From an uncultured archaeon (GTDB taxonomy: Archaea > Asgardarchaeota > Lokiarchaeia > Sigyniarchaeales > SOKP01): a stretch of 64,000 nucleotides of DNA. The translations under genes and the position numbers were made by a program. Positions 1 through 64,000 of the stretch are shown one piece after another. The notes beneath the pieces were generated by a model. That model had not been told where the DNA came from and made no database searches. It saw nothing but the letters and a program-made list of their open reading frames with translations. Location: the NCBI GenBank assembly GCA_964632315.1, contig CAZWEM010000002.1, positions 64,001 through 128,000 of the forward strand, given 5' to 3'. The first letter of the stretch is position 1. Each line of letters begins with the position of its first letter.

Positions 1-2
1 CA

Positions 3-302
3 GTAGGATATTTTTCCCCGGATGAAATCATGCCATTTCAAGAATATTCAAAAAAAGCTGCTGAAATTATATGGAATAAACTAAATGAGGGTCCTAAAAA
101 TGCAGTGGATATCCATATTTCTCATGATCTTTTTATAATTGCCTTGAGATATGGATGGTTTGGATTGCCACCCCCTGTTGAGTGGATCCCATTTTTAGGA
201 GGATTCGCCTTTACAATTAAAGATAGGATGCTTCGTGTTTTCGATAACAATCAGTTTTTCGAAATGAAAGCTCCGTACTGGTGGAAAAATTTAGAAAAGT
301 AA
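3..302 (+). CDS. C-terminal part of a probable histidine-phosphatase (phosphoglycerate mutase-like) family protein, 5'-truncated by the window edge
   Basis: Frame is open from position 3 (VGYFSPDEIMPF...); IHISHD motif resembles the second conserved His region of histidine phosphatases. Confidence 0.45.
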   Translation, partial: VGYFSPDEIMPFQEYSKKAAEIIWNKLNEGPKNAVDIHISHDLFIIALRYGWFGLPPPVEWIPFLGGFAFTIKDRMLRVFDNNQFFEMKAPYWWKNLEK

Positions 303-420
303 TAGTTTAAACATTTTCTTTATATTTATGAAAAATTATCTTGATCTCATTAAAACTTCTTAAAGCCAAAAAGATAATAAAAAGAAATTAACTAAATTAA
401 ATTATTTTTTAAAAAAAGTC

Positions 421-1341
421 TTAGAACTCGTAGCCACATTTCTTACAAACGTGCTTTTTGGCATACATCGGAATGTGACCAACATAAGAGAGCACTTTAG
501 ACTTATCTTCAGTTTGTTTAATGTCATGTCCAACAGCGCCACACATGGGACAGGTCACTCTCTCGTCGGCAGCAAAACCTCCCGCTCCAATTTCAGGAGG
601 CTTTAATTCACTCAACTCTGTTTCAGTTTCTTCAATTCGTGCAGTCTGAGCTTCAATAAGTTTTTCTTTATCACCAATTTCCCCAGATAATTCGCCTATT
701 TGTGCCTCTTTTTGGGTTAATTGGTTATTTAACTCCTCTAATTTATTCTTGAGTTCTTGATTTTCTGCTTGGGATGCATCTAACTTACTATTAACATCTT
801 GAAGTTGTAAATTAAGCTGATTAAGCATGTCTTGGCTCTCTTCATTAGAGCCTTGAACATCTCCGAGCTTTTGTTTCAATGAATCTATCTCAGAATTCAG
901 ATTACCAACCATTTCTTTCGAGGCAGATAATTCTCCTTCCTTATGTTGTAATTTTGATTCCAATTCAGTTGTTTTATTGTTGGCAGATTCTAATTTACTT
1001 GTTAATTCATCCACTTGCGAGCTAAGGCTGTTTATTGTTTGTTCTGCTTTTTCAATCGCAGAACCACTGGCTGATTTAAGTTGCTCTAATTCTTTTACTT
1101 TTACTTTTGTATTCTCCACTTCTTGTTTTGACGAATTAAGCTGATTTGTAGTAGTCATTAATTCCTGACTTGTTTTTTTAAGGTTATCTTGGACTTGGGT
1201 CAGTTCCTTCTTGTTTTCACTTAATTGTTGCTCTAAATCATTCACTTTGGCCCTTAAGTCAAGAAGAAACCTTCCTTCAACCTTTTGGCTCTTTTCCGGT
1301 TTACTTTCAGCTAACGCCCAGTCTATACTAATTTTACTCAC
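421..1341 (-). CDS. Long coiled-coil protein with C-terminal zinc ribbon
   Basis: About 210 aa of heptad-like E/K/Q/L sequence followed by CPMC...CKKCGYEF; GTG start (ATT at 1332 is an alternative). Confidence 0.8.
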   Translation of the reverse strand: MSKISIDWALAESKPEKSQKVEGRFLLDLRAKVNDLEQQLSENKKELTQVQDNLKKTSQELMTTTNQLNSSKQEVENTKVKVKELEQLKSASGSAIEKAEQTINSLSSQVDELTSKLESANNKTTELESKLQHKEGELSASKEMVGNLNSEIDSLKQKLGDVQGSNEESQDMLNQLNLQLQDVNSKLDASQAENQELKNKLEELNNQLTQKEAQIGELSGEIGDKEKLIEAQTARIEETETELSELKPPEIGAGGFAADERVTCPMCGAVGHDIKQTEDKSKVLSYVGHIPMYAKKHVCKKCGYEF

Positions 1342-1495
1342 TCTCGTACTAGTATAATTGTATATTTTAATAATTATTATTAAGAATTCTATAAGAGAAT
1401 TAATATTTAATTTTAATGAATTAAAAATAAGCCTTAAATTTTCTCAACGTAAAGAAAAAAAATGATGGAATTTTAAGATCTTGCACGTATTTATT

Positions 1496-1523
1496 GATGA
1501 TCAATTAGCATGAATTGCTCATC
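1496..1523. promoter_or_regulatory. Inverted repeat in divergent intergenic region (possible operator/hairpin)
   Basis: GATGATCAATT-agcatg-AATTGCTCATC, 10/11 matched arms. Confidence 0.35.
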
Positions 1524-1650
1524 TACAGAGAAATAAGATAATTATAGGACGTATTGTAAATTATAATAATTTATATAATCCGTAGGTTTACTATTATTTA
1601 TCTTTTTGAATAAGTTTTTTATTATGAAATAGAAAAAATAAGTGAGCAGT

Positions 1651-1935
1651 ATGGAAAATAAAGAAATTGGCAGGATTTTGATCATTTTAGGCGGTGTTAT
1701 CGGCTTAATCGAAGCTATCATTGGTTTTTTCGGATGGGGATGGTTTGGGTGGATCGGCTCAATTATAGGATTAATTGTCTCAGTATTGATATTATTATCT
1801 GTTTTTAGACCAGGAAATCCGATTCCATATACTCCTATTATTGAATTAATATTAACTATATTGTTATTGATATTTGGCTCTTGGATAGGCGGTATTATAG
1901 GCATTATTGGCGCAATATTACTTCTCATAGATTAA
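1651..1935 (+). CDS. Small hydrophobic membrane protein (about 4 TM)
   Basis: Gly/Ile/Leu-rich segments; ATG 5 nt after GTGA; followed by a T-tract. Confidence 0.8.
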   Translation: MENKEIGRILIILGGVIGLIEAIIGFFGWGWFGWIGSIIGLIVSVLILLSVFRPGNPIPYTPIIELILTILLLIFGSWIGGIIGIIGAILLLID

Positions 1936-1945
1936 ATCCTAACTC

Positions 1946-1961
1946 TTTATTTTTTTTTTTT
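1946..1961 (+). terminator. Archaeal oligo-T terminator
   Basis: T-run (12 consecutive T at 1950-1961) just after the stop at 1935. Confidence 0.5.
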
Positions 1962-2134
1962 AATTTCACCTTATTGTAAATATCTTAGAAAAACGACTAT
2001 TAGTCAAAAAATCATGGTGAAATTCAATAATGTGGATTAAAGGAAAAAATCAAAAAGTGTATTAAATTTTTATTTGAGGGTGATAAATATATATTAATTA
2101 AGCAAAAAGGAAGTGGAATGGAATCGAAAAAGAC

Positions 2135-2965
2135 TTGAGAGGAGTAAAAAACTCGTTTATATCTACTTCAGGCGTATTGAAGACACCATTCTCCATAATA
2201 GTGTTGTTCGAGTTTCTTGTGGGAGTGTTTATAGTAATCTTAACACATTCGTGGTATGTAAACAACTTATATTATTATTTCACGGGAAAAGTGATCTTTC
2301 CTCTTCCAATACATGATGCATTATGGGTTAGAATCGTGTTAATCCTTCTAATACCCTTAAACGTTTATGCTACGTTATTTCTCTTTTCATTTACCATAAT
2401 TGCCTTTTCAGTAATAATTTTCAAAATCCTAAATATGATATGCCCTCCAAGGGAAGGGAGATTCAAAAAGGGGAGTAAAGAATGGAAGTACATGAACAAG
2501 CGATTTTGGACGGCCTATTTTCCAATATGGTTGGCAAGAGCCCTTCCGATACCATGGGTAGATATTGTTGCATATCGTTTATTTGGTGTTCGTATTGGAA
2601 AAAATGTGGTTTTATATGAGGGATATGTAGATCCATTTTTCGTGGAGATAGGAGATTTTACGATGACTTCCTTAAACATTTGTATTTTTTCTCACTTAAT
2701 TTACCACGATGAAGTCATAATTCGAAAGGTTCACATTGGGGAGGCTTGTGTCGTAGGGCCCCATACAATTGTATCTCCAGGGACAATCATGGAAGATAGA
2801 GCAATATTGGGAGCTAACAGTTATACAGACTTTGACCAGAAATTAGAGAGTGATCTCATCCACGTTGGAAATCCCGTTAATATCAAATTACCACTCCAAT
2901 CAGTGGAGGATTCTCAAAAAAAGGTGAAAAGAGTAAAGACAGAAAAAACAGAGGGGGAGGATTAA
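2135..2965 (+). CDS. Membrane-anchored left-handed beta-helix (hexapeptide repeat) acyltransferase-like protein
   Basis: Two N-terminal TM helices, then PPREG...RLFGVRIGKNVV...VEIGDF...VHIGEACVVG hexapeptide repeats. Confidence 0.75.
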   Translation: MRGVKNSFISTSGVLKTPFSIIVLFEFLVGVFIVILTHSWYVNNLYYYFTGKVIFPLPIHDALWVRIVLILLIPLNVYATLFLFSFTIIAFSVIIFKILNMICPPREGRFKKGSKEWKYMNKRFWTAYFPIWLARALPIPWVDIVAYRLFGVRIGKNVVLYEGYVDPFFVEIGDFTMTSLNICIFSHLIYHDEVIIRKVHIGEACVVGPHTIVSPGTIMEDRAILGANSYTDFDQKLESDLIHVGNPVNIKLPLQSVEDSQKKVKRVKTEKTEGED

Positions 2966-3703
2966 ATGTTCCAACCCGCAAGTTTGAAAGGAGTATCACC
3001 AGTCCCAGTTGATGAGAGGATTAGAAGAGCCATTCTACCCTTGTATTATCTCATCATTATAATAAGCTTTTTTCCCATTTCGATCCTCGAATACTATTAC
3101 ATTTTGGCATTTTGGCAAGATTCATACTACTTCATTTTTTTGTTACTCTTTCCATTTAATTTAGTAATAATCATCCATCTCCTTCAGTTGAGTGCATTAA
3201 TAATTGCGGGTTTAATTTTAAAAATCACTAATTTGATACATGCTCCAAAAGAAGGTATTTTCAACCGAAATGTAAAAGATAGAGACTATCTTTTCTGGAA
3301 CATTCGAAACATCATAAAAAAGTGGCCTTTATACTTAACTTCTTCAAATCCCTTTCCTTGGTGGAAAAACAGGTTTTCTTTACGATTCTTTGGGGTGAAG
3401 ATTGGGAAACATAGTATCGTAGACAATTCGTGGTTATCATCAGAGTTTCTAAAAGTCGGAAAAAATGTGATCTTAGGGATGAACAGCACCCTAATTACCT
3501 TTGGAATCGAGCAAGATAAATTTTTTATCAGGAAAATCCTCATTGAAGACGAGGTTTTGATCGGAGCAAAATGTTCAATTCTTCCTGGAACCCACATAAA
3601 GAGAGGGGCAAAACTTGCTGCTCACTCATATACTAATTATGATGAAATTCTTGAAGAGCAACAATTATATGGGGGACATCCAGCAAAATTAATAATAGAT
3701 TAA
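2966..3703 (+). CDS. Second membrane-anchored hexapeptide-repeat acyltransferase-like protein (paralog of upstream gene)
   Basis: TM-TM, APKEG, RFFGVKIGKHS, LKVGKNVILG, VLIGAKCSILPG, GGHPAK; starts directly after the upstream stop. Confidence 0.75.
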   Translation: MFQPASLKGVSPVPVDERIRRAILPLYYLIIIISFFPISILEYYYILAFWQDSYYFIFLLLFPFNLVIIIHLLQLSALIIAGLILKITNLIHAPKEGIFNRNVKDRDYLFWNIRNIIKKWPLYLTSSNPFPWWKNRFSLRFFGVKIGKHSIVDNSWLSSEFLKVGKNVILGMNSTLITFGIEQDKFFIRKILIEDEVLIGAKCSILPGTHIKRGAKLAAHSYTNYDEILEEQQLYGGHPAKLIID

Positions 3704-3792
3704 AAATCAATTAAAGAAACGCGGAAAATAAGTATCATCGATAATTATATCAAGATAGTAAGCTATAAAATTGTATTACAAGAGATAATATA

Positions 3793-5028
3793 ATGGAATA
3801 TGCAACGATTCTCCCACAATATAATGTTATTCTTATTCGTTATGCTGAAATCTGGTTGAAATCTCAAAAGGTTAAGGTTAGGATGTTAAAAACTATGATG
3901 AACAACATTAAAATTGCTCTAGAACGTGAAGAAGTACCATTCCACAAATATCAAATGAGCAAAGACTCATCCCGAGTATTTTTCTTTTTTAACAATGAAG
4001 ATATGTTTAATGCAATAAATGTCATTTTAAGAGTGTTTGGTATCCATTCTATTAGTCCAGTATTACGGACCTCAAATAAAGCAAAAAATATAATAGAGAG
4101 ATCTATTGAAGTAGCTAAGAAAATCATGAATCCGAACGATAGTTTTGCGGTACGAGTAAAGCGTTCAGGAGACCATGATTTCACTTCTATAGAGCTTGCT
4201 AGTTTGGTTGGGAAGGAGATAAATGACAAATTAAGCTATTTAAATTTGAGTGTTAATCTAACTAATCCAGACAAAATAATTTATATAGAAGTACGAGATG
4301 ATTTTAGTTATATCTTCACGGATATTATTACATCACCTTGGGGAGGATTACCAATAGAATCGAGGAAGAAATTATTTATTCTTGATATTGGGAGATTGAA
4401 TGATTTGACTGCAGGTTTTTTAATCATGAGAAGAGGATCAGAAATCCATCCGATCTTATTTAAAATGAGAGATGACACAAAATATATTAAAAAATGGATC
4501 GAGAATTGGAGGCTTGCTGGACTTTATTCTCCTTATAAGAACTTTACAATAAATATTATTGATCTACATGCAATCATAACTGAGGTAATTCCCTTATTAA
4601 AAAACAAATCTTTAATTTGTTCATTATGCCGGATACTACGGTTTGCTACCATAGACAAGTTAAAAGATAATTTAGAAATTCCAGTTTTTCAAAAAACTCG
4701 AGCAATAGTTGATGGAGTTAGTTTTAATGACATGAATGATTGTTACGATGAGATAGATTTGAATTCCTTGGAATTAAATTATCAGTTTTCAGGATTTCCA
4801 ATTTTTACTCCTTTAATCGGGTTTAACCAGCAAGAGATAAAGGAATTAAATGAAAAGATATCAAAAGAGTTAATAAGATTGAATTATTGCGAATTAAAAC
4901 CACAAAATCAAATATTCCAAGCAGAAGAGGTCATAGAAACATTCAAGCGTCTTGATTTGGAATCATTAGTAAACAAAGCATTGAAGGAAATGAAAAAAAT
5001 AACAATTTCATTGTTAAGTGGAGAATGA
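3793..5028 (+). CDS. thiI: ThiI-like tRNA thiouridine synthase family protein (THUMP domain; degenerate PP-loop)
   Basis: ILIRYAEIWLKS N-terminus, VFGIHSISP, SFAVRVKRSG, VNLTNPD THUMP motifs, GGLP, CSLC, PLIG, final Cys. Confidence 0.75.
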   Translation: MEYATILPQYNVILIRYAEIWLKSQKVKVRMLKTMMNNIKIALEREEVPFHKYQMSKDSSRVFFFFNNEDMFNAINVILRVFGIHSISPVLRTSNKAKNIIERSIEVAKKIMNPNDSFAVRVKRSGDHDFTSIELASLVGKEINDKLSYLNLSVNLTNPDKIIYIEVRDDFSYIFTDIITSPWGGLPIESRKKLFILDIGRLNDLTAGFLIMRRGSEIHPILFKMRDDTKYIKKWIENWRLAGLYSPYKNFTINIIDLHAIITEVIPLLKNKSLICSLCRILRFATIDKLKDNLEIPVFQKTRAIVDGVSFNDMNDCYDEIDLNSLELNYQFSGFPIFTPLIGFNQQEIKELNEKISKELIRLNYCELKPQNQIFQAEEVIETFKRLDLESLVNKALKEMKKITISLLSGE

Positions 5029-5108
5029 TATAATCCTATAAATTAAAAAAAATAAATTTAATTAAGAGAGCATATTTTGAGATTTAAAGAGCATAATATT
5101 GAGATAAA

Positions 5109-5390
5109 ATGGTCAAGATCGAATTAAATCTGTTTAACCTTTTTGCTCTCAGAACTAAAAAAGATAAATTGGAATATGAAGGAAATACCGTAGGGGACAT
5201 CATAAAGCAATTTATCACTGATTATAAAGAAGATCTAGGAGAAGGAGTATTAACTAAAAATAAAAAAAAATTAAATCCTCAAATGTTAGTTTTGTTGAAT
5301 GGTAGGAACGTTACATACTTGGAAAATTATAAAACTAAATTGAAAGCGGGGGATAAGCTCTACCTATCTTTTCCAATAGCTGGTGGCTGA
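5109..5390 (+). CDS. MoaD/ThiS/SAMP ubiquitin-like sulfur carrier
   Basis: beta-grasp pattern, VLLNGRNV, LKAGDKL, C-terminal IAGG. Confidence 0.9.
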   Translation: MVKIELNLFNLFALRTKKDKLEYEGNTVGDIIKQFITDYKEDLGEGVLTKNKKKLNPQMLVLLNGRNVTYLENYKTKLKAGDKLYLSFPIAGG

Positions 5391-5515
5391 TTATTCACTA
5401 TTAATTTATATAGATCTGCACTCTTAAAACTCGAAAAGTAAGAATTTATTAGTCTTAACTTCAATATTAAATTTATAGAGTCTTTTTCCTATATGTTAAA
5501 TTAAATTGATGGTGA

Positions 5516-6457
5516 ATTACGTTTACGAAAAAAGTAGCATTTCTGGGTCTTGATAATGCAGGAAAGACGTCAATTATAACAGTAATTACAAAAAGATTCG
5601 GATTTGAAGAGGAGGTTTTGAATCTACTCCCAACTAGGAAAATAGCCAGAGATGCATTTAAATTCTTAGGGATAGAATTTATTAGGATGGATTTTGGTGG
5701 CCAATCACAGTATAGAGAAGAATACTTAAAGAATCCGACAAAATACATCTCAGGTACTGATCTAATTTTCTATGTTATAGACGTTCAAGATTTTGATAGG
5801 TATGTTGAAACCATAGATTATTTAGATAAAATACTTATATATCTTAAAGAAGAGCAAGAATATCCCCCATTAGCAATTTTATTACATAAATTTGACCCTC
5901 AACTTGTAAAAGACAAGGAAATAAATAGCAGGGCATTAACGATAAAGCAAGCTTTGACCAGGTATAGTAATGACTTTGATATTTTTTTCTTTGAAACGTC
6001 TATTTATGATGTTAAATCAGTAATGGACACTTTTTCAAGCGGATTATCATTATTATTTGATAAAATAGAAATTGTTTCTCAATTATTAGCAGAAATAAGT
6101 AAAAACTACGATACCCTCCTTATTGCATTATTTGATTCAATGGGTATTACGATCGGAGAATATTATCGACCTCACATGCAATTAAAAGAAAAAATGCGCA
6201 TATATGATAAGTATTTAGATGTACAGAAAAGAATTATGGCAGAAAATAAAAAGTTATATGAATTCTCTGATAAATTCGATAATGGAGAGCGATATTCTGG
6301 ACTTATTGAAGTTTTATCATATGGAGAATTGGAATTTTACTTACTTTTTGTCATTGAAGAAGATCCAGAAAACTTGGGACAAACTGTAGAAATTCTGAAT
6401 AAGATTGAATCTGCTAGACCTCAGATGGAAAACATCATTTTCCAGATAATTCAATGA
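5516..6457 (+). CDS. Small GTPase (Arf/Rag-like) with C-terminal roadblock/longin-like domain; non-canonical start
   Basis: G1 GLDNAGKT lies in frame upstream of the called TTG (5618); G2 LPT, G3 DFGGQ, G4 HKFD, G5 ETSI; in-frame stop at 5513. Confidence 0.9.
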   Translation: MTFTKKVAFLGLDNAGKTSIITVITKRFGFEEEVLNLLPTRKIARDAFKFLGIEFIRMDFGGQSQYREEYLKNPTKYISGTDLIFYVIDVQDFDRYVETIDYLDKILIYLKEEQEYPPLAILLHKFDPQLVKDKEINSRALTIKQALTRYSNDFDIFFFETSIYDVKSVMDTFSSGLSLLFDKIEIVSQLLAEISKNYDTLLIALFDSMGITIGEYYRPHMQLKEKMRIYDKYLDVQKRIMAENKKLYEFSDKFDNGERYSGLIEVLSYGELEFYLLFVIEEDPENLGQTVEILNKIESARPQMENIIFQIIQ

Positions 6458-7518
6458 TCTTTTTCGTGTGATCTTATAAATTCACCTAATTTTTGTTTAT
6501 TAGGTGCTTCTTGACGAGTTATTTTATATAAGGAGGAAAATGTCGCATATTTCATGCAGTCTAAACTCGTCTTCTTTAATACTTGAACATTTTCTGGAAG
6601 AAATAAACGATCAAATTCTTCTTTGTTACCTATTAAATGGTACAATTGTGATAAAAATCCAGCAGCAAAAGCATCCCCGGCTCCGGTTAAATCTACAATA
6701 TGATCAATTTCAATAACTGAAAATTCTAAATGTATCTCATTCGTCAATAAATGAGATCCTCTCTTTCCTTCAGTATAGATCCGTATTTGGGCATATTTCT
6801 TCAATAAAGCATCAGCTTGTTCAACTTTTAACGCCTTTCCTAATATTTTAATAGCATCATCAAAATTGATGAATAAAATATCTTTCTTCTCTTGAATTAA
6901 TTCATCTAAAGTCGTCAAGGTTTGAATAGCTTGAAATTCAACTGTAACTACAGTAATTAGATCCTTCCTTGATCCAATTGTGAATAAATTAGAATATTTT
7001 TCAGAAAAAGGAGTTGAAAATAGTATTTTTGCATTATCAAATATACTTTCATTAATTTCAATTTGGTTGAAATTCATTTTTTGTTTCAAATTTGGTGCAA
7101 TGTATATTTTTGTTGTAATTTGAGACTTAATTATCGTGCTTACAGGAGTTAGTTCATCAATCTGGTATATATTCTCAGTAATTATGCTTAATTTGTTTAA
7201 CTCTTCGATCATCCAATTACTTCTTCGACCAATGACAGAGATTAGCCTCGTGGGAATGCCTAATGCAGAAATAATTTCTGCAGTGTTATTTCCATTTCCA
7301 CCTCTCTTTAAATAGCTAGAACCTTCTATTTTCTTAGAAATGTTTTCAATACCATTTGTAATTACTTTTTTTATGACTTTTGAATTTAGATCATCGGGAT
7401 TATATTTGATAAAATTAGCTAAATCAGATGTTAATTTTTCGATAATAATTTGATAAAAATTACTCTCATAGTATAGATCTTGATGTAATTCTCCAATAAT
7501 CACAATCTCTTTTCTCAT
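6451..7518 (-). CDS. PfkB/ribokinase-family carbohydrate kinase
   Basis: GGNGNN and DLTGAGDAF signatures; ATG at 7518 chosen because the longer ORF overlaps the tRNA. Confidence 0.88.
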   Translation of the reverse strand: MRKEIVIIGELHQDLYYESNFYQIIIEKLTSDLANFIKYNPDDLNSKVIKKVITNGIENISKKIEGSSYLKRGGNGNNTAEIISALGIPTRLISVIGRRSNWMIEELNKLSIITENIYQIDELTPVSTIIKSQITTKIYIAPNLKQKMNFNQIEINESIFDNAKILFSTPFSEKYSNLFTIGSRKDLITVVTVEFQAIQTLTTLDELIQEKKDILFINFDDAIKILGKALKVEQADALLKKYAQIRIYTEGKRGSHLLTNEIHLEFSVIEIDHIVDLTGAGDAFAAGFLSQLYHLIGNKEEFDRLFLPENVQVLKKTSLDCMKYATFSSLYKITRQEAPNKQKLGEFIRSHEKDH

Positions 7519-7561
7519 ACTAAAGTCATTCAAAGCTTTTTGATAATGATTAGCTAAATAA

Positions 7562-7665
7562 CGCAGATGGAGGGATTTGAACCCCCGCGCGCTTTCACGC
7601 ACCAGCTTTCCAAAGTTTTTAAAAAACTCCTCGAGGCTGGCGTCTTACCACTAGGCTACATCTGC
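7562..7665 (-). tRNA. tRNA-Ser(CGA) with 22-nt intron at canonical 37/38 (7629..7608)
   Basis: Acceptor GCAGATG/CATCTGC, discriminator G, anticodon stem CCAGC/GCTGG, loop CT-CGA-G^A, long variable arm, T-loop TTCAAAT; no encoded CCA. Confidence 0.92.
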
Positions 7666-7792
7666 AGTTTAAAGATTATTAATTGACTGATTGTATTTAA
7701 TAATTTAATTATTTGGATAATAATAATTTTTTCTGATGTAAGTAAACATAGTAGAAGTTTTATTTAAATAAGAAAAGTGTAAAATTATATTA

Positions 7793-8095
7793 TTAGTTAG
7801 AAGTAGGGATGTAAATTTTTAATTTTAATGAAGGATCGAATAATTTTATTAACCCTTCTTGTTCATACTTTTCCAATAATAACTTGGCAGTGGAAATCCG
7901 TATATCGTATTTTAATGCTAGATCTGAAGCTAAAATTGATTTTTTCTTCAGCAGGCTTTCTTTAATTTCATCCTCTAAAGCACCAGGGATAAATGCATCT
8001 CTTTCTACAATATTGATTTGCTTTGATCTTCCGTACTTTCTTTTTAAATTCAAGGTTGCTTTTCTTGTTAATAACTTGTCTTCTTTCTCAGACAC
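7793..8095 (-). CDS. rps25e: 30S ribosomal protein S25e (eS25)-like
   Basis: Basic N-terminus, then ILASDLALKYDIRISTAKLLLEKYEQEGLIK...KIYIP winged-helix pattern typical of eS25. Confidence 0.75.
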   Translation of the reverse strand: MSEKEDKLLTRKATLNLKRKYGRSKQINIVERDAFIPGALEDEIKESLLKKKSILASDLALKYDIRISTAKLLLEKYEQEGLIKLFDPSLKLKIYIPTSN

Positions 8096-8234
8096 AGTAA
8101 TCACAATTAGTTGAACAAATCTTATAACAGTTTATTTATAAAATATTTAAATTATAATAAAATTTTTGATTCTTTGTGAAGATAATCGAAAGACCCTTCT
8201 ATCCTTAAAATTATGCAACTAAAGTGACTAAAAT

Positions 8235-8867
8235 TTGAATGACGGATACAAATTCGAAATTAAACGTAAAAGACCTGAAGATATTTATAGAAATGTATTC
8301 GACTATTATGATTCTGATGAGATTTCAAAATATGCGGAATCAAAAAGTTTAATGAATATACAAGAAAAAATAACTATCAGGGCATTAGAAATTTTAGAAC
8401 TCAACAATAAGAATGCCTTGATTTTAGATTTAGGTTGTGGTCCAGGGTTTGCGGGTATCTATTTAAATGAACTCGGATATAAAATCATTTCCATAGATCT
8501 TTTATTAGATTTCCTAAGATATTATGATATTAAAGAATTAAGTCCAATACAGAGTGACATGAGTTTTCTTCCTTTTCGATCACGCATTTTTGATGCGATA
8601 GTTTCAATTTCATCTTTACAATGGCTTCACAGAATTTATCATTCGAAAACTACTATTAACTTAATTAAAAATCTTGCTGCAGATGTCTATAAGATATTAA
8701 AACCCTCATCAAAAGCAATATTTCAATTTTATCCTAAAAATGACAGTATTATGAAGGAAATAGGGAAGATTTTTATTGAATCCACTCCATTGGAAGGAGG
8801 TTTTATAATAGACAATCCAGAATCTGCAAAAAAAAGGCAAATTTTTCTAATTCTTAACAAGAATTAA
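8235..8867 (+). CDS. Bud23/WBSCR22-like SAM-dependent rRNA methyltransferase
   Basis: RPE...YY...KY...IQEKITIRALEIL, ILDLGCGPG, LPFR..FDAIVSISSLQWL, FQFYPKND, GGFIIDNPESAKKRQIFLIL follow eukaryotic Bud23 motifs over the full length. Confidence 0.85.
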   Translation: MNDGYKFEIKRKRPEDIYRNVFDYYDSDEISKYAESKSLMNIQEKITIRALEILELNNKNALILDLGCGPGFAGIYLNELGYKIISIDLLLDFLRYYDIKELSPIQSDMSFLPFRSRIFDAIVSISSLQWLHRIYHSKTTINLIKNLAADVYKILKPSSKAIFQFYPKNDSIMKEIGKIFIESTPLEGGFIIDNPESAKKRQIFLILNKN

Positions 8868-9036
8868 TTCTCGTTCGATTTAAGAGCGATTTATCTTTAT
8901 TGAAATCCAATGAAATACAATTTGTTATTTATTAGCTAAGAGTTAAATATGAAAAATTGTATAATAGATGGTAAAAAGTCCCACTTTTTAAATAAATAAA
9001 AATTGAATTTTCAAAAAACTTTTGTGTGAAATTTTA

Positions 9037-12000
9037 ATGATACAAAAAAAATTAAGTCAAAAACAACGCAAATTATTGGGTTTAACAACTCTTTTTGTCG
9101 TATTAAACATTCCCTTGCTATTAGGAATTTTTCCTTTAACAAGTCAGGACGTTGTTTCAAAACAAACTGAAGATAATGATGAAACATTGAATGTAAATGA
9201 TGTTGGATATGATTTATGGTGGAATACAAACTTTGAATATCGAAGTCTGATAAACATCACTAATCCCTATAATGAAGCATTTGATGATTTCGTCACTAAG
9301 ATTTCATTCAACTATACTACATATGTCACTATGGGTAAAATGAACGATAGTTTGAAAGACGTTAGAATAGTTCAAAATGGAATAGTAAAAGAATATTATA
9401 TTCAAAAAGATTTTCCTAACGAAGATATTGCAACAGTTTGGTTTAAAGTCAATGTAAGTGCCGGTCCTATAGTACAACAAGATACCTACATGTACTATGG
9501 TAATAACTCTATAGGGTTTGATGCAAAACTAATGGCTAAAAATCCAGATGGGTTAATTTGGTACAATTGCGAAGAAGGTTCGGGAAATATTTTAATTGAT
9601 AGCATGGGGAACTACAATGCCACTATTCATGCAGTTGGTGCTGATTTGTGGGATTCATCTGATCCTGCGATTGGAGCCTATTCTTTAACTTTTACAAATA
9701 ATGATTATATTGCCATACAAGATCTTTATTTTGAAGGTAGGAATACAATAGATGCACTTACAGTAATGGTATGGTTTAAGACAGCAGCATCCTCCTCTTC
9801 ATATACGGATAATTGGGCATTTTTCGATTTTGATCGTTCTGAAACATTTAATTTCTTCATTACACCAGGAACTGGAGGGAATCCAACGACTCCTTGTACA
9901 GAAGGAAGTATTGGTTTTGGAACATCCGCTCAAGGCTCTTCACCTGTCACTTCTGACTTTTTTAGTAATACGGATCATTTAAATGATGGAAGATGGCATT
10001 TTGCAGCTGCTAGCTACGATGGACTGGATAAAAGAATCTACATTAATGATTCTTTAGATAATACAGATCTCAATGCTCATGCAGGGCTAGCTTTAGGAAG
10101 AGATACGACTCGTTATGGATTCGTTGGTGATGGTTCTGAAGCATCTACTTTTGATGGAAATCGAAATGGCTTTTATTATACAGGAAGTTTAGATGAAGTT
10201 CGTTTTTTCGAACAATCTTTGGACGCGAACAGAATAGAACAGATATATAATGGTTATGAATTAGCGACTACATTGAACGAGGAACAAATACGATTTGCAC
10301 AAATAAGCGTCATAGCTAAGGATGTAGATGGTCGTATAGTACCAAACGTTGAAGTGACTCTTTACAATGAAACTGGCCCATTTTTAACTCAAACTACTGA
10401 TTCTAGAGGATTAGTGGAATTTATTGAAGTCCCTTTTGGAGATTATAATATGACAGCTAATTTTACATCTTCTCTCGGGGTGGAAAAAATGGTATTTAAT
10501 AGCAGTGAAATTGGAAAAGAATACTCCTTTAACGGACTAATATATAAGGTCTATATCGAATTAGATATTTGGGCGATTGATTTTCAAGTGGAAGATTGGA
10601 ATGGAGATCCAATGGATCAAGGTTTTATCGAAATATGGGATACTGATTCGAAAAACACATTGATTGATAACTTAACAATCAATCCTGATACAGGTTTACA
10701 GACTTTTAGATGGCTTAATACATCATCATATTACTATGAAATTTACTATAATAATCCTGATTATACTCCTCAGATAACTAAAATGAACAGTAGTACCATC
10801 TTACGCTCGAATTACGTTAATAACTTTAAAACCTTCACAAGAACTATAAATATAAATGAATCCGCGACTGAATATGTTGCACCATATTTTGGATTAAATG
10901 AGAACTATTACACGAGTGATTCTAATTCGACTGAGATTGGAAACACAAAAATTATCGATGCCACGTTCCAATTAGACAAAATGTTAGAGAGATTACATGA
11001 GATATATATTTACACGATTTCCAATAAGTACGATCCTACGTTTTATGATCCAAATGAGATATTTTATAAAAATTATGTCACTGAGACTTCTGATATCATT
11101 AACATTAATGTTACTGAAGCTACTGATGCTTTTGGATTGAGAATGGAATTATCATGGCTAAATACTTCAGCAAATTGTAATGGTACCGTTAATATTACAT
11201 ACACTCAAACATGCAATCAATTTATAAAACTCAACATGTCAAAATTAGAGATTAGAGTATTCGATTATACAGGAATTCCCGATCCTATTCAATATATCAT
11301 CGTGGAGGTTCGAAACAATTCTACAAAGGATTTAATAACGAGCCTTATTACTGATCCTGATGGAATCGCCACGGGTCAAACTTTAGGAGGTTATGGTTTT
11401 TGGTATTTGAATGACGTCTATGAATTTTCGCTGGAATTTTATGGTACACCAAATCGACCATTTAATGTTACCTATTCAGATCAGTGGGTAAAAGGAGATT
11501 TTGTTACTTCGTATAACTACACACTAAGTAAGGCATCTCTTCTGGAATTTGAAATGAATATCAATTTAGATAACTTCTTATCCGAGTTTAGAAATCAAAC
11601 TTGGGACACATCCACTGATTGGGGAGACAATATGAGCTTTGAAGTCAATTATACGATTTCAAGTGACGGAGGAAATAGCTGGAGCGCGATTTCGAGCCCG
11701 GATTATGCAATCTATAAAGTAAGAAAAGTTGGATTCAGTTCCATCTTGCTTAGCGGAGATATGGATGATCAAGGTAATGGAAATTATTCAATCACACTTA
11801 ATTCTGGTTCATTGACTGCAGGATTATCTTATACTTTAAGTGTATATGGGAGTAAAATTGGCTATATTGATCCTGATCCTGCTATAATGAGTTTCCAGGT
11901 AAATAGTGTTCCTACTAGTCTTACTTTCTATAATTACTCAAATCCAACACAAAGTATAACTTCTATATCTCAATACTATGGAGAATCAATGAATGTTTCT

Positions 12001-14595
12001 ATATTGTATAATAATAGTAATACAGATAATCCACTGTTGGGTGCTACTCTTAATTTTAATTGGGATTACGGTTCTGGTTCAATCATGAGCGATACGCGTA
12101 CTGGCTATGAAGAGTATTATGTTTTACAGATAGATACCACTTCATCACCTAATACGGGATTGTTTAAGTTCAAAGTTTCAGCGGAATTAGAGAATTATAC
12201 ATCACAAGTGAATGTGAATTTCGATGTATTCATACTTGATCGTCCCACCTTAATTAATGGAACAAGTCAAGTATTATACATTAGCGAAAATGTATATGCG
12301 CTTGATTCACAAACTTTCATATTCAATTATACTGATACAAACTCAGATAGCTTGATTGACAGTGCTAATGACGTTAATTACTTCTGGCAGAAATTAGATG
12401 AATTAGGTAATCCTATAATTGGCGAGACAGATTCCGGAGTATTAACTGAACTACCTAGCAACCTTTATCTTCTAAGTATTGGAACTGACGTTATGGAAGT
12501 AGGGGATTATTTTGTATACGTAACACTTCAAAAATTTAACTATGAAGACAGAGCAGCAATAATATCCTTATCAATTTTAGAACGTCCAACAAGATTAAAT
12601 GGCAGCTTGTCACTTCCTACAGTTTTTAAAAGTATAGACCAATTTGAGTCTTTTAATTTTACATTCACTTACACTGATTCATTAACATCTCAATCAATTA
12701 CTGATCTTGACATACAATCGTATAATTATAGCAGTGATGCTGAATCTTCTTCTGGTAATATTCCTCTTGGATATGATTCGAACAAAAAAATTTATTATCT
12801 TGATGGATTTGATACATCTACAAAGCCAAATGGCACGTATATTATAGATGTCTTTTTTGGGAAGCAGAATTACTCTAGTCAAACTGTGAGAATTAATTTA
12901 GTGATTAATTTTGTAATCAGTGATTATAATTCATCATTAAATCTAATTTCCAAAAGCCCACTTGATTTTTCTAATGATATTTACTGGAGAGATGAGGTAA
13001 CCGTTACATTCAATTTCACTACCAGTGATCCAACAAATGGAACTATTTTAAGTGACCCAGATTCTTTATACTTACAATTCCTTTATGATTCCCTTAATCC
13101 AATTGGAACTCAGATTAATTTACTCGGTTACAAGATTGCAACAGGAATTTATTCATACACCTTTAACACATCAGCATTTAATTTTGTTGGGGGTTATTCC
13201 TATTACATTAGCATTAAAGGTGGAAAATCTCCATATACTGCACCTCATGAGCTTCAGATATTATTCAAGGTACAATCTATTTTAACTCAACTTACAGTGC
13301 ATAATTATACAACTAATAACGAATATTCTCCATATGTAATTAATACATATTGGAATCAGCAATTCAATATTACGATTAGATATTCTGAAATTGCAACTGG
13401 TTGGAATATTGAGGGAGCTACAGTTAGTTTCAGTTGGTTCTTCGGATCTGGAGTAATTCAACCTGATTCTGTCAAGGGAAATGGATATTATACTTTTTTA
13501 TTTGATACGGGCAACGCTACTGAAACTTCCGTATATAATATCCAGTTAATAGCGACAAAGCAAAACTTTACAGACGGATTACCATACACCACTTTTCAAA
13601 TTAATATTATGGATAGGCCTACTGAATTAAACTCAACGGGTAATGTTTTCTATGTCAATGAAAAAATATACATACTTGATGTACATAACTTTACATTTAG
13701 ATACATTGATGTCTTAAGTTCCTCACCGATTTCTAATGCTGATGAATTAAGTTATATTCTTCAGAAGTTAGATTCAAATGGATACCCAATCTCAGGGGAA
13801 ACTTTTACTGGCTCTTTAATTGAAAATTCTCAGAATTATTATGTACTTGATTTAGACACGGAATCACTATCAAGTGGAGAATATTCCATCTTGATTACAT
13901 TACGCAAGGATAATTATGAATATCGAACTTCTGTTATGACTTTAACCGTACAAAAACGAGTATTTTCAATACAAATGAGCATCGATAATGAAATAGAAAT
14001 TGACGCAGCAAAATCTTTGCAATTCCAAGTAACTTTAACTGATCCGAATAATAGTTCAGCTACGGTTTCTGGAGCGGAAGTATACTTAATGATTGGTGGA
14101 ACCAGATACGATGCAAACGAAATAGATGATGGAGTATATCAATTCGATATTCCTGCCCTGGCGGATCCATTCTTTGTACCTGAATTCTTCAGGCTTGAAT
14201 TACACATTGAAAAGACAAATTTCCTTAATGAACAGAATACAATTACACTCAATGTAAAGATGAATGAAATCTTTCCGGGGGTTCCAACATTTTATTTCAT
14301 ACTGATTGTGGTTGGTGTGGCTGCTGTTGTAGGTTCACTTGTAGCATATCGAGCAATCCAACAAGCAAGAATTCCAAAGTTTGTTAAGAGGACAAGAGCG
14401 ATGAAAAAAGAGATAAAAGGACGCAAATCGATATCAGATAGTCTATTGTATCCAAGTAAAGAGGAATATATCCTAAAAGAACAAGGAGATAAATGGGACA
14501 TGATAGGTTTATCACTAGGAAGTATTTTAGGAATTGACACGAAAAGAAAGAAAACTATGCCAAAAACTCCTGAAAATGAGGGAGGTGTTGATTAA
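9037..14595 (+). CDS. Giant cell-surface protein: N-terminal signal/TM, DUF2341-like + LamG/ConA-like domain, tandem Ig-like repeats, C-terminal TM and basic cytoplasmic tail
   Basis: WWNTNFEYRSLINITN...DVRIV...VWFKV...YMYYGN; TVMVWFKT...DGRWHFAAASYDG...YTGSLDEVRFF; many N-x-S/T sequons; TM FYFILIVVGVAAVVGSLVAY. Confidence 0.85.
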   Translation: MIQKKLSQKQRKLLGLTTLFVVLNIPLLLGIFPLTSQDVVSKQTEDNDETLNVNDVGYDLWWNTNFEYRSLINITNPYNEAFDDFVTKISFNYTTYVTMGKMNDSLKDVRIVQNGIVKEYYIQKDFPNEDIATVWFKVNVSAGPIVQQDTYMYYGNNSIGFDAKLMAKNPDGLIWYNCEEGSGNILIDSMGNYNATIHAVGADLWDSSDPAIGAYSLTFTNNDYIAIQDLYFEGRNTIDALTVMVWFKTAASSSSYTDNWAFFDFDRSETFNFFITPGTGGNPTTPCTEGSIGFGTSAQGSSPVTSDFFSNTDHLNDGRWHFAAASYDGLDKRIYINDSLDNTDLNAHAGLALGRDTTRYGFVGDGSEASTFDGNRNGFYYTGSLDEVRFFEQSLDANRIEQIYNGYELATTLNEEQIRFAQISVIAKDVDGRIVPNVEVTLYNETGPFLTQTTDSRGLVEFIEVPFGDYNMTANFTSSLGVEKMVFNSSEIGKEYSFNGLIYKVYIELDIWAIDFQVEDWNGDPMDQGFIEIWDTDSKNTLIDNLTINPDTGLQTFRWLNTSSYYYEIYYNNPDYTPQITKMNSSTILRSNYVNNFKTFTRTININESATEYVAPYFGLNENYYTSDSNSTEIGNTKIIDATFQLDKMLERLHEIYIYTISNKYDPTFYDPNEIFYKNYVTETSDIININVTEATDAFGLRMELSWLNTSANCNGTVNITYTQTCNQFIKLNMSKLEIRVFDYTGIPDPIQYIIVEVRNNSTKDLITSLITDPDGIATGQTLGGYGFWYLNDVYEFSLEFYGTPNRPFNVTYSDQWVKGDFVTSYNYTLSKASLLEFEMNINLDNFLSEFRNQTWDTSTDWGDNMSFEVNYTISSDGGNSWSAISSPDYAIYKVRKVGFSSILLSGDMDDQGNGNYSITLNSGSLTAGLSYTLSVYGSKIGYIDPDPAIMSFQVNSVPTSLTFYNYSNPTQSITSISQYYGESMNVSILYNNSNTDNPLLGATLNFNWDYGSGSIMSDTRTGYEEYYVLQIDTTSSPNTGLFKFKVSAELENYTSQVNVNFDVFILDRPTLINGTSQVLYISENVYALDSQTFIFNYTDTNSDSLIDSANDVNYFWQKLDELGNPIIGETDSGVLTELPSNLYLLSIGTDVMEVGDYFVYVTLQKFNYEDRAAIISLSILERPTRLNGSLSLPTVFKSIDQFESFNFTFTYTDSLTSQSITDLDIQSYNYSSDAESSSGNIPLGYDSNKKIYYLDGFDTSTKPNGTYIIDVFFGKQNYSSQTVRINLVINFVISDYNSSLNLISKSPLDFSNDIYWRDEVTVTFNFTTSDPTNGTILSDPDSLYLQFLYDSLNPIGTQINLLGYKIATGIYSYTFNTSAFNFVGGYSYYISIKGGKSPYTAPHELQILFKVQSILTQLTVHNYTTNNEYSPYVINTYWNQQFNITIRYSEIATGWNIEGATVSFSWFFGSGVIQPDSVKGNGYYTFLFDTGNATETSVYNIQLIATKQNFTDGLPYTTFQINIMDRPTELNSTGNVFYVNEKIYILDVHNFTFRYIDVLSSSPISNADELSYILQKLDSNGYPISGETFTGSLIENSQNYYVLDLDTESLSSGEYSILITLRKDNYEYRTSVMTLTVQKRVFSIQMSIDNEIEIDAAKSLQFQVTLTDPNNSSATVSGAEVYLMIGGTRYDANEIDDGVYQFDIPALADPFFVPEFFRLELHIEKTNFLNEQNTITLNVKMNEIFPGVPTFYFILIVVGVAAVVGSLVAYRAIQQARIPKFVKRTRAMKKEIKGRKSISDSLLYPSKEEYILKEQGDKWDMIGLSLGSILGIDTKRKKTMPKTPENEGGVD

Positions 14596-14596
14596 A

Positions 14597-15706
14597 ATGC
14601 CAGTTGGATTAGTTGTGATGAAATGGGATGAAAGAGTCGGTACTGAAATACTAGCAAAATATCCAGAAGAGATAATTGTTACCGATAAAACTCTAATGCA
14701 GGTCTATAGTACACATGAATATAGTGGTGACTCCGGTATGATCAGTTTAATGGTTGGATCATTAAATATTGCTTCATACTATACCGGACCTGAAAAAGGA
14801 TATTATGTTCTACTATTATTAAACCTTGACGACGACCCAGATTCATATGAGGGAGGTTTGATTGATGTTTCTAGGATCATTCTGCAGAATTTGGAGGAGG
14901 AAGCTTATCTAAGCATGATACCTTCACTCTTCCAGAGATTGTCTATCTATCCCACCCTCAATGACGAACAAAGAATTGCGATAACTTACCAAGATGAAAT
15001 CAAGAGAATGATAATTAGCAGGTTGAGAGAAGAAGGTGTTGTTTCAAAATCAGAATTAATGGTGTGGTTGAAAGATAAGTATAAACAAGGTTTCGTCGAT
15101 TTAGAAGGAGTCTTGACTGAATTAATTAAACGAGAACTTGTGAAGGAAGCATCTGTAAAAGGAATGCCGTCTGAGTTGATCTTTCTCACTCATGATATTA
15201 TGATGTTAAGGACACCTCCAGTTCAGCTTTTAAAAGATCCCGCAGATCGAGGGTTACCTGCTCAATTAGCTGAGGATTATCGAGTAGAAGTCAAAAAGTT
15301 CTTTCAGAATTATAAACCATCGGAACAAGATAATTTAAGAGTAATAGATATCATTGTAAATCCTCAAGTATATGAAACTTTGAAATTACTTAGAAATGCT
15401 ATTGTCACTAAAAATGATCTTGAAAAACTCAAGAAAAAAGGAGTAGAAGATATTGATGACGTACTTAAAATGCTCTGGGAAAGCCAAATGATCCAAGTAT
15501 TTCAAGATGATTCTAACAATGAATATTACGCTTTATTATCTGATTTTTACGTCAATTTGATCTTTCCAAAATACTTATTGAACATAATTAAGGCAGAGTA
15601 CGAAAAAAAGTCGAAAGCAGAGCAAGTTTTAGTTGAATATCTTAATGTTTTAGAAGATACTTATTTAGAATCTAAATCAGTAACCAAAGTAAAAGCAAAA
15701 GAATAA
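14597..15706 (+). CDS. uDENN/longin-like N-terminal domain protein with helical/winged-helix C-terminus
   Basis: GLVVMKWDERVGTEILAKYP resembles the uDENN FD..xGP.l...YP start; ATG at 14597 after GGAGGTG, 1 nt after the upstream stop. Confidence 0.6.
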   Translation: MPVGLVVMKWDERVGTEILAKYPEEIIVTDKTLMQVYSTHEYSGDSGMISLMVGSLNIASYYTGPEKGYYVLLLLNLDDDPDSYEGGLIDVSRIILQNLEEEAYLSMIPSLFQRLSIYPTLNDEQRIAITYQDEIKRMIISRLREEGVVSKSELMVWLKDKYKQGFVDLEGVLTELIKRELVKEASVKGMPSELIFLTHDIMMLRTPPVQLLKDPADRGLPAQLAEDYRVEVKKFFQNYKPSEQDNLRVIDIIVNPQVYETLKLLRNAIVTKNDLEKLKKKGVEDIDDVLKMLWESQMIQVFQDDSNNEYYALLSDFYVNLIFPKYLLNIIKAEYEKKSKAEQVLVEYLNVLEDTYLESKSVTKVKAKE

Positions 15707-15743
15707 TTTTTTTTTTATTTTATATTTCTTTTTTATTTTAATT

Positions 15744-16730
15744 TTAATGTGGATTTGAAGCTATTCCTATAAGCAAACCTTGATGTTCAAAGATATCAAT
15801 ATTATTTAATCCGTTTTTATTCATCTCTAAATATAATTCATCATATGTATAAATACGGTTGATAAGTGCTGCTTTATATAACTTAATCAACTCATTGATA
15901 AAGATATTATCTGTCATTTGAAAATCTGCAACAGCAACAAGAATAATATATCCTTTAGGTTTGGTTACCCTTACAACTTCCTTTAAGATCTCATTTCTTG
16001 TCATTTCATAAAACTTTGGAGTTTTTTTATATACTGGTATAAAAGTGGCATCGAAAAAATTTTCTCTTTCTCGAAAAAGACCCCCTACAATTTCACTGTA
16101 ACGATACTTCCCCTTATTTATAGCAGATTTCGATTGGTTAATTTCATTTTTTGAAAGGATATAAATCTCGTTGCTAAATGATGAGATTTGATTTAGAATT
16201 GACAGTGGGACAAATTCAGATAACCAAATAGATAATACTCTATTAAAATTTTGAGTTCCAACTTTATCTAAAAATTTTTTGAAGAAATTTTCACGATATT
16301 CAGTTGATTCCATAACGTTATTATTTATAAGGAATTTAAGCAATAATTTTGGTATGAAATTAGTGTAATTAGTAGGATTTACTGCGACTTTTCCAGTTGT
16401 ACCATTATAAGTTAGTAACCCTCGTTTTTCAAGTTTGTCAAGGCTATAATAGAATTTTCCGGTTGACAATTTTTTAGGCACAGTAATAAATTCTTGAAAT
16501 TTAAGGGATTGAGGATTATCTTCAAGTTCTACTGGAGATTTACGCTCTCTAAACTCAATAAATTGCTTAACTTCAGTGAATAAAACGTGTCTCACCACTG
16601 GTTCTGAATATCGAGCTAAAAATTGTAAGATGATGATTTCTGCAATTGATAAATCAGCAAAATCCGAGATTGTATGATAAAGCGCATATTGATAATAATC
16701 ATCTTTATTTTCCAAATAAAGGCATCTCAA
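15744..16730 (-). CDS. Putative transcription regulator: winged HTH fused to a methyltransferase-like C-terminal domain
   Basis: LSTGKFYYSLDKLEKRGLL (wHTH recognition helix); FFDA...ILKEVVRVTKPKGYIIL (class I MTase C-terminal motif) without a clear GxGxG. Confidence 0.55.
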   Translation of the reverse strand: MRCLYLENKDDYYQYALYHTISDFADLSIAEIIILQFLARYSEPVVRHVLFTEVKQFIEFRERKSPVELEDNPQSLKFQEFITVPKKLSTGKFYYSLDKLEKRGLLTYNGTTGKVAVNPTNYTNFIPKLLLKFLINNNVMESTEYRENFFKKFLDKVGTQNFNRVLSIWLSEFVPLSILNQISSFSNEIYILSKNEINQSKSAINKGKYRYSEIVGGLFRERENFFDATFIPVYKKTPKFYEMTRNEILKEVVRVTKPKGYIILVAVADFQMTDNIFINELIKLYKAALINRIYTYDELYLEMNKNGLNNIDIFEHQGLLIGIASNPH

Positions 16731-16875
16731 TTTTTCAAATCTCTATAAATTAGGTATAAAACGCTTACCATTTAAGTTTTTCTAAAATCAGAGAAAAAAA
16801 TCTCTAATTTAATCGGGAAATTTATAAATTCTTGTTCATTAATGAATCCACCAATAAAAATTAAACGTGATCACA

Positions 16876-18237
16876 TTGGAAGGAAAAATTCCAAAAGAAT
16901 TTGATGAAATTGATATGGAAAATCTGTCAAAGCCTAATGCTTTACCTGAAGACATTGATTATGAGAACCATATCATTGGTACTTATACCGCAATGCTCCA
17001 CAGAAAAATGGATGCATTCTATATGATGCAAGCGGTTTGTGTAGAGCAATCCACGGGAACATTTGTCCCTGTCCCAGCAGAAACTCCAGAAACAAGAAGA
17101 AAACATGTTGCTAAGGTTATCGGATGGTGGAGATTTCCTGATTTTGAATATGAAGGTGCTGAAGATTTTTTCGGTAGTCCAAAGATGTATCAGTACGTCG
17201 TACAAATTGCATATCCCTTGAATTTCAAACCACAATTCCCCATGTTATTCACTACAATCTATGGGAACATTTCAATGGGAGGACCTCTTAAATTAGTAGA
17301 TGTTAGATTTCCAAAAGCGTTCTTAAAAGATTTTAAAGGACCAAAATTTGGAGATGTGGGAATCCGAAAAATCTTGGGAGTAAAAGAGCGACCATTATTA
17401 AATAATATGATCAAACCTTGTGTTTATACAGATCCAAAAGTAGGGGCAGAATTAGCTTATAAAGCTGCTGTTGGAGGATGTGATGTTATAAAAGACGATG
17501 AGTTAATCGCTGACGTTGAATTTAACCCGATCACAGAGAGAGTTACGGCTTTTATGGAAGCATTAGATAAAGCGGATTCAGAAAAAGGTGAAAAAACTCT
17601 ATATACTGTAAACATAACGGATAGGGTAGACAGAATGTTTGAGCTAGCTGATATAGTTCAAGAACATGGTGCGAATGCAATAATGGTCAATCACATCTCA
17701 GTAGGATATTCTGCCTTACGAAAATTAGCGGAAGATCCTTCTGTAAAAGTACCAATTTTAGGGCACATGGATTTCGCTGGAACATTATATCAAGATCCTG
17801 TGAGTGGTGTTTCTAGTCCTTTAGTACTTGGTAAATTTGGGCGATTAGCAGGGTGTGATTTCATAGTTCACCCGGCTCCATACGGAAAGGCTCCAACTAC
17901 TGCAGATAGATTCAAAGAAACTGCTAGACAAATGGTGATGCCAATGCGAAATGCCCCACATATCAAGAGAACAATGCCAATGCCAAGTGGAGGTATTACA
18001 CAGAGTCTTGTTGAAAAATGTGTTGCTGATTTAGGGACTAACATAATGATTGGAAGTGGTGGAGCTATTCATGCTCATCCAGATGGACCTATTGCAGGAG
18101 CAAAATCATTTAGACAAGCAATTGACGCTGTAATGCAAGGAATTCCAGCTAGAGAATATGCAAAGGATCATAAAGAATTAGCAGTTGCCTTAGGTTTGTT
18201 CGGAGTTGGAAAGAAAACAGAATTTACTTCTGTCTAA
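16876..18237 (+). CDS. RuBisCO-like protein (form IV RLP)
   Basis: EQSTGT, GNISMGG, FKGPKFG, GGCDVIKDDE, MPSGG, GGAIHAHPDG; IKPCV in place of KPKLG, and the His-Arg motif is HM. Confidence 0.9.
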   Translation: MEGKIPKEFDEIDMENLSKPNALPEDIDYENHIIGTYTAMLHRKMDAFYMMQAVCVEQSTGTFVPVPAETPETRRKHVAKVIGWWRFPDFEYEGAEDFFGSPKMYQYVVQIAYPLNFKPQFPMLFTTIYGNISMGGPLKLVDVRFPKAFLKDFKGPKFGDVGIRKILGVKERPLLNNMIKPCVYTDPKVGAELAYKAAVGGCDVIKDDELIADVEFNPITERVTAFMEALDKADSEKGEKTLYTVNITDRVDRMFELADIVQEHGANAIMVNHISVGYSALRKLAEDPSVKVPILGHMDFAGTLYQDPVSGVSSPLVLGKFGRLAGCDFIVHPAPYGKAPTTADRFKETARQMVMPMRNAPHIKRTMPMPSGGITQSLVEKCVADLGTNIMIGSGGAIHAHPDGPIAGAKSFRQAIDAVMQGIPAREYAKDHKELAVALGLFGVGKKTEFTSV

Positions 18238-18256
18238 ATATATTCCTTTTTTTAAT

Positions 18257-19243
18257 TTAATTTTTAATAAAATATTTTTCAAAAACTTCTTCTGCGTCTT
18301 CAAAATAGGTTTTTGATATGACTTTTAATAAAGGTTTGACATTATTGGGTAATAAATCTTTCACGATAGGGTTACCGTGGAGATCCAAGGTTCTAAGATT
18401 AGAAAGTTGGTTTATAAAATTCATCTCGCTAATATCTTTTATCTTATTGTTTGAAAGGTTCAAATATTCTAAGTTTTGTAAGTTCACTATATTGTTTACA
18501 TGCTCTATTTGATTATTGGAAAGATCGAGTTTTTTAAGATTTTTTAAATTAACTAAACCAATTACATCTGAAATATTTGAGATATTATTCTTCCAACCAA
18601 AAGGTAGTCCTTTAGGTTCTAATTCTAAATCTGAAAGATCTAATTCATTTACAGTTAAATTTTGTTTATCAATTTCATAATAAAAATTTGGATATATTCT
18701 TGAAAGATTTAATATGGTTAATAAATTTATTAAAATACTCGACAATTGTGCATGTGTTAAGTTTTGTAATCCAAATTTATTATCTAATCTTTTTATCATT
18801 GATATATATCGATTTAGATAATCTTCCTTGTTTTCATCAATAACATGTGATAATTTTGTAAGAATTAATTTTTTAGATTCTTCACTCGCTATTTTATCTA
18901 ATATTTTTATAATAGAAATTAACGTAAAATAGGATTTTTCGTACTTAATTCCCCAAGTCATCAATGGAAGTGCCTTTTTTGGAAAATTTTGACCTATTAG
19001 AACAATCGCTATATTTCGGATCTTCTCATTCAAATCAGTAACCATTATTCTTTCTAATAGCTCAAAATATTTGGATGAATGCATTCCAAGATTTGCTAAA
19101 GCAACCAGTGAGGAAACTCGTTCCTTTTCATCATCACAGTTATCCAAAATTAGAATTAAGAATTTAATTGCTTCAGCCCTTCTCAAATCTAACTGAAGGT
19201 ATTTATTAATAACTTGATCTACTTTTAAATATAACTTGGTCAT
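18257..19243 (-). CDS. HEAT-like + leucine-rich repeat protein
   Basis: LLERIMVTDLNEKIRNIA HEAT-like motif; LKKLDLSNNQI, LEYLNLSNNKI, LRTLDLHGNP. Confidence 0.88.
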   Translation of the reverse strand: MTKLYLKVDQVINKYLQLDLRRAEAIKFLILILDNCDDEKERVSSLVALANLGMHSSKYFELLERIMVTDLNEKIRNIAIVLIGQNFPKKALPLMTWGIKYEKSYFTLISIIKILDKIASEESKKLILTKLSHVIDENKEDYLNRYISMIKRLDNKFGLQNLTHAQLSSILINLLTILNLSRIYPNFYYEIDKQNLTVNELDLSDLELEPKGLPFGWKNNISNISDVIGLVNLKNLKKLDLSNNQIEHVNNIVNLQNLEYLNLSNNKIKDISEMNFINQLSNLRTLDLHGNPIVKDLLPNNVKPLLKVISKTYFEDAEEVFEKYFIKN

Positions 19244-20382
19244 TTGTATACTCTCTTCTTTAATAACATCTCTTTAAAGGTGGATTTTAAGCGGTTAAAA
19301 GGTTTTAAAGTGCCAGAAAAAGGGGAATCAACCACATGTTGGATATACTTATCAAATTCTTCTTCTAATAGACTTAATTTCTTCAAATTTCCTTCTGAGA
19401 GTATGTATAAAAAATATTCATTTGGATACTTTTTAAAAGTTAAAAATCTATAATTTTGAAATCCTAACTTCACCGCAATCCATCTTGGATAAGCACCTGT
19501 ATTCCCTAATGTATTGGCTGCAATTGCCTCGATCCTAGCAGTAAGAGCAGATTCCTTCATCTCTTTTTCCTCCTCGGGATCATCATATTCTCCGGGGGCT
19601 TCAAGTTCTAATTCGTCTCCAACTAATAGCGAGATTACACCAATTGACATGGATGATAAACCTAAATAATCTACTCTAATCTGATCTTCTACATAGGAAA
19701 AATCTTGATCAGAGACAACTTGATTATCTATCAAGTCCTTAAATTCTTTATTTATGTAATTAAGTCTTGCTTCAAACTTTCTATCGATCTCATGTTTTTC
19801 TAACTTATCTAAATTATTCACATCCTTTCCAACAATTAGTTCTTCATAAAATTTAGCCATTTGCTCCAAAAACCACTTTGCTTGCATATCTGGAAATGTA
19901 CCAAAAATTATATAAATAATATCATTTCTTACATAAAACTGGCATTTTTTTTCTCCTTCTTTTTCCGATATCAAGAGCATCTTGTCCAAGACTCCCCCTA
20001 GTATGCTTGTTGCTATGAAATCGAGATTATTTGTCAGTTCAAGTAAGTATTTCAAACCATTATTATTACAATATAATTGGGTGCGATCTTTTGATGTTAT
20101 CCCGACTAATTCAATTTTTTCATTGAGATTTACTCCTATATCCTTCTTTACTTGAATCTTATCCCCAAATTTATCCGAGACTGTGCTCTTTTTTTTTTCG
20201 AATTTCTTTGGAATTTTTCTACCATTAGAATCGGCATCTTCAGTTGAATAATTGAACTTAATTTCAGGAATGAATGTTCCACACTTTGGACAAAGCTGAT
20301 CTTTCGGGTACGGCCTAACGAGGATATAACCACAGTTTTTGCATTTAATATTTTCTTTTGGAACGGAAAAAAAATTCGGAAT
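19240..20382 (-). CDS. Zinc-ribbon + tandem longin-like domain protein; non-canonical (probably ATT) start
   Basis: Frame of the 271-aa ORF stays open for 122 codons upstream (stop at 20422-20424) and encodes CKNCG...CPKCG with no ATG/GTG/TTG; longin assignment from secondary-structure pattern only. Confidence 0.7.
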   Translation of the reverse strand: MPNFFSVPKENIKCKNCGYILVRPYPKDQLCPKCGTFIPEIKFNYSTEDADSNGRKIPKKFEKKKSTVSDKFGDKIQVKKDIGVNLNEKIELVGITSKDRTQLYCNNNGLKYLLELTNNLDFIATSILGGVLDKMLLISEKEGEKKCQFYVRNDIIYIIFGTFPDMQAKWFLEQMAKFYEELIVGKDVNNLDKLEKHEIDRKFEARLNYINKEFKDLIDNQVVSDQDFSYVEDQIRVDYLGLSSMSIGVISLLVGDELELEAPGEYDDPEEEKEMKESALTARIEAIAANTLGNTGAYPRWIAVKLGFQNYRFLTFKKYPNEYFLYILSEGNLKKLSLLEEEFDKYIQHVVDSPFSGTLKPFNRLKSTFKEMLLKKRVYK

Positions 20383-20446
20383 GATACTTAACCCCAGTAA
20401 TAATTGATATAAAAAAATATTCTATCTTGAATATATAAGAAATATG

Positions 20447-21538
20447 CTATAAATATTTCTTTGCAATTTCGTGAAAAGTAGATAAAAACTTATTATTTTC
20501 TTCCTCAGTGCTGATCGTGACGCGTAGGAAATTGTATAAATTGGGTTTACTAAAATGTCTCACCATAATCTTCAATTCTCGGAGATCCCATAAAAATTTT
20601 AAAGTAATTGATTGATCGTCAAATTTTATAAAAATGAAATTAGCATCTGATGGCATTACTCTGATTCCCTTGAATTTATTTAAATCCTCAGAAAGTCTAA
20701 TTCTTTCATTAATTATTTTTTGATTTTGTTCAAAGACCTTCTTTCGGTGCTTTATACAAGAGAGTGCTGCTTGCTGAGCTAAAGAACTAGTATTGTATGG
20801 TAATTTAACTTGGTTCATTTCCTTGGTGATTTTAGCATTTGATAACGCATAAGCTAAACTTAAACCAGCTAAAGAAAATGTCTTAGAAAGAGATCTGCAC
20901 ACAATTAAATTATCTATTTTCCGTAATAATGGTAAACATGTAGTTTCTGAGAAATCTCCATAGGTTTCATCAACAACAACAATTCCAGAGAATGCGTTGC
21001 ATAACCTTTCAATCACATCTGTTTGAAAGGATTTACCATTAGGATCATTAGGTGAATTAACAAACATTATCTTTCCTTGAACATTAAATGCACTGTCTGG
21101 AATAGAGAAATCTTCATTAAGTTTTATTTCTTTAACTTTTGCTCCATAAAGATTCGCTAATACTTTATACATTCCGTAACTTGGATAAAAAACGATTACT
21201 TCATCACCAGGGTCAATAAAAACTTTGGATATAATATCAAGAATCTCGTCTGCACTATTTCCAATAACTACAGTATTACGATCAGTTAGTGTTTCTTTGT
21301 CTCTTAATAATTGATTGAGGATAGCCTTTCTCACCTCAAGAGCAAGTGGATCTGGATATTTGTTAAGATTAGGAAAATCGTTTAAGGAATTTTTTAAATC
21401 CTCTATTATTTCAGTTAAAGGGGGATACGCATTTTCGTTCGTATCTAATCTTATCCAACTTTCATCATCTTGCTTTTCTATTGGTTCAAAAGCAGTATAT
21501 TTTTTAATCGAATCTCTGATAAGGTTTTCAAAATCCAT
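20447..21538 (-). CDS. hisC: Histidinol-phosphate aminotransferase
   Basis: LDTNEN, YPDP, GNSADE, NSPNDPNG, VDETY, RSLSKTFSLAG, SDANF, LRVTI. Confidence 0.85.
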   Translation of the reverse strand: MDFENLIRDSIKKYTAFEPIEKQDDESWIRLDTNENAYPPLTEIIEDLKNSLNDFPNLNKYPDPLALEVRKAILNQLLRDKETLTDRNTVVIGNSADEILDIISKVFIDPGDEVIVFYPSYGMYKVLANLYGAKVKEIKLNEDFSIPDSAFNVQGKIMFVNSPNDPNGKSFQTDVIERLCNAFSGIVVVDETYGDFSETTCLPLLRKIDNLIVCRSLSKTFSLAGLSLAYALSNAKITKEMNQVKLPYNTSSLAQQAALSCIKHRKKVFEQNQKIINERIRLSEDLNKFKGIRVMPSDANFIFIKFDDQSITLKFLWDLRELKIMVRHFSKPNLYNFLRVTISTEEENNKFLSTFHEIAKKYL

Positions 21539-21766
21539 ATAGTATTACCTATAAGATATTAATACTTAATTCTAAAACACTAAATATTTACTATTATATG
21601 TCTCAAATCTTCATAAATTTTTTCTTTATTTTCTTTGAATAGAAAGTAAATCTTTTATTTTCCCTTTTGAAAACTCAATTTTTAAATTTGTCAAAACTAT
21701 TTGAATAATATACTGTATTACACAATTTTTTGAAGAGTTGAGAAAGTTATTCCTTCGTACGCGCTA

Positions 21767-22645
21767 ATGTTTAACGTTTTAGAAGGTGGGGTTAGTGAAC
21801 CGATAAGTTGGGGTGAAGAAAATCTCACTAATGAGAGATCTATAATAATATTAGATGAATCAAATCAAGTGGTCTGGTTATGGCATGGAAGCATGCAAGG
21901 TTTAGTAGCGAGAAGAACTGCATTAAGGCAAGCCGAATCCCTCAAGGGACATGGCTACACTGTTGGTAAAAGCATAATTGGAAGAGATATCAAAAGTATT
22001 CGGGAAATTGATCAGAGGAAAATAGGCAGAGATCCGACAACAGATGAGCAATATGCTGAATTAGAAAAATTATTAAATAGCGATTGTAAAAAATTAGAAA
22101 ATTTTGTAGTTACATTCGACCTCATGGAAAAAGAGCCCACACCTGTAAAAGTGATTAGAGAAGAGCCCATTGTGAGTGAACCCATTAAAAAAGAAGAACC
22201 CATCAAGAAAGTAAAACCCATAAAGGTTGTAGAAACTGAACCAATAAAAGAACCCAGTTCTACTACTTCTAAGCCGGACATTAGGTCCGCTTCTGAATAT
22301 GATTTAAAACCAGTTATAGATCAAGATATTGAATCACCAGATGTTAAACTTCCAGCTATTGAACCCAAACCAGTCCCAAGTGCTCCAAAGTTAAACTTAG
22401 AATTAGAAGCTAAAATTGGTTTTGTTTTAGTTGGAATTATGGAGCATTATGACGATATATGGGTTTCTAAAAAGGGAGATGGTAGCTATTCTGTGGAAAT
22501 GATGGATGGACCAATATGTTCATTTAAAGTAACTGAAGGTTCAAAAATTTCATTTAGTTCAGATTCTTTTAAGGGTATTTCTACAAATGTGAAAACAGAA
22601 ATTCAAAAGAAATTTGTTGAACTTGGAAAGTTGATTGGAAAATGA
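21767..22645 (+). CDS. Gelsolin-like domain protein with Pro/Glu/Lys-rich linker and C-terminal globular domain
   Basis: IIILD...VWLWHG...RRTALRQAESL gelsolin-like pattern; EPIKK low-complexity linker; possible ATT start at 21749. Confidence 0.65.
   Translation: MFNVLEGGVSEPISWGEENLTNERSIIILDESNQVVWLWHGSMQGLVARRTALRQAESLKGHGYTVGKSIIGRDIKSIREIDQRKIGRDPTTDEQYAELEKLLNSDCKKLENFVVTFDLMEKEPTPVKVIREEPIVSEPIKKEEPIKKVKPIKVVETEPIKEPSSTTSKPDIRSASEYDLKPVIDQDIESPDVKLPAIEPKPVPSAPKLNLELEAKIGFVLVGIMEHYDDIWVSKKGDGSYSVEMMDGPICSFKVTEGSKISFSSDSFKGISTNVKTEIQKKFVELGKLIGK
22130..22260 (+). repeat. Imperfect in-frame (E/K)PI repeats in linker
   Basis: EPT, EEPI, SEPIKK, EEPIKK, VKPIK, TEPIKEP; DNA unit GAACCCAT-like. 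Confidence 0.6.
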
Positions 22646-22752
22646 AGCATTAATAAGATAAGTGGAAAATACAATACAAAATTATTATAACTCTTTTTTT
22701 CTTATTCTTTTTTAATATCACATTAAAACCGAGAGGTTTCTTTGTATCGAAC

Positions 22753-24507
22753 ATGAAATTTAAAAAATTAGCAAGTCTATTTTTTAAACTCGAGAGTACG
22801 AGTAAAAGATTAGAAATGATTGATCACTTATCTAATTTCTTTCAAGAAATTAAGGATAGTAAGAATTATGAGGATGTGGATAAAATTGTTTATCTCCTTC
22901 AAGGTCAATTAGTTTCAAACATTAAACAAGCACCTAAAATTGGAATTGCTGAAAAAATGATCATTGAAGCATTGTCCGTTCATTCGGGTATCGAAGGAAC
23001 GAAGATTAAAGACATTTTACTAAAAAAAGGAGATATAGGAGTTACAGCAGAGATAATTCTATCAAAGAAAAAGAAGCAGAAATCACTTTTTGATTTTGAT
23101 AAAAATGTAGGCGATAAGGAAACATTAAATATTTCAGAAATATATCAAGCTTTAAAAAAGATAGCAGAAACTGAAGGAGTCGGCTCTCATGATTCTAAAT
23201 TAGGAATTTTGAGGAGTTTGATGACTCGTTGCTCACCACTGGAAACCAAATATTTACTAAGGATAATCACTTCAACACTTAGAGTAGGTGTTTCAACACT
23301 TACTATAATTGATGGATTGACTTTAGGTTTTACTGGAGATAAGAAAAATAGACCGATAATCGAATACGCATATAATATACATCCAGATTTAGGTGAGATT
23401 GCTCAAATGTTAGCAGAGAAAGGGATTGAATCCATAAAAGATGTTTCAATAGAATATGGAACACCTATTCGAAGCATGTTGGCCTCAAGAGTACCTTATA
23501 GTGAGATCTTAGAAAAGGTAGGAGTACCTTGTACAGCGGAGTATAAACTTGATGGAGAGAGACTCCAGATCCATAAGCAAGGCTCGAAAGTTCAGTTGTT
23601 TTCGAGATTGATGTTGGATATCTCTGAACAATATCCTGATGTTTGCGAAGCAATCAGAAAATGTATTAGAACAGAAAACGCAATCCTTGAAGGTGAGGTA
23701 GTCGCAATGGATGCGTTTTATGAAAAAATGCGTCCTTTTCAAGTATTAAGCAAAAGAAGAAGAAAATATGATGTAAAGGATATCTCAAAAGAAATTCCCG
23801 TATGCCTTTTCCTGTTTGATCTTTTAGTTTTAGAGCAAGATTCACTGATAGATAAACCTTTCCCGATTCGTAGAGAGGCTCTTGAGAAAATTGTCGATGA
23901 GCAAGATGAGATTAGATTAGTAAAATCCGTAATCATCCATAATACAGAAGAATTGATTGATTTCTTCAATGTTGCTAGGGAAAATGGTAATGAAGGAATA
24001 ATGGCAAAATCCATAAAAGAAAATTCGACTTATCAAGCAGGTAATAGAGGATTCCACTGGATTAAGTTGAAGGGTTTAGAAGGGGGTAAATTAAAAGATT
24101 CTATAGATGTAACATTAATTGGAGCATTTTATGGCAGAGGAAGAAGAAAAGGGGTTTATGGAACTTATATTGGTGCGGTATATGATCCTTTAAATGACAA
24201 ATTCGAAGCATTTACCAGAATTTCTTCGGGTTGGACGGATGAAATAATGGAAACCTTGAAGGATGAAATGAAAAAGCATGAAGTAGATAGAAAGCCATTT
24301 GAGGTTATTTGTGATGACAAACCAGATCAATGGTTAAATCCTGAATTCGTTATAGAGATCTTCGGAGATGAAATTACAAGAAGTGAAAAATTTTCTTCTC
24401 TAGGATATTCAATGAGATTTCCAGTATTTCACCGAATTCGAAGAGATAAAGGCCCTAAAGATTCTACTACTGTTGAAGAAATAGAACGCTTGTATGAAAC
24501 ACAATAA
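22753..24507 (+). CDS. lig: ATP-dependent DNA ligase
   Basis: EYKLDGER, ILEGE, LFDLL, EGIMAK, WIKLK, MRFPVF motifs. Confidence 0.97.
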   Translation: MKFKKLASLFFKLESTSKRLEMIDHLSNFFQEIKDSKNYEDVDKIVYLLQGQLVSNIKQAPKIGIAEKMIIEALSVHSGIEGTKIKDILLKKGDIGVTAEIILSKKKKQKSLFDFDKNVGDKETLNISEIYQALKKIAETEGVGSHDSKLGILRSLMTRCSPLETKYLLRIITSTLRVGVSTLTIIDGLTLGFTGDKKNRPIIEYAYNIHPDLGEIAQMLAEKGIESIKDVSIEYGTPIRSMLASRVPYSEILEKVGVPCTAEYKLDGERLQIHKQGSKVQLFSRLMLDISEQYPDVCEAIRKCIRTENAILEGEVVAMDAFYEKMRPFQVLSKRRRKYDVKDISKEIPVCLFLFDLLVLEQDSLIDKPFPIRREALEKIVDEQDEIRLVKSVIIHNTEELIDFFNVARENGNEGIMAKSIKENSTYQAGNRGFHWIKLKGLEGGKLKDSIDVTLIGAFYGRGRRKGVYGTYIGAVYDPLNDKFEAFTRISSGWTDEIMETLKDEMKKHEVDRKPFEVICDDKPDQWLNPEFVIEIFGDEITRSEKFSSLGYSMRFPVFHRIRRDKGPKDSTTVEEIERLYETQ

Positions 24508-24511
24508 AATT

Positions 24512-25852
24512 TCATTCAATTATTTTAACATTCTTCTCTTTTAAAGTTTGAATATCGCCTATTGGTTCTTTAAAATTATTTTGCCCAACGTAAATCTCTT
24601 CTAAGAATTCGAGTTGAATAAGCTCTTTGGGAAAGCTTGTTAAATTATTCCTTGAAATATTTAAAATTTTTAAACCTTTTGGAAACTTAATATTCTCTGG
24701 AAACTTTTTTAAGTTGTTATCACTTAGATTCAAATATTTTAAAGAATGCATATTACTGAGATCGTCTGGAACTTGTTCTAAATCATTTCTTTCCAAATCT
24801 AAATATTCTAGTGAGGATAATTTTGTAAGAGAAATCGGTAGAGCCTTGAGTAAATTCCAACTTAGATTCAGATTTTCTAATTTAATTAAATTTACTATAG
24901 ATTCTGGGACCTTAGTTAGCTTATTATCATGTAGATTTAGAATTTTGAGATTTCCCAGGTTTCCTAAGCTCTCAGGTAAAAACTCTAAATTATTTAATCT
25001 TAAATTTAAAATTTCCAAATTATTAAGTTCAGAAATACTTTCTGGTAAGTAATTTAGTTCATTTTTCCATAAAGATAACTCTTTTAACCATTGTAAACCA
25101 CCTATTGTGGAAGGGATTTCATTAATATTGTTCACATTTAAATTTAAGACATCTAAAGAGTTTAACGAATCTATCCAACGGGGTATTTTAGTCAATTGGT
25201 TGTATTTTAAGATGAGCCTTTTAAGTCCCTGAAGATATTTCAAGGATTCAGGAAACACGGTTAATTCTTTAAAAGTGAAATCCAAAGAAACAATGTGACA
25301 CTCTTGAATTTTATATTTTAAGCGCCAGAATACTTTCTTTAAATAAATTAAAATTAAATAATTGATCATTATATCTTTGATTTTTGTGATGTTTTTCATC
25401 GATTGTTCTTCAATACAAACTTTAAAGTCAATATCTTGGACATTATTCTCCAAAAACCTTAGGTTAAGATGTACCGATTTAATAATATAATTTACGAGAG
25501 CCTCGATAATAATGGCTAAAGTAGCAGGAGAAATTTCATGATATAATGCCCATAACATCGGGTTGAATGTCCTTTCTTCGAAGTTACCACTCAGAAAACT
25601 AGCTGCTGCGCTTCTTATTGCTTCACTTGAATCAGAAATTAAAAGATTTTCAAATACTTGGAAAATAATATCCGATTTTGCACCAAAATTGATACCTTCT
25701 TTTCTGATTCTATTAATTATATCGATAGCTGAAATTCTTAAACTCACGGAAGTTCCACTTTCTATTAAAGTTGTTAGTTGATCTAACAAAGAATCTTTAT
25801 CTAAAGATTTATCGAGAAATTTATCTAAAAGATCTGCCGGTACTTTTTCCAT
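24512..25852 (-). CDS. HEAT-like + LRR protein
   Basis: FENLLISDSSEAIRSAAA, then about 10 LRRs of 23 aa (LxxLxLxxNxLxxLP). Confidence 0.92.
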   Translation of the reverse strand: MEKVPADLLDKFLDKSLDKDSLLDQLTTLIESGTSVSLRISAIDIINRIRKEGINFGAKSDIIFQVFENLLISDSSEAIRSAAASFLSGNFEERTFNPMLWALYHEISPATLAIIIEALVNYIIKSVHLNLRFLENNVQDIDFKVCIEEQSMKNITKIKDIMINYLILIYLKKVFWRLKYKIQECHIVSLDFTFKELTVFPESLKYLQGLKRLILKYNQLTKIPRWIDSLNSLDVLNLNVNNINEIPSTIGGLQWLKELSLWKNELNYLPESISELNNLEILNLRLNNLEFLPESLGNLGNLKILNLHDNKLTKVPESIVNLIKLENLNLSWNLLKALPISLTKLSSLEYLDLERNDLEQVPDDLSNMHSLKYLNLSDNNLKKFPENIKFPKGLKILNISRNNLTSFPKELIQLEFLEEIYVGQNNFKEPIGDIQTLKEKNVKIIE

Positions 25853-25908
25853 ACTATTTTCAATTGGAGTTAATTGACAAATAGCTAAAATTACCAATAT
25901 ATTTGAAT

Positions 25909-27384
25909 TTACTTGTATATCATTAATCCTTTTCTCTCCAAATTTTTAAGAAATTCGGGAGTTTCAGTGATTAAATTAAAATTTAAATCTAAAATTCGCA
26001 AGTTTGAAAGATTTTGGAGAGAGAATGGTAGATCCTCTATTTTATTTCCCCATAAAGATAACTGTTCAAGAGATTTTAACTCACCAATCCAAATGGGTAA
26101 TGAACTAAATTCATTCCAATTTAAATTTAATATTTTCAAATTTTTTAGCTTCTTGAATCCATCTGGTAATGAGCTAATTTTATTATTCCATAAAGCTAAT
26201 TCTCTTATATTACTAAGTTCTCCTATATTAGTTGGTAGTTCTATAATCTCATTGTCATAAAGTTTCAAAGTTTCTAATTGTTTTAGACAATTTATCCATT
26301 TAGGTAGATGTTTAATTTTATTTCCACCTAACCCTAAGATTTTCAAGCTTTTCAGATATTTAATCCCTTTTGGAAGTTTTTCAAAGTTATTTAGTCCTAA
26401 TTCCAACATTTTAAGAGATTTTAATCCTTTCAGTTTTGGAAAATCTTCAAGTAAATTTCCATGAAGATCTAAAACCTCCAAATTGGAAAAGTTTTTCATG
26501 GATTTCGGCAATGAACCTAATAAGTTTGACCTGCAATCTAGTTTCTGCAAATCTTTTAACTTGCCGATTGAAAAAGGTAGATTCCTTACCTTATTGTATT
26601 TTAAGCTTAAAAATTTTAATGATTTCAAATGTTCTATTGAGTCAGGTAAACTCTTTATTTTATTATAACTCAGATCTAACTCAATTAGGTTATTTAGTTT
26701 TCCTAATGAATTAGAGAGTCTTTTTAATCGATTAAACCTTAAATTAAGCTTTTTTAAATTGTTTAATTCTACCAAATATTCTGGAAATTTATTTAGGACG
26801 TTCCATCCAAATACATGACTGCTAACATCAGAAAGATCTAACTCTGTCACAAATAGAGCGTCTACTACATAAGTAAATTGGCCAAATTTATTCTCAAGTT
26901 CCTCAATGATATAAGAATTTTTTAGAATATTTCCCAAATCGAGTGTACTATACTTATGAATTGAATCTTGAGATACTTTAAAACATTGATTATTCGATGT
27001 TAATATAGCATTGATGAGTAGCTCTTTTGAATACTCTGTGTTCATTTTAGCTAACGCATTACAAGCAATTAATAAAATGGGAAGATAATCTTCATTTTCT
27101 AATACCCACTTCATTGGTTTAAAAATCCTTTCTAAAAAGTTATTTTTTAGAACTTCAGCTGCAAAAGTTCTAATATTATTGTGCGAATCTGAAATTAACA
27201 AATTTTCTAACAAGGTAAATACGGATTCATCTTTAACTCCCATTTGTTCAAGAAATTTAATGCTTTCAATTCTTATTTGAACGTCTTCAACGTTTTCTAT
27301 TGTTGATATTAAAAGATCTATCGCTAAATGTTTATTAATTGATTTTTGAAGGTAATTTTTATAAATCCTATCGGGAGCGTCCAT
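25909..27384 (-). CDS. HEAT-like + LRR protein
   Basis: LENLLISDSHNNIRTFAA, then about 12 LRRs. Confidence 0.92.
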   Translation of the reverse strand: MDAPDRIYKNYLQKSINKHLAIDLLISTIENVEDVQIRIESIKFLEQMGVKDESVFTLLENLLISDSHNNIRTFAAEVLKNNFLERIFKPMKWVLENEDYLPILLIACNALAKMNTEYSKELLINAILTSNNQCFKVSQDSIHKYSTLDLGNILKNSYIIEELENKFGQFTYVVDALFVTELDLSDVSSHVFGWNVLNKFPEYLVELNNLKKLNLRFNRLKRLSNSLGKLNNLIELDLSYNKIKSLPDSIEHLKSLKFLSLKYNKVRNLPFSIGKLKDLQKLDCRSNLLGSLPKSMKNFSNLEVLDLHGNLLEDFPKLKGLKSLKMLELGLNNFEKLPKGIKYLKSLKILGLGGNKIKHLPKWINCLKQLETLKLYDNEIIELPTNIGELSNIRELALWNNKISSLPDGFKKLKNLKILNLNWNEFSSLPIWIGELKSLEQLSLWGNKIEDLPFSLQNLSNLRILDLNFNLITETPEFLKNLERKGLMIYK

Positions 27385-27434
27385 TTTTACAGAAAATGAC
27401 AAGTGTTAAGTTAATAATTATCATTCTTGATTCC

Positions 27435-29342
27435 TTAAAAAAGATATTTCATCAAATCTAGCTCTTGTAGTTTAGATTTTAAAGGTATTCCAGTAGCTGT
27501 ATCCCAACCACGTTCATCATAGTAATCATCCAATAATTGATTTGCGATTTTTGGAGTAATCTGCACATTTCCATAAAAGTCATATAATTCCAAGTTATTT
27601 TCTCCGTACTTTAAAGGCTTAAACCAATTATTTGGGAATCTATCATCTTTTCGAGAGAATCCTTCATTCACGTTAAGGATTTTTAATAAGTTCCACGACC
27701 TTTCGGCAGCTAAAATAAGTTCTTCCCTACTTGACTCAAATCCAGTAATTAGGTTGTAAAATTCAGTCACTAAATCCAAGCTATAAAATCGATTCATTTG
27801 GGCTCTAGCACATAAACCCAATGAAGTTAACACAGTATACCAATCTTCTGAATACCTTGTTAAGCGCCCTACATTTATGAACATCTCTGCTTTAGGAGGT
27901 TTGAATATTCTTTCATGTGCATTTCTTGGAATGCCCATTCTATCAAAATGTGATTTCATTTTTCCTAAACCTCCTCCAGCTCCTACATAAGTTGGAGAAC
28001 CTCCAGAAGCTACGTGTGCACCTTTTGGGTTTACAACTTGCTCGAATTCCATCGTTCCAAGTTTTAAAAAGCGAGGTTCAAAAACTACATCTAATCCTTT
28101 AACCGTGAGTTTTTCTTCTTCAAAATTATCATCTACTTGTTTAACGTTAGCCCAGCCCTTTGCAATTATATCTCCTATTCCCTCCTTATATGTAATAAGT
28201 CCGATAAGCTTTTTAAAAGAAGAAAAATCTTCTTTCCATTCAAATCCAAGATCTTCATTCGAAAGTTCATCTTTTTTTACCATTTTGGAGATAATGTCGA
28301 CTAATGAAGTCATAGTGAGCGAATCTAAGCCGTATCGACTGATTAAGTCATAAATTTTGATTGCTTCTGAATATGATTTCAAACAATCACTAGTTAACAT
28401 CAAAAAAGGATTGATCACTGAGGATGTATAGTTAATTAATCCGTTAAATTCACCTTCTCTTATTTCAAGTATGTCTTTATCTGCCATTGGACATGTAGGA
28501 CAAGCAAATCTTCTTTTCTTTATCATTTTAAGATAGTTCCGATCATTACATTGCCTAGCTTTCCTTTTTTCTCCTTTAGCATTCAAAATCATTCCAACAG
28601 GTAAACTTCTAAGCATCCCTAATTCGATCCATGATTCACGTTGAGGATAATTTCTTATTCTTTCGATAAAAGTTTGATATTTTACCCGAAATTCTTTTGG
28701 ATATGCTATTTCAATTCCATTACTTCCACGTACCACAATAGCTTTTAGGTTTTTGGACCCCATTACTGCCCCTAATCCACCGCGTCCAAAAGTAGACGTT
28801 TTATCGATGAGAGTTAGAGCACCATAAACTTTATTTTCACCTGCTTGTCCAATTGCTATGACTCCACAATCTTTATAGTTTTTCCACATAAAGTCAGTAG
28901 TAAAAATAATGTCTTTTCCCCAGAGATCTTTCGCTTCAACTAATTCAATTTGATTATTGGTTATCATTAAATAGGAAGGTTTCTCTAATCTTCCAGAAAT
29001 AATTAAGTGATCATATCCAGCTTGTTTTAATTGAAATCCAAAACTCATTCCTCCACAGACATTAGCAATTGCTCCTGATGCTGGAAATTTAGTTATACCT
29101 GTTGTTCTTGAAGAGCCAGGCATTATTGTACCAACTAAAGGTCCAGTGCCAATAATGATTGGATTTTCGGGAGAAAAGGGATCTAATTGAGGTTTTAAGC
29201 GTTCTGCTGCTAATAAGCAGTTTATACCCATCCCTCCAATAAATTTTTTTAAATCTTCGAATTTCTCTTTTTGAGTTTTTATCTTGTTGTTTGAAAGATC
29301 TATATCGAGAATGTTCCCAGTATATCCTTTAAAATTCATCAT
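27435..29342 (-). CDS. Aldehyde:ferredoxin oxidoreductase (AOR/WOR) family protein, divergent
   Basis: GYTGNILDIDLS, FIGGMG, IGQAGEN, GRGGLGAVMGSKNLKA, CPTCP, GLC, YYDERGWD..TGIP. Confidence 0.92.
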   Translation of the reverse strand: MMNFKGYTGNILDIDLSNNKIKTQKEKFEDLKKFIGGMGINCLLAAERLKPQLDPFSPENPIIIGTGPLVGTIMPGSSRTTGITKFPASGAIANVCGGMSFGFQLKQAGYDHLIISGRLEKPSYLMITNNQIELVEAKDLWGKDIIFTTDFMWKNYKDCGVIAIGQAGENKVYGALTLIDKTSTFGRGGLGAVMGSKNLKAIVVRGSNGIEIAYPKEFRVKYQTFIERIRNYPQRESWIELGMLRSLPVGMILNAKGEKRKARQCNDRNYLKMIKKRRFACPTCPMADKDILEIREGEFNGLINYTSSVINPFLMLTSDCLKSYSEAIKIYDLISRYGLDSLTMTSLVDIISKMVKKDELSNEDLGFEWKEDFSSFKKLIGLITYKEGIGDIIAKGWANVKQVDDNFEEEKLTVKGLDVVFEPRFLKLGTMEFEQVVNPKGAHVASGGSPTYVGAGGGLGKMKSHFDRMGIPRNAHERIFKPPKAEMFINVGRLTRYSEDWYTVLTSLGLCARAQMNRFYSLDLVTEFYNLITGFESSREELILAAERSWNLLKILNVNEGFSRKDDRFPNNWFKPLKYGENNLELYDFYGNVQITPKIANQLLDDYYDERGWDTATGIPLKSKLQELDLMKYLF

Positions 29343-29574
29343 TTCCCCCCTCAATCAATTCTAATGCTCCATAAAGACAATTATTTGCGCATTCACCACA
29401 GTATACACAATCATCGGAAAATTCAATAATTGGAACTAAACCATATACTTCAGAAATTTTAATTCGCGCTTTGCTTGGATTGAAAGTCTTGGTATATAAA
29501 AATGAACAAGTTAGTTGGCAAATTCGACATCCAACACAATTTTCAGCGGTAATATTAATCTTTTTATTACTCAT
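29329..29574 (-). CDS. 2x[4Fe-4S] ferredoxin (AOR partner subunit)
   Basis: CVGCRICQLTC and CVYCGECANNC; overlaps the AOR start. Confidence 0.9.
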   Translation of the reverse strand: MSNKKINITAENCVGCRICQLTCSFLYTKTFNPSKARIKISEVYGLVPIIEFSDDCVYCGECANNCLYGALELIEGGNDEF

Positions 29575-29592
29575 TTCTTCAATCATATCTGA

Positions 29593-31095
29593 TTAAATGT
29601 TAACTATAATTCCTTTATCTCTCATAAGCTTTAACTGTTTAGAAGCTTCAGAAATTTTATTGAAATTAAGATACATAATTTTTAGATTTTTAAGCATAAG
29701 AAGTTCTTTTGGGAGTTTTTCAATTTTATTTCCCCATAAATTAAGTATTTCTAAAGAAGATAAATTGCTTATCCAAGAAGGAATTTCATTCAATGAATTC
29801 CAGCTTAGATTCAATATTTTTAAATCATTGAGTCTGGAAATACATGAAGGAACCGATTCAAGATTATTGTTTCTCAAATTTAATTCTTGTAAACTACTAA
29901 TTAAACCTAACTCAGGAGGGAGTTCATTGATTTGATTATCATGAATAATAAGTTTTTTAAGCCTTGTAAGTAATGAAATCCAAGAAGGAATACTTGTTAT
30001 TTTATTACGCTCAAGACTTAGACTTTCAAGATTATTCAAATTTCTTATTACTTCTGGAAAATCCTTGAGCGCATTCCATCCTAATTCAAGTTGAACAAGG
30101 CTATTAGGTATTTCAAAATCGATTGAAAAGTCAGAGAGTTTATTATGATGGAGATCTAAGAGTTTTAGCTTTTTCATCTTTCCTAATTTTGAAGGTAATT
30201 GACTCAGCAAATTGTCTCTTAAAATTAGAAATTCGAGAAATTTAAGATTATAAACTGTTTCAGGCAACATTTTCAAGTGGTTCGATTTTAGACTTAGGTT
30301 TCTTAACTTTGAAAGAGTTGAAATAGTTTCAGGGAGGTTATAAATATTGTTGTAATTCAAATTCAATTCCTCAAGATGGTTTACTGTATTTATTATTTCA
30401 GGGAACCGCTTTAAATGATTATTGCTTAAATCTAATCTCTTCAAGTTTGATAAAGATAAAATGGCTTCAAGCGAATTAAATAATTTATTTAGATTTAAAC
30501 CTTGATAATCTACATTAGATAAATCAAGACTTAGTATTGCACCCTCATCACTAAAATCAAATTTAATATAACCAAATTTAAGCTTGAGTGAGGATATCAC
30601 CAGATAATTAATGAGGATATTAGCTATTTCCTTGCTATTTAAGGCCTCTAAATTGGCACTATTAGTGAAACCTTTCAAATTATATTTATATTTCTTTTTA
30701 AGCATATTATTTAATAATTTCAATAAGATTTGTTTCACTTCTACATTATTCATCCTTGCAATTTGATTGATTAAATTGATCTTTACAATCAGAGAAGCAT
30801 CTTTTACTAGTACCCATTTTATAGGAGGAATCGCTTCTTCTTTATATAGACCAATTAAAGTTTTAGCAGATTGGATCTTTATTTTATCATCATTATCAGA
30901 TATGAGCAAATTCTCTAAAAGGTTATAAACATTTTTTAATTTAAGATTTAACTTTTGAATTATATTAATGCTCTCTAATCGCGTTTGAACTTGATCAGAA
31001 TTATCAATTAATGCCATTAATAATTCTAGTGCTGAATTTTTATCTAGATCGCCATTCGAAAGATCCTCTATAATAGCTGCTGGAGTAAAAGTCAT
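29593..31095 (-). CDS. HEAT-like + LRR protein
   Basis: LENLLISDNDDKIKIQSA, then about 12 LRRs. Confidence 0.92.
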   Translation of the reverse strand: MTFTPAAIIEDLSNGDLDKNSALELLMALIDNSDQVQTRLESINIIQKLNLKLKNVYNLLENLLISDNDDKIKIQSAKTLIGLYKEEAIPPIKWVLVKDASLIVKINLINQIARMNNVEVKQILLKLLNNMLKKKYKYNLKGFTNSANLEALNSKEIANILINYLVISSLKLKFGYIKFDFSDEGAILSLDLSNVDYQGLNLNKLFNSLEAILSLSNLKRLDLSNNHLKRFPEIINTVNHLEELNLNYNNIYNLPETISTLSKLRNLSLKSNHLKMLPETVYNLKFLEFLILRDNLLSQLPSKLGKMKKLKLLDLHHNKLSDFSIDFEIPNSLVQLELGWNALKDFPEVIRNLNNLESLSLERNKITSIPSWISLLTRLKKLIIHDNQINELPPELGLISSLQELNLRNNNLESVPSCISRLNDLKILNLSWNSLNEIPSWISNLSSLEILNLWGNKIEKLPKELLMLKNLKIMYLNFNKISEASKQLKLMRDKGIIVNI

Positions 31096-31112
31096 AAGTT
31101 TTGAAAGACCAC

Positions 31113-32651
31113 TTAAATTCTTTCTATCATCATTCCCCCTAATACAATTGGTCCACCAGTAGAATTGTATATTTTCTCGGCGCGCTTTAGTTTAGTTTGA
31201 CTATCTGAATAGATCTTGAAAACTAATTCGCCTTCTTTTATTCTAGAACCTTGTTTTTTTATTATCAACACGCCTGAGTTTTTAGAATAAGGACATCCAG
31301 CTGCTTTAGCTATTTGATTGATAATACTATTTTTAACTTCAGTAATATGTCCAGACTTTACTGCAAAGAATTCTTTTTCATAGGGCCCTAATTCAATATC
31401 TTCAGGTTTGATGCTAGGATTGCCTCCTTGAGCCTCTATTATCTTTTTCATCTTCTTATAAGCTTTTCCCGTCCTTAACAGCTCCTTAGCAAGTGTTTGG
31501 CCTTTACCTCTTTGAGCTTTCCCACCCATCTCCAATAGTATACCTGCTAATTCAGTGGATTTTTCAATTAGTGAATTTGGACCTTTTGAATAATCCATAA
31601 GAAGATTAAGAGCTTCAAGAGCTTCAATTGCTGGTCCAACAGCATGTCCAATTGGTTGATGAGCTAGTGTTAATGCACATTCAGCATCGATCCCAACATT
31701 CTTAGCAATTTCTTTAAAGATATAAGCAAATTCTTTTCCTTTATCTGCTGTAGGAAATTTAGTACCTGGCCCGCAGGGTATATCTAGAACTAATTTTTTT
31801 ACTCCTAATGAAAGTTTCTTTGTTAGAATAGAAGGAATCATTAGGCCTACAGGATCCATATGTAGTGGTCTTTCGACTTCAATTAAAATGTTATCAGCTG
31901 GGGCAGTATTTAGAGCCCCGCCCCAAATAAGGCATGCATTTTCTTTTGATATTATTTCCTTTAGCTCTTCATATTCAAAAGCCACAGGTGCTAAAACCTC
32001 CATAGAATCAGCAGTACCAGAAGGTGAAGTGATCGCCCTTGTAGAAGATTTTGGAATCGTAAGACCCGCTGCAGCTACGATAGGCACTATGATAAGAGAA
32101 ACCTTGTTTCCAGGAACCCCCCCGGTGGAATGTTTATCGAATACATTTTCTCCAAAATTAAAAATGTCTCCGCTTCTTGCTTCAGCTAACGTTAAAGCGG
32201 TCATTTCATCATCATCCATACCATTAATTGACACGCTTGTTATAAAAGCAGACAAATCTATTCGAGATAAGGATCCCGATACGGCATCTTTAATAATACT
32301 ATGAATTTCTTCACTAGTTAGTTTTTCTGCTCTAATTTTTTTCTGTATGAATCGAAAAGAATCAGGTGGGTCTGCTGGTTTAATAGAAAGGATTATATTT
32401 TCCTTAATGTCTCTTTTTTCTTTTAATAAGTCTAACGGGAATCCTACTTCTCCAGAATTTACGATAGAATTTGAGTGATCTATTTCAAGAATAGCAACCC
32501 AATATCGATCTTCAATAGATTTTGACTTAACATTCTTTATTCGAATTCTTTCTCCTGCTTTTTGTCCAAGTTCTAAAGCATCCCTGTAATTCAAAATTAC
32601 TTCTTTTTTATTCCCGGACTCATAATTCATTGCTTTAACTTTTAACTTCAT
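31113..32651 (-). CDS. AMP phosphorylase (archaeal thymidine phosphorylase family)
   Basis: N-terminal beta-barrel extension, DKHSTGGVPGNK, PKSSTRAITSPSGTAD, PIGHAVGPAIEA, IIEAQGG. Confidence 0.93.
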   Translation of the reverse strand: MKLKVKAMNYESGNKKEVILNYRDALELGQKAGERIRIKNVKSKSIEDRYWVAILEIDHSNSIVNSGEVGFPLDLLKEKRDIKENIILSIKPADPPDSFRFIQKKIRAEKLTSEEIHSIIKDAVSGSLSRIDLSAFITSVSINGMDDDEMTALTLAEARSGDIFNFGENVFDKHSTGGVPGNKVSLIIVPIVAAAGLTIPKSSTRAITSPSGTADSMEVLAPVAFEYEELKEIISKENACLIWGGALNTAPADNILIEVERPLHMDPVGLMIPSILTKKLSLGVKKLVLDIPCGPGTKFPTADKGKEFAYIFKEIAKNVGIDAECALTLAHQPIGHAVGPAIEALEALNLLMDYSKGPNSLIEKSTELAGILLEMGGKAQRGKGQTLAKELLRTGKAYKKMKKIIEAQGGNPSIKPEDIELGPYEKEFFAVKSGHITEVKNSIINQIAKAAGCPYSKNSGVLIIKKQGSRIKEGELVFKIYSDSQTKLKRAEKIYNSTGGPIVLGGMMIERI

Positions 32652-32740
32652 ACTAGTTCAATTAAAGAATTTTGTGTATATAATTTTAATGCGAGTTAAG
32701 ATTGAAAAACTTAATTAAAAATCCTCAAATTATAACACTT

Positions 32741-33880
32741 ATGAATAAATTTGAAAAAGCGCAAACCGTTTTAAATGACTTAGCTATCGATAGCTGGTTG
32801 ATCGTTAGTAATGAAGACAGCGATATTAACTCTAAATTTATGTTAGGAGTTGAGTCACATGCAAGACATTATATCTTTATTTCTGCTAAGGGAAACCACG
32901 AAGTCATAGCTGTACCTATGGAAGCACCTATGATTAAGAAAGCTCTTGAAAATAAAGGTATAACTGCTAAAGTCAATTCATTTTCCACAACTGATGAACT
33001 AATTCTAAAACTGAAGGAACTCATAAATAAAAGTAGAATTGCTCTAAACTATGGTGAAAATGTTTTAGATAACGATGGAACGGGGTATGCTGATTTTTTG
33101 AGAGCGGGAGATTTTGCTTGCTTAAAAGATTTAGCCCCTAAAGCAGAATTTTGTTCTGCAGCTCCTATTATTTATGCTTTAAGGTCTGTAAAGTCTAATG
33201 AAGAGCTGAAAGATTTACGAAATACTTGTAAAGCTACGATAGAGTTATTAGAGTTATTGCCAAATTGGGTAAAAACCGGTATAACAGAAAAAGAAATACA
33301 AGCAAAATTAGAATATGAATACATGAAATTAGGGAAACCCTCTTTTGGAACTATTGTAGCTAATGGTGCTCATTCTGCAGATCCGCATCATAATACGTCG
33401 AATAAAAAAATAGAGCCGGGGGTGTTATTAATTGATACGGGCTTACAGATTGATGAAATGTGTTCAGATATAACTTGGACTTATTGGGTAAAAGGAGAAC
33501 CATCAGAGAAATTTATTAATGCATATACTGCTCTTTATCTTTCTAAAGAAGAAGCTAATGAATACATGATCGACGGAAATCCAAATTATATTCCCGCGCT
33601 AAAATGTAGGGAGACTTTAGCTGCTAAAGGATATGATCACGAAAATTTATTTTTTCATGGTTTTGGTCATGCCTTAGGTTTTGAAGCGCATGATATTGGA
33701 GCTAGAATTAGTTGGAAAGTATCAAAAGAGTTTATTCTCAAAGAAAATATGGTTTATACGAACGAGCCCGGTTTGTATTGGCAAAATGAATGGGGAATTC
33801 GTTTAGAAGATGATGTAATTATTGGAAAGAACAAATGTGAAGTTGTTACCAGAGTGCCAAAAGAACCAATAATTATCTAA
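32741..33880 (+). CDS. M24 family Xaa-Pro aminopeptidase
   Basis: ADPHH, LIDTG...SDITWT, HGFGHALGFEAHD, TNEPGLY, GIRLEDDV. Confidence 0.92.
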   Translation: MNKFEKAQTVLNDLAIDSWLIVSNEDSDINSKFMLGVESHARHYIFISAKGNHEVIAVPMEAPMIKKALENKGITAKVNSFSTTDELILKLKELINKSRIALNYGENVLDNDGTGYADFLRAGDFACLKDLAPKAEFCSAAPIIYALRSVKSNEELKDLRNTCKATIELLELLPNWVKTGITEKEIQAKLEYEYMKLGKPSFGTIVANGAHSADPHHNTSNKKIEPGVLLIDTGLQIDEMCSDITWTYWVKGEPSEKFINAYTALYLSKEEANEYMIDGNPNYIPALKCRETLAAKGYDHENLFFHGFGHALGFEAHDIGARISWKVSKEFILKENMVYTNEPGLYWQNEWGIRLEDDVIIGKNKCEVVTRVPKEPIII

Positions 33881-33882
33881 TA

Positions 33883-35193
33883 TCACATTGTTATTGAAAA
33901 TGGAAACTCTTGATTAATTTCTATTGGATTCTGATCTGAATCCTTAAATGTGATATCAAAATTTATCTTAAAATCTCCCACTTCTTCAGGTTTTATATTT
34001 AATTCCCATTTCATTTTTTCATTTGATCGTAATGAGTAAATTTGTTTTTCTATTGTTCCACGTATAATTTTTAATTGTTCTGGGAACTTTGCTAACACTT
34101 TCACATCAAGAGCTTCCCCATCACTCTCATTTTCTAAGAGAATTTCTAAGGGAAAAGATTGACCAATAAGAGGAGGTCTTAAGTTCTTTATAGAGATTTT
34201 TAAGGAAGCTGGAGGGGAGATCAATTTTGGTTTGATAATATCTGTCATATATTCACAGGAGATCTTCCCATTAACTTCAAGAGTAATAATAACCGGTCCA
34301 ATATAGGGCTCGTCAAGTTGAAAGTGAGGTTTAAGCGTGAATTCCAAAGATAAATTATGATGGTCTATTGGAATCTCATAGGGTAAACTTGGTTTATTAC
34401 TCAATGCGAGATTATCAGATACTTTCATATTAAGCTTAGTTATTTTTAACTGATCAACTTTATATTCGAAAAAGGAATTATTTGAAATCTTTGATAAAAT
34501 TCCAGCATTTAAGTCTAATTTTAAATGTATGAGATCGTTAGTTGTATATAATTCTTTGTCTAAGTTCAATTCAGACTTGATTCCAATTGCTAATTGAGAT
34601 AGCATTAAAACTTTCTTAAGCAATTCAGTTTCAATTTGAGTAAACTTAAAATTTTCTATATTTTCTACTACTTTTTCAAGCATATTTACATTTTTATCTC
34701 TATTAGCAATGGTGACATCAGTCACTAATTTTACTAATTCATTTTGCTTGAAATATTCATTATCGACCTTCCCTTGATATTTTTTAATAAAGTTAAGACC
34801 ACTTTCTTGTTTAATCTCCACAAACGAACATAAGTATGACAAAACGGGAAATAGAATATAATTGAAATTCTTTTCATTTGAACTCCGTAATTTTGGTATA
34901 ATATTTAGGGCACTTTTATAAAGATGATTGGCTTTTGAATATTTTTCTATCATTAAATAGACATCGCCAGCTAGCTTTAATACTTCTAATACTTCGGAAT
35001 ATTTTTCCATCTCAAGATAGCATTCTGAAGCTTTTAAGAAGCAATCTTTCGCTAACCTATAATCTTTTAGTTCTAAGTAATTAGTTGCTGCTTTGTGATA
35101 CAGCTTACTAGCTTTTTTATATCCTCTTGCTTTAAATAGCTTTTCTGCCTTTAAGACCTTTTCTTTGATTTTAGTTAATGGATCTTTTCCCAT
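33883..35193 (-). CDS. SNAP/TPR-like helical protein with C-terminal Ig-like domains
   Basis: ASKLYHKAATNY...AKDCFLKASECY helical repeats; GQSFPLEILLEN..GEALDV...IKPEEVGDF..ITFKD beta-sandwich. Confidence 0.65.
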   Translation of the reverse strand: MGKDPLTKIKEKVLKAEKLFKARGYKKASKLYHKAATNYLELKDYRLAKDCFLKASECYLEMEKYSEVLEVLKLAGDVYLMIEKYSKANHLYKSALNIIPKLRSSNEKNFNYILFPVLSYLCSFVEIKQESGLNFIKKYQGKVDNEYFKQNELVKLVTDVTIANRDKNVNMLEKVVENIENFKFTQIETELLKKVLMLSQLAIGIKSELNLDKELYTTNDLIHLKLDLNAGILSKISNNSFFEYKVDQLKITKLNMKVSDNLALSNKPSLPYEIPIDHHNLSLEFTLKPHFQLDEPYIGPVIITLEVNGKISCEYMTDIIKPKLISPPASLKISIKNLRPPLIGQSFPLEILLENESDGEALDVKVLAKFPEQLKIIRGTIEKQIYSLRSNEKMKWELNIKPEEVGDFKINFDITFKDSDQNPIEINQEFPFSITM

Positions 35194-35307
35194 AGAATCA
35201 TCATCAATTTAAATTTCAAATATATTGAGATAAGTGATAGATCAATTATTATTTTTTTTTAATTAGGATTTAATTTAGAAATTTAAAGAAAAAAATGAAT
35301 TTGAAAT

Positions 35308-35919
35308 TTAATAAGCCATGAGAATCAAAACAAATGCAACCAAGATTAATGTGCCACTTACTACAAAAAACCAAGTAAATATTACAAAACCGATTATCAA
35401 TACTGTCCACCATGCATAAGGGATTTTGATATTAACTTGAGTAAGTGTTAAAATCAGCACGATAGCAAAAATAATTGCTACAATAGCGCCCCCAATTAAG
35501 AGGGGGTTCCCACTTAACATGCTCATTACAGACTCATAAATGGCATAAATAGCACCTATTAAGGCTACAATCCTTGATGCTGGATAAGGTTTTCTTGTGC
35601 TCATAAATTCGATTAATGCAGCTATAAGTAAGAGTATTCCAACTAGATAGTTTGGACCGACGAGATATTCAACAAGAATTAAGAATAAACCTATGATAAG
35701 CAATATCCACCAAATAAATGGAATTTTGAGTTTATTCATATCGATGATATTCAGTGATCCCCATATGACAAATGCGATAATCAATCCCACTATGCCAAAA
35801 ATAATTGCCAAAACATTTGCAGTATAAAAATAACTGATAGAATCTTTAATTAAAATTAAGGCTCCAATTAATGCTATTACTTTTGGAGCACTAATACCTA
35901 CTCTTGAAGTTTCAACCAT
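35308..35919 (-). CDS. Membrane protein with internal duplication (about 8 TM)
   Basis: Two halves (K/R)xxALIGA...KIP(F/Y)xWW.lliIG; ATG 6 nt after GATGGTGA. Confidence 0.82.
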   Translation of the reverse strand: MVETSRVGISAPKVIALIGALILIKDSISYFYTANVLAIIFGIVGLIIAFVIWGSLNIIDMNKLKIPFIWWILLIIGLFLILVEYLVGPNYLVGILLLIAALIEFMSTRKPYPASRIVALIGAIYAIYESVMSMLSGNPLLIGGAIVAIIFAIVLILTLTQVNIKIPYAWWTVLIIGFVIFTWFFVVSGTLILVAFVLILMAY

Positions 35920-36077
35920 AAAAATTCACCATCAGTATTGAAAGCTAATTTGTAGAAAATAAATTAATACTTAGCTAAAATTAGCATACTTAGTATTTAT
36001 ATTTTTATATTGATAACTTATTAAAACTGGTCAAATTATTATTATAAAATTAAAAAAGAAAATGTAAAATCTTCTTT

Positions 36078-36144
36078 CCGAAACCATTACATTATGGTAC
36101 GTCATCTTATGACTAAAATTTACTCGTAAGATTCATCCATTCGG
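36078..36144 (-). promoter_or_regulatory. Eukaryote-type SECIS element in the 3' UTR of hdrA-mvhD
   Basis: mRNA: AUGG-AUGA-AUCUUACGAGU-AAAUUUU-AGUCAUAAGAU-GA-CGUA-CCAU; AUGA/GA core, 11-nt helix II, apical AAA; AUGA begins 10 nt after the mvhD stop. Confidence 0.88.
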
Positions 36145-36145
36145 T

Positions 36146-36589
36146 TTATTTCTCTTTAGATTCATTTTTAGAATCTAATTTTTTAATCGGGTTTTTACCG
36201 ATATTCTCTATTATCTCAGAAACGCGTGTAACTTCTTGCTGAAATCTTTGACCTTCAGCAGCACTGCAATGAAACATCTGTATGCGATCGGGATCCATAC
36301 CAGCAGCCTTGAGTATCTCACGGGTATACTCCACATTCTTAGCCGCAACTAGGTTACCTGTTTCATAATCACATTCTCCCTCATATCATCCGGCCACGAT
36401 TACCCCATCAGCCCCTTTTCCCATTGCTCTCATCATTAGACTTGGAGTAACTCGTCCAGTACAGTTAATACGTATTGGTCGGATAGTAGCAGGATATTGA
36501 GCTCTAATTGTACCAGCCATATCACCTGCACCATACCCTCACTTCCAACACATGAAAGCAATAATTTTCTTATCATTTTCTACTGCCAT
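36146..36589 (-). CDS. mvhD: Hydrogenase iron-sulfur subunit MvhD/VhuD, selenoprotein with 2 Sec (147 aa)
   Basis: MAVENDKKIIAFMCWK-U-GYGAGDMAG...INCTGRV...GADGVIVAG-U-YEGECDYETGN...; TGA at 36539-36541 and 36386-36388; ATG 5 nt after GAGGTGG. Confidence 0.93.
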
Positions 36590-36602
36590 TTTATCCACCT
36601 CT

Positions 36603-38576
36603 TTAAAGTTCTTCCAGAATTGCATCAATCTGTTTTTCATATTGGGGTTCACGGTAATATCGTAGGGTTATCGCCTCGGAAGGACAATTTGCTAAACAAG
36701 TACCGCATCCTCTACATAAAATCTCATCAACCTCTGCTCCATCTGACTTTAACGTAATGGCATTATATGGACAATTTAACTCACATAATCCGCATTTTGC
36801 ACAGAGTTCCTTGTTAACTGTAGCTCTGATTAATAAGATCCGATATTTATCCTTTCCCATCAAACGTGCTAATGATGATGCAGCAGCTCTTCCCTGTGAA
36901 ATTGACTCGGCGATTGATTTAGGTCCTTGAGCCACTCCAGCTAAAACTATACCGGGAATTTTAGTGTCAATGGGATTTAATCGAGAATGAAATTCTTTAA
37001 AGAAACCATCTTGACTCGTTTCAAGCTTCAATATTTTCCCAATTTTATCAACACCTTTAGCTGGTACCATAGCGCAGGATAAAACGACTAATTCGTATTC
37101 GTATTCTTTTAATCCCTCATTACTAAGCGTGTTTTGTAAAATTACTTTTAGGTCATGTGTTTTCTTATCTTCTTGGATTTTTGAAACATTAGTTCTAATA
37201 TACTTAATCCCCTCTCTTCTTGAGGCAGTATAATACTCTTCATAATCTTTCCCCGCTGCTCTTATATCAATATATGCAACACTAATTTCAGCATCAGGAT
37301 AATGTTGCTTGATCAGTTTTGTGTTTTTTATTGAAATCATGCAACAGACTCCAGCACTACAATAAGTTTGTTTGTTTAAATCCCTTGATCCAACGCATTG
37401 AATGAATAACATTTTCTTGGGAGTTTTTCCATCTGAGGGTCGGACCAGATGTCCAACAGTTGGTCCGTTCGGAGCAAGCATTCGTTCAAGTTTCATCTGA
37501 GTAATTACATTTGGGAAAACGTTATAGCCTAAATACCCCGTCTCAGGTTCATATTCATCCCAACCAGTAGCAACGATAATGGAACCTACCGTTAATTCAA
37601 CGATTTCATCTTGTTGATCGAAATTAATAGCATTTAACTCACATACTTGTGCACATAGTCCACATTTGATACATTTATTCATATCAATTTGAGCTTTTGA
37701 AGGTACGGCTTGTGCAAATGAAACATAAATTGCTTTCCTTGAGTTCATTCCTTCATTAAATTCATTATAACCATATGCTGGACACACCTCAAAGCATGAG
37801 CCACATCCATTACACTCATTAGTTACATACTTCGCCTTCTTTCGTATCTTAATATTGAAATTCCCTACAAATCCCGTTACTTCTTCAACTTCACTATACG
37901 CATAAAGATTGAGGTTTGGAGCCCTAGCAGCTTCTAGCATGACAGGACCAAGTATTCATATACTGCAATCATCAGTTGGGAATGTTCTGTCTAACATAGC
38001 CATTTTTCCACCGATTGTAGTACTCTTCTCGACAAGATGTACTTCAAATCCTTCATCAGCTAAGTCAATGGCTGCTGTCAATCCAGCTACCCCTCCTCCA
38101 ATAATTAATGCTTTTTTAGTAATATCCACTTCTTTTATGAGGATTTTTTCCAATACAGATGCACGAGCTACTCCTGACTTAATTGCATCTTCTGCTGTTT
38201 TCTGAGCTCCAGGTTTATCTTGACGATGAACAAAACTTGCATGCTCACGAATATTTACAAATTCAAGATAGGATGGATCTAAATTCATCGATTCCAGGAC
38301 ACTTTGAAATACTGGCTCATGTGTTTTTGGAGTACATGATGCTACGACTAATCTATTAGCATTACTTTCAATCATCTTTTCTTTAATGAATTCTGCTCCT
38401 GGTTCAGTACAAAGACTGATGTAATCTGAAGCTTCAACGACATTTGGGAGAGTTTTTGAAAATTCGGATAATGCTTTCGTATCAATGATTTCTGCGATGT
38501 TAATACCTCACGCGCAAACAGCGACAAATACACGTATTTCTTCGTTCGTATCACTAGTAGTTTCTGCTTCTACCAT
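36603..38576 (-). CDS. hdrA: Heterodisulfide reductase subunit A (HdrA), selenoprotein with 2 Sec (657 aa)
   Basis: One frame from ATG 38576: VFVAVCA-U-GINIA (TGA 38508-38510), ASCTPKTHE, IIGGGVAG, KTFPT-like RTFPTDDCSI-U-ILGP (TGA 37956-37958), QCVGSRD, CSAGVCC, four ferredoxin Cys motifs. Confidence 0.95.
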
Positions 38577-38745
38577 TGCATATTCACCTTTTTAGTTTTT
38601 TAATTGATCCTCCATTTTTTAGTATTTTATAAAGATCAAGATTGAATAATCAAGTATAAATCTAAAATCTTTTATATATCTTTTATAAGTGATCAAATTA
38701 AAAATCTTTTAATTTTCAAATTAAAGACTTACTTTGGTATTCAAC

Positions 38746-39186
38746 ATGATTTTTAACATACTACAAACAGATGGAAAAATACCTCCCGGAATCTTAATAA
38801 CGTATTCTATACTAGTGGGAGTTGGGTTCATTGTTTCTGTTTTGCTTTTAAAATTAGGATTAAGATTTGTAAAAGCTGAAAGAAGGAAGACTTTCAAATG
38901 GACTGCTATTAGCTTTTTCCTTCAAGTATTGGTAATTTTTATGTTGGGGTCACCGTTCATCTTACTTGGTTTTGCAAATGCAATGAATGATAAAGATCCG
39001 CCAGTGGGCATTATTATCTTTATGGTAGTTATCGCAGTTTTTATCGATATGAACGTTATTAATGTTATTCATCGAACAGGATTGCTTAAATCTTTCTGGC
39101 CTTTCTTATTAATGGCTATTCCTATGGCGGCTACGATTGGATTTGGGATTATGATTGATAGAGTAGGATTATTTATTACGTTCTAA
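38746..39186 (+). CDS. Hypothetical membrane protein (about 4 TM)
   Basis: Four hydrophobic segments; no recognised motif. Confidence 0.75.
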   Translation: MIFNILQTDGKIPPGILITYSILVGVGFIVSVLLLKLGLRFVKAERRKTFKWTAISFFLQVLVIFMLGSPFILLGFANAMNDKDPPVGIIIFMVVIAVFIDMNVINVIHRTGLLKSFWPFLLMAIPMAATIGFGIMIDRVGLFITF

Positions 39187-40106
39187 TTAAGCCTTACTTT
39201 GTTTATTGCTTGATTCATCTTTTCTATTTCGAATCTAGCAGCCTTATCGAATTCAGAGGGGGAATAGTTTTGATATTTGTTATAAGCAAACATGATTCCT
39301 CGAGATGAATTAATTATTCCACCTAATCCTTTTGAATCGAACCCATATTTGATATCTTCGCCGGTTGCGCCTTGCACTCCGTAACCAGGCATTAGGATAA
39401 AGGATTTAGTAAGGATTTTTCTAATTTCCTTTAATTGGGATGGATATGTTGCCCCTACAACAGCTCCAAGGTTAGAATAACCAGAAAATCGATGTAAATT
39501 TTCATTCCACTTATTTAAAAGCTTAGCCATTTGGATGTAATTCCGTTCCAGTTTTAAATTCTCAACCTGAACTTCAGTAGAATCATCATTTACATTATCT
39601 AATCTTATACTGAATAGATCTTGGAATTCAATACTACTCGGATTTGATGTTTTTACTAATATAAATATTCCTTTCTCAAAATAATTCTCAAAATAGGGTC
39701 TTATTGAATCTATTCCAAGATACCCGTTTAGAGTACAAGCATCAGCTTGATAAACGTTAAAAGTTGAATCTGCGTAAGCTTTCGAACTTGATCCGATATC
39801 GTTTCTTTTAGAGTCTAAAATAACGAGTAAGTCTTTCTTATGGGCATAATTAATTGTTTCTTTTAGACAATTAAGGGCATCATATTTTTCGTAGAATGCA
39901 ATTTGAGGCTTTATCACGGGGATTATATCACATGTTCTATCAATTAATGCTTTATTGAATTCTAAAATGATTTGATTTGGTTCTTCATAATAATCAATGA
40001 GAAATTGAGGAATAGTCCCTTCTTTTTCTAAACGAGGGTCCAAACCCATACATACTACGCTATTTTTATCCAGTATTACTTCAATTAAATCTTCAATAAA
40101 CGACAT
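39183..40106 (-). CDS. pyrF: Orotidine-5'-phosphate decarboxylase
   Basis: CMGLDP, KPQIAFYE, ILDSKRNDIGSS, VKTSNPSS, GAVVGATYP, LMPGYGVQG, NSSRGI. Confidence 0.95.
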   Translation of the reverse strand: MSFIEDLIEVILDKNSVVCMGLDPRLEKEGTIPQFLIDYYEEPNQIILEFNKALIDRTCDIIPVIKPQIAFYEKYDALNCLKETINYAHKKDLLVILDSKRNDIGSSSKAYADSTFNVYQADACTLNGYLGIDSIRPYFENYFEKGIFILVKTSNPSSIEFQDLFSIRLDNVNDDSTEVQVENLKLERNYIQMAKLLNKWNENLHRFSGYSNLGAVVGATYPSQLKEIRKILTKSFILMPGYGVQGATGEDIKYGFDSKGLGGIINSSRGIMFAYNKYQNYSPSEFDKAARFEIEKMNQAINKVRLN

Positions 40107-40252
40107 TATCTATGACTCACAATTTAGATCTCTCTCTGTAAAAAATGAGGCGATTCTCAAAAATATTTGTATAAATTTTTTATTTAATATTTATAAACGA
40201 AGATTAAAAAAAGGAAACAAATTAATATAATAAATAAAATGAGTGAAGTTTA

Positions 40253-41494
40253 ATGGTTGCAATAAAATTAAGTGAAGATATTTATTGGATTGGAGCAAAT
40301 GTACATACAGAAGATCTATTTGAAGGCATATGGCCCATTCCATATGGAGTCGCTCTGAACTCTTATGTTATTAAGGGAGATAAGATCGCGTTAATCGAAT
40401 TAGTTAGAGAATGGGGAGATGCTGCCTTAACACTTCTGAAGAACCTTGAATCAGTTTCAGTAAAATTAGAAGATATTGATTATATTATCTTAAATCACCT
40501 TGAACCAGATCATACTGGATTCACCTATATGATAAAGTCTCTTTCTCCGTATGCCCAAATCCTTTCAACTCAAAAAGGAGTGGATTTAGTAAATGCATTT
40601 TATAATGTTGAGGAAAATGTTAAACCTGTTAAGACTGGTGATGAAATAGACCTTGGTAAAAATAAAGTATTGAAATTTGTTGAAATTCCTAACGTGCATT
40701 GGCCAGAGACAATGGTGACTTACGAACAGAATTCAGGGATCTTGTTTTCTGGTGATGCTTTTGGAGCGTTTGGTGTTCACCATGGCAGTATTTTCGAAGA
40801 TGAAACTCCAGAGGATAGTAAGCCTTATTGGGAAGAAGAGATGCTAAGGTACTATGCCAATATAATTCCTATGTTCTCTAAGAACGTATTGAATGCTATT
40901 GATAAGTTATCAGGAATCAAAATTAACATGATAGCTCCATCACACGGATTAATCTGGCGGTCTCGACCAGATGTAGTCATAAAAAAGTACAAAAGATATG
41001 CAAATTATAACAATGATTTTGCCGAACCTGAATTATGTGTTGTTTGGGGAAGCATGTATGGTAATACGGAGGTCATGTTAAATTCGATTTTAAAGGGTAT
41101 CGCAAAGGCTGGTGTTCATGTTAATATTCATCGTGTTCCTAACGAAGATCCATCATTTATCTTATCCGATGCTTATAAATCTGCGGGTTTGATAATTGGG
41201 GCTCCCACGTATGAATATGGGATGTTTCCTCCCATGAAGTATATTATGGATCTGTTAAAGAAGAAATTCATTAGATATAAAAAAGTTCTCTATTTCGGTT
41301 CATACGGTTGGAGCGGTGGAGCGAAAAAGGATTTTACTGAGCTTTCTGAAAATATGAAATGGGACATTTACGATGCAATCGCATATAGAGGATATCCATC
41401 TCAAGAGGAATTGGAAAAAGGTGAAGAACAAGCCTTCAAACTGGCTAAAGATGTCAAGGATATAGAATCGAAAACAGAGGGAGAAGATTACTAA
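40253..41494 (+). CDS. fprA: Flavodiiron protein (FprA family)
   Basis: NHLEPDH, VHWPE, FSGDAFG, YYANI, APSHG, SMYGNT, FGSYGWSGG. Confidence 0.95.
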   Translation: MVAIKLSEDIYWIGANVHTEDLFEGIWPIPYGVALNSYVIKGDKIALIELVREWGDAALTLLKNLESVSVKLEDIDYIILNHLEPDHTGFTYMIKSLSPYAQILSTQKGVDLVNAFYNVEENVKPVKTGDEIDLGKNKVLKFVEIPNVHWPETMVTYEQNSGILFSGDAFGAFGVHHGSIFEDETPEDSKPYWEEEMLRYYANIIPMFSKNVLNAIDKLSGIKINMIAPSHGLIWRSRPDVVIKKYKRYANYNNDFAEPELCVVWGSMYGNTEVMLNSILKGIAKAGVHVNIHRVPNEDPSFILSDAYKSAGLIIGAPTYEYGMFPPMKYIMDLLKKKFIRYKKVLYFGSYGWSGGAKKDFTELSENMKWDIYDAIAYRGYPSQEELEKGEEQAFKLAKDVKDIESKTEGEDY

Positions 41495-41523
41495 TCATTT
41501 AATTTTATTTATTATATAAGAAT

Positions 41524-42912
41524 TTAAGATTCAATGAGTTTTTCAATTTGATTCGTAATTATTTTCCCGTGTGCTACGGCATCAACCACGCTTTTGGATC
41601 CAGTTACACAATCTCCTCCAGCAAGCACTTTTGGTATTGAAGTAATGAAATTTTGATCAATTTTGATAGTATTTTTATTCGTTATTTTCAAATCCTTAGT
41701 ATCGAATTCATCTAAGTCTGCTTCTTGGCCCACCGCTTCAATAATAAAATCAGCATCTACTTTAAAATTTGAGTTCTCAATTGGGAGTGTTCTAGGACGA
41801 CCACTATCGTCAAGGTCCCCCAATTCCATTTTTTGGCATACTGCTCCAAGGAGTTCCCCTTCTGTACAGATAAATGATACGGGATTCGTTAAAAAGCTTA
41901 CGATTATTCCCTCATCAAATGACTCCTCTATTTCTTCCTTTCCTGCGGGCATTTGTTCTTTTTTTCTACGATAAATAATAGAAACTTCTGCCCCAAGCCT
42001 TTTTGCTACCCTAGCAGCATCCGTTGCTGTGCTTCCTCCACCAATAACAGCCACGCTTTTTCCCTTAATATCAGGAAATTTCTTCTCTAAATTAAATTTT
42101 TTTAAAAATTCAATCGCTTGTAAAACTTTACTGGATTCTTCTCCAGGAAGACCAATTTCTTTAGCTTTATGAGTCCCAATTCCAATTACAACGACATCAT
42201 ATCCCGATTCAAAAAAGTTTCTGATTGGATTTTTTTCATCAATAGAAATGTTTTTCTTGAATTCTATTCCCAATTTTTTAAGATTGTTTACTTCTTCAGT
42301 CACAACTTCTCTTGGCAATCTAAATTCGGGAATTTCAGATATTAACATACCACCTATAACGTTCAGTTTTTCGAAAATGGTGACTTGAAAACCAAGTTTT
42401 TTAAGAAAATATGCACTCGATAATCCTAAAGGTCCGGATCCTATAATCGCTACTTTCTTACCATTATTTGGTTTACAGCTGAAAAAATCTTTAGATAATC
42501 CATAATGATCAACCAAATATCGCTTAATCGTTGGAATTTGAATAGGATCTCCAACTTTTCCAGAAGTACAATATTGTTGACAATATCCTGGGCATACTCG
42601 TTCTACAGATCTAGGAAAAGGGTAATGTTCATAGATAATTTTTAATGCTTGGTCAATATTACCACTTATAACATTGGAGATTATTTCTCTGGTATTACAA
42701 TGTGTAGGACAATTTTTCATGCACGGTGGGGGTTTTATTTCAGGGTCGCTTTTTTTAAAACATTGAAGACATCTTTCACATTCTTTAATAACTTCATCCA
42801 TAGTTCGAAAACCTTGGTTAACTTCATCAAAATTTTTAATTCTATCTTGTGCATCTAATAGATGAGGTTTAAAAGCAGTTTTTTTTCTCTTTTTTTTTTG
42901 ATTTGTGCTCAT
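41524..42912 (-). CDS. GltD/SudA/NfnB-like NAD(P)H-dependent FAD/Fe-S oxidoreductase
   Basis: RIKNFDEV, ECERCLQC, PCMKNCP, RVCPGYCQQYC, IIGSGPLG, IPEFRLP, VIGGGSTATDAAR, AGGD. Confidence 0.9.
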   Translation of the reverse strand: MSTNQKKKRKKTAFKPHLLDAQDRIKNFDEVNQGFRTMDEVIKECERCLQCFKKSDPEIKPPPCMKNCPTHCNTREIISNVISGNIDQALKIIYEHYPFPRSVERVCPGYCQQYCTSGKVGDPIQIPTIKRYLVDHYGLSKDFFSCKPNNGKKVAIIGSGPLGLSSAYFLKKLGFQVTIFEKLNVIGGMLISEIPEFRLPREVVTEEVNNLKKLGIEFKKNISIDEKNPIRNFFESGYDVVVIGIGTHKAKEIGLPGEESSKVLQAIEFLKKFNLEKKFPDIKGKSVAVIGGGSTATDAARVAKRLGAEVSIIYRRKKEQMPAGKEEIEESFDEGIIVSFLTNPVSFICTEGELLGAVCQKMELGDLDDSGRPRTLPIENSNFKVDADFIIEAVGQEADLDEFDTKDLKITNKNTIKIDQNFITSIPKVLAGGDCVTGSKSVVDAVAHGKIITNQIEKLIES

Positions 42913-43021
42913 TTTATGTGTCCAATTCTAAAACTGAGTTGATTATGTGAAAAATCATAACTGATATAAATTTGCTGTTTATAATACAAAAAGATTTGAA
43001 TATTTAACCTATTTAATCCTC

Positions 43022-44371
43022 CTAATCTGCAAATTCGTCCAGAATTGCATAAATTTCATCAATTAAAGAACTAATTTTAATTGTTTTTTGCTCTTCAGTT
43101 TTCATATTCTTTATAGTAACATTACTTTCTTGCATTTCTTTAGGGCCAATAATTAGGGTGATTAATACTCCGAGTTCATTAGCTTTACTTAACTGATTTC
43201 CCATCCCTTTAAATCTATAATCAATAATACAGGGAAATTCTTCACTCCTAACTATATTTGCCAATTTGAGAGCATATTTAGAAACGCTTTCATTAATGGA
43301 TGCGATGAAAATCGTATCTGTATAATCTTTTTCGCGAATTTCTGTTGGTATTAAATTGTACGTTTTCAAAAATAATGATAACATTAGTGTTCCCATTCCA
43401 AATCCAGTTCCAGTAATTTTTTCATCAGAAAATAAAGATGCTAAATCATCGTACCTTCCACCTCCAAAAATACTCCTAATATTTTTCTTCCCAGTATCAA
43501 AAACTTCATAAACGATTCCCGTATAATAGTCTAATCCGCGAACTGTTTTTGGAGAGAAACTACAATATTCTGTAATTTCAGCATCCTCAATGAGAGCAAT
43601 AAAAGCACTAAGTTCTTTATATCCCTCTGTTTCATAAAAATTTTTAGGAATATCATCAAAGGATGAAAGTAACTCATCTAAAGATTTAGAATCCTTGATT
43701 TTATATATCCCTTGAATTACATTTTCTTCTTTGAATGATTCTCTAACGAACTCATCAAATTCAGATTCTTCCATCTTATCTGATTTATCAAGAATTTTAT
43801 AAACAAGAGGATATTCATTTTTCTTTACCCCTAATAAAAGTTCACAAACAGAATCAATAAACCTCCGGTTATTATAATATATTTGAAATTGATCCGAATT
43901 TGCTCCAAATTGTTTAAATATATCAACTATTACCATGAAGATTTCAATGTCAGCATAAAGGCTTTCCTCTGCTAATATGTCAAAATTTATCTGTTTAAAT
44001 TCACGTCTCCTACCCCTTTGAGGTCTTTCATACCTGAAGCAGGTTGGTACTGAAAACCAGCGTATTGGCTTTTTGAGTTCTTGGCTTTTTCGTGAAATCA
44101 TGCGCGCTAAACTTGGTGTTAATTCAGGGATTAATATCAACCTTTCCCCTTCTTTTTTTTCTATTATAAATGATTGTTCATTAACCAATTCTTCAGAAGA
44201 TTTAGCAGCAAAAATTTCAATTGGTTCAATCTGAGGACTTTCGAATTCTTCAAATGAATAACGTTCCGCTATATCTCGAATGGTCTCTATTATCCAATTG
44301 AGTTCCCTCAAATCTTCTGGGTAATAATCTTCCATTCCTCGTAAGGGTTCAGTAGAAAATTTTTTTGACAT
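43022..44371 (-). CDS. hisS: Histidyl-tRNA synthetase
   Basis: LRGMEDY, PELTPSLAR, FRYERPQRGRRREFKQ, VRGLDYYTG, GGGRYD. Confidence 0.97.
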   Translation of the reverse strand: MSKKFSTEPLRGMEDYYPEDLRELNWIIETIRDIAERYSFEEFESPQIEPIEIFAAKSSEELVNEQSFIIEKKEGERLILIPELTPSLARMISRKSQELKKPIRWFSVPTCFRYERPQRGRRREFKQINFDILAEESLYADIEIFMVIVDIFKQFGANSDQFQIYYNNRRFIDSVCELLLGVKKNEYPLVYKILDKSDKMEESEFDEFVRESFKEENVIQGIYKIKDSKSLDELLSSFDDIPKNFYETEGYKELSAFIALIEDAEITEYCSFSPKTVRGLDYYTGIVYEVFDTGKKNIRSIFGGGRYDDLASLFSDEKITGTGFGMGTLMLSLFLKTYNLIPTEIREKDYTDTIFIASINESVSKYALKLANIVRSEEFPCIIDYRFKGMGNQLSKANELGVLITLIIGPKEMQESNVTIKNMKTEEQKTIKISSLIDEIYAILDEFAD

Positions 44372-44505
44372 TAGTAGCAACCAATACTTTTGAATATGAT
44401 TATAAAAAATCGGTTTCAAATATTAGTTTCGATCCTCGATAACTTAAATTCGAAATTATATTTTGTATTATTACTAAATTTGACTTTTGCTAAAAGTGAA
44501 TATAG

Positions 44506-45585
44506 ATGAATGAAAAATGGAAAGCTGAAATATCAACACCTGCATTAGTTTTAGATTATGATGTAATGCTGGAAAACATCAAAAAAATGTCTGAATTTGT
44601 AAAAAGTACAAAAGTGACCTTACGACCACATCTCAAAACTGCTAAGATGCCCTTGATAGCACATATGATCTTAAAAGAGGGAGGCGCAAGAGGAATCGCG
44701 GTGGCAAAGGTTGGAGAAGCTGAGGTTTTTGCTCAATCAGGAATAGAAGATATCTTAATTGCTAATCAAGTTATTGATCCCGAACATATAAAGAGATTAA
44801 TTAGGCTAAATAAATACATATTAGCAAGGTGTGCTGTAGATTCAAAAAAGAATATATTAGATTTAAGTAAATATGCAATTCAATCGAATAGTGAACTTGA
44901 AGTTTTACTTGAAATTAATTTAGGATTGGGAAGAGCTGGTGTAAAGCCCGAAGATCCTGCTTTAGAAATCGCTAAATTCATTAGAGCCACTCCAGGTGTA
45001 AATTTGGTTGGTTTGCAAGGTTATGAAGGCCATTTAACTCCGATGATGAATGCAGAACAACGAGAGGAGATGACTAACGATTGCATGAAAACACTCATTG
45101 ATACTAAAAATTTGTTAATCAATGAAGGATTCAAAATCGATATTGTATCCACCTCTGGATCAGCAACTTACATGTATTCAGCAAAATATCCAGGAGTCAC
45201 AGAAATTCAACCCGGAACGTATTACTTTTCTGATGAGCATTTACACAGGGTTAATCCAGTCTTTGACATTGCGGTAACTGTATTAACTACCATCCAAAAT
45301 CAAACGGGAAAGAAGGAATTTACAGCCGATGCAGGTACAAAAGCAATAGCAACAGGAGATGGAAAGCCAGAAGTTAAAGGGTTTCCAAAAATTAGATTTC
45401 GAGTAATAAATGAAGAACATTCGCAAATGAAGAGCATTGGTGCAGATCTAGAAATAGGACAAAAGATAGAATTTATCCCAGCACATGTATGTACTACTAT
45501 TAATCTATATGATTTCATTCATGTCGTTAAAGATAATGAATATATTGGTAAATGGCAAATTCCTGCTCGAGGTAAAAATTATTAA
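44506..45585 (+). CDS. Fold-type III PLP enzyme, D-serine dehydratase/D-threonine aldolase (DSD1) family
   Basis: TPALVLD, LRPHLKTAK, GLQGYEGH, TEIQPGTY, DAGTKA, NEEH, PAHVCTTINL. Confidence 0.9.
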   Translation: MNEKWKAEISTPALVLDYDVMLENIKKMSEFVKSTKVTLRPHLKTAKMPLIAHMILKEGGARGIAVAKVGEAEVFAQSGIEDILIANQVIDPEHIKRLIRLNKYILARCAVDSKKNILDLSKYAIQSNSELEVLLEINLGLGRAGVKPEDPALEIAKFIRATPGVNLVGLQGYEGHLTPMMNAEQREEMTNDCMKTLIDTKNLLINEGFKIDIVSTSGSATYMYSAKYPGVTEIQPGTYYFSDEHLHRVNPVFDIAVTVLTTIQNQTGKKEFTADAGTKAIATGDGKPEVKGFPKIRFRVINEEHSQMKSIGADLEIGQKIEFIPAHVCTTINLYDFIHVVKDNEYIGKWQIPARGKNY

Positions 45586-45613
45586 TTCTAAATAAAATAT
45601 ATGGTAAAAAAAT

Positions 45614-45991
45614 ATGGTCGAATTAGAACATATAAATCCAGGCACTCCCGTAGCTGGTCCTTACACTCCTGGAGTAAAGGTAGGAGATTTATTATTTATC
45701 TCTGGTCAAGGTCCAAAACAGGGTGCAACCGAAATTAAAGAACAAACATACACTGTATTAGAGAACATCAAAGCAATTGTTGAAGCTGCTGGAGGATCAG
45801 TGGCTAATATTGTCCACATTAAAGTTTATTTGAGAGATATGAATGATTTTGGCAAGATGAACAGAACATATAAAAAGTTTTTTAATGAAAACGGAGTTAC
45901 TGAAAAATATCCCTCACGCTCAACACTTGAGGTTTCAAATCTTCCAGTAGCATCTATGCTTTTGGAACTTGATGCAGTGGCTTTGATTTAA
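45614..45991 (+). CDS. ridA: RidA/YjgF enamine deaminase
   Basis: GPYTPG, FISGQ, VYLRDMNDF..MN, YPSRS, LLELDAVA. Confidence 0.92.
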   Translation: MVELEHINPGTPVAGPYTPGVKVGDLLFISGQGPKQGATEIKEQTYTVLENIKAIVEAAGGSVANIVHIKVYLRDMNDFGKMNRTYKKFFNENGVTEKYPSRSTLEVSNLPVASMLLELDAVALI

Positions 45992-46245
45992 TCTATCTTT
46001 ATTTTTTATTTTTTTTAAAAGTAGAAGAAGAAAGGGATCTTGCATTTTAAGTTCAAATATAAAATGATAAAGATAAATCAACTATTTTAATTAATGATAT
46101 AGGTAAACTGATGCACAATTTTTATTCAATACAAATAACCTTGAAAGTAATGAAAAAATCATTGAAATCCTTGAAAACGTACTTAAATTAATGACCAAAT
46201 ATTAAATACTAGCAAATTGAATTCTTCAATAAAAAGGTGAAAATT

Positions 46246-48087
46246 ATGCCAAATGGATATATGGGAAAAATTTTGTGGGTAGACCTTTCTAATCAAAAAT
46301 TTGAAGATATGCAATTGACAGATGAGGTTTATAGGAATTATATAGGAGGTTATGGGCTCGCTACTAAAGTAATTTATGAACATACCCCCAAAAATTTCGA
46401 TCCATTAAGTTCGGATTCGGTTTTTGGGTTTTTTCCAGGATTACTTACGGGCACTGTCGCACCGTTGACTGGTCGTTTTATGGTTGCCGGTAAATCTCCA
46501 TTAACAGGAACTTGGGGAGATTCGAATTGTGGGGGTTATTTTGGACCAGAAATAAAGAAGTGTGGATATGATGCTATTTTGATTAAGGGAGCATCAAATA
46601 CGCCAAAAATGGTCACTATAATAAATGATGATAAGTCAATTGTAGATGCTTCAGAGTATTGGGGATTAGACGTCGTAGAAACAGAAAAAAAAATCAAAGA
46701 TAAATATGGAAATGTACAAGTCGCTAGTATTGGACAGTCGGGGGAAAAACTTTCGTTAATTTCGGGAATTGTAAATGATCAAGCGAGGATTGCGGGGAGA
46801 TCCGGGTTTGGGGCTGTTATGGGATCTAAAAAGCTAAAAGCAATAATTTTGAGAGGTAACAAAAAGATTGAACAAGCTGATAAAGATAGCACATTAAAGC
46901 ATACAAAAGAATACAATGAAGGCATTAAAGCAGCTACAAGTGGTGCTATACAAGCCTGGAGTACGATGGGAACGACATTTGGAAATACAGTATCTCCTTC
47001 AATTGGAGATACACCCATTAAAAACTGGGGAGGGACTAAAAATGAAGATTTTCCCGACGAAAAATTGAATAAAATATCAGGATTGGAAATTTTAAAATAT
47101 AAACAAAAAGACTATGGTTGTTTTTCTTGCCCAGTCCAATGTGGAGCAATCCTAAAAATTCCAGATGCTAATTTAGATGAAACACACCGACCAGAATATG
47201 AAACTTGCGCTAGTTTTGGACCTTTGTTATTAAATGATGATCTTCAATCTATATTTGTAATAAATGATCTTTGTAATAGAGCAGGGATCGATACGATCTC
47301 TGCGGGAGCTACCATTGGATTTGCGATAGAATGTTTTGAGAATGGGATTATCGATTTAGAAGATACTGGAGGAATTTCCCTCAAATGGGGGAATTCAGAA
47401 GCGATATTAAAAATCTTAAAGAAAATGATTAACCGGGAAGGTTTCGGTGATATTTTAGCAGATGGTTCTAAAATCGCTTCAGAAAAGATTGGTCAAGATA
47501 GTGAAAAATATGCAATGCATTCATTAGGACAGGAGCTTGGAATGCACTCTCCAAAATATTATAAAAATATGGGTGCTTCTTTTGCTTTTGATCCCACTCC
47601 TGGAAGACATACGACAGCAAGCATTGAAATGATGGCTGGGGGTCCTTTAATTAAACCAAATGGCTTATTTGAGGGATTCTCATTACCAAAACGATTTAAA
47701 AGGCCAGGAGATGACAGATATGAAGCCGCAAAGCTATTGATAGGATTATGGCAAAGCTTTTCAAGTGTTGGATTGTGTGAATTTGCATTATTCTTTCAAA
47801 AATATCCCTTACTTGAACTGATAAAATCAGTAGTTGGATGGGATATGGCGATGGAAGAATTCATAAATATTGGAATAAGAATTCAGACCTTAAGGCAAGC
47901 ATTTACTCTCCGAGAAGGAGTCAATCTTATTAAGAATGAACTCCCAGAAAGGACATATGATTTTGATTATCTCTCTGACTATAAGGGATATTGTGAAAAA
48001 ATAGGCTGGAATCCAGAGAATGGTGTTCCTTTAGAAAAAACTCTTCATGAATTAAATCTCGAGTTTGTTATAGATGATCTATACTAA
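46246..48087 (+). CDS. aor: Aldehyde:ferredoxin oxidoreductase
   Basis: GYMGKILWVDLS, KSPLTG, GRSGFGAVMGSKKLKA, CFSCPVQC, PEYET, GIDTIS, GLC. Confidence 0.93.
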   Translation: MPNGYMGKILWVDLSNQKFEDMQLTDEVYRNYIGGYGLATKVIYEHTPKNFDPLSSDSVFGFFPGLLTGTVAPLTGRFMVAGKSPLTGTWGDSNCGGYFGPEIKKCGYDAILIKGASNTPKMVTIINDDKSIVDASEYWGLDVVETEKKIKDKYGNVQVASIGQSGEKLSLISGIVNDQARIAGRSGFGAVMGSKKLKAIILRGNKKIEQADKDSTLKHTKEYNEGIKAATSGAIQAWSTMGTTFGNTVSPSIGDTPIKNWGGTKNEDFPDEKLNKISGLEILKYKQKDYGCFSCPVQCGAILKIPDANLDETHRPEYETCASFGPLLLNDDLQSIFVINDLCNRAGIDTISAGATIGFAIECFENGIIDLEDTGGISLKWGNSEAILKILKKMINREGFGDILADGSKIASEKIGQDSEKYAMHSLGQELGMHSPKYYKNMGASFAFDPTPGRHTTASIEMMAGGPLIKPNGLFEGFSLPKRFKRPGDDRYEAAKLLIGLWQSFSSVGLCEFALFFQKYPLLELIKSVVGWDMAMEEFINIGIRIQTLRQAFTLREGVNLIKNELPERTYDFDYLSDYKGYCEKIGWNPENGVPLEKTLHELNLEFVIDDLY

Positions 48088-48140
48088 ATAGTAATTTTCA
48101 AATTTTTTTTTTTATTATTTATTTAAGCTAAGTGATTTTT

Positions 48141-48422
48141 ATGAAGCAAAAATATATTGTAATGAATAAGACTGACAATTGTGCTACGGCTTTGGAGGAC
48201 ATTAAGAAAGGTGAAGAAATAGATTATAGTGACATCAAGTTCAAAATAAAACAAGAGATACCACTTGGTCACAAGTTCGCATTAATAGACATTAAGTCAG
48301 GAAATGAAGTAAGAAAATATGGTCAAGTTATTGGATTAGCGACGCAAAATATCTTCAAAGGAGAATGGATTCATACACATAATATTATAAGTCATTATCT
48401 TAAAGAGGTGGTAAATCAGTGA
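48141..48422 (+). CDS. UxaA/GarD/SuyA-type SAF-domain small subunit
   Basis: DNCATAL, IPLGHKFAL, KYGQVIG, GEWIHTHN. Confidence 0.9.
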   Translation: MKQKYIVMNKTDNCATALEDIKKGEEIDYSDIKFKIKQEIPLGHKFALIDIKSGNEVRKYGQVIGLATQNIFKGEWIHTHNIISHYLKEVVNQ

Positions 48423-49606
48423 ACGAAGAGTTCATGGGATATGAAAGACCGAAAAATAAGGTTGGAATCAGAAACAAGATTGCTATTATTCCTTCTGTTC
48501 TCTGTGTAAATCACATTGCTGAACGAATTGCAGCTAAAATAGATCAAGCTGTTGCAATTCGCCATCCACTAGGGTGTGGCCAATTTGGTCCCGATTTTAA
48601 TAATACTCTACGTACTTTAGCGGGATTAGGAAGTAATCCCAATATATATGGTGTTGTTGTAATTGGATTAGGATGCGAAAACTTAAAAAGCAAAGTATTA
48701 GCAAAAAATATTAAACGTTCAAAAAAGCCGGTGGAATTTTTTGATGTACAAGACATTAAAGGAGGTTCCATTGCTGCAATTGAGCATGGAATAAAAATTG
48801 CAAGTCGATTGAGAGATGAAGCAGACGAATTGGTTAGAGAACCGTTCGATTTTTCGAACCTAACGCTTGGATTAGAATGTGGAGGGTCTGATTCTATCTC
48901 TGGGATCACTGCTAATCCAGCAATTGGAATAGTTTCAGATAAAATTGTACAATTAGGAGGAACATCGATCCTACCCGAATTTACTGAGTGGATTGGAACA
49001 GAGCATATTCTTATTGATAGGGCTGTGAATCAAGAGGTTGCGACTAAAATTCATGAAACACTCACTGGATTTATCGATCATCTAAAAAATATTGGGATTG
49101 ACTTTTTAGGTGTTCAACCTACTCCTGGAAATATTGAAGGAGGGCTGTCAACGATAGAAGAAAAGTCGTTAGGAAACATTGCAAAATCAGGGAAAGCACC
49201 GATTCAAGGTTTAATAGATTATTCAGAATCTCCTAAAACAAAAGGTTTGTGGTTGATGCTTGAACCAGGACTCGATGTAGAATCCATGACCGGATTAGCT
49301 GCAGCAGGGGCAAATATTATCCTCATGACAACAGGGAGGGGGAGCCCCTGTGGAAATCCAATCGCTCCAGTAATAAAGTTATGTGGGAATCCAAAGACTT
49401 GTGAATGGATGGACAGAGACATTGATATAGATGCCAGTAAAATGTTAACTGGTGAGGCAACAATGGAAGAAATGGCTGAAATTATTTGGAAGAAATTGAA
49501 ATTAACTTGCAATGGGCAAACAACGCATTCAGAGTTACTAGGATTCAATGATTTAGCAATTTGGAGAAATAGTGCTTCTCCATTCCAATACATGCATTGC
49601 AAATAG
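48419..49606 (+). CDS. UxaA/GarD/SuyB-type dehydratase/lyase large subunit
   Basis: VGIRN, SVLC, HPLGC, GLGCE, ECGGSD..SGITANP, TPGNIEGGLSTIEEKSLG, TTGRG. Confidence 0.92.
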   Translation: MNEEFMGYERPKNKVGIRNKIAIIPSVLCVNHIAERIAAKIDQAVAIRHPLGCGQFGPDFNNTLRTLAGLGSNPNIYGVVVIGLGCENLKSKVLAKNIKRSKKPVEFFDVQDIKGGSIAAIEHGIKIASRLRDEADELVREPFDFSNLTLGLECGGSDSISGITANPAIGIVSDKIVQLGGTSILPEFTEWIGTEHILIDRAVNQEVATKIHETLTGFIDHLKNIGIDFLGVQPTPGNIEGGLSTIEEKSLGNIAKSGKAPIQGLIDYSESPKTKGLWLMLEPGLDVESMTGLAAAGANIILMTTGRGSPCGNPIAPVIKLCGNPKTCEWMDRDIDIDASKMLTGEATMEEMAEIIWKKLKLTCNGQTTHSELLGFNDLAIWRNSASPFQYMHCK

Positions 49607-49702
49607 CTTTTGATTGAAAAAAAATTCAATTAAAAGTAACTACCACTTTTTGTAAAAAAAATTTTCCAAGAAACTTTATAAAAATATCTTTTTTCTAATT
49701 AT

Positions 49703-50326
49703 TTGGTGTTTTTGATTAAAATAAATAATTTTCTCTCAGAAAAGGATCTCACTCTAATATTTAATCTTTTAAAACATCCTTTACGAAGGGGGATTATTAA
49801 GTTATTATCTGAGAGTCCACAACATTATTCATCGATACTAAAAAAACTAAATATTTCTGAAAGTAGCATTTTGAATTATCACTTAAGAGAAATGGATGAA
49901 TTATTAATCAAAAAAGATAATAACGCAAAATACACGTTAACTGAAGTTGGTGATATTTGCCTTCAGCTCATCCTTAGAGTTAAAGAAGAGAAAATTTACA
50001 GCTATGACAAGCTTCAGAGATTAGTAGAAAAATTAAAGTCACTAATATTTTTGATTCAATTAACTTTCTTTCCAGTTGTATTGATTCTGTCCCTCGTTCT
50101 ATATTTCTTAAATATAATCAATTTAGGGGCAATTATTGGAATTTTCAGTTCAGGAATAATAATAAGTATATTACTATCAACCAGCATTTTCCTAATCAAT
50201 AAAGAAATAAAGAGTGCCAATAGAATTAGTTTTAAAATGGAAAATCAAGACAAATTGTCAATATTTACAACAATTTTAACTTTTTGGATACTTATTCAAA
50301 TAACTTTTAGCCTATTCTTAAGATAA
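49703..50326 (+). CDS. ArsR-like winged-HTH protein with C-terminal TM helices
   Basis: LKHPLRRGIIKLL...SSILNYHLREM...YTLTEVG, then 3 hydrophobic segments. Confidence 0.8.
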   Translation: MVFLIKINNFLSEKDLTLIFNLLKHPLRRGIIKLLSESPQHYSSILKKLNISESSILNYHLREMDELLIKKDNNAKYTLTEVGDICLQLILRVKEEKIYSYDKLQRLVEKLKSLIFLIQLTFFPVVLILSLVLYFLNIINLGAIIGIFSSGIIISILLSTSIFLINKEIKSANRISFKMENQDKLSIFTTILTFWILIQITFSLFLR

Positions 50327-50352
50327 TAAGCAAAAATATCTTTTCTTAAAAA

Positions 50353-51654
50353 TTAGGTGAATGGATTTTTTTCCTTAAATATTTTTTCTTTATATTGAAC
50401 TAAATACGGAGGGGCTAGACCTTTTTCTGTTGCTTCTTTTTTCATTTTTCTTAATATTTCACCACAATTGATCGATACAGGACACCAGTGATAGCAATTT
50501 TCACATCCAGTACACAGAAAAAGTCCATCCTTAACTGCTGCCTCAATTCCATTGTGAATATAGTCTCTAATGATTGCTGTTGCTCCGAGACCATATTTAG
50601 AAGCATAAATATTTCCAAATGCCCGAGATGCAGTACAAGGAAAGATACAGGATTTACATCCAATACATTTCAAGAAATCTTTATACAAAAGATTTTCCTT
50701 TGCAGCTTCAGTCCTCCAATCGTCAACTAGAATTACGACCACCTCCTTTGCTCCGTACATTCCTTGTACACTAGTCCCTTGTATATCTGAGGTATTTGAT
50801 GGACCTGAAATGAGACTAATGTAATTAAAAGACACATTATTAATTCGAGACTGCAATTTTGTCATCAAAACTGCGTCTATAATATCAGGTACAATTTTAG
50901 TGATTCCACACACCACAATGTGCTTTTCAGTAGCTCTAGTGATTAAACTAATATTCCCCTCGTTTTCTCCCAAAACAATCGTACCGTCTTCGGCAGAGAT
51001 GGCATTGGCAGAAGTTAAAGAGACTTTAACATCGTTCAGAAGTTCCTTCCTATATGTATTCCTAAAAAATTCTACGATTGCGTGTGCTTTGGGTTCAAGA
51101 TCAACATTATAGACTTCTTTAATTTTATTTGCAATTTCTTCTTCAGTAAAATGAGCACCAGGTCCAACTTGAAAACTGGGGAGTTTATATTCAAAAAGGT
51201 CTACAAGGACATCTCCTAGGTCGGTTTCTTTTACTTCAATATTATTCTCTTTTAACACATCAAGGATTCCAATATCTTTCGCTTCTGTAGATTTTGATTT
51301 ATATATGACCTTATTGTCACCTAATTCATCCATAAAAAGCTTTTGAGCTTCTTCATTAGTTTTAGCATAATGTACTATGAAATTTTCCTTACGCATTATG
51401 TCGATACACTTCTCTACGTATTTATCCATGTTATCTATAAAATCCTCTCTCATCTTGATAAGTCTATCCCGATATTTTTCTACAAATTCTCTACTTGAAT
51501 CATCAAATAAATATCTTAAATCATGTTGCCTTGTTTTAATAGTACATGCTAATTTCCAAAAGTCTCCGAATTTTTTCTGTAGGGTGCCTTCAGTTTGAAG
51601 AGATTTAATATTGTCTCTCACATGTTCATAATTATCTTTTCCCTTATCACTCAA
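50353..51654 (-). CDS. LUD-domain Fe-S protein (LutB/YkgF-like)
   Basis: KSKS, ETDLG, ENEGN, LISGPSNTSDI, CIGCKSCIFPC, CTGCENCYHWCPV. Confidence 0.88.
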   Translation of the reverse strand: MSDKGKDNYEHVRDNIKSLQTEGTLQKKFGDFWKLACTIKTRQHDLRYLFDDSSREFVEKYRDRLIKMREDFIDNMDKYVEKCIDIMRKENFIVHYAKTNEEAQKLFMDELGDNKVIYKSKSTEAKDIGILDVLKENNIEVKETDLGDVLVDLFEYKLPSFQVGPGAHFTEEEIANKIKEVYNVDLEPKAHAIVEFFRNTYRKELLNDVKVSLTSANAISAEDGTIVLGENEGNISLITRATEKHIVVCGITKIVPDIIDAVLMTKLQSRINNVSFNYISLISGPSNTSDIQGTSVQGMYGAKEVVVILVDDWRTEAAKENLLYKDFLKCIGCKSCIFPCTASRAFGNIYASKYGLGATAIIRDYIHNGIEAAVKDGLFLCTGCENCYHWCPVSINCGEILRKMKKEATEKGLAPPYLVQYKEKIFKEKNPFT

Positions 51655-52387
51655 CTAATGGGTCAACTCCTTCCATTAATTTTACAATAAAATCTTCAAA
51701 TTTAATAACTGGTTTTTTAATTTGATTTTCATTTCTAATGCGATTTAAGGAAGTATAACAAAAAGGACAAGCAGTTAATAATAATTTACCACGCTTTAAT
51801 TGGTCAAAAATCAGTTTAGAATTGTGATCACTATTTTCTTTAAAAACTGAATATACTCCACCACCTGCTCCACAACAAATACTATTAGTTTTAATGTTAT
51901 CTAATTCTTTTAGTTCAACATTTTCGATAGATTCAAGAATTTTTCTAGGTTCTTCCATTATTGGAACTTCGGCATTTCTCAAGTGACAAGCATCGTGATA
52001 ACTGACTTTTAAAGGTTTATTGGAATTCTTAAGATTTAGTTTAGTTAAGTTTTCGGGCATAGCCATTAATTGGAGTAAATGTTTAACATCAACAGTAAAG
52101 TCTTCTCCTAAATAATGTTTATAGTATTTTGTCAAATAATTATAACATCCAGCACAAATAGTTACAATTTCATTGACATCATTTGACTTGAACCAATTGT
52201 TAACAAATTCCACATGAGTTTTTAATTCTGTATCACTGCCAATATGATATGCTAAAGCTCCACAACAAGGAGTATCATCAAGAACTTGGTATTCCGAATC
52301 TAATAAATTTATGATTTTCAATGCATTTTTACAAGTTTCTTGATATCTTGTCTTAGATAAACATCCAAGAAAAATTAATTTAGTCAA
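51647..52387 (-). CDS. CCG-domain Fe-S protein (LutA/HdrD-like)
   Basis: FLGC, PCCG, TICAGC, YHDACHL, CCGAGGG, TACPFC. Confidence 0.88.
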   Translation of the reverse strand: MTKLIFLGCLSKTRYQETCKNALKIINLLDSEYQVLDDTPCCGALAYHIGSDTELKTHVEFVNNWFKSNDVNEIVTICAGCYNYLTKYYKHYLGEDFTVDVKHLLQLMAMPENLTKLNLKNSNKPLKVSYHDACHLRNAEVPIMEEPRKILESIENVELKELDNIKTNSICCGAGGGVYSVFKENSDHNSKLIFDQLKRGKLLLTACPFCYTSLNRIRNENQIKKPVIKFEDFIVKLMEGVDPLVE

Positions 52388-52579
52388 GAATAAATCCCAT
52401 CGTTATTTGAAGTAATTTATTATAGATTTTTGAAATTAAAATTATTTACTTTATTTATCTATAACTTGAGTTATATTAATAATTTCAAATCGATTCAAAA
52501 ATACTTAATAAGGATTAAATTGAAATTTAATTCATTAATATAATTCATTAAATTGTTTAATCGTCAGAGTTGAGATAAG

Positions 52580-52861
52580 ATTCCTAAATTAGTTGAAAAT
52601 AAGGAAAAAAAATTTTCATTATTCCTCAATAAAAATAGATGCGGTGGAGATCAATGTTATAACTGTATTGCTGTATGTCCCACTGGAATATTAGAGCCTG
52701 GAGATGAATTGAATATGAGAGTAGCGTATCTCCCTCGCGTAAAAAGCGGTAAAGAATCATATTGCACTGGATGTCGCCGCTGTGAATATGCTTGTCCAGA
52801 ATGGTGTATATACGTTATAGATGAGGAGGAGAATCTTTCAAATGAGAAGGCTAAAACATAA
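52580..52861 (+). CDS. korD: 2x[4Fe-4S] ferredoxin, delta subunit of 2-oxoacid oxidoreductase (not in ORF track; probable ATT start)
   Basis: (I)PKLVENKEKKFSLFLNKNRCGGDQCYNCIAVCPTGIL...YCTGCRRCEYACPEWCIYV...KT*; in-frame stop at 52571, no ATG/GTG/TTG before the first cluster motif. Confidence 0.88.
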   Translation: MPKLVENKEKKFSLFLNKNRCGGDQCYNCIAVCPTGILEPGDELNMRVAYLPRVKSGKESYCTGCRRCEYACPEWCIYVIDEEENLSNEKAKT

Positions 52862-52874
52862 ATCGGTGAGATGA

Positions 52875-54050
52875 ATGATAAGTGAAAATAAAAAAAGATT
52901 CATAGCTCCCGGTAGACATTTGATGATGGGGAATGAAGCAATGTCAGAGGGTGCCCTTGCAGCAGGTTTAAAATACTTTGGAGGATATCCTATTACTCCA
53001 AGCACAGAAGTCATAGAACATCTAGCTAAAAGACTTCCTGAAGTAGGAGGGGTTTGCATGCAAATGGAAGATGAATTAGCGTCAATAAATTCTGTAATAG
53101 GTGCTTCTTTAGTAGGAGCAAAAGCTATGACGGCAACTTCTGGTCCTGGTCTTTCCTTGATGGTTGAAACCATATCAATGGCTGCTAATTTAGAAATTCC
53201 ATTTGTGTTTTGCGATGTTCAAAGAAATGGTCCTGGAACTGGATTTGTAACTGAGCCCCATCATAATGATCTGGGATTAGTTAGATTTTCTGGAAATGGA
53301 GAATTTCAAGTTATAGCATTAGCTCCAATGAATTGTCAAGAATTATATGATTTAACCATAACGGCTTTTAATTTTGCTGAAACTTACAGATGCCCAGTCT
53401 TTATTTTGTCAGATGCATATCTTGGGCACTTACATGAAGTTGTTAATATTCCTCCAAAAGAACAAATTCTTGAAAGGATAATAGATAGAGAATTGCCTAG
53501 CCCAGAAGATTTCGTGAAAAAGTTTACTTATTTTGATGATATAACAGGAGAGATTGTAATTCCCAAACCCCCTCAAATGGGTACAGATTATTGTCCTGGA
53601 TTATTTATACATCAACCACATAATTATGAAGGTTTGCCTACACCAAGGCCCATGCAGTATATACAATTAATAATGGATAAGATAAACAAGAATAAAGATA
53701 AAATCTGTTTGACAGATCAATATAAAATGGATGATGCTGAGATTGTAATAGTAGCTTATGGTTTACCTGTTCGTTCTAGTTATAGAGCAGTTGATATAGC
53801 GAGAGCAGAAGGGATAAAGGTAGGTGTATTTAGGTTAATAACCGTCTGGCCCTTCCCAGATGAAGAAGTGAAAAAAGCTGTGAAAGATGCTAAAGCAATT
53901 ATAGTACCCGAATTAAATTACACTGGAGTTATTGCAGAACAAGTAGAAAGAGTTACCGAACTTCAAACCCCAATCATAAAGATTCCTAAGGTATGTGAGT
54001 TTCATCATCCCCAAGACATTCTAAATGTTATAAAGGAGGTGGCAATGTAA
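52875..54050 (+). CDS. korA: 2-oxoacid:ferredoxin oxidoreductase alpha subunit
   Basis: MGNEA, GYPITPSTE, QMEDE, TATSGPG, DVQR.GPGTG, TVWPFP, VPELN. Confidence 0.93.
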   Translation: MISENKKRFIAPGRHLMMGNEAMSEGALAAGLKYFGGYPITPSTEVIEHLAKRLPEVGGVCMQMEDELASINSVIGASLVGAKAMTATSGPGLSLMVETISMAANLEIPFVFCDVQRNGPGTGFVTEPHHNDLGLVRFSGNGEFQVIALAPMNCQELYDLTITAFNFAETYRCPVFILSDAYLGHLHEVVNIPPKEQILERIIDRELPSPEDFVKKFTYFDDITGEIVIPKPPQMGTDYCPGLFIHQPHNYEGLPTPRPMQYIQLIMDKINKNKDKICLTDQYKMDDAEIVIVAYGLPVRSSYRAVDIARAEGIKVGVFRLITVWPFPDEEVKKAVKDAKAIIVPELNYTGVIAEQVERVTELQTPIIKIPKVCEFHHPQDILNVIKEVAM

Positions 54051-54967
54051 TGTCAGAGATAGGAAGAATGCTTAAAAATGAGAAACCAGAACATCCTTAT
54101 GTTCCTGTTTCCTATGCAGGTAGCATGTTTAATAACTTTGCTACGAGATTTTGTTCGGGTTGTGGATATGGAGTAATTGGTCAGATTTTTACTCGGATTT
54201 TTGAGGACGAACATTTAGATCCTCATCTTTATCCAACAGTTATTGGGATTGGATGTTATAGTCAAATGCTTTTATTAGTTCATTATAGATCTCAAAAAAT
54301 TTTGGCACTACATGGTCGAGCTCCTGCTTTAGCTACAGGAATTAAAATGGCTAATCCAAAAACGAAACCAATCATTTTTTCGGGAGATGGAGACTGTTTG
54401 GGGATTGGAGGTAACCACTTCATTCATCTTTGTAGGAGAAACTTAGATTGTGTAATATTTATCTTCAATAATAGTATTTACGCTATGACCGGAGGGCAAG
54501 GAGCTCCTACAACGCTCTATGGTGCTCAAAGTACCACCACACCTTATAAAATGTTTGAAAATAGAAGCGATGGTGTAAAGTTAGCCTTAGCTGCTGGTGC
54601 CACCTATGTAGCGAGAACTACAGTTGCGCATCCAAGAACATACATGAAGTATTTTAAAAAAGCGTTAACCCATAAGGGTACATCTGTGATAGAGATCATC
54701 ACTCCTTGCGTGACATATTTTGGGAGAAAGAATTTAGACAGTTTAGGAGCTGAATATACGGGAATTAAAGGAGAGAAAATGGATCAAGGTTTTAAGATGA
54801 TTGATTGGATTAAAAGAAATACTGTGAGAATCAATCAAGCAAAATTCATGACAGAAGAGGAGCTATTTAATAAGTATATTATTGGAGAATTCCGCTATCA
54901 AACAAATAGACCAGAATACTCTGAAGAATATGCTAAAATTCAAGAAATTGCAATGAAGGAGGATTAA
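54050..54967 (+). CDS. korB: 2-oxoacid:ferredoxin oxidoreductase beta subunit
   Basis: FCSGCG, GIGC, LHGRA, GDGD..GIGGNH, NN..YAMTGGQ, TPC. Confidence 0.93.
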   Translation: MSEIGRMLKNEKPEHPYVPVSYAGSMFNNFATRFCSGCGYGVIGQIFTRIFEDEHLDPHLYPTVIGIGCYSQMLLLVHYRSQKILALHGRAPALATGIKMANPKTKPIIFSGDGDCLGIGGNHFIHLCRRNLDCVIFIFNNSIYAMTGGQGAPTTLYGAQSTTTPYKMFENRSDGVKLALAAGATYVARTTVAHPRTYMKYFKKALTHKGTSVIEIITPCVTYFGRKNLDSLGAEYTGIKGEKMDQGFKMIDWIKRNTVRINQAKFMTEEELFNKYIIGEFRYQTNRPEYSEEYAKIQEIAMKED

Positions 54968-54970
54968 TTT

Positions 54971-55567
54971 ATGGTCAGATATGAAATTAGGATCTCAGGA
55001 TATGGTGGTCAGGGCGTAATAACCCTAAGTAAAATGATAATTACAGCAAGTTCTTTATATGAAAATCTTGCTGCTACTCAAACAGAGGCATATTCAGCAG
55101 CAGCAAGAGGGGGGAAGTGTTGGGCAGAAGTGGTCGTTGAGCTCGACAGGGATAAAAAATTAATCGATTATCCTAAAGCTTTAGAGCCTTACGATTTTCT
55201 CATAGTTTTATCTGAAGAGGCTGCCGGAGATATAAAACCAGATCTTGTCAAAGAAGGTGAAACTGGATTTTTGATTTGGGATTCTTCAACAATAACTAAA
55301 TTTAGAGCAGCTAAAAGAGTTAAGAAATCTTTAGGGATTCCCATCCAAAAACTCGCTGTTGAAAAATTTAATAACATGGTATTTGGAAATACAATTTTAT
55401 TCGGGATTTTTACAGTATTATCTGGAATTTTCTCAGAAGAATCAGCTATAGAAACGATAAAGAATTTTGTTCCTGTTTCAACATTAGATATTAATTTAGA
55501 AGCATTCGAACTTGGAAAACAAGAGGGAATGGATTTCTTGAAAAAAGTTAAAGAAGAGAGTGATTAA
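54971..55567 (+). CDS. korC: 2-oxoacid:ferredoxin oxidoreductase gamma subunit
   Basis: IRISGYGGQG, YSAAARGG, NTILFG, INLEAFELG. Confidence 0.92.
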   Translation: MVRYEIRISGYGGQGVITLSKMIITASSLYENLAATQTEAYSAAARGGKCWAEVVVELDRDKKLIDYPKALEPYDFLIVLSEEAAGDIKPDLVKEGETGFLIWDSSTITKFRAAKRVKKSLGIPIQKLAVEKFNNMVFGNTILFGIFTVLSGIFSEESAIETIKNFVPVSTLDINLEAFELGKQEGMDFLKKVKEESD

Positions 55568-57386
55568 GACGTATATTCAAAAAATTAAAAAAGGTTGGAA
55601 GGAATTAAACGAAGAAATAATCCAAACGGGCAAGTGTGTTTACTGTGGAGCGTGCGGAGCTTTTTGTGCAAATATTAAATTTGATTTAGAAAAGGAAATT
55701 CCTATTGAGGATGGTTCTTGTGAGGATTCAAACACATGCCGAGATGGATATGGATTATGTTATAATTTATGTCCCAAAACTGAAACTGAAATGATTCCAT
55801 TATCTTTATTAGATAAATGGGTGTTTGGCAAAAAAAGTGAAAGAATTCTTGGCCATTATATTGATATAGTCTCAGTTCGATTGACTGATACTGCTAAAGG
55901 AGATTTCCCCTCAAATGCGGGTCCTCTTACAGTTTTACTTTCAACAGCAATGGATCAAAATTTCATTGATGCAGCCATAATTACAGAAAAAGATGAATTT
56001 TATCGACCACACCCCATAATAGCTAAATTCAAGGAGGATTTATTAAAGAGTTCTGGTTATAAGCCTCAACAAAATCCTACTATATCATTAGTTGGAGATG
56101 CAATTAATAAGGAATTCGTAGATATCGCAGTTGTGGGTACTTCTTGTCAGATCCAAGCTTTAAGGAAACTTCAAACCCATCCTATCTTTGACTTTGAAGC
56201 TTATGATTTGGTTTCACTCGCAATAGGGACATTTTGTACAGGTACGTTTTATAATAAAAGCTTAACAGAAATATATAATGAAAATGGGATAAAAGAACAA
56301 GAAATTCAAGAGGTTAAGGCTGATCATGACAATTTTAAATTGAAAATCAAGGCAGAATCAAAACAAGTCGAAATACCTTTAAACTATCTATATGATAAAG
56401 CGATACGAAAAGCTTGCTTTTCCTGCTCTGATTACACTGCGTCATTTGCTGATATTTCAATTGGAAATTTTGGGAGTGATGAAGGATGGGATACCTTTAT
56501 AATTAGAACGGAAAGAGGTAAAGAAGTTTTTGAATCTGCAATTAAACAAGGTGTTTTTGAGGTTAAATCTCTTGCCAAGGACAATGAAGAACTTATACTA
56601 GATATTACTCGAGCCAAAACAGATATCGTTAAAATTGAATCCATTACAGAACACACACCTAAAATTAAGAGTTTTTATCTTAGAAATCAGAGAATTGCAA
56701 AGGCATATAAACCGGGAATGTTCATAATTCTTTGGTTACCTGATATTGATTTTTTGCCCATGTCGATATCAAAAGTGGAAGGAAATCAAATTGAAGTAAC
56801 TGTTGAAAAAGTAGGAATGGGAACTTCAGCATTATTTGATATGGAAGAAGGTGATTATCTTGGAGTAAGAGGTCCTTTTGGAAATTCTTGGAATTACGAA
56901 GATGGTATAAATATCCTTGTAGTTGGAGGAGGTATGGGGATTGCTGCTTTAACCAGTTTAATTGAACCATTAAAAGCTAATAAGAAAAATGTCTTTGTAG
57001 CAATAGGAGCTAAAGATGAAACTTCATTAATTTTTGCTGATAGATTAATTGATCTTATTCCTAATACACTCTGCACTACTGATGATGGTTCAGTTGGAAA
57101 GAAATGTTATGTTACTGATCCGATAAAGGAAATTATTGAAAAGGAAAAAATAGATTTAGTCTTAACTTGCGGACCCGAAGTGATGATGAAGAAAGTATTT
57201 GATATCGCTGAAGCAAGTAAAATACCAATTCAAGCCAGTTTGGAACGTAAGATGAAATGTGGTGTGGGTTTATGTGGTTCATGTTGTATTGGAGAAGAAA
57301 ATAATATATCTGTCTGTAAGGAAGGACCCATTTTTAATTCATCCCAACTTAAAAGCTTCCCTCAATTTGGGACATATACTAAATAA
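55560..57386 (+). CDS. Fusion of FrhB/FdhB-like (F420-binding) domain and PyrK/NfnA-like FAD/NAD/[2Fe-2S] domain
   Basis: N: CVYCGAC, CYNLCP, AVVGTSCQ, IGTFC, CFSCSDY..ADISIG..GW..IIRTERG; C: GVRGPFGN, VGGGMG, TDDGS, CGPEVMM, SLERKMKCGVGLCGSC, VCKEGP. Confidence 0.9.
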   Translation: MIKTYIQKIKKGWKELNEEIIQTGKCVYCGACGAFCANIKFDLEKEIPIEDGSCEDSNTCRDGYGLCYNLCPKTETEMIPLSLLDKWVFGKKSERILGHYIDIVSVRLTDTAKGDFPSNAGPLTVLLSTAMDQNFIDAAIITEKDEFYRPHPIIAKFKEDLLKSSGYKPQQNPTISLVGDAINKEFVDIAVVGTSCQIQALRKLQTHPIFDFEAYDLVSLAIGTFCTGTFYNKSLTEIYNENGIKEQEIQEVKADHDNFKLKIKAESKQVEIPLNYLYDKAIRKACFSCSDYTASFADISIGNFGSDEGWDTFIIRTERGKEVFESAIKQGVFEVKSLAKDNEELILDITRAKTDIVKIESITEHTPKIKSFYLRNQRIAKAYKPGMFIILWLPDIDFLPMSISKVEGNQIEVTVEKVGMGTSALFDMEEGDYLGVRGPFGNSWNYEDGINILVVGGGMGIAALTSLIEPLKANKKNVFVAIGAKDETSLIFADRLIDLIPNTLCTTDDGSVGKKCYVTDPIKEIIEKEKIDLVLTCGPEVMMKKVFDIAEASKIPIQASLERKMKCGVGLCGSCCIGEENNISVCKEGPIFNSSQLKSFPQFGTYTK

Positions 57387-57434
57387 TTTAATTTATATTC
57401 TTTTTATATTCATAACGAATTATTTGTTTCGCAA

Positions 57435-58361
57435 ATGCCTAATTACGATCTAAGAAAAGGGGTTATTTATTGTTCCATAGGTGTTTTATTAATCGGATTA
57501 CAACCAGTGATAGCGAATAGTAGACCTAAAACTATCGATCCTATCATTTTTGGAGGAATAACCGCTCTTATCGAAGCTTTAATATTTATGCCTTTTTATT
57601 TCATAGAAAGGAAATCAATAAAAAAAGAAGAAAAGTTGATTTCTCTTTTAAATGGATGGAAAAAAAAAAGAAATTTGTTCTTGTTATTTGTTATAGGACT
57701 AGTTTTTAGTGCTATACCTATCATGCTTTATGTTGGATTTGAAATTACAGGAGCTATTAATAGTTCCTTAGCGTTAAAAAGTGAGATTGTAGTTGCCTTG
57801 CTTTTTGGGTACTTATTATTGAATGAGAGAATCTCTAAAATTCAAATTTTTTTTTGTTTCACTTTATTCCTTGGACTATTTTTAGCAATAACTGAAGGAT
57901 TTAAACATGTTATAGGCTTTGATTTAGGTGTTTTTATTATTTTAATAAGCGTAATCTTATTTACATTTATCCATGCGCTCACTAAAATTAGTTTTGATCG
58001 TGATGAGTTGTTCCCATCTCAAGTAGTATTTATAAGGAATTTAGTAAGTGGGATTTTAATAATTATAATCTACATAATAATATTTCCATTCGAGAATCTA
58101 AACGTGATTTTTTACAAAAATAACTTCCTTTTTTTTCTCCTTATGGGTGTTGATTATGGATTTTCTTTATATGTGTGGTACAAAGCTTTATCTTACATTG
58201 AAATAGGGAAAGCAACTATTATTATTTCATTCACCCCTATAGTTTCTTCATTTTTTTCCTATTTTTTACTAGGAGAAAATTTTACCATATTTCATTTAAT
58301 AGGAACGAGTATAATCATAATATCAATCATAATGATCGTTAAAATGAAAAAGAAAATTTAG
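57435..58361 (+). CDS. EamA/DMT family transporter
   Basis: About 10 TM, LLLNERIS, FTPIVS..LLGE. Confidence 0.88.
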   Translation: MPNYDLRKGVIYCSIGVLLIGLQPVIANSRPKTIDPIIFGGITALIEALIFMPFYFIERKSIKKEEKLISLLNGWKKKRNLFLLFVIGLVFSAIPIMLYVGFEITGAINSSLALKSEIVVALLFGYLLLNERISKIQIFFCFTLFLGLFLAITEGFKHVIGFDLGVFIILISVILFTFIHALTKISFDRDELFPSQVVFIRNLVSGILIIIIYIIIFPFENLNVIFYKNNFLFFLLMGVDYGFSLYVWYKALSYIEIGKATIIISFTPIVSSFFSYFLLGENFTIFHLIGTSIIIISIIMIVKMKKKI

Positions 58362-58413
58362 CTAACCCGAGCATACTAATGTTTTTATGCTATAGGGCGT
58401 TTTTTTTAATGTC

Positions 58414-59364
58414 TTGGATGATAGAAGAAAAGGATTAGTATATGGAATCGTAGGAACCTTCTTGATTGGCTTTCAACCTATTGTCGCAAATTCTCGACCA
58501 ATTGTATTAGATGCTTATATTTTTGCAGCAATGACCTGCATAGTCGAGACGATTATCTTTCTTCCCTTAGTTATTAAAGACTTATTTCATCCATTCAATA
58601 AACGGATTACAAGTAATATTAAAAAGAATAACGCAAAAAAGATTCTGAACAATTGGAGAGCGAATTTAAAAACAATAATTTTTATCGGATTTATATTTGG
58701 ACTAAATCAGTTGCTCTTCTTTATAGGATATGAATTAGCAGGAGCAATTAATGGATCATTAACCCAGAAAACTACTGTATTTTTTAGTCTAATCTTTGGA
58801 TACACGATTTTAAAAGAGCAAATTGATAAAAAGCAAATTTTCTTTTCAATTATTCTTTTCTTAGGTTTATTTATCGCTATAACTCAAGGAAAATTTACAT
58901 TATTTAATTCTTCGAAGATGATGGGGGTGATTATTCTATTATTTATAACTTGTTTATGGATGTTTGGTCATACTATAACTAAACCAATTTTAAATCGAAA
59001 AGAAGTAACAGCAAGTCAAATGGTATTTCTCCGCAATTCTTTGAGTGGAATAATACTAATATCAACATATTTCATTTTTTATCCATTTAGTAGTCTAAAA
59101 TTACTCTTAATACCAGTGAATATGTTCTTCACTATTGCTATGGGAGCAGTATATGGTTTTGGCTTATATTGTTGGTATAAGACATTATCATATTTAGATG
59201 TATCAATAGCAACCATAATTTTGTCTCTTACGCCTATAATAACGGCAATATTTGCTACATTCTTATTAAATGAAACTTTTACGATATTTCATTTGATTGG
59301 CACTGCTATTGTTGTTCTTTCAATAATTTTTATCATGAAAGGAAAAAAATCAAAACAAGGATAA
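58414..59364 (+). CDS. EamA/DMT family transporter (tandem paralog)
   Basis: Shares RKG..Y, LIGxQPxxANSRP, GAIN.SL, SQxVFxRN, WYK.LSY, ExFTIFHLIGT with the upstream gene. Confidence 0.88.
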   Translation: MDDRRKGLVYGIVGTFLIGFQPIVANSRPIVLDAYIFAAMTCIVETIIFLPLVIKDLFHPFNKRITSNIKKNNAKKILNNWRANLKTIIFIGFIFGLNQLLFFIGYELAGAINGSLTQKTTVFFSLIFGYTILKEQIDKKQIFFSIILFLGLFIAITQGKFTLFNSSKMMGVIILLFITCLWMFGHTITKPILNRKEVTASQMVFLRNSLSGIILISTYFIFYPFSSLKLLLIPVNMFFTIAMGAVYGFGLYCWYKTLSYLDVSIATIILSLTPIITAIFATFLLNETFTIFHLIGTAIVVLSIIFIMKGKKSKQG

Positions 59365-59559
59365 GATAAAAAAAGAATATATATTATTATATATTTACAT
59401 CTATCATGACGTTCACTTTTGGGTTTATACCTGATTATTTTAAAATACAAATTTTATGTAATAAGATTTAAATATACTCTACTTTATTCTTATATATAAA
59501 AATATAGTCAAATATATACAACAAATTAAAGTATTCCTTGATTGATAGTTGTGATCAAA

Positions 59560-60354
59560 ATGAAAAATAATGTAATGATCTCTGTTAGAGATTTGAAGAA
59601 ATTCTTCGGAGAAGTAAAAGCTGTAAATGGAATTTCTTTTGATGTGTATAAAGGTGAGGTTTTTGGTCTTTTAGGACCAAATGGAGCCGGTAAAACAACC
59701 ACTATCAAGCTTTTACTTGGTTTATTAGAACCGAATGAGGGTGAAATCGAAGTATTAGGACTTGATCCAGAGAGGGATGAAATAAAAATAAAAAGTAGGG
59801 TGGGGTACGTTTCAGAGGAACCCTTGATATTCAAATCACTGACTCCTAAAGATTTGTTTAATTTTATTGCTTCAATAAGGCAATTAGACCCTATAGAGGC
59901 TTCCGAAAAAGCCTATGAATACATGGAAAGTTTAGGAGCATTGGATTATTACCAACAACTCATTGCAACTTTATCTCATGGCAATAAGCAAAAGATCCAG
60001 GTAATTGCAGCAATATTACATGACCCTGATTTATTAATCTTGGATGAACCTTTAGCTGGATTAGATGCTAAATCGGTAAAAGTAATGAAAGAAATTTTAG
60101 ATATTCATCTCGAGAAGGGAGGAGCTGTGTTATTTTCAACTCACATAATGGAAGTTGCTCAAGAATTGTGCGATCGAATTGGTATCATAAACAATGGAAA
60201 ATTAGTTGGAATAGGTACAATAGATGAATTAAGAACTCAAGCGGATAAAATTGGAGCGAACTTAGAGGATGTCTTCCTTAGATTAACAGAACAAGATAAG
60301 TCTGTTGAAGAAATTGTGAAAAGGTTACGAAAGTCTTTCAATAATAAGAGATAA
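59560..60354 (+). CDS. ABC transporter ATP-binding protein
   Basis: GPNGAGKTT, LSHGNKQK, LLILDEP, STH. Confidence 0.95.
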   Translation: MKNNVMISVRDLKKFFGEVKAVNGISFDVYKGEVFGLLGPNGAGKTTTIKLLLGLLEPNEGEIEVLGLDPERDEIKIKSRVGYVSEEPLIFKSLTPKDLFNFIASIRQLDPIEASEKAYEYMESLGALDYYQQLIATLSHGNKQKIQVIAAILHDPDLLILDEPLAGLDAKSVKVMKEILDIHLEKGGAVLFSTHIMEVAQELCDRIGIINNGKLVGIGTIDELRTQADKIGANLEDVFLRLTEQDKSVEEIVKRLRKSFNNKR

Positions 60355-60368
60355 AGGTAAGGTTACTA

Positions 60369-63017
60369 ATGTCTAAGCAAAAATTGAGCCTATTTAAATT
60401 AGCAAAATATACCAACCTCGAAGTTGTCATGGAGGCGCAAGTCCAATCAACAGGTGCGAACCAAACGAGATTAATGGAAAAATACAAAAAAAATAAAAAT
60501 AGTATAAAAAATCAAGCGATAGCATTAAAGATTGCATATGGATTTTTATTAACGTTTATTGTTGTCTTGCCTATCGTTGCATATTTTCAACTTATTGAAT
60601 ATTTCTCTACTGGATCAACTGAAGTAAATGCTGGCTTGTTTGCAGCAACCATCATTTTCGCTATTTTCTTTGCGATGCAAATCGGATATTTATTAATATT
60701 AGGTTTACTAAATATTTCAGCTTTAATGACAGGAGAGGCATTTCGTTGGTTTGAAACTTTACCAATATCAGAAAATAAGTTAAACAAATTAGGATTCCTT
60801 ACAGTATTTCGTAATATTGATGTGGGATTAATATTACTCGCACTGGCCTTTCCTATAGTAATGGTAATCATCACCCAAAACCTATTGTTTTTTGTTATTA
60901 GTATTTTTATATCACTGATCAATGTTTTCTTTGCATTTAGTATATTAATCATAGTTGGAGAGAGAATCAGTCGGATATTTAGGGTTCAAGAGGTCAACTC
61001 CAAAAGAGCTACTCTAATCCGCCTAATCACAATGATTGGCTATTTTATTCTTGTTTTTAGCATGTCATTATTCCTAAATTTGGCAATTGCAATTGTAGAT
61101 AATTTATTCGTCGCCGTCTCTACAATTGAGAATCTTCAAGAATTAAATTTAATTTTCAGTTTAATTCCCTTCCCATTTTCTTCCAGCTATATTTTGGCAA
61201 TGACTCTTGATCCTGGAAGATTTTCAATGATGCAATGGATGTTATCTGTCATTGGACTTCTCCTATATTGTGGAATTACATGGTTTGTATATAAAAAAGC
61301 AGTGAAATCTATGCGAACTGTCACCATGTCTTCTACATTAGAAATTAAAAGCGGAAGAACGAGTGAAGTAGAACGATTAGATGTTGTTATAGAAACTAGA
61401 TCTCCAATATTGGCATACATTCGCAAGGATCTTTCAGTCGCAACAAAAGACATTCAAATGCTAATGTTTATTTTAATGCCCATCATTCTCCCGACGATAA
61501 TGGTTGTTACAATTATGGGGACTGCAGGGGCCGAGATTGGTGGAGAATTTTTAGTTCTCTGGACAATCGTGACAATATATTTTCCTGTTATTGCTTTAAT
61601 GTTAATAGCAGGATTTTTAAACGTGGAAGATTCTGGAGCCTCAATTCTGGCTTCTCTGCCCTTGAATCCCCGAGATCAAATGAAAGCAAAAATGATCATG
61701 ATGTTAACAATTACCACCATTTCTTACATTTTACCAGTTTTTATAATGCTTTTCAATCCCGCGCTTTCCGATTATACAGGGTTATTCATTTCATGGTATC
61801 CAATAGTCTTAATGTTTTTGATGATCGGATTCCAAATGAAACTTCGATTATTCGGAAGGATGAAATATAAATATGTTTTAGAAGAAGTAAATGCTGAACA
61901 TAAAACGTGGAAATGGATCTTTATTGGGAGTGTCGAATTCATAGTTTGTATCGCATTTATGATACTTGGTGTAATGTTAAATTTATTGTTCGGAATATTC
62001 GTGATGACTGTAGCTTTATTGGGAATGAGTTTAGGATCTTTAGCAATTTTATACGTTACCCTTAACTTAATGTTTCCAAAAAAACCAGGTTCAAAAAAAA
62101 CATTAGGAATTAGAGGTACGCTTCGAGAACATCCATTATTAGGAACCTTTGTATTATTAGTGATATATTTTGCATTCTTTTTTATTACGGATTTTGCTCT
62201 TTTACCGTTTTTACCACTTTTGCAATTGCTTCCATATACTTACGTTTTAATTTTTAATTTTTGCTTTCAATTCGGTTTTATGGCACTCCTTTGGTTTTAT
62301 ATTGTACCAAAAGGATTGAGACTACCTAACGATGATAGTAAATTTTCAGGTTTTTTAAAATCTATTAAACTATCAAACAAGAACCATCTTATTAGGAATG
62401 TTGTAATCGGATTACTTGCTTCCGCATCATTTTTCTTAAGCGTAACTATATTTGGCAACATTTTTGGGGAGCCAATTTATGATTTAGGTGTCCTCGTAGG
62501 AAACCCCAGATCTTCTGAAGCTTATTTTGGCTTTGGATGGTTTCTATTTATTTTGATGTTAATTCCGGGCATTTGGGAAGAAACATCATTTAGAGGAGTA
62601 ATAACTTCTCTTAATGAAAGAAAATACTCGAAAAGATCTGTTTTGATTTTTGTATCCTTTCTTTTTGGTGCCTTTCACCTAACAAATTTAATAGGAGCAC
62701 AGTTAACCGCTCAAACTAGTCCCACGTGGCTTCCATTTTGGTGGCTTCCTACAATTCTTCAAACATTTTACGCTTCGATGTTAGGATTGGTTTTTGGATA
62801 TATGGTTTTGAGAACAGGTAGTTTGATCCCAGCAATAATCACTCACTACTTAATTGATTCCGTAGGACAGTTTTTCTTAATAATTAATTTCAATAATAAT
62901 ATAATTTCATATATATGGTTTGACCTTATAGGTGTCGGTATTTTTCCTGCTGTTGTTGGAATTTTTTTAGTCTGGATTCTAACAAAATCAAAATCCCCGG
63001 AAGAACTTTTAAAATAA
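60369..63017 (+). CDS. ABC-2-type permease fused to C-terminal CPBP (Abi/Rce1) intramembrane protease
   Basis: Two permease halves (TLPIS; SLPL), then PGIWEETSFRG, FGAFH, GSLIPAIITH. Confidence 0.85.
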   Translation: MSKQKLSLFKLAKYTNLEVVMEAQVQSTGANQTRLMEKYKKNKNSIKNQAIALKIAYGFLLTFIVVLPIVAYFQLIEYFSTGSTEVNAGLFAATIIFAIFFAMQIGYLLILGLLNISALMTGEAFRWFETLPISENKLNKLGFLTVFRNIDVGLILLALAFPIVMVIITQNLLFFVISIFISLINVFFAFSILIIVGERISRIFRVQEVNSKRATLIRLITMIGYFILVFSMSLFLNLAIAIVDNLFVAVSTIENLQELNLIFSLIPFPFSSSYILAMTLDPGRFSMMQWMLSVIGLLLYCGITWFVYKKAVKSMRTVTMSSTLEIKSGRTSEVERLDVVIETRSPILAYIRKDLSVATKDIQMLMFILMPIILPTIMVVTIMGTAGAEIGGEFLVLWTIVTIYFPVIALMLIAGFLNVEDSGASILASLPLNPRDQMKAKMIMMLTITTISYILPVFIMLFNPALSDYTGLFISWYPIVLMFLMIGFQMKLRLFGRMKYKYVLEEVNAEHKTWKWIFIGSVEFIVCIAFMILGVMLNLLFGIFVMTVALLGMSLGSLAILYVTLNLMFPKKPGSKKTLGIRGTLREHPLLGTFVLLVIYFAFFFITDFALLPFLPLLQLLPYTYVLIFNFCFQFGFMALLWFYIVPKGLRLPNDDSKFSGFLKSIKLSNKNHLIRNVVIGLLASASFFLSVTIFGNIFGEPIYDLGVLVGNPRSSEAYFGFGWFLFILMLIPGIWEETSFRGVITSLNERKYSKRSVLIFVSFLFGAFHLTNLIGAQLTAQTSPTWLPFWWLPTILQTFYASMLGLVFGYMVLRTGSLIPAIITHYLIDSVGQFFLIINFNNNIISYIWFDLIGVGIFPAVVGIFLVWILTKSKSPEELLK

Positions 63018-63036
63018 GCAACAAATTCTCATTTTT

Positions 63037-63999
63037 TTATATTTTTATATATGCTAAACATAATCTTAAAACCTTTTCTAAGGCTCCTTTCTGTATTTTA
63101 TCAGTCGTATCTGTAGATTGGTGATAGAATTTGATCATTTCCCTGAGATCCATAGCACTAATATTAGCTGAGTGAATTTTTGCTTTTGAAAATGATGTTG
63201 CGTCAGTACCACCAGAGATCTGTCCGAACAATTTACTTATTCCTTTTTGTCCTCCTAATGAGGAATGGAGGACTTTTTCCCCAATTAAGGAAGCAGATTC
63301 TTTTAATTTACTAATAACTTGTTGAGAATGGTGTGTTCTTGTTGAGGGCTCATAATCAATAAGAGTTATGTTATTTACTGCTTGAATAGCATCCATATTG
63401 ACGCATTCTGAATTTTTAGCGATGAGTTCATCATGGTGTGCTTGCACATATCTTCGTGACCCTCTTAAACCTGCTTCTTCACAACCAAAAGAAATTAATC
63501 GTATTTCTGTATTAGGAGGGATAAAACTTTGATTCTTTTTCAGATATCGAGCAATCCCGATTAGTATCGCCACAGCACTAAGGTTATCAACAGCACCAGG
63601 GACTTTATTAGCTTTCTCACCTCGAGACACAAAAAAAAGCATACCTATAAAGGAAGGTATTGAAATAATGAAAAGTATTAATGATATAAGATATAATGTA
63701 TTAGGGATTAAAAATCCGATTAATGAGATTATTAAAAAGACAAACGAGAGGAAAGACCATAAGAATAATCCTAATAACCCAATTAAGATTAAAATAACAT
63801 AACCAATTTTTAGACGCTTTAACAAATTAAATTCTAAAGCGCTATCATGATGTCCTGAGAATATTAGCAAGTTTTCTGAATCTTCTTTGGCATTAAATTT
63901 ACCAATTACATTTTGAGATTTTTTTTCTTTGAATAAGGGATCGATAAACTCCCGATAATTGAAAAATTCATTCCACAAAATAAGATCAGCAAAAATGTT
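63037..63999 (-). CDS. M28 family metallopeptidase with TM insertion, 5' end outside the window
   Basis: NVIG, SGHHDS, PGAVDNLSAV, FGCEEAGLRGS, NMD, GTDA, YHQSTD; frame open to the window edge. Confidence 0.88.
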   Translation of the reverse strand, partial: NIFADLILWNEFFNYREFIDPLFKEKKSQNVIGKFNAKEDSENLLIFSGHHDSALEFNLLKRLKIGYVILILIGLLGLFLWSFLSFVFLIISLIGFLIPNTLYLISLILFIISIPSFIGMLFFVSRGEKANKVPGAVDNLSAVAILIGIARYLKKNQSFIPPNTEIRLISFGCEEAGLRGSRRYVQAHHDELIAKNSECVNMDAIQAVNNITLIDYEPSTRTHHSQQVISKLKESASLIGEKVLHSSLGGQKGISKLFGQISGGTDATSFSKAKIHSANISAMDLREMIKFYHQSTDTTDKIQKGALEKVLRLCLAYIKI

Positions 64000-64000
64000 A

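Follow-up and report, generated by a model that had tools for sequence, protein, structure and literature searches.

The window analysed here is a stretch of 64,000 nt from the genome of a Loki-type Asgard archaeon. Six of its genes had been flagged in a sequence-only reading as lacking a conventional start, and their true 5' ends carry no usable ATG, GTG or TTG, with reservations for three of them: the gene at 55569 is ambiguous, and in-frame canonical codons occur near the starts at 21749 and 1332. The three primary cases are a Rag/Gtr1-like GTPase, a zinc-ribbon protein and a korD-like ferredoxin. The features concerned are as follows.

421..1332, minus strand: gene with probable start ATT 1330–1332 (GAGTGA, 5 nt, ATT); GTG 1339–1341 lies inside its Shine-Dalgarno (SD) box
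5511..5515, plus strand: GGTGA SD box of the Rag/Gtr1-like GTPase gene, with a 9-nt spacer to ACG 5525
5525..6457, plus strand: Rag/Gtr1-like small GTPase gene; start ACG 5525–5527 inferred by orthologue homology
19240..20382, minus strand: zinc-ribbon protein gene, no Pfam family; start ATT 20380–20382 inferred by homology
20391..20395, minus strand: GGGGT SD-like box of the zinc-ribbon gene, 8 nt before ATT 20382
21735..21741, plus strand: GAGTTGA box (SD with one mismatch), 7 nt before ATT 21749; conserved in the six closest species
21749..22645, plus strand: hypothetical protein gene; probable start ATT 21749, with ATG 21767 six codons downstream
52567..52573, plus strand: GAGTTGA box (SD with one mismatch) of the korD-like gene, 6 nt before ATT 52580
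52580..52861, plus strand: korD-like 2x[4Fe-4S] ferredoxin gene; start ATT 52580–52582 inferred by orthologue homology
55569..57386, plus strand: gene with homologous start codon ACG 55569–55571 (GAGTGA, 5 nt, ACG); alternative start GTG 55560

Essential domains had been reported to lie between an upstream in-frame stop and the first ATG, GTG or TTG in the three primary genes, and in all three the arrangement is as described. The GTPase frame opens after TGA 5513–5515 and has TTG 5618 as its first canonical codon, a start at which would delete the P-loop (GLDNAGKT, 5546–5569); Pfam Gtr1_RagA covers residues 6–213 of the stop-to-stop frame. The homologous start codon is ATG in eight species, ATT in three and ACG in this genome, with an in-frame TGA or TAA one to three codons upstream in 8/11 orthologues, and in one orthologue (L009) an identical GGTGA box and 9-nt spacer are followed by ATG. 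The orthologue start codons align to ACG 5525–5527, and the earlier suggestion of TTT 5522 as the start is not borne out.

Upstream of the first canonical codon of the zinc-ribbon gene (TTG 20055) lie a CxxC...CxxC ribbon and about 110 codons, and initiation at this TTG would remove the ribbon and linker. The homologous codon is ATT, ATC or ATA in 19 of 22 readable orthologues, six of which have an in-frame TGA or TAA immediately upstream, and the site of the GGGGT box is occupied in orthologues by GGGGTTGA or GGAGTTGR. In other families the gene has ATG or GTG about ten codons before the first Cys. Because ATC 20383–20385 and CTG 20395–20397 are also in frame in this genome, the exact start codon is inferred by homology. 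Automated annotation had been predicted to truncate such proteins, and six of the nine closest public homologues are indeed cut to 246–303 aa or start inside the ribbon. The korD-like gene stands first, upstream of three consecutive ORFs (putatively kor alpha, beta and gamma). Its frame opens after TGA 52571–52573 and includes Fer4_10 (Pfam, residues 18–75), the first Cys cluster preceding the first ATG at about position 52709. Within the genus, each of the 23 orthologues reads ATT (19) or ATA (4) and then CCN AAN, with in-frame stops directly before the ATH codon in two species. Outside the genus, family f4 and sister genus g10 carry ATG at the homologous position (M-P-K-L), genome G027 has GTG and genus g12 has ATC.

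The three weaker candidates show the same kind of alignment. In the six closest species, the gene at 21749 keeps ATT followed by [PT]-S-[YF]-A-L with synonymous changes, and 18 other species have ATG one codon later (M-[DE]-[FY]-A-[LI]-M-F). The codon homologous to ATT 1330–1332 was read in 18 genomes as ATG (7), GTG (1), TTG (2) or ATT (8), always 5–6 nt after (G)GTGA, and an in-frame TGA lies two codons before the ATT in four species. For the gene at 55569, the orthologues have ATG (16), GTG (3) or TTG (1) opposite ACG in this genome; this alignment supports the ACG start claimed for it, but the case remains ambiguous because an in-frame GTG (55560) lies three codons upstream with no stop between. 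More generally, for several individual genes (55569, 21749, 1332 and some orthologues) an alternative canonical start remains possible, either an in-frame GTG embedded in the SD or an in-frame ATG a short way downstream.

Taken across up to 24 other congeneric species, the homologous first codon is ATT, ATC or ATA, or one of these alternating with ATG, GTG or TTG; it often adjoins an in-frame stop and lies 5–9 nt 3' of a GGTGA-like box. In sister families this codon is ATG or GTG. The prediction that orthologues would show a Met codon aligned to the ATT or ACG was met for the GTPase, korD and the genes at 1332 and 55569, and orthologue support was gained for all six candidates, leaving relaxed, SD-positioned choice of the start codon as the best reading. 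The third base at the AUH (AUU, AUC or AUA) sites is T, C or A in different orthologues and never G. This pattern would be equally expected of an internal Ile codon, and only the adjacent in-frame stops argue otherwise.

Each of the eight normal starts cited in the sequence-only reading has (G)GTGA, 5–7 nt and ATG, GTG or TTG, as stated there. No 16S gene was found in this assembly, and congeners were used instead; the 16S 3' end of two of them is canonical (GGAUCACCUCCU). The boxes of the odd genes are complementary to this tail and lie at start-codon distance, with spacers of 5–9 nt. The GAGTTGA box noted earlier is present at 52580 and 21749, but it is a plain SD, mismatched to the canonical tail at one position, and not a general signal: genome-wide, GAGTTGR-N5–8-ATH-CC occurs at ORF 5' ends only at two window genes, and no enrichment of ATT was detected behind G[ACT]TGA.

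An SD-anchored statistic was computed over the 3,665 ORFs of at least 100 codons in this genome, counting in-frame codons at spacers of 5–8 nt behind SD 5-mers. The most enriched non-canonical codons behind true SD 5-mers were ATA, ATT, ACG and CTG, and five near-cognates together were observed 97 times against 53.3 expected (p = 1.4e-9), alongside 318 canonical starts. Behind GGTGN the top five codons by enrichment were ATT (26 vs. 8.8 expected, p = 6e-7), ACG (5 vs. 0.6), ATA (15 vs. 6.8), CTG (3 vs. 0.6) and ATC (7 vs. 2.9). Four controls (reversed, complementary and scrambled SD, and wrong spacers) were flat, without enrichment of near-cognates. Raw motif counts without ORF context reflected coding periodicity only, and wide spacers left the first ORF-anchored tallies too diluted. 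For the sequence before the first canonical codon, a dicodon coding-potential score exceeded 0.3 in 143 cases vs. 93 in an intergenic control that was itself contaminated, a modest excess, and was used only for picking candidates.

Among 20 further candidate ORFs of the genome, the Pfam domain begins upstream of the first canonical codon in 11: TFB, SCS-beta, URO-D, a GPN GTPase, 3HCDH, TetR, TGT, a Ras-like GTPase, GcvT, Usp and AACS. Each has ATT, ATA or ATC a few to about 9 nt (mostly 5–8) after an SD, and, as in the three primary window genes, no ATG, GTG or TTG occurs between the upstream in-frame stop and the conserved domain-encoding DNA. TFB starts with ATT or ATA in all 16 genomes of the genus, with ATT in genera g10 and g11, with ATC in g12 and with ATG in families f2 and f4. 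Genes for GAPDH (C9), a Ras-like protein (C10) and an EF-2-like protein (C25) were rejected as start-codon cases, as they look N-terminally incomplete. An HdrA-like gene from the coding-potential list was likewise rejected, owing to a Sec TGA; it is a real selenocysteine case within the window and looks unlike the near-cognate-start genes.

The initiation factors had been proposed for inspection, and the aIF1 gene turned out to start at ATT itself. This holds for all 16 full-length copies from 13 genomes of the genus (g1) and for genera g10 and g11; ATA is found in genus g5 of family f2 and in families f11 and f17, and ATG, GTG or TTG in the remaining lineages. The gene was not found in the present assembly, so its ATT start here is inferred from congeners. 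The aIF1 proteins of the family (f1) differ by four mild family-specific substitutions only, and no obvious cause of relaxed stringency is therefore visible in them.

Several other explanations of these loci were weighed. Sequencing or assembly error, which would mean that the codons are really ATG or TTG, or that an upstream start is masked by an indel in an A/T run close by, is suggested by A-runs near all three primary sites, and ATG 5509 would be in the GTPase frame if an A6 run were one A shorter. Yet identical non-canonical codons occupy homologous positions in 11–24 independently assembled species, and the GTPase orthologues have ATG exactly at the ACG of this genome and not at the 5509 position. 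Independent contigs from two other studies, representing DNA from salt-marsh metagenomes, span 20382, and no difference was seen among the best-supported ones listed (336 more were not listed); coverage of 5525 was only thin. Virtually no weight is left to this explanation. Gene decay, or synthesis of shortened proteins from the first downstream ATG or TTG, would agree with public gene calls that begin several homologues at downstream codons. It is barely credible, since the upstream parts are conserved as protein with synonymous changes, including all Cys of the first Fe-S motif and the P-loop; the first CxxC of the zinc ribbon is present in all orthologue loci and the second in the ribbon-retaining public homologues, and truncation would delete the P-loop, the TFB zinc ribbon or Rossmann motifs. 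The recurrence of the same codons in up to 24 congeners, together with ATG or GTG in sister families, excludes both assembly error and pseudogenes. Recoding of the upstream stops (selenocysteine or readthrough) was also rejected: they comprise TAA, TAG and TGA, and no conserved frame precedes them.

Initiation within the box itself is a more specific proposal, since GAG-NTG-R contains a TTG (sometimes ATG or CTG), usually 10 nt before the ATH codon, from which a programmed frameshift or termination-reinitiation could lead into the gene frame. In korD of this genome TTG AGA TAA ends 1 nt before the ATT, and in genus g5 an ATG or TTG followed by AAA AAA C lies in the +1 frame upstream of the ATA of aIF1. 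However, the distance from TTG to ATH is 9, 10 or 11 nt depending on the species, which would require three different shifts, and spacing so variable speaks against frameshifting. The mini-ORF likewise lacks conservation (3 to 11 codons, often overlapping the gene), the zinc-ribbon box of this genome has no TTG, most near-cognate cases genome-wide have plain GGTGA, and no conserved slippery heptamer with a fixed frame relation was found among the zinc-ribbon and korD orthologues. We consider this route very improbable, and the same applies to a canonical start in an upstream exon joined through an archaeal bulge-helix-bulge (BHB) intron, or to another RNA-level event such as editing. The incomplete appearance of the GAPDH, Ras-like and EF-2-like candidates would be in keeping with split genes, but in the genes reported the Pfam matches already begin at profile position 1–4, only a few residues after the stop, the N-termini are as long as in orthologues from other families that start with ATG, and the SD lies at start-codon distance with AT-rich, promoter-like DNA upstream. 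By profile coverage and N-terminal length, and without a search for BHB motifs, no missing N-terminal coding part was detected. A slightly less remote alternative, though still an unlikely one, is that AUH is read at initiation by a tRNA other than the Met initiator, for example an initiator-like AUH reader, giving an N-terminal Ile. The absence of G from the third base fits this, genes for tRNA-Ile(UAU) and tRNA-Ile(GAU) are present, and a variant initiator is not excluded, as no CAU initiator tRNA was found among the only 23–30 tRNAs, many with introns, recovered from the assembly (ARAGORN, Rfam). Against it, the enrichment extends to ACG and CTG, as would fit pairing to CAU with one mismatch and not an Ile reader, ATG, GTG or TTG replaces the same codon in orthologues, and no initiator-like extra tRNA was seen, though tRNA recovery was poor (23 hits).

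It is thus very probable that near-cognate codons, AUU, AUA and AUC in most cases and ACG or CUG more rarely, are the translation initiation codons of the odd genes, although no N-terminal peptide, Ribo-seq or RNA data are available. Judged from sequence, a sizeable minority of genes in this genome and throughout the family begins with AUU, AUA, AUC or ACG behind an SD box and not with AUG, GUG or UUG. By the same comparative evidence the trait is heritable and family-wide, the AUH starts of individual genes having persisted through the divergence of more than 20 species. Its lineage specificity rests on five gene families only, and the enrichment statistic comes from this genome alone. Mechanistically, the SD box would pair with the canonical 16S rRNA 3' end and set the P site of the small subunit 5–9 nt downstream, where the initiator Met-tRNA may accept a codon with one mismatch to AUG. 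Methionine as the first residue, a lower efficiency of initiation and any regulatory use are inferred.

That aIF1, whose role is to reject non-AUG codons, itself begins with AUU suggests but does not prove a negative feedback like that of bacterial infC (AUU) or eukaryotic eIF1 (poor context). Such a loop, itself an inference, would hold stringency at a level that lets SD-led near-cognate codons work. A tentative extension, which we regard as possible but doubtful, is that an aIF1 loop acting through the factor's own AUU has reset how stringently the family selects start codons, the near-cognate genes forming a regulon that follows aIF1 activity, with TFB, the aIF1 gene itself, Rag/Ras-like GTPases and korD among its members. 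Selection for a loop of this kind would agree with the independent acquisition of ATA, or possibly CTG, starts by aIF1 in four other Asgard lineages.

Archaeal initiation, which relies on eukaryote-type aIF1, aIF1A and aIF2, is believed to exclude non-canonical codons. The present family shares with it these factors, the pre-initiation complex prepositioned by the SD, and local scanning, and differs in that codons rejected there are routine here. Literature searches found no published report of archaeal or Asgard AUU or near-cognate starts of this kind. In bacteria, infC (IF3) has an AUU start codon and is autoregulated, and pcnB of E. coli also starts with AUU. The likeness to infC lies in an SD-led AUU as a conserved start, and in the codon-rejecting factor itself standing behind such a codon (ATT for aIF1 in every genome of the family checked). 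However, aIF1 is unrelated to IF3, dozens of ordinary genes including TFB use AUH in the family as against one or two regulatory cases in bacteria, and feedback in the family has not been shown. In eukaryotes, near-cognate initiation and autoregulation of eIF1 through a poor start context have been described (Ivanov 2010 and Fijalkowska 2017, as given in PMC6237735; PMC4705826). The same one-mismatch codons (AUU, AUA, ACG and CUG) are involved, and the orthologous eIF1 or aIF1 sets stringency and has a weak start of its own. Eukaryotes depend, however, on scanning and Kozak context, whereas SD pairing positions the site in the present family, and there the codons serve uORFs and N-terminal extensions, here the sole start of full-length housekeeping proteins. 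Harringtonine Ribo-seq of the archaeon Haloferax volcanii placed about 30% of putative alternative initiation sites at near-cognate codons, which its authors set aside as possible false positives (PMC7261190). Those sites are alternative or additional, in contrast to the primary and evolutionarily conserved ones described here.

When gene callers accept only ATG, GTG and TTG, a few percent of the genes in these genomes are truncated or given a wrong start. GTPases of the eukaryotic-signature kind and zinc-ribbon proteins are among those affected, so Asgard domain inventories and structure predictions are biased. The SD-anchored enrichment test can be applied to any genome to find further lineages with near-cognate starts. 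A lineage close to the eukaryotic stem appears routinely to start essential proteins at AUU, AUA, AUC or ACG and to keep its proofreading factor behind an AUU, and the evolution of start-codon stringency and of eIF1-type feedback thereby becomes testable in archaea. If the proposed aIF1 loop exists, it would couple the fidelity of initiation to global transcription and metabolism, and would give the eIF1-controlled near-cognate initiation of eukaryotes a counterpart, possibly a forerunner, in archaea.

Three genes of the window encode conserved domains ahead of their first canonical start codon (ATG, GTG or TTG), as a sequence-only reading had described. The GTPase frame is open after TGA 5513-5515 and encodes GLDNAGKT upstream of its first canonical codon, TTG 5618, with Pfam matches to Gtr1_RagA and Arf from residue 6 of the stop-to-stop frame. 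The zinc-ribbon gene (19240-20382, minus strand) carries its CxxC...CxxC ribbon and ~110 codons ahead of TTG 20055, and the korD-like ferredoxin gene, open after TGA 52571-52573, has its first Cys cluster upstream of the first ATG. The ordinary starts quoted in the same reading, (G)GTGA followed by 5-7 nt and ATG, GTG or TTG, were seen on inspection, and the six odd genes have ATT or ACG at 5-9 nt past a box resembling (G)GTGA. Five or six of the ~48 genes are affected, and the candidate starts are:

ACG 5525, GTPase gene
ATT 20382, zinc-ribbon gene
ATT 52580, korD
ATT 21749
ATT 1332
ACG 55569

The studied genome (G000) is metagenome-assembled (4.45 Mb, 119 contigs, 31% GC); public homologues carry the label Promethearchaeota or Lokiarchaeota, and the datasets containing matching DNA are salt-marsh metagenomes. 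Because many relatives are present in the genome collection (more than 40 species of its genus g1, other genera of its family f1, and the sister families f2-f4), the proposal could be tested directly. In GTPase orthologues, ACG 5525 corresponds to ATG in eight species and to ATT in three, with an in-frame stop 1-3 codons upstream in 8 of the 11; TTT 5522, originally put forward as the GTPase start, is therefore not the start. At the zinc-ribbon gene, the homologous codon is ATT, ATC or ATA (ATH) in 19 of 22 readable orthologues and lies directly behind an in-frame TGA or TAA in six species; other families have ATG or GTG there (f2 and f4). All 23 korD orthologues begin with ATT (19) or ATA (4) followed by CCN-AAN, directly preceded by in-frame stops in two species; outside this group the start is ATG (M-P-K-L) in f4 and the sister genus g10, and GTG in another genome (G027). 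The codon at site 1332 is ATG in 7, GTG in 1, TTG in 2 and ATT in 8 genomes, constantly 5-6 nt past (G)GTGA, with an in-frame TGA two codons ahead of the ATT in four species. At site 21749, ATT and the following [PT]-S-[YF]-A-L are kept in the six closest species, with synonymous changes, and 18 other species have ATG one codon further downstream. Site 55569 (ATG 16, GTG 3, TTG 1; ACG in G000) remains ambiguous as a near-cognate start because an in-frame GTG lies three codons upstream in G000.

The expectation that orthologues would align a canonical codon with the odd one was thus met within the GTPase and at 1332 and 55569, and in other families for korD and the zinc-ribbon gene. These 5' ends, together with the canonical codons at the same positions elsewhere, exclude assembly error, pseudogenes and truncated products. 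Position 20382 is also spanned by contigs from two other studies, and no difference was found among the best-supported contigs listed.

A 16S rRNA gene was not found in the whole G000 assembly, despite 99.5% marker completeness. Substitutions in the anti-Shine-Dalgarno (SD) tail had been suggested as something to look for; in two congeners the 16S 3' end is the canonical GGAUCACCUCCU, so that the GAGTTGA box is GAGGTGA with a single mismatch at its centre. ATH lies 9, 10 or 11 nt from the TTG of such a box, depending on the species, and the mini-ORF that could open from this TTG is not conserved; both points favour a box that acts by its position, like an SD, over frameshifting or reinitiation. 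Most other near-cognate cases have plain GGTGA. The motif GAGTTGR-N5-8-ATH-CC was ruled out as a general signal, as its only occurrences at ORF 5' ends are two genes of the window.

For the genome-wide statistic, 3,665 non-overlapping ORFs of at least 100 codons were taken from the low-GC contigs of G000, and in-frame codons 5-8 nt past an SD, no later than the first canonical codon, were tallied. Nineteen contigs at 43-70% GC (C36, C74, C80, C82, C87, C90, C98, C103-C113 and others; 31% in the rest) were left out; they are probably contaminant bins, matching the 8.6% contamination estimate. The five most enriched non-canonical codons after GGTGN are all one-mismatch neighbours of AUG.

Near-cognate codons after GGTGN in G000 (codon, observed, expected, p)
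ATT, 26, 8.8, 6e-7
ACG, 5, 0.6, 3e-4
ATA, 15, 6.8, 0.004
CTG, 3, 0.6, 0.025
ATC, 7, 2.9, 0.026

With all 5-mers of AGGAGGTGATC, 97 near-cognates were observed against 53.3 expected (p = 1.4e-9), alongside 318 canonical starts. Reversed, complementary or scrambled SDs and spacers of 0-2 or 12-15 nt gave no near-cognate enrichment in the same ORF tally. The excess amounts to at least ~44 genes, or ~12% of perfect-SD-led starts. This is a minimum, since the tally omits weaker SDs of the sort found in the window.

Twenty ORFs were picked because the stretch ahead of their first canonical codon had coding potential, and in 11 of these a Pfam domain begins before that codon.

Pfam domains beginning before the first canonical codon (protein; domain position in stop-to-stop frame; first canonical codon)
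TFB; zinc ribbon, residues 20-60; 74
SCS-beta (ATP-grasp); from residue 7; 92
URO-D; from residue 9; 43
GPN GTPase; from residue 8; 47
3HCDH; from residue 12-13; 30
TetR; from residue 18; 35
TGT; from residue 12; 23
Ras-like GTPase; from residue 14; 55
GcvT; from residue 29; 39
Usp; from residue 3; 23
AACS; from residue 51; 57

All 11 have an SD followed by ATT, ATA or ATC at a few to ~9 nt (mostly 5-8), and the predicted N-termini, with the first Met inferred, fit family norms, for example M-R-L-L-E-Y in SCS-beta and M-Y-N-K-I-L-V-G-I-D-G-S in Usp. TFB starts at ATT or ATA in every one of 16 g1 genomes, usually directly behind AAGGTG-TAA; the codon is ATT in g10 and g11, ATC in g12, and ATG in f2 and f4. 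With ATH in the f1 genera examined and ATG in f2 and f4, the trait is, on codon comparison, family-wide and derived.

Three other frames of G000 open unusually:

C9:34487-35482 (-), GAPDH; frame opens four residues before GFGRIGR, without the usual first beta-strand and with an out-of-frame ATG at the opening
C25:27295-29379 (-), EF-2-like GTPase; frame begins inside or just past the G1 motif
C10:26066-26653 (+), Ras-like GTPase; frame begins inside or just past the G1 motif

For the first, a frameshift, an intron and an unusual N-terminus are all possible; the two GTPase frames may reflect split genes or introns instead of a start-codon effect.

An aIF1 gene was not found in the whole G000 assembly, despite its 99.5% marker completeness, and SUI1/aIF1 is present in 13 of 18 other g1 genomes. 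In 14 of 16 full-length g1 copies the frame past TGA reads AAA AAG AGT ATT AAA GAC ... TGT, with no canonical codon ahead of the zinc knuckle; the other two, which are paralogous, carry ATT AAA GA 8 nt behind GAGGTGA. The aIF1 start is ATT also in g10 and g11, and so in all f1 genera checked. Among 41 further Asgard genomes it is ATA in families f11 and f17 and in g5 of f2, possibly CTG in f6, and otherwise ATG, GTG or TTG. Genus g5 has an ATG or TTG out of frame, with AAA AAA C after it, immediately ahead of the ATA. Inspection of aIF1 for substitutions, as originally proposed, revealed the ATT start and four family-specific changes, all of them only mild. AUU is the classic start codon of bacterial infC, and f1 aIF1 likewise begins at it. 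Discrimination against non-canonical starts has been reported for aIF1 (PMC6237735). That such a factor itself begins at one suggests, by inference only, that it may feed back on its own mRNA in the manner of infC or eIF1. Eukaryotes are known both to initiate at near-cognate codons and to autoregulate eIF1 (PMC4705826; references cited in PMC6237735).

Several other features were recorded. No initiator tRNA was recovered from the G000 assembly, whose detected tRNAs number only ~23, many of them intron-bearing.

Window 7562-7665 (-), intron-containing tRNA (Rfam 47 bits; ARAGORN Ser(CGA), 14-nt intron), adjoining the 5' end of minus-strand ORF 6451-7602
C35:150-304 (+), tRNA-Ile with anticodon UAU and a 59-nt intron
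Window 36603-38576 (-), HdrA-like gene starting at ATG 38576 (GGTGA + 7 nt), broken into three pieces in ORF lists
Window 15700-15830, contig depth up ~5- to 40-fold (to 105-118) in 4 of 4 metagenome runs

Archaea usually read AUA with an agmatidine-modified CAU tRNA, a UAU tRNA-Ile being an uncommon route. The HdrA-like gene has two in-frame TGA codons, at 38508-38510 (VCAU-G) and 37956-37958 (FPTDDCSIU), both probably selenocysteine. The depth jump is intergenic, between ORFs 14534-15706 and 15744-16730, has poly-T loose ends at 15707 and 15739, and resembles a repetitive or low-complexity element.

Literature searches turned up no account of near-cognate codons serving as conserved primary starts, in Asgard or in other archaea. 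In H. volcanii, near-cognate codons made up about 30% of the putative alternative sites of initiation but were set aside (PMC7261190), and reviews say of Lokiarchaea only that SD sequences are rare there (PMC7531240, PMC12993045). The predicted truncation of such proteins by automated annotation is borne out by public homologues of the zinc-ribbon protein: 6 of the 9 closest are cut to 246-303 aa or start within the ribbon, and others start at the nearest in-frame TTG or ATG. Orthologues, enrichment and Pfam domains agree that relaxed, SD-positioned start-codon choice is real, conserved and genome-wide, insofar as sequence comparison can establish it, with the first amino acid and start efficiency being inferred. 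Near-cognate starts have immediate consequences for annotation and suggest a connection with the control of start-codon fidelity that can be tested.

Follow-up and report, generated by a model that had tools for sequence, protein, structure and literature searches.

Asgard archaea encode many longin/roadblock proteins and small GTPases whose cellular roles are largely unexplained. The locus described here lies in a 64,000-nucleotide stretch of DNA from an uncultured member of the Lokiarchaeia (the window, meaning the whole stretch that was analyzed) and raises the question of whether a giant surface protein and the cytoplasmic protein encoded directly behind it form a single unit and, if they do, whether that unit could connect the cell surface with a small GTPase.

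Gene organization and the surface protein

Two genes, here called A and B, lie on the forward strand and are separated by a single base (14596) according to the open reading frame (ORF) scan and translation. The first-pass annotation, made from the sequence alone, had described a single-pass, sequon-rich protein of about 1850 amino acids with a basic tail of about 80 residues; the ORF scan, hydropathy profile, and sequon count agree, and the ORF scan likewise bears out its 369-residue protein beginning 1 nucleotide past the stop codon of A. The features of the pair are as follows.

9037-14595, + strand: gene A, giant surface protein, type-I-like, 1852 aa (ORF scan and translation; ATG 9037, TAA 14593-14595)
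9073-9141, + strand: gene A, N-terminal hydrophobic segment, signal peptide or anchor, residues 13-35 (Kyte-Doolittle window >1.8)
9355-10467, + strand: gene A, DUF2341-like, Laminin_G_3/ConA-like lectin fold, and prealbumin-type Ig-like domains (Pfam)
10474-14271, + strand: gene A, stalk of sequon-rich, beta-rich repeats, residues ~480-1745, fast-evolving (~32% identity to orthologues)
14284-14352, + strand: gene A, single C-terminal transmembrane (TM) helix, residues ~1750-1772 (hydropathy up to 2.63)
14347-14592, + strand: gene A, basic conserved cytoplasmic tail, 80-82 aa (82 when counted from Y1771), YR.IQ.ARIP.FVKK ... ISDSLLYPSKEE ... GDKW..LGLSL..ILG
14581-14587, + strand: Shine-Dalgarno-like GGAGGTG for gene B, 9 nt before its ATG and within the last codons of A
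14597-15706, + strand: gene B, acidic cytoplasmic protein, 369 aa (ATG 14597, stop 15704-15706)
14597-14956, + strand: gene B, longin domain, residues 1-120, strand-strand-helix-strand-strand-strand-helix (pLDDT ~90; Z 12.0 to a GATOR1 chain)
14957-15562, + strand: gene B, tandem winged helices, WH1 121-206, linker helix 207-242, WH2 243-322 (full and C-terminal-half models)
15563-15703, + strand: gene B, C-terminal helices, residues 323-369, which with residues 200-241 make up the predicted tail-binding face

A basic stretch, KKLSQKQRK, precedes the N-terminal hydrophobic segment of A. In the ectodomain, Laminin_G_3 (PF13385) was found by Pfam at residues 220-400 (E 4.2e-8; 33.9 bits versus a curated cutoff of 27.6), and the matches to DUF2341 (residues 107-159) and to a prealbumin/CarboxypepD_reg-type Ig-like domain (residues 423-477) were weak and below the Pfam cutoffs; a fused paralogue of 2678 aa (L044), with TM helices at 19 and 2199, carries three strong copies of DUF2341 and three of LamG. 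The stalk repeats are probably Ig-like. No repeats were found in the DNA of gene A, and a self-comparison of the protein revealed no internal repeats at E 1e-3. The protein contains 52 N-x-S/T sequons versus 28.4 expected from its composition, all of them within residues 73-1672 and none in the tail. The position of the TM helix is kept across A orthologues and fused forms, and the A orthologues found upstream of B elsewhere are 1380-2602 aa long.

Conservation between the window's pair and its orthologues is distributed unevenly, with identities of ~80% for B, ~60% for the tail, and ~32% for the ectodomain, and a natural "mini-A" of 143 aa retains only the signal, the TM helix, and the tail. 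The tail contains 19 K/R and 11 D/E residues (net charge +8; pI 9.9), its first 30 residues having a net charge of +10, and in an alignment of 30 tails the positions I9, P10, K14, I23, and W50 (numbered within the tail) were invariant. A GG column at the end of the tail is near-invariant among split forms; the ..EGG.. at the C terminus of A is conserved because the Shine-Dalgarno-like GGAGGTG of gene B overlaps the last codons of A. No further copies of the tail were found in this genome, where it is a single-copy sequence.

A and B form one unit

A tail-bearing gene stands directly upstream of B in all 29 of the 29 species loci of the same family, and the adjacency recurs in two further genomes, L008 (with two pairs) and L009, as well as for both copies in another genome of the window's order that consists of a single contig. 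The two parts also occur as natural one-chain forms that keep the order ectodomain, TM helix, tail, and B (P0123, 2090 aa; P0128; P0125), and open frames of 2100-3009 aa that end in a B domain were found in G210 (five in tandem), G204, G132, G243, and G291. Chance adjacency of A and B is ruled out by this synteny and by the fusions: A and B are one unit, encoded by two genes here and by a single reading frame in paralogues. Conservation of the pair across the Asgard archaea, as envisaged in the first-pass annotation, holds at every related locus examined but only within the window's own order, the other sampled families being without the giant-protein pairing.

Fold of B and predicted docking of the tail

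The AlphaFold2 model of B (pLDDT 93.1; pTM 0.87) comprises a longin domain, two winged helices, and a C-terminal helix, and the C-terminal half (residues 121-369) folded alone again gave two winged helices plus helices (pLDDT 96). B is conserved at 78-100% sequence identity across >120 clusters; no Pfam or NCBIfam family matched it, and a language-model atlas search returned only Asgard clusters without names. Its longin domain matched 8fw5_B best (Z 12.0, rmsd 2.8, 118 residues aligned) and many other longins with Z of 10-11. Conserved residues in this domain are the hairpin W10-D11-x-R13-x-G15, together with P23, H40, S60, and G64; among 58 family members the hairpin W is retained in 53, D in 46, and G15 in 54, and position 13 is R or K in 39, with proline after G15 (the "GP" motif of GAP longins) in only 6 of the 58. 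The "uDENN-like start" previously attributed to B is a real, family-conserved pattern (hydrophobic strand, W10-D11-x-R-x-G15, then Y22-P23) and belongs to the longin fold; of the longin/DENN fold proposed for B, the longin part is confident from the model and the structure search, whereas DENN and dDENN domains are absent and residues 121-369 are winged helices.

Cofolding of the tail with B, part of a check that the first-pass annotation had proposed, gave ipSAE values of 0.77, 0.77, and 0.76 versus 0.00 for the best of three controls; among solved complexes 58 of 80 attain the ipSAE mark, and among mismatched pairs 2 of 110, counts that are approximate here, custom alignments having been used. 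The runs agree in at least 97% of contacts, with a partner pLDDT of 75-76. The predicted interface includes the invariant tail residues P10, I23, and W50 and the near-invariant residues R205, P207, F236, Y239, P324, and L352 of B, and the charges of the two partners are opposite (tail, +8; B, -16). We predict from these models that the tail of A docks on B, and the earlier idea of a receptor plus a cytoplasmic adaptor is strengthened by this controlled cofold; the fused forms show that A and B are linked and not how they dock. The strand1-strand2 hairpin, which is the GTPase-facing site in eukaryotic GAP longins (PMC12290439), holds the most conserved longin residues of B, and these residues are not part of the predicted tail interface.

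Gene-order association with an Arf-like GTPase

In other Asgard families, the gene for an Arf-like GTPase of 285-345 aa overlaps or directly adjoins that of the B orthologue at 9 of 13 loci (five families) and, in one family (f9), at 28 of 30 loci, the remaining 2 being cut by contig ends; the loci come from related genomes, and these counts overstate their independence. In all cases, the window's B is the clear best match in this genome to the GTPase-linked B orthologues, and in two Loki genomes (L008 and L028) a member of this GTPase family is encoded between two A-B pairs. The recurring GTPase matches the Pfam Arf model PF00025 in L042 (E 8.6e-24), in L043 (E 1.9e-23), and in this genome's own copy on contig C34 (E 8.3e-23); it also matches the Roc and Ras models, and its assignment to a subfamily is thus provisional. 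Its N-terminal extension of 115-135 aa has no Pfam match, and the only hints of a longin in it are the sequence pattern and an atlas match that is weak (TM 0.33). The orthologue on C34 is unlinked to the A-B pair, and no GTPase gene was found adjoining B or B paralogues in this genome. From the gene order in other lineages, we infer that B is partnered with the Arf-like GTPase. The small-GTPase link suggested by the first-pass annotation gains support from the B orthologues that overlap Arf-like GTPase genes, but the arrangement was found in other Asgard families and the orthologue is unlinked here.

Proposed mechanism and alternatives

We lean, by a modest measure, toward the interpretation that A and B together make a split receptor by which a small-GTPase regulator, whether GAP or GEF, is kept at the membrane. 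The gene pair, the fusions, the pattern of conservation, and the folds are established. In such a mechanism, the extracellular part of A would be its variable LamG/Ig ectodomain, open to glycosylation, and the basic tail of A would wrap the face of B formed by winged helix 2 and the C-terminal helix; docking would pin B against the membrane from inside, leaving the longin domain free, and this domain, with its WD..G hairpin, would act as a platform for or a regulator of an Arf-like GTPase, itself equipped with an N-terminal extension and, in this genome, encoded on a different contig (C34).

A could instead be an envelope or adhesion protein, and B its cytoplasmic anchor, assembly factor, cytoskeleton tie, or clustering scaffold, with no GTPase control in this lineage. 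We consider this unlikely, although several observations favor it: Lokiarchaeia lack an ordered S-layer and carry complex surface proteins on their single membrane (PMC9834061), what the pair and its fusions demonstrate is a physical unit and not signaling, the pair has no linked GTPase gene in this genome, and both longins and tandem winged helices serve generally as protein-binding modules. Such a purely structural role is at odds with the operonic association of B orthologues with the Arf-like GTPase in several other families, with the position of that GTPase gene, flanked by A-B pairs, in two Loki genomes, and with the concentration of conserved longin residues on the GTPase-facing hairpin (PMC12290439), away from the tail interface. 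The winged helices raise a different prospect, a membrane-tethered transcription regulator whose winged helices bind DNA and which the tail sequesters and then, on a signal, releases as B or, in fused forms, as a proteolytic fragment. Both domains superpose on ArsR/SmtB/MarR winged-helix-turn-helix repressors with Z of 9-10, and the archaeal winged-helix-turn-helix protein PH1932 matches WH2 at E 1.6e-4 in a profile search of PDB sequences; we nevertheless regard this reading as very improbable, since B is acidic (pI 4.8; WH1, net -1; WH2, net -6 and pI 4.4), the helices at the recognition position (LEGVLTELIK and IDDVLKMLWE) are acidic or hydrophobic and have no basic residues, the conserved C-terminal residues form the predicted tail interface and not a DNA-facing surface, permanent fusion to a membrane protein of ~2000 aa in many paralogues argues for a membrane-resident role, and the conserved GTPase neighbor points elsewhere.

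We give hardly any credence to B being a uDENN/DENN-type GEF for a local GTPase such as the Gtr1/RagA-type protein encoded at 5516-6457, ~3 kb upstream of the pair. The longin fold has a uDENN-like first hairpin, the longin of DENND1A matches with a Z of 10.8, and the Rag-like gene is upstream in L009 too, but the winged helices of residues 121-369 take the place where DENN and dDENN domains would be sought, three unrelated genes on both strands separate the Rag-like gene from the pair, the neighborhood in L008 differs from that of the window, and the GTPase recurring beside B orthologues is of a different, Arf-like family. Exchange activity by a longin domain may still be compatible with the fold of B.

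The split-receptor interpretation could be extended, doubtfully, to an outside-in device in which the variable LamG/Ig ectodomain, on touching a partner cell or a polymer, alters the hold of the tail on B and switches the B longin as a GAP or GEF for the Arf-like GTPase, steering local membrane or cytoskeleton remodeling, the B family being the archaeal stock of the eukaryotic GAP longins (NPRL2/3, FLCN, and C9orf72/SMCR8). Catalytic activity of B and ligand-dependent switching are conjecture; were the outside-in reading true, receptor-controlled small-GTPase signaling at the membrane would predate eukaryotes.

The locus brings together a three-part conserved assembly, consisting of a surface protein, a longin and winged-helix protein predicted to dock on it, and a recurring Arf-like GTPase, and proposes a membrane-spanning role for one of the eukaryote-like parts of Asgard archaea; relatives of the host that carry the pair are cultured. 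Should B regulate the GTPase, it would provide an Asgard link between events at a protrusion-rich, S-layer-less surface and intracellular GTPase switches, and surface-to-GTPase coupling is central to models of eukaryotic cell origin; if B does not, the unit still identifies a major Loki surface protein family and its cytoplasmic anchor.

Comparison with known systems

A longin domain followed by two or more winged helix-turn-helix repeats is the layout of the NPRL2/NPRL3 type (PMC3747258), and B, with its longin first and two winged helices after, shares it. The top Foldseek matches to B were GATOR1-entry chains of NPRL2/NPRL3 size (362-461 residues; 330-366 columns aligned; E 1.8e-4 to 1e-3; probability 0.90-0.99), with whole-chain TM-scores of only 0.2-0.27, and atlas clusters named NPRL2 matched B too. 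The Pfam models NPR2 (PF06218) and NPR3 (PF03666) matched neither B nor the 58 family longin domains at E up to 1, and PDB-sequence profile searches with the whole family or its longin part retrieved no NPRL, FLCN, C9orf72, or DENN protein at E up to 10; B as a sequence relative of NPRL2, FLCN, C9orf72, or DENN found no support, Pfam, NCBIfam, and PDB profile searches having given nothing. In three structure searches with the C-terminal half of B, the top 50 matches listed included generic ArsR/MarR winged helices and no GATOR1 chain, and weak tandem winged-helix matches to Nse, ESCRT-II, and Stn1 were also drawn. The kinship of B to NPRL2/NPRL3 suggested by architecture and modeled fold found no support in the sequence searches.

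NPRL2 and NPRL3 (yeast Npr2/Npr3) are subunits of GATOR1, a GAP for RagA/B, whereas the GTPase recurring near B is Arf-like and not Rag-like; no DEPDC5 partner was seen with B, and a giant surface protein is the predicted docking partner of B or is fused with it, which is not the case for NPRL2/3. The site of action proposed for B, a membrane beside a small GTPase, resembles that of GATOR1. Among the eukaryote-like proteins of Asgard archaea (lists in PMC9834061), Liu et al. (bioRxiv 10.1101/2020.10.19.343400) describe Asgard proteins in which a longin domain is joined to a C-terminal part of the NPRL2 type, and NPRL2-like longins that occur as fusions with other signaling domains, the fusions described involving two-component signaling domains; B plausibly belongs among these "NPRL2-like" Asgard longins, and the passages of the Asgard longin literature examined make no mention of a giant surface-protein partner, a conserved tail, or an Arf-like GTPase operon.

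The C9orf72-SMCR8-WDR41 complex is a longin-containing GAP for Arf/Rab GTPases, and W33-D34 and G38 of C9orf72 are essential (PMC12290439); the B hairpin W10-D11-x3-G15 has the same spacing, and the candidate client of B is likewise an Arf-like GTPase. C9orf72, however, continues into a DENN module where B has winged helices, most members of the B family lack the GP-motif proline, and the resemblance comes down to a short sequence motif and a shared fold. The DENN-module Rab GEFs share with B a longin first domain and a similar first hairpin, but DENND1A aligns with residues 1-120 only, and B is without DENN and dDENN domains. The closest eukaryotic look-alikes of B are GAPs and not GEFs.

Organization and conservation of the gene pair

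The source genome is that of an Asgard archaeon (4.45 Mb, ~31% G+C; close homologues carry the name Lokiarchaeota or Promethearchaeota), the window spans positions 64001-128000 of its contig C2, and in it the genes for a giant surface protein (A) and for a longin and winged-helix protein (B) follow one another directly:

9037-14595 (+), gene A, ATG to TAA, 1852 aa
14581-14592 (+), near-invariant ..EGG.. at the terminus of A's tail in split forms, overlapping the GGAGG ribosome-binding site of B
14597-15706 (+), gene B, 369 aa, starting one base after the stop of A

A has an N-terminal hydrophobic segment (residues 13-35), an ectodomain that holds every one of its 52 sequons (28 expected), a single C-terminal transmembrane helix (residues ~1750-1772), and a basic tail of 80-82 aa with a net charge of +8; Laminin_G_3 scores above the Pfam cut-off, and there are weak matches to DUF2341 and a prealbumin-type Ig-like domain. 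The single-pass giant protein, its sequon-rich ectodomain and basic tail, and the 369-aa gene one nt further on, as recorded in the first-pass annotation, are thus accurate, as judged by ORF coordinates, hydropathy, and sequon count. At the junction, GGAGGTG lies 9 nt 5' of the ATG of B, within the final codons of A; since the ..EGG.. motif overlaps this ribosome-binding site and is absent from the tail end of fused forms, it is probably the RNA sequence that is conserved here.

Synteny, fusion, conservation, and predicted contact, all of them computational evidence, agree that A and B form one unit, and chance adjacency is excluded. The pairing proposed in the first-pass annotation recurred in all same-family loci fetched, where B follows a tail-bearing giant gene: the tail-coding sequence stops just upstream of B in 29/29 further species loci of its family, and at two compared loci, L008 and L009, as for both B copies of a single-contig genome of the same order, the gene immediately 5' of B encodes a giant protein (1380-2602 aa) that ends in the same way. 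Three proteins (P0123, P0125, and P0128) join ectodomain, transmembrane helix, tail, linker, and B in a single chain, and open frames of 2100-3009 aa with a terminal B domain occur in genomes G210 (five in tandem), G204, G132, G243, and G291; one fused form (L044, 2678 aa) has transmembrane helices at 19 and 2199, three DUF2341 domains, and three LamG domains. Split and fused forms share the conserved tail (I9, P10, K14, I23, and W50 are invariant), no second copy of it was found in the source genome, and identity to orthologues is ~80% for B, ~60% for the tail, and ~32% for the ectodomain.

Two related loci have unusual arrangements:

G210:C9:430358-464784, five tandem giant genes of ~2655-2678 aa, all fused ectodomain-TM-tail-B (L044 covers 446500-456500); two have one in-frame TAA within the B match
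L028:2598-3029 (-) (G065:C6), 143-aa "mini-A" with signal/anchor, transmembrane helix, and tail, directly 5' of B; a divergent Arf-like GTPase gene adjoins the pair

The former looks like a receptor family that is expanding and diversifying; the latter is either a genuine ectodomain deletion or an assembly collapse or artefact.

Fold of B and its predicted contact with the tail

Neither Pfam nor NCBIfam has a family that matches B, yet B is widespread: homologues at 78-100% identity fill >120 clusters (90% clustering), 354 matches were obtained among 50% representatives, and B is present in 201/301 phylum genomes sampled, including 67/68 of its own family and 7/7 of the sister family. The AlphaFold2 model, built from a 58-sequence alignment (pLDDT 93.1, pTM 0.87), comprises a confident longin domain at residues 1-120 (strand-strand-helix-strand-strand-strand-helix), as the longin-like reading of the first-pass annotation had anticipated, two winged helices (residues 121-206 and 243-322) with a helix between them, and a long C-terminal helix. 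The same annotation had called B uDENN-like, a label that holds for the conserved longin start and fails for the remainder, since the DENN and dDENN domains are missing from B. Membership of the DENN-type GEF family is excluded for B, an exclusion that does not extend to exchange activity.

The best Foldseek PDB matches were chains of 362-461 residues from GATOR1 entries (E 1.8e-4 to 1e-3), which aligned over 330-366 columns, yet with TM scores of only 0.2-0.27; by their length, these chains are presumably NPRL2/NPRL3 and not DEPDC5. By VIA-align, the best longin match was again a GATOR1 chain (Z 12.0, rmsd 2.8, 118 aligned), with numerous further longins at Z 10-11, and B also matched atlas clusters carrying the NPRL2 name.

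Cofolding of the tail with B gave ipSAE values of 0.77, 0.77, and 0.76 (best control, 0.00). The benchmark mark was reached by 58/80 solved complexes and 2/110 mismatched pairs, counts that are only rough here because own alignments were used. The runs had at least 97% of contacts in common (partner pLDDT 75-76). The predicted interface sets tail residues 10-61 against B residues 200-241 and 318-360 and includes tail positions P10, I23, and W50 together with R205, P207, F236, Y239, P324, and L352 of B, which are the most conserved residues of both partners in the respective alignments. The first contacts lie ten residues past the membrane, and the longin domain is left free. The model supports, and does not prove, binding of B by the tail.

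Association with an Arf-like GTPase

Outside the window's order, in the families sampled, B orthologues have no adjoining giant protein; the window's B is their clear best match in the source genome (107-241 bits, except for 71 at L055; for the GTPase-adjacent orthologues, paralogues score 68 at most). At 9 of 13 such loci, drawn from five families, the orthologue adjoins and often overlaps a GTPase gene of ~285-345 aa, whose GTPase domain (best Pfam match Arf, E ~1e-23) is preceded by an N-terminal extension of 115-135 aa. In another Asgard family, a B-then-GTPase operon occupies 28/30 species loci, and the remaining two end at contig edges; the genomes being related, these loci cannot be counted as independent. 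This GTPase family also lies between two A-B pairs at L008 and L028, and the source genome has an orthologue on contig C34 that is 59% identical to that of L008. Mainly from this three-way association of A, B, and the Arf-like GTPase, there is reason to think that B may work on a small GTPase.

Further GTPase genes and B relatives in the source genome (G000) are as follows:

G000:C34:19387-21603 (+) (L056:7388-9604), the C34 GTPase, 739-742 aa, with the N-terminal extension, the GTPase domain, ~300 aa of proline-rich low complexity, and then a C-terminal coiled coil
L056:6869-7360 (+), 164-aa ORF just 5' of it, roadblock/MglB-like in appearance, without a Pfam match
Window 5516-6457 (+), Gtr1/RagA-type GTPase, Pfam E 6.6e-19, 3 kb 5' of the pair; a 311-aa orthologue has the equivalent relative position in L009
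C5:126706-127959, C9:283-1548, C40:43573-44649, and C20:56731-57891, four full-length distant B paralogues (22-32% identity) with no giant-protein or GTPase neighbours
C73, C18, C6, and C3, shorter relatives with the longin or the winged-helix part only, likewise with no such neighbours

The Rag-like GTPase was not adopted as the partner of B, since unrelated genes intervene. Its frame is open from 5516, and the P-loop (GLDNAGKT) lies 5' of the first ATG/GTG/TTG (5618); translation therefore probably starts at a non-canonical codon, and G1 would be lost from automatic calls.

Two other roles were weighed against regulation of a GTPase. The C-terminal half of B, folded alone (pLDDT 95.8), had among the structural matches listed only generic ArsR/MarR-type winged helices (Z 9-10), and B might be taken for a membrane-tethered wHTH transcription factor; both the acidity of B (pI 4.8; WH2, pI 4.4) and the lack of basic residues in the helices at the recognition position make this unlikely. 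That A-B is a purely structural anchor is a less likely, though still plausible, reading.

Other neighbouring genes

L041:11709-13844 (+) (G240:C156), 712 aa, C-terminal CHAT protease (E 1.8e-30) and weak N-terminal Snf7/ESCRT-III match (E 5e-4), adjoining the B orthologue in a genome from another order, where a >3169-aa ORF with a ConA-like 3-keto-disaccharide-hydrolase domain comes after B, not before
Window 15744-16730 (-), 328-aa protein without a Pfam match, convergent with B
Window 16867-18237 (+), RuBisCO large-chain-like gene, head-to-head with the preceding
Window 421-1341 (-), 306-aa coiled-coil protein; its ATG16 match (34.6 bits, cut-off 33.7), one among 40 coiled-coil families, is most likely a composition effect

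Comparison with known systems

NPRL2/NPRL3 are described as having two or more winged HTH repeats behind a longin (PMC3747258), an architecture that B shares with its longin and two winged helices. No sequence method (Pfam, NCBIfam, or profile search of PDB sequences) matched the two, the C-terminal half of B folded alone brought up no GATOR1 chain among its top 50 structural matches, and kinship, as distinct from architectural resemblance, is not shown. Conserved in the longin start of the 58 family members are W10 (53/58), D11 (46/58), R/K13 (39/58), G15 (54/58), and P23 (57/58); the W-D-x3-G spacing is identical to that of W33-D34 and G38, which are essential in C9orf72 (PMC12290439), whereas the proline of that paper's "GP" motif, typical of GAP longins, occurs in just 6/58 members.

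Earlier publications report NPRL2-like longin proteins in Asgard archaea, some fused to two-component domains (Liu et al., bioRxiv 10.1101/2020.10.19.343400), GAP-type longins in these archaea (Šimonová et al., PMC12290439), and, in Lokiarchaeia, complex surface proteins without an ordered S-layer (PMC9834061). The literature passages searched describe neither the conserved tail nor the giant-protein partner, and mention no fusions and no B-GTPase operon. We class B as a putative longin regulator of NPRL2/3-like build that is fused with, or predicted to dock to, a putative surface receptor.

Follow-up and report, generated by a model that had tools for sequence, protein, structure and literature searches.

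One 3' lokiSECIS probably serves the four Sec codons of an hdrA-vhuD gene pair in a Lokiarchaeia-type Asgard archaeon

An hdrA-vhuD tandem in the window (the whole 64,000-nt stretch of DNA analysed here), from a Lokiarchaeia-type Asgard archaeon (Promethearchaeota), is most probably a two-gene selenoprotein unit whose four in-frame UGA codons are served by one lokiSECIS located 3' of the second gene. We place the probability of this reading at roughly 85%. The arrangement is already known: Mariotti et al. (2016, Mol Biol Evol, PMC4989117) described Lokiarchaeota HdrA-VhuD tandem pairs sharing one lokiSECIS, and Huang, Xiao and Zhang (2024, ISME J, PMC11227280) described Asgard type I eSECIS-like structures and hdrA-frhD clusters. 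The sharing of one SECIS, its reach of ~2 kb, the presence of several Sec in HdrA and the lack of UGA as the hdrA stop, whose novelty an earlier note on this DNA had implied, were reported in the first study and again in the second, making the present locus only one more well-preserved example. What is added is a larger comparative confirmation based on 80 species-level loci. The genes, their Sec codons and the SECIS core are located as follows.

36603..38576, minus strand: hdrA, heterodisulfide-reductase subunit A homologue, 657 aa with predicted Sec23 and Sec207, stop TAA
38508..38510, minus strand: hdrA UGA codon 23 (predicted Sec, motif VCAUG), 2374 nt 5' of the SECIS AUGA
37956..37958, minus strand: hdrA UGA codon 207 (predicted Sec, motif DCSIU), 1822 nt from the SECIS
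36146..36589, minus strand: vhuD/mvhD, iron-sulfur delta subunit of F420-non-reducing hydrogenase, 147 aa with predicted Sec17 and Sec68
36539..36541, minus strand: vhuD UGA codon 17 (predicted Sec, motif CWKUGYG), 405 nt from the SECIS
36386..36388, minus strand: vhuD UGA codon 68 (predicted Sec, motif GUYEGEC), 252 nt from the SECIS
36102..36136, minus strand: lokiSECIS core (Asgard type I eSECIS-like) with AUGA, 9-bp helix II, 11-nt apical loop GUAAAUUUUAG and GA

The earlier note had joined the in-frame fragments of this region into two intact genes by reading through four TGAs, and all of its coordinates proved correct. With TGA translated as Sec, an unbroken 657-aa HdrA extends from the ATG at 38576–38574 to the TAA at 36605–36603, whilst vhuD runs from the ATG at 36589–36587 to the TAA at 36148–36146. 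The proposed identities, HdrA and MvhD/VhuD, were likewise borne out by Pfam, NCBIfam and PDB alignments. HdrA aligned with PDB 5odc_A over residues 12–654 (E = 2.5e-204), a full-length similarity covering the FAD-binding thioredoxin-reductase-like, two ferredoxin and N-terminal Fe-S domains. All 27 Cys/Sec columns of HdrA were retained. It matched Pfam Fer4 and Pyr_redox_2 as well as NCBIfam HdrA2 (777 bits) and HdrA (599 bits); since these NCBIfam scores lie below the high equivalog cut-offs, the protein is an HdrA homologue and not a proven CoB-CoM reductase subunit. VhuD matched Pfam FlpD (PF02662; E = 5.3e-43, 146.4 bits against a gathering cut-off of 22.3), NCBIfam VhuD (9.7e-44) and PDB 9sfi_K (E = 8e-34).

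Each of the four TGAs had been assigned to the Cys position of a conserved motif, and the solved homologues 5odc_A and 9sfi_K carry Cys or Sec at all of them. Codon 207 corresponds to the canonical HdrA Sec site (Cys197 in the 5odc_A alignment; Sec197 in Methanococcus maripaludis HdrA, PMC13518236) and is TGA in all relatives covering it. The additional N-terminal CAUG site also withstood comparison: codon 23 falls on Cys13 of 5odc_A, the second Cys of VCHCG. Amongst 68 loci covering the site, 66 have TGA, a count that includes a paralogue from the same genome, and two have Cys. Both vhuD codons align with X (Sec) of 9sfi_K, and each is TGA in 82/82 loci. Given that Cys/Sec columns make up ~4% of each protein, the chance of four random stops all landing on such columns is p ~3e-6.

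Translation with table 11 splits hdrA and vhuD into three fragments each, as would be seen if the TGAs were real stops in pseudogenes or products of assembly error; a general reassignment of TGA was also considered. Both explanations are effectively refuted and retain almost no probability, as the same TGAs recur at Cys/Sec columns in 80 other species-level relatives, the two frames are intact and highly conserved across these relatives, and TGA terminates 392 of 1877 long frames genome-wide (21%), demonstrating that the code is not reassigned. The genome also encodes complete Sec machinery, for which the earlier note had proposed a search: tRNA-Sec (detected by ARAGORN; Rfam, 61.3 bits), SepSecS (470 bits, adjoining the tRNA-Sec gene), PSTK, EFSec and SelD, the latter as two Sec-containing genes with in-frame TGA. 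Judged on UGA alignment, SECIS and Sec machinery together, hdrA and vhuD are predicted selenoprotein genes.

The stem-loop 3' of vhuD had been described as AUGA-11nt-AAA...GA, and this description was exact. ATGA (36136–36133) is followed by a stem pairing 36132–36124 with 36112–36104, an apical loop at 36123–36113 (GUAAAUUUUAG) and GA at 36103–36102. The 9-bp stem has eight standard pairs and one C.A mismatch. AUGA begins 9 nt past the vhuD TAA, and in relatives this offset ranges from -4 to 17 nt. In an 82-sequence alignment, the T, G and A of the AUGA, both letters of the GA and the AAA of the apical loop were invariant. All nine pairs of helix II covaried with compensatory changes, and 90% of cells were paired across the 82 loci. 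A 91-nt stretch containing the element folded at -19.5 kcal/mol (z = -3.0). By its kink-turn core, stem-loop and post-stop location, the element is a predicted member of the lokiSECIS, or Asgard type I eSECIS-like, class.

All 64 kb were searched, with filters off, using a covariance model derived from 82 of these elements. In agreement with the single-element claim, the model returned one SECIS only, 3' of vhuD (74.6 bits, E ~2e-17); the next best match, at 28214–28278 (16.8 bits), was at chance level and was rejected as a second SECIS, the 639-aa ORF around it being free of in-frame TGA. The same model picked up the four unrelated lokiSECIS elements of the genome and gave one strong match per locus in 82/82 loci, always 3' of vhuD. 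A genome pattern scan detected no other AUGA-stem-GA pattern in the operon, and the euryarchaeal GAA_A pattern had no match in 35900–38800. A bacterial-type hairpin following the UGA was rejected, as RNAalifold yielded no consensus in the 60 nt past any of the four codons and control Cys codons behaved the same. No separate SECIS of any tested type was found inside or 5' of hdrA, where the presence of one would, according to the earlier note, have refuted the single-SECIS claim, although model and pattern searches rule out only SECIS types resembling known ones.

The last point bears on the suggestion that hdrA has its own signal of an unrecognised type, in the coding region or 5' UTR, and that the 3' lokiSECIS serves vhuD only. 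Methanococcales hdrA does carry its own SECIS (PMC4989117), and a very weak model match lies at 38710–38754, 135–178 nt 5' of hdrA; however, at 11.6 bits (E ~2) this match is at chance level and was discarded. No lokiSECIS-like, GAA_A-type or conserved local hairpin occurred in hdrA or its flanks, the 80 relatives had no extra element recognised by the lokiSECIS model, and RNAz turned up nothing else in the published study (PMC4989117). Stop codon usage also stands against this suggestion, which we consider improbable. Amongst 81 loci, which are not phylogenetically independent, hdrA ended in TAG (48) or TAA (33) and never in TGA, compared to 21% TGA genome-wide; such avoidance of TGA is what a downstream SECIS able to act on hdrA would lead one to expect. 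vhuD ended in TGA in 19/82 loci (23%). Thirteen of these TGA stops, those with a strict SECIS match, overlap or directly abut the AUGA, and the same arrangement was read in the 3' sequence of the remaining six. The unique SECIS, the TGA-free hdrA stop and a spacer kept in relatives together support one SECIS serving both cistrons.

A shared SECIS would act through a shared transcript. The following candidate expression signals were read from the sequence.

38624..38633, minus strand: candidate archaeal TATA box (TTTATAAAAT)
~38669–38690: second candidate TATA box
38584..38588, minus strand: Shine-Dalgarno-like GGTGA, 7 nt 5' of the hdrA ATG
36590..36602, minus strand: 13-nt spacer AGAGGTGGATAAA with the vhuD ribosome-binding site, containing AGAGGTGG
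36052..36057, minus strand: T6 run, candidate archaeal intrinsic terminator, 44 nt past the SECIS GA

The divergent intergenic region 5' of hdrA, which contains the candidate TATA boxes, measures 157 nt, with the upstream neighbour at 38734–39186 on the plus strand, and the nearest upstream ORF is divergent in 60/65 related loci. T5+ runs were absent from the interior of hdrA-vhuD, and 71/82 loci had one ≤80 nt past the SECIS core. The spacer (36602–36590) is, as previously claimed, too short to hold a SECIS. Nearly all of 81 loci share its layout, in which the stop is followed by AGAGGTG, 6–7 nt and the start. An in-frame HdrA-VhuD read-through fusion was ruled out, as the frames of the two genes differ and vhuD is preceded by a ribosome-binding site of its own. 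Separate transcription, through a vhuD promoter within hdrA or processing between the genes, would leave the hdrA UGAs to be decoded in trans, or inefficiently without a SECIS. AT-rich DNA is compatible with an internal vhuD promoter, for which there is no positive support, but coupled cistrons typically show what is seen here, a conserved ribosome-binding site placed immediately behind the stop in a spacer of 13 nt, and the interior of the pair is free of T5+ runs. Furthermore, keeping two conserved Sec codons, one as early as codon 23, would come at a very high cost to hdrA if no signal acted in cis. Separate transcription is thus highly unlikely, and the sequence points to one transcript carrying both genes and the SECIS.

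The SECIS core sits within a larger fold.

36078..36144, minus strand: full three-way junction around the SECIS, comprising a basal helix, the kink-turn arm and a side hairpin

The basal helix pairs CCGAA (36144–36140) with UUCGG (36082–36078), G36138 pairs with C36101 below the kink-turn (a G-C pair present in 78/78 rows), and the side hairpin at 36098–36083 has ACCAU and AUGGU arms around AAUGUA. Under kink-turn-constrained folding, 69 of 83 unique elements adopted the three-way junction compared to 13% of flank shuffles; a greedy hairpin/basal-helix parser, which kink-turn-constrained folding replaced, had a weak control, with 31% of shuffles passing. The side hairpin was 89–92% paired, with compensatory changes present. 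Pairing of the basal helix was 76–78% in the MAFFT and model alignments, which is an underestimate because a 5' linker of either 4 or 5 nt places this helix out of register in ~37 sequences. This layout, in which a kink-turn arm closed by G-C joins the basal helix and the side hairpin is inserted 3' on the non-bulged strand, may be k-junction-like. This junction is not mentioned in the main texts of PMC4989117 and PMC11227280. We tentatively propose, at slightly less than even odds, that the functional signal is the whole conserved junction rather than the simple eukaryote-like hairpin of the published models, and that its third arm could dock an archaeal SECIS-binding factor. If true, a factor docked on this extra arm would let one element recode UGAs over two cistrons and 2.4 kb.

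Taken together, the proposed course of expression would begin at a promoter in the divergent intergenic region, giving one mRNA with hdrA, the 13-nt spacer, vhuD, the SECIS and a T-tract terminator. The four UGAs (HdrA 23 and 207; VhuD 17 and 68) would be decoded by Sec-tRNASec via an EFSec of archaeal/eukaryotic type, and translation of vhuD would start, through coupling or re-initiation, at the AGAGGTG conserved just past the hdrA stop. The cis signal would be the single 3' lokiSECIS, with its AUGA...GA kink-turn, 9-bp stem, A-rich 11-nt loop and three-way junction, bridged to EFSec by a putative factor. Acting at a distance on any ribosome paused at a UGA of the same mRNA, such a signal would ignore the cistron boundary and reach 2.37 kb. 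In Methanococcus, a 3'-UTR SECIS was not strictly limited by distance for separations of up to 679 nt (PMC9622424). If translation is coupled to transcription, the earliest ribosomes would arrive at UGA23 long before the SECIS 2.4 kb downstream had been made, so early rounds should terminate.

The pairs of Mariotti et al. (PMC4989117) resemble the present locus in gene order, the very short spacer, a multi-Sec HdrA with a two-Sec VhuD, a SECIS only 3' of VhuD (AUGA, 9-bp stem, 11-nt loop), an hdrA stop that is never UGA and a reach of ~2 kb. They differ in having up to six Sec reported, compared to four (2 + 2) here, in a loop opening with AAAAA rather than GUAAA, and in a main text without the basal helix and side hairpin; otherwise nothing of substance separates them. 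Huang et al. (PMC11227280) gave the same AUGA_GA core together with G[U/G]AAA loop variants, but their model consists of an upper stem, internal loop and lower stem, and they reported neither conserved nucleotides flanking the core nor a third arm. The hdrA and vhuD genes of Methanococcales and Methanopyrus are orthologues with hdrA-vhuD synteny, Sec at HdrA 197 and at both VhuD sites, and one vhuD SECIS serving two UGAs ~50 codons apart. However, their SECIS is euryarchaeal (GAA_A bulge, GC-rich stems), their hdrA has a single Sec, and the element is not shared as proposed for Lokiarchaeota (PMC4989117).

In eukaryotic selenoprotein mRNAs, including that of Selenoprotein P, a 3'-UTR kink-turn (AUGA...AA...GA) similarly acts remotely on several UGAs. 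These mRNAs are monocistronic, SelenoP has two SECIS elements and SBP2 is required. No SBP2 is known in Asgard archaea (PMC11227280), which sets the present system apart from the eukaryotic one. Rfam SECIS families gave no match in 35000–39500 at E up to 10, where only chance snoRNA-like matches were seen; as the element is present nonetheless, this means that the Rfam eukaryotic models miss lokiSECIS. One RNA element apparently recodes four stop codons that belong to two proteins with separate starts, over distances of up to 2.4 kb. The archaeon carrying it is from the lineage nearest to eukaryotes and has a eukaryote-like SECIS but no known SBP2. Both features bear on the origin of the eukaryotic Sec system and on how a signal at the 3' end can reach a ribosome far away from it.

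HdrA2 of Methanosarcina-type archaea (NCBIfam NF040770) is a fused HdrA-MvhD protein and, to our knowledge, lacks Sec. Here, the two cistrons are read in different frames from separate starts. HdrA matched model positions 2–642 and VhuD positions 645–774, and since the two proteins tile the model, the bicistron corresponds to a split form of the HdrA2 fusion.

On the minus strand between 36078 and 38576, the fragments obtained under translation table 11 joined into two intact genes, hdrA and vhuD (mvhD), once TGA was read as selenocysteine (Sec), as an earlier note had seen. Reading of the window sequence bore out all of that note's coordinates and motifs, including the 13-nt gap between the genes and the AUGA-11nt-AAA...GA stem-loop 3' of mvhD.

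Features of the hdrA-vhuD unit, as read from the sequence
38576 (ATG) to 36605-36603 (TAA), minus: hdrA, 657 aa with TGA read as Sec
38510-38508, minus: TGA, hdrA Sec codon 23 (VCAUG)
37958-37956, minus: TGA, hdrA Sec codon 207 (DCSIU)
hdrA-vhuD spacer, minus: 13 nt, AGAGGTGGATAAA
36589 (ATG) to 36148-36146 (TAA), minus: vhuD/mvhD, 147 aa
36541-36539, minus: TGA, vhuD Sec codon 17 (CWKUG)
36388-36386, minus: TGA, vhuD Sec codon 68 (GUYEGEC)
36136-36133, minus: SECIS AUGA (ATGA), 9 nt past the vhuD stop
SECIS stem, minus: 9 bp with one C.A mismatch
SECIS apical loop, minus: 11 nt, GUAAAUUUUAG
36103-36102, minus: SECIS GA

The crystallised HdrA of Methanothermococcus (5odc_A) matched the window HdrA end to end (E 2.5e-204), aligning Sec23 to the second Cys of VCHCG and Sec207 to Cys197 of DCSIC. 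VhuD matched Pfam FlpD (5.3e-43) and, in the M. maripaludis super-assembly, the VhuD chain (9sfi_K); in the latter alignment each of the two Sec positions lies opposite an X, the form in which deposited Sec appears. The homologue alignment proposed earlier therefore places the four TGAs on Cys or Sec positions. The pair represents the split form of a fused HdrA2 protein (NCBIfam). Its neighbours are unrelated (a TPR protein, a membrane protein, OMP decarboxylase, a flavodiiron-like protein and a GltD-like oxidoreductase), so the unit stands alone, without hdrBC or mvhAG. A 7-codon upstream ORF (ATG GAG GAT CAA TTA AAA AAC TAA; 38594-38614, minus) lies in the putative hdrA leader.

The source genome (4.45 Mb, 119 contigs, 33% G+C) encodes the Sec machinery that the earlier note had suggested looking for. 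tRNA-Sec was detected by both ARAGORN and Rfam RF01852 (61.3 bits) and is directly adjoined by SepSecS (470 bits), with EFSec, whose best family is the selB model, 3 kb away. These three genes form a cluster on contig C35 (1160-6640; loci L001 and L004). PSTK and two SelD genes, each with one in-frame TGA, were also found. TGA terminates 392 of the 1877 long open frames in the genome and is thus a normal stop here. Default ARAGORN reported only 11 tRNAs genome-wide, suggesting introns in many; a 104-nt tRNA match in the window (7562-7665, minus) is probably an intron-bearing tRNA.

A whole-genome pattern scan identified six 9-bp/11-nt elements with a loop ending in UAG, and no further match on the operon sense strand beyond the SECIS following vhuD. 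One follows the window pair and another a second hdrA-vhuD pair, on a different contig; of the other four, one lies behind a Prx-like gene and three behind small ORFs that contain TGA. These ORFs encode a 62-aa membrane peptide with GGGGUGC (element at C3:40531-40565, L009), a 106-aa protein with SESU..SFC (C8:107369-107403, L010) and a 157-aa protein with adjacent UU (C14:57651-57685, L012). We also fetched 80 species-level VhuD relatives with their flanks, most labelled Promethearchaeota, and built a covariance model from their aligned 3' elements. With filters off, this model returned a single match across all 64 kb (36072-36150; 74.6 bits, E about 2e-17); the next-best hit (16.8 bits) fell inside an ordinary 639-aa ORF and was rejected. 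The same model also detected the genome's four non-homologous lokiSECIS (42-57 bits), so it can recognise other members of the class. Across 86 sources, each hdrA-vhuD locus carried exactly one strong match, always 3' of vhuD. No euryarchaeal GAA_A-type pattern occurred in the hdrA-vhuD region, no conserved hairpin followed any of the UGAs, and the Rfam SECIS families gave no match at all. A separate SECIS within or 5' of hdrA, the alternative raised by the earlier note, was therefore found by none of the model, pattern or hairpin scans. Record labels among the relatives look unreliable, as several loci that are nearly identical carry the names Odin-, Hod-, Thor- or Hermodarchaeota. One 4.2-kb contig with an Asgard-type hdrA-vhuD and lokiSECIS (63.8 bits; L058, JAWODV010000081.1) belongs to a MAG labelled Kosmotogaceae bacterium and is probably mis-binned Asgard.

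Conservation across these loci was consistent with one element serving both genes. VhuD Sec17 and Sec68 were TGA in 82/82 loci, HdrA Sec207 in every covering locus and Sec23 in all except two. Additional HdrA Sec sites occurred at 56, 81 and 602 (numbering of the window HdrA) among the paralogous pair and relatives (L013-L093). hdrA stops were TAG (48 loci) or TAA (33), never TGA, while vhuD ended in TGA in 19/82 loci. Thirteen of these have a strict SECIS match, and their TGA either overlaps AUGA or lies immediately next to it, too close for recoding; the remaining six showed the same arrangement by eye. TAA or TAG vhuD stops lay 1-17 nt upstream of the SECIS, and the overall stop pattern fits a minimum UGA-to-SECIS distance. 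The spacer was conserved as stop, AGAGGTG, 6-7 nt and start, and the upstream neighbour was divergent in 60/65 loci. A T6 run lies 44 nt 3' of the SECIS core, with a similar run in 71/82 loci, and no run of T5 or longer occurs within the 2.4-kb unit. Together, the Sec-site, stop-codon, spacer and boundary data agree with a bicistronic mRNA on which the 3' element would act on all four UGAs, 2374, 1822, 405 and 252 nt away. The earlier observation is confirmed, and the comparative evidence supports its reading of one SECIS for two cistrons over ~2.4 kb; co-transcription of hdrA and vhuD and Se insertion into their products are inferences.

The single-SECIS finding is correct but already known, as two papers state the same arrangement. 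Mariotti et al. 2016 (PMC4989117) described up to four Sec in HdrA at five possible positions, with which 23, 56, 81, 207 and 602 agree; an HdrA stop that is always UAA or UAG; and only one lokiSECIS (9-bp stem, 11-nt loop, AUGA), 3' of VhuD, which may act on as many as six UGAs across about 2 kb. Huang et al. 2024 (PMC11227280) reported the same for >400 Asgard genomes. In Methanococcus, a 3'-UTR SECIS was functional at distances of up to 679 nt, with no strict limit (PMC9622424). The papers searched contained no experimental test of an Asgard SECIS, and the window pair represents one more, cleaner example of a published mechanism that is still unproven.

A three-armed fold is unmentioned in the main texts of both papers. 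In the window (36078-36144, minus), a basal helix (CCGAA/UUCGG) surrounds both the SECIS arm and a short 3' hairpin (ACCAU-AAUGUA-AUGGU). This three-way junction of basal helix, G-C-closed kink-turn arm and 3' side hairpin was conserved after vhuD in L013-L093. The G two bases 5' of AUGA and the C after GA were paired in 78/78 aligned rows; by eye, one relative (L062) has U-A here and the contig C8 SECIS has A-U. The G-C pair, with the intervening bases as a 3-nt bulge, makes the arm a canonical kink-turn. The side hairpin, whose loop holds a G-pyrimidine, was 89-92% paired, with compensatory changes. When the kink-turn was constrained, 69/83 unique elements folded as the junction, compared to 13% of flank-shuffled controls. 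A hairpin directly after GA could be drawn for 6/6 lokiSECIS of the genome and appeared in the constrained minimum-energy structure of 5/6.

Cys197 of methanogen HdrA is a ligand of the partner subunit's N-terminal [4Fe-4S] cluster (PMC9012536), and in M. maripaludis Sec197 belongs to a Cys-Sec pair that is proposed as an electron relay between this cluster and FAD (PMC13518236). Positions 23, 56 and 81 account for three of the N-terminal domain's four Cys, and 207 corresponds to the cluster-ligating Cys197; four of the five Asgard HdrA Sec sites may thus lie around a single cluster. This possible convergence differs from the 2016 paper, which predates the structure and called the HdrA Sec sites non-ligands.
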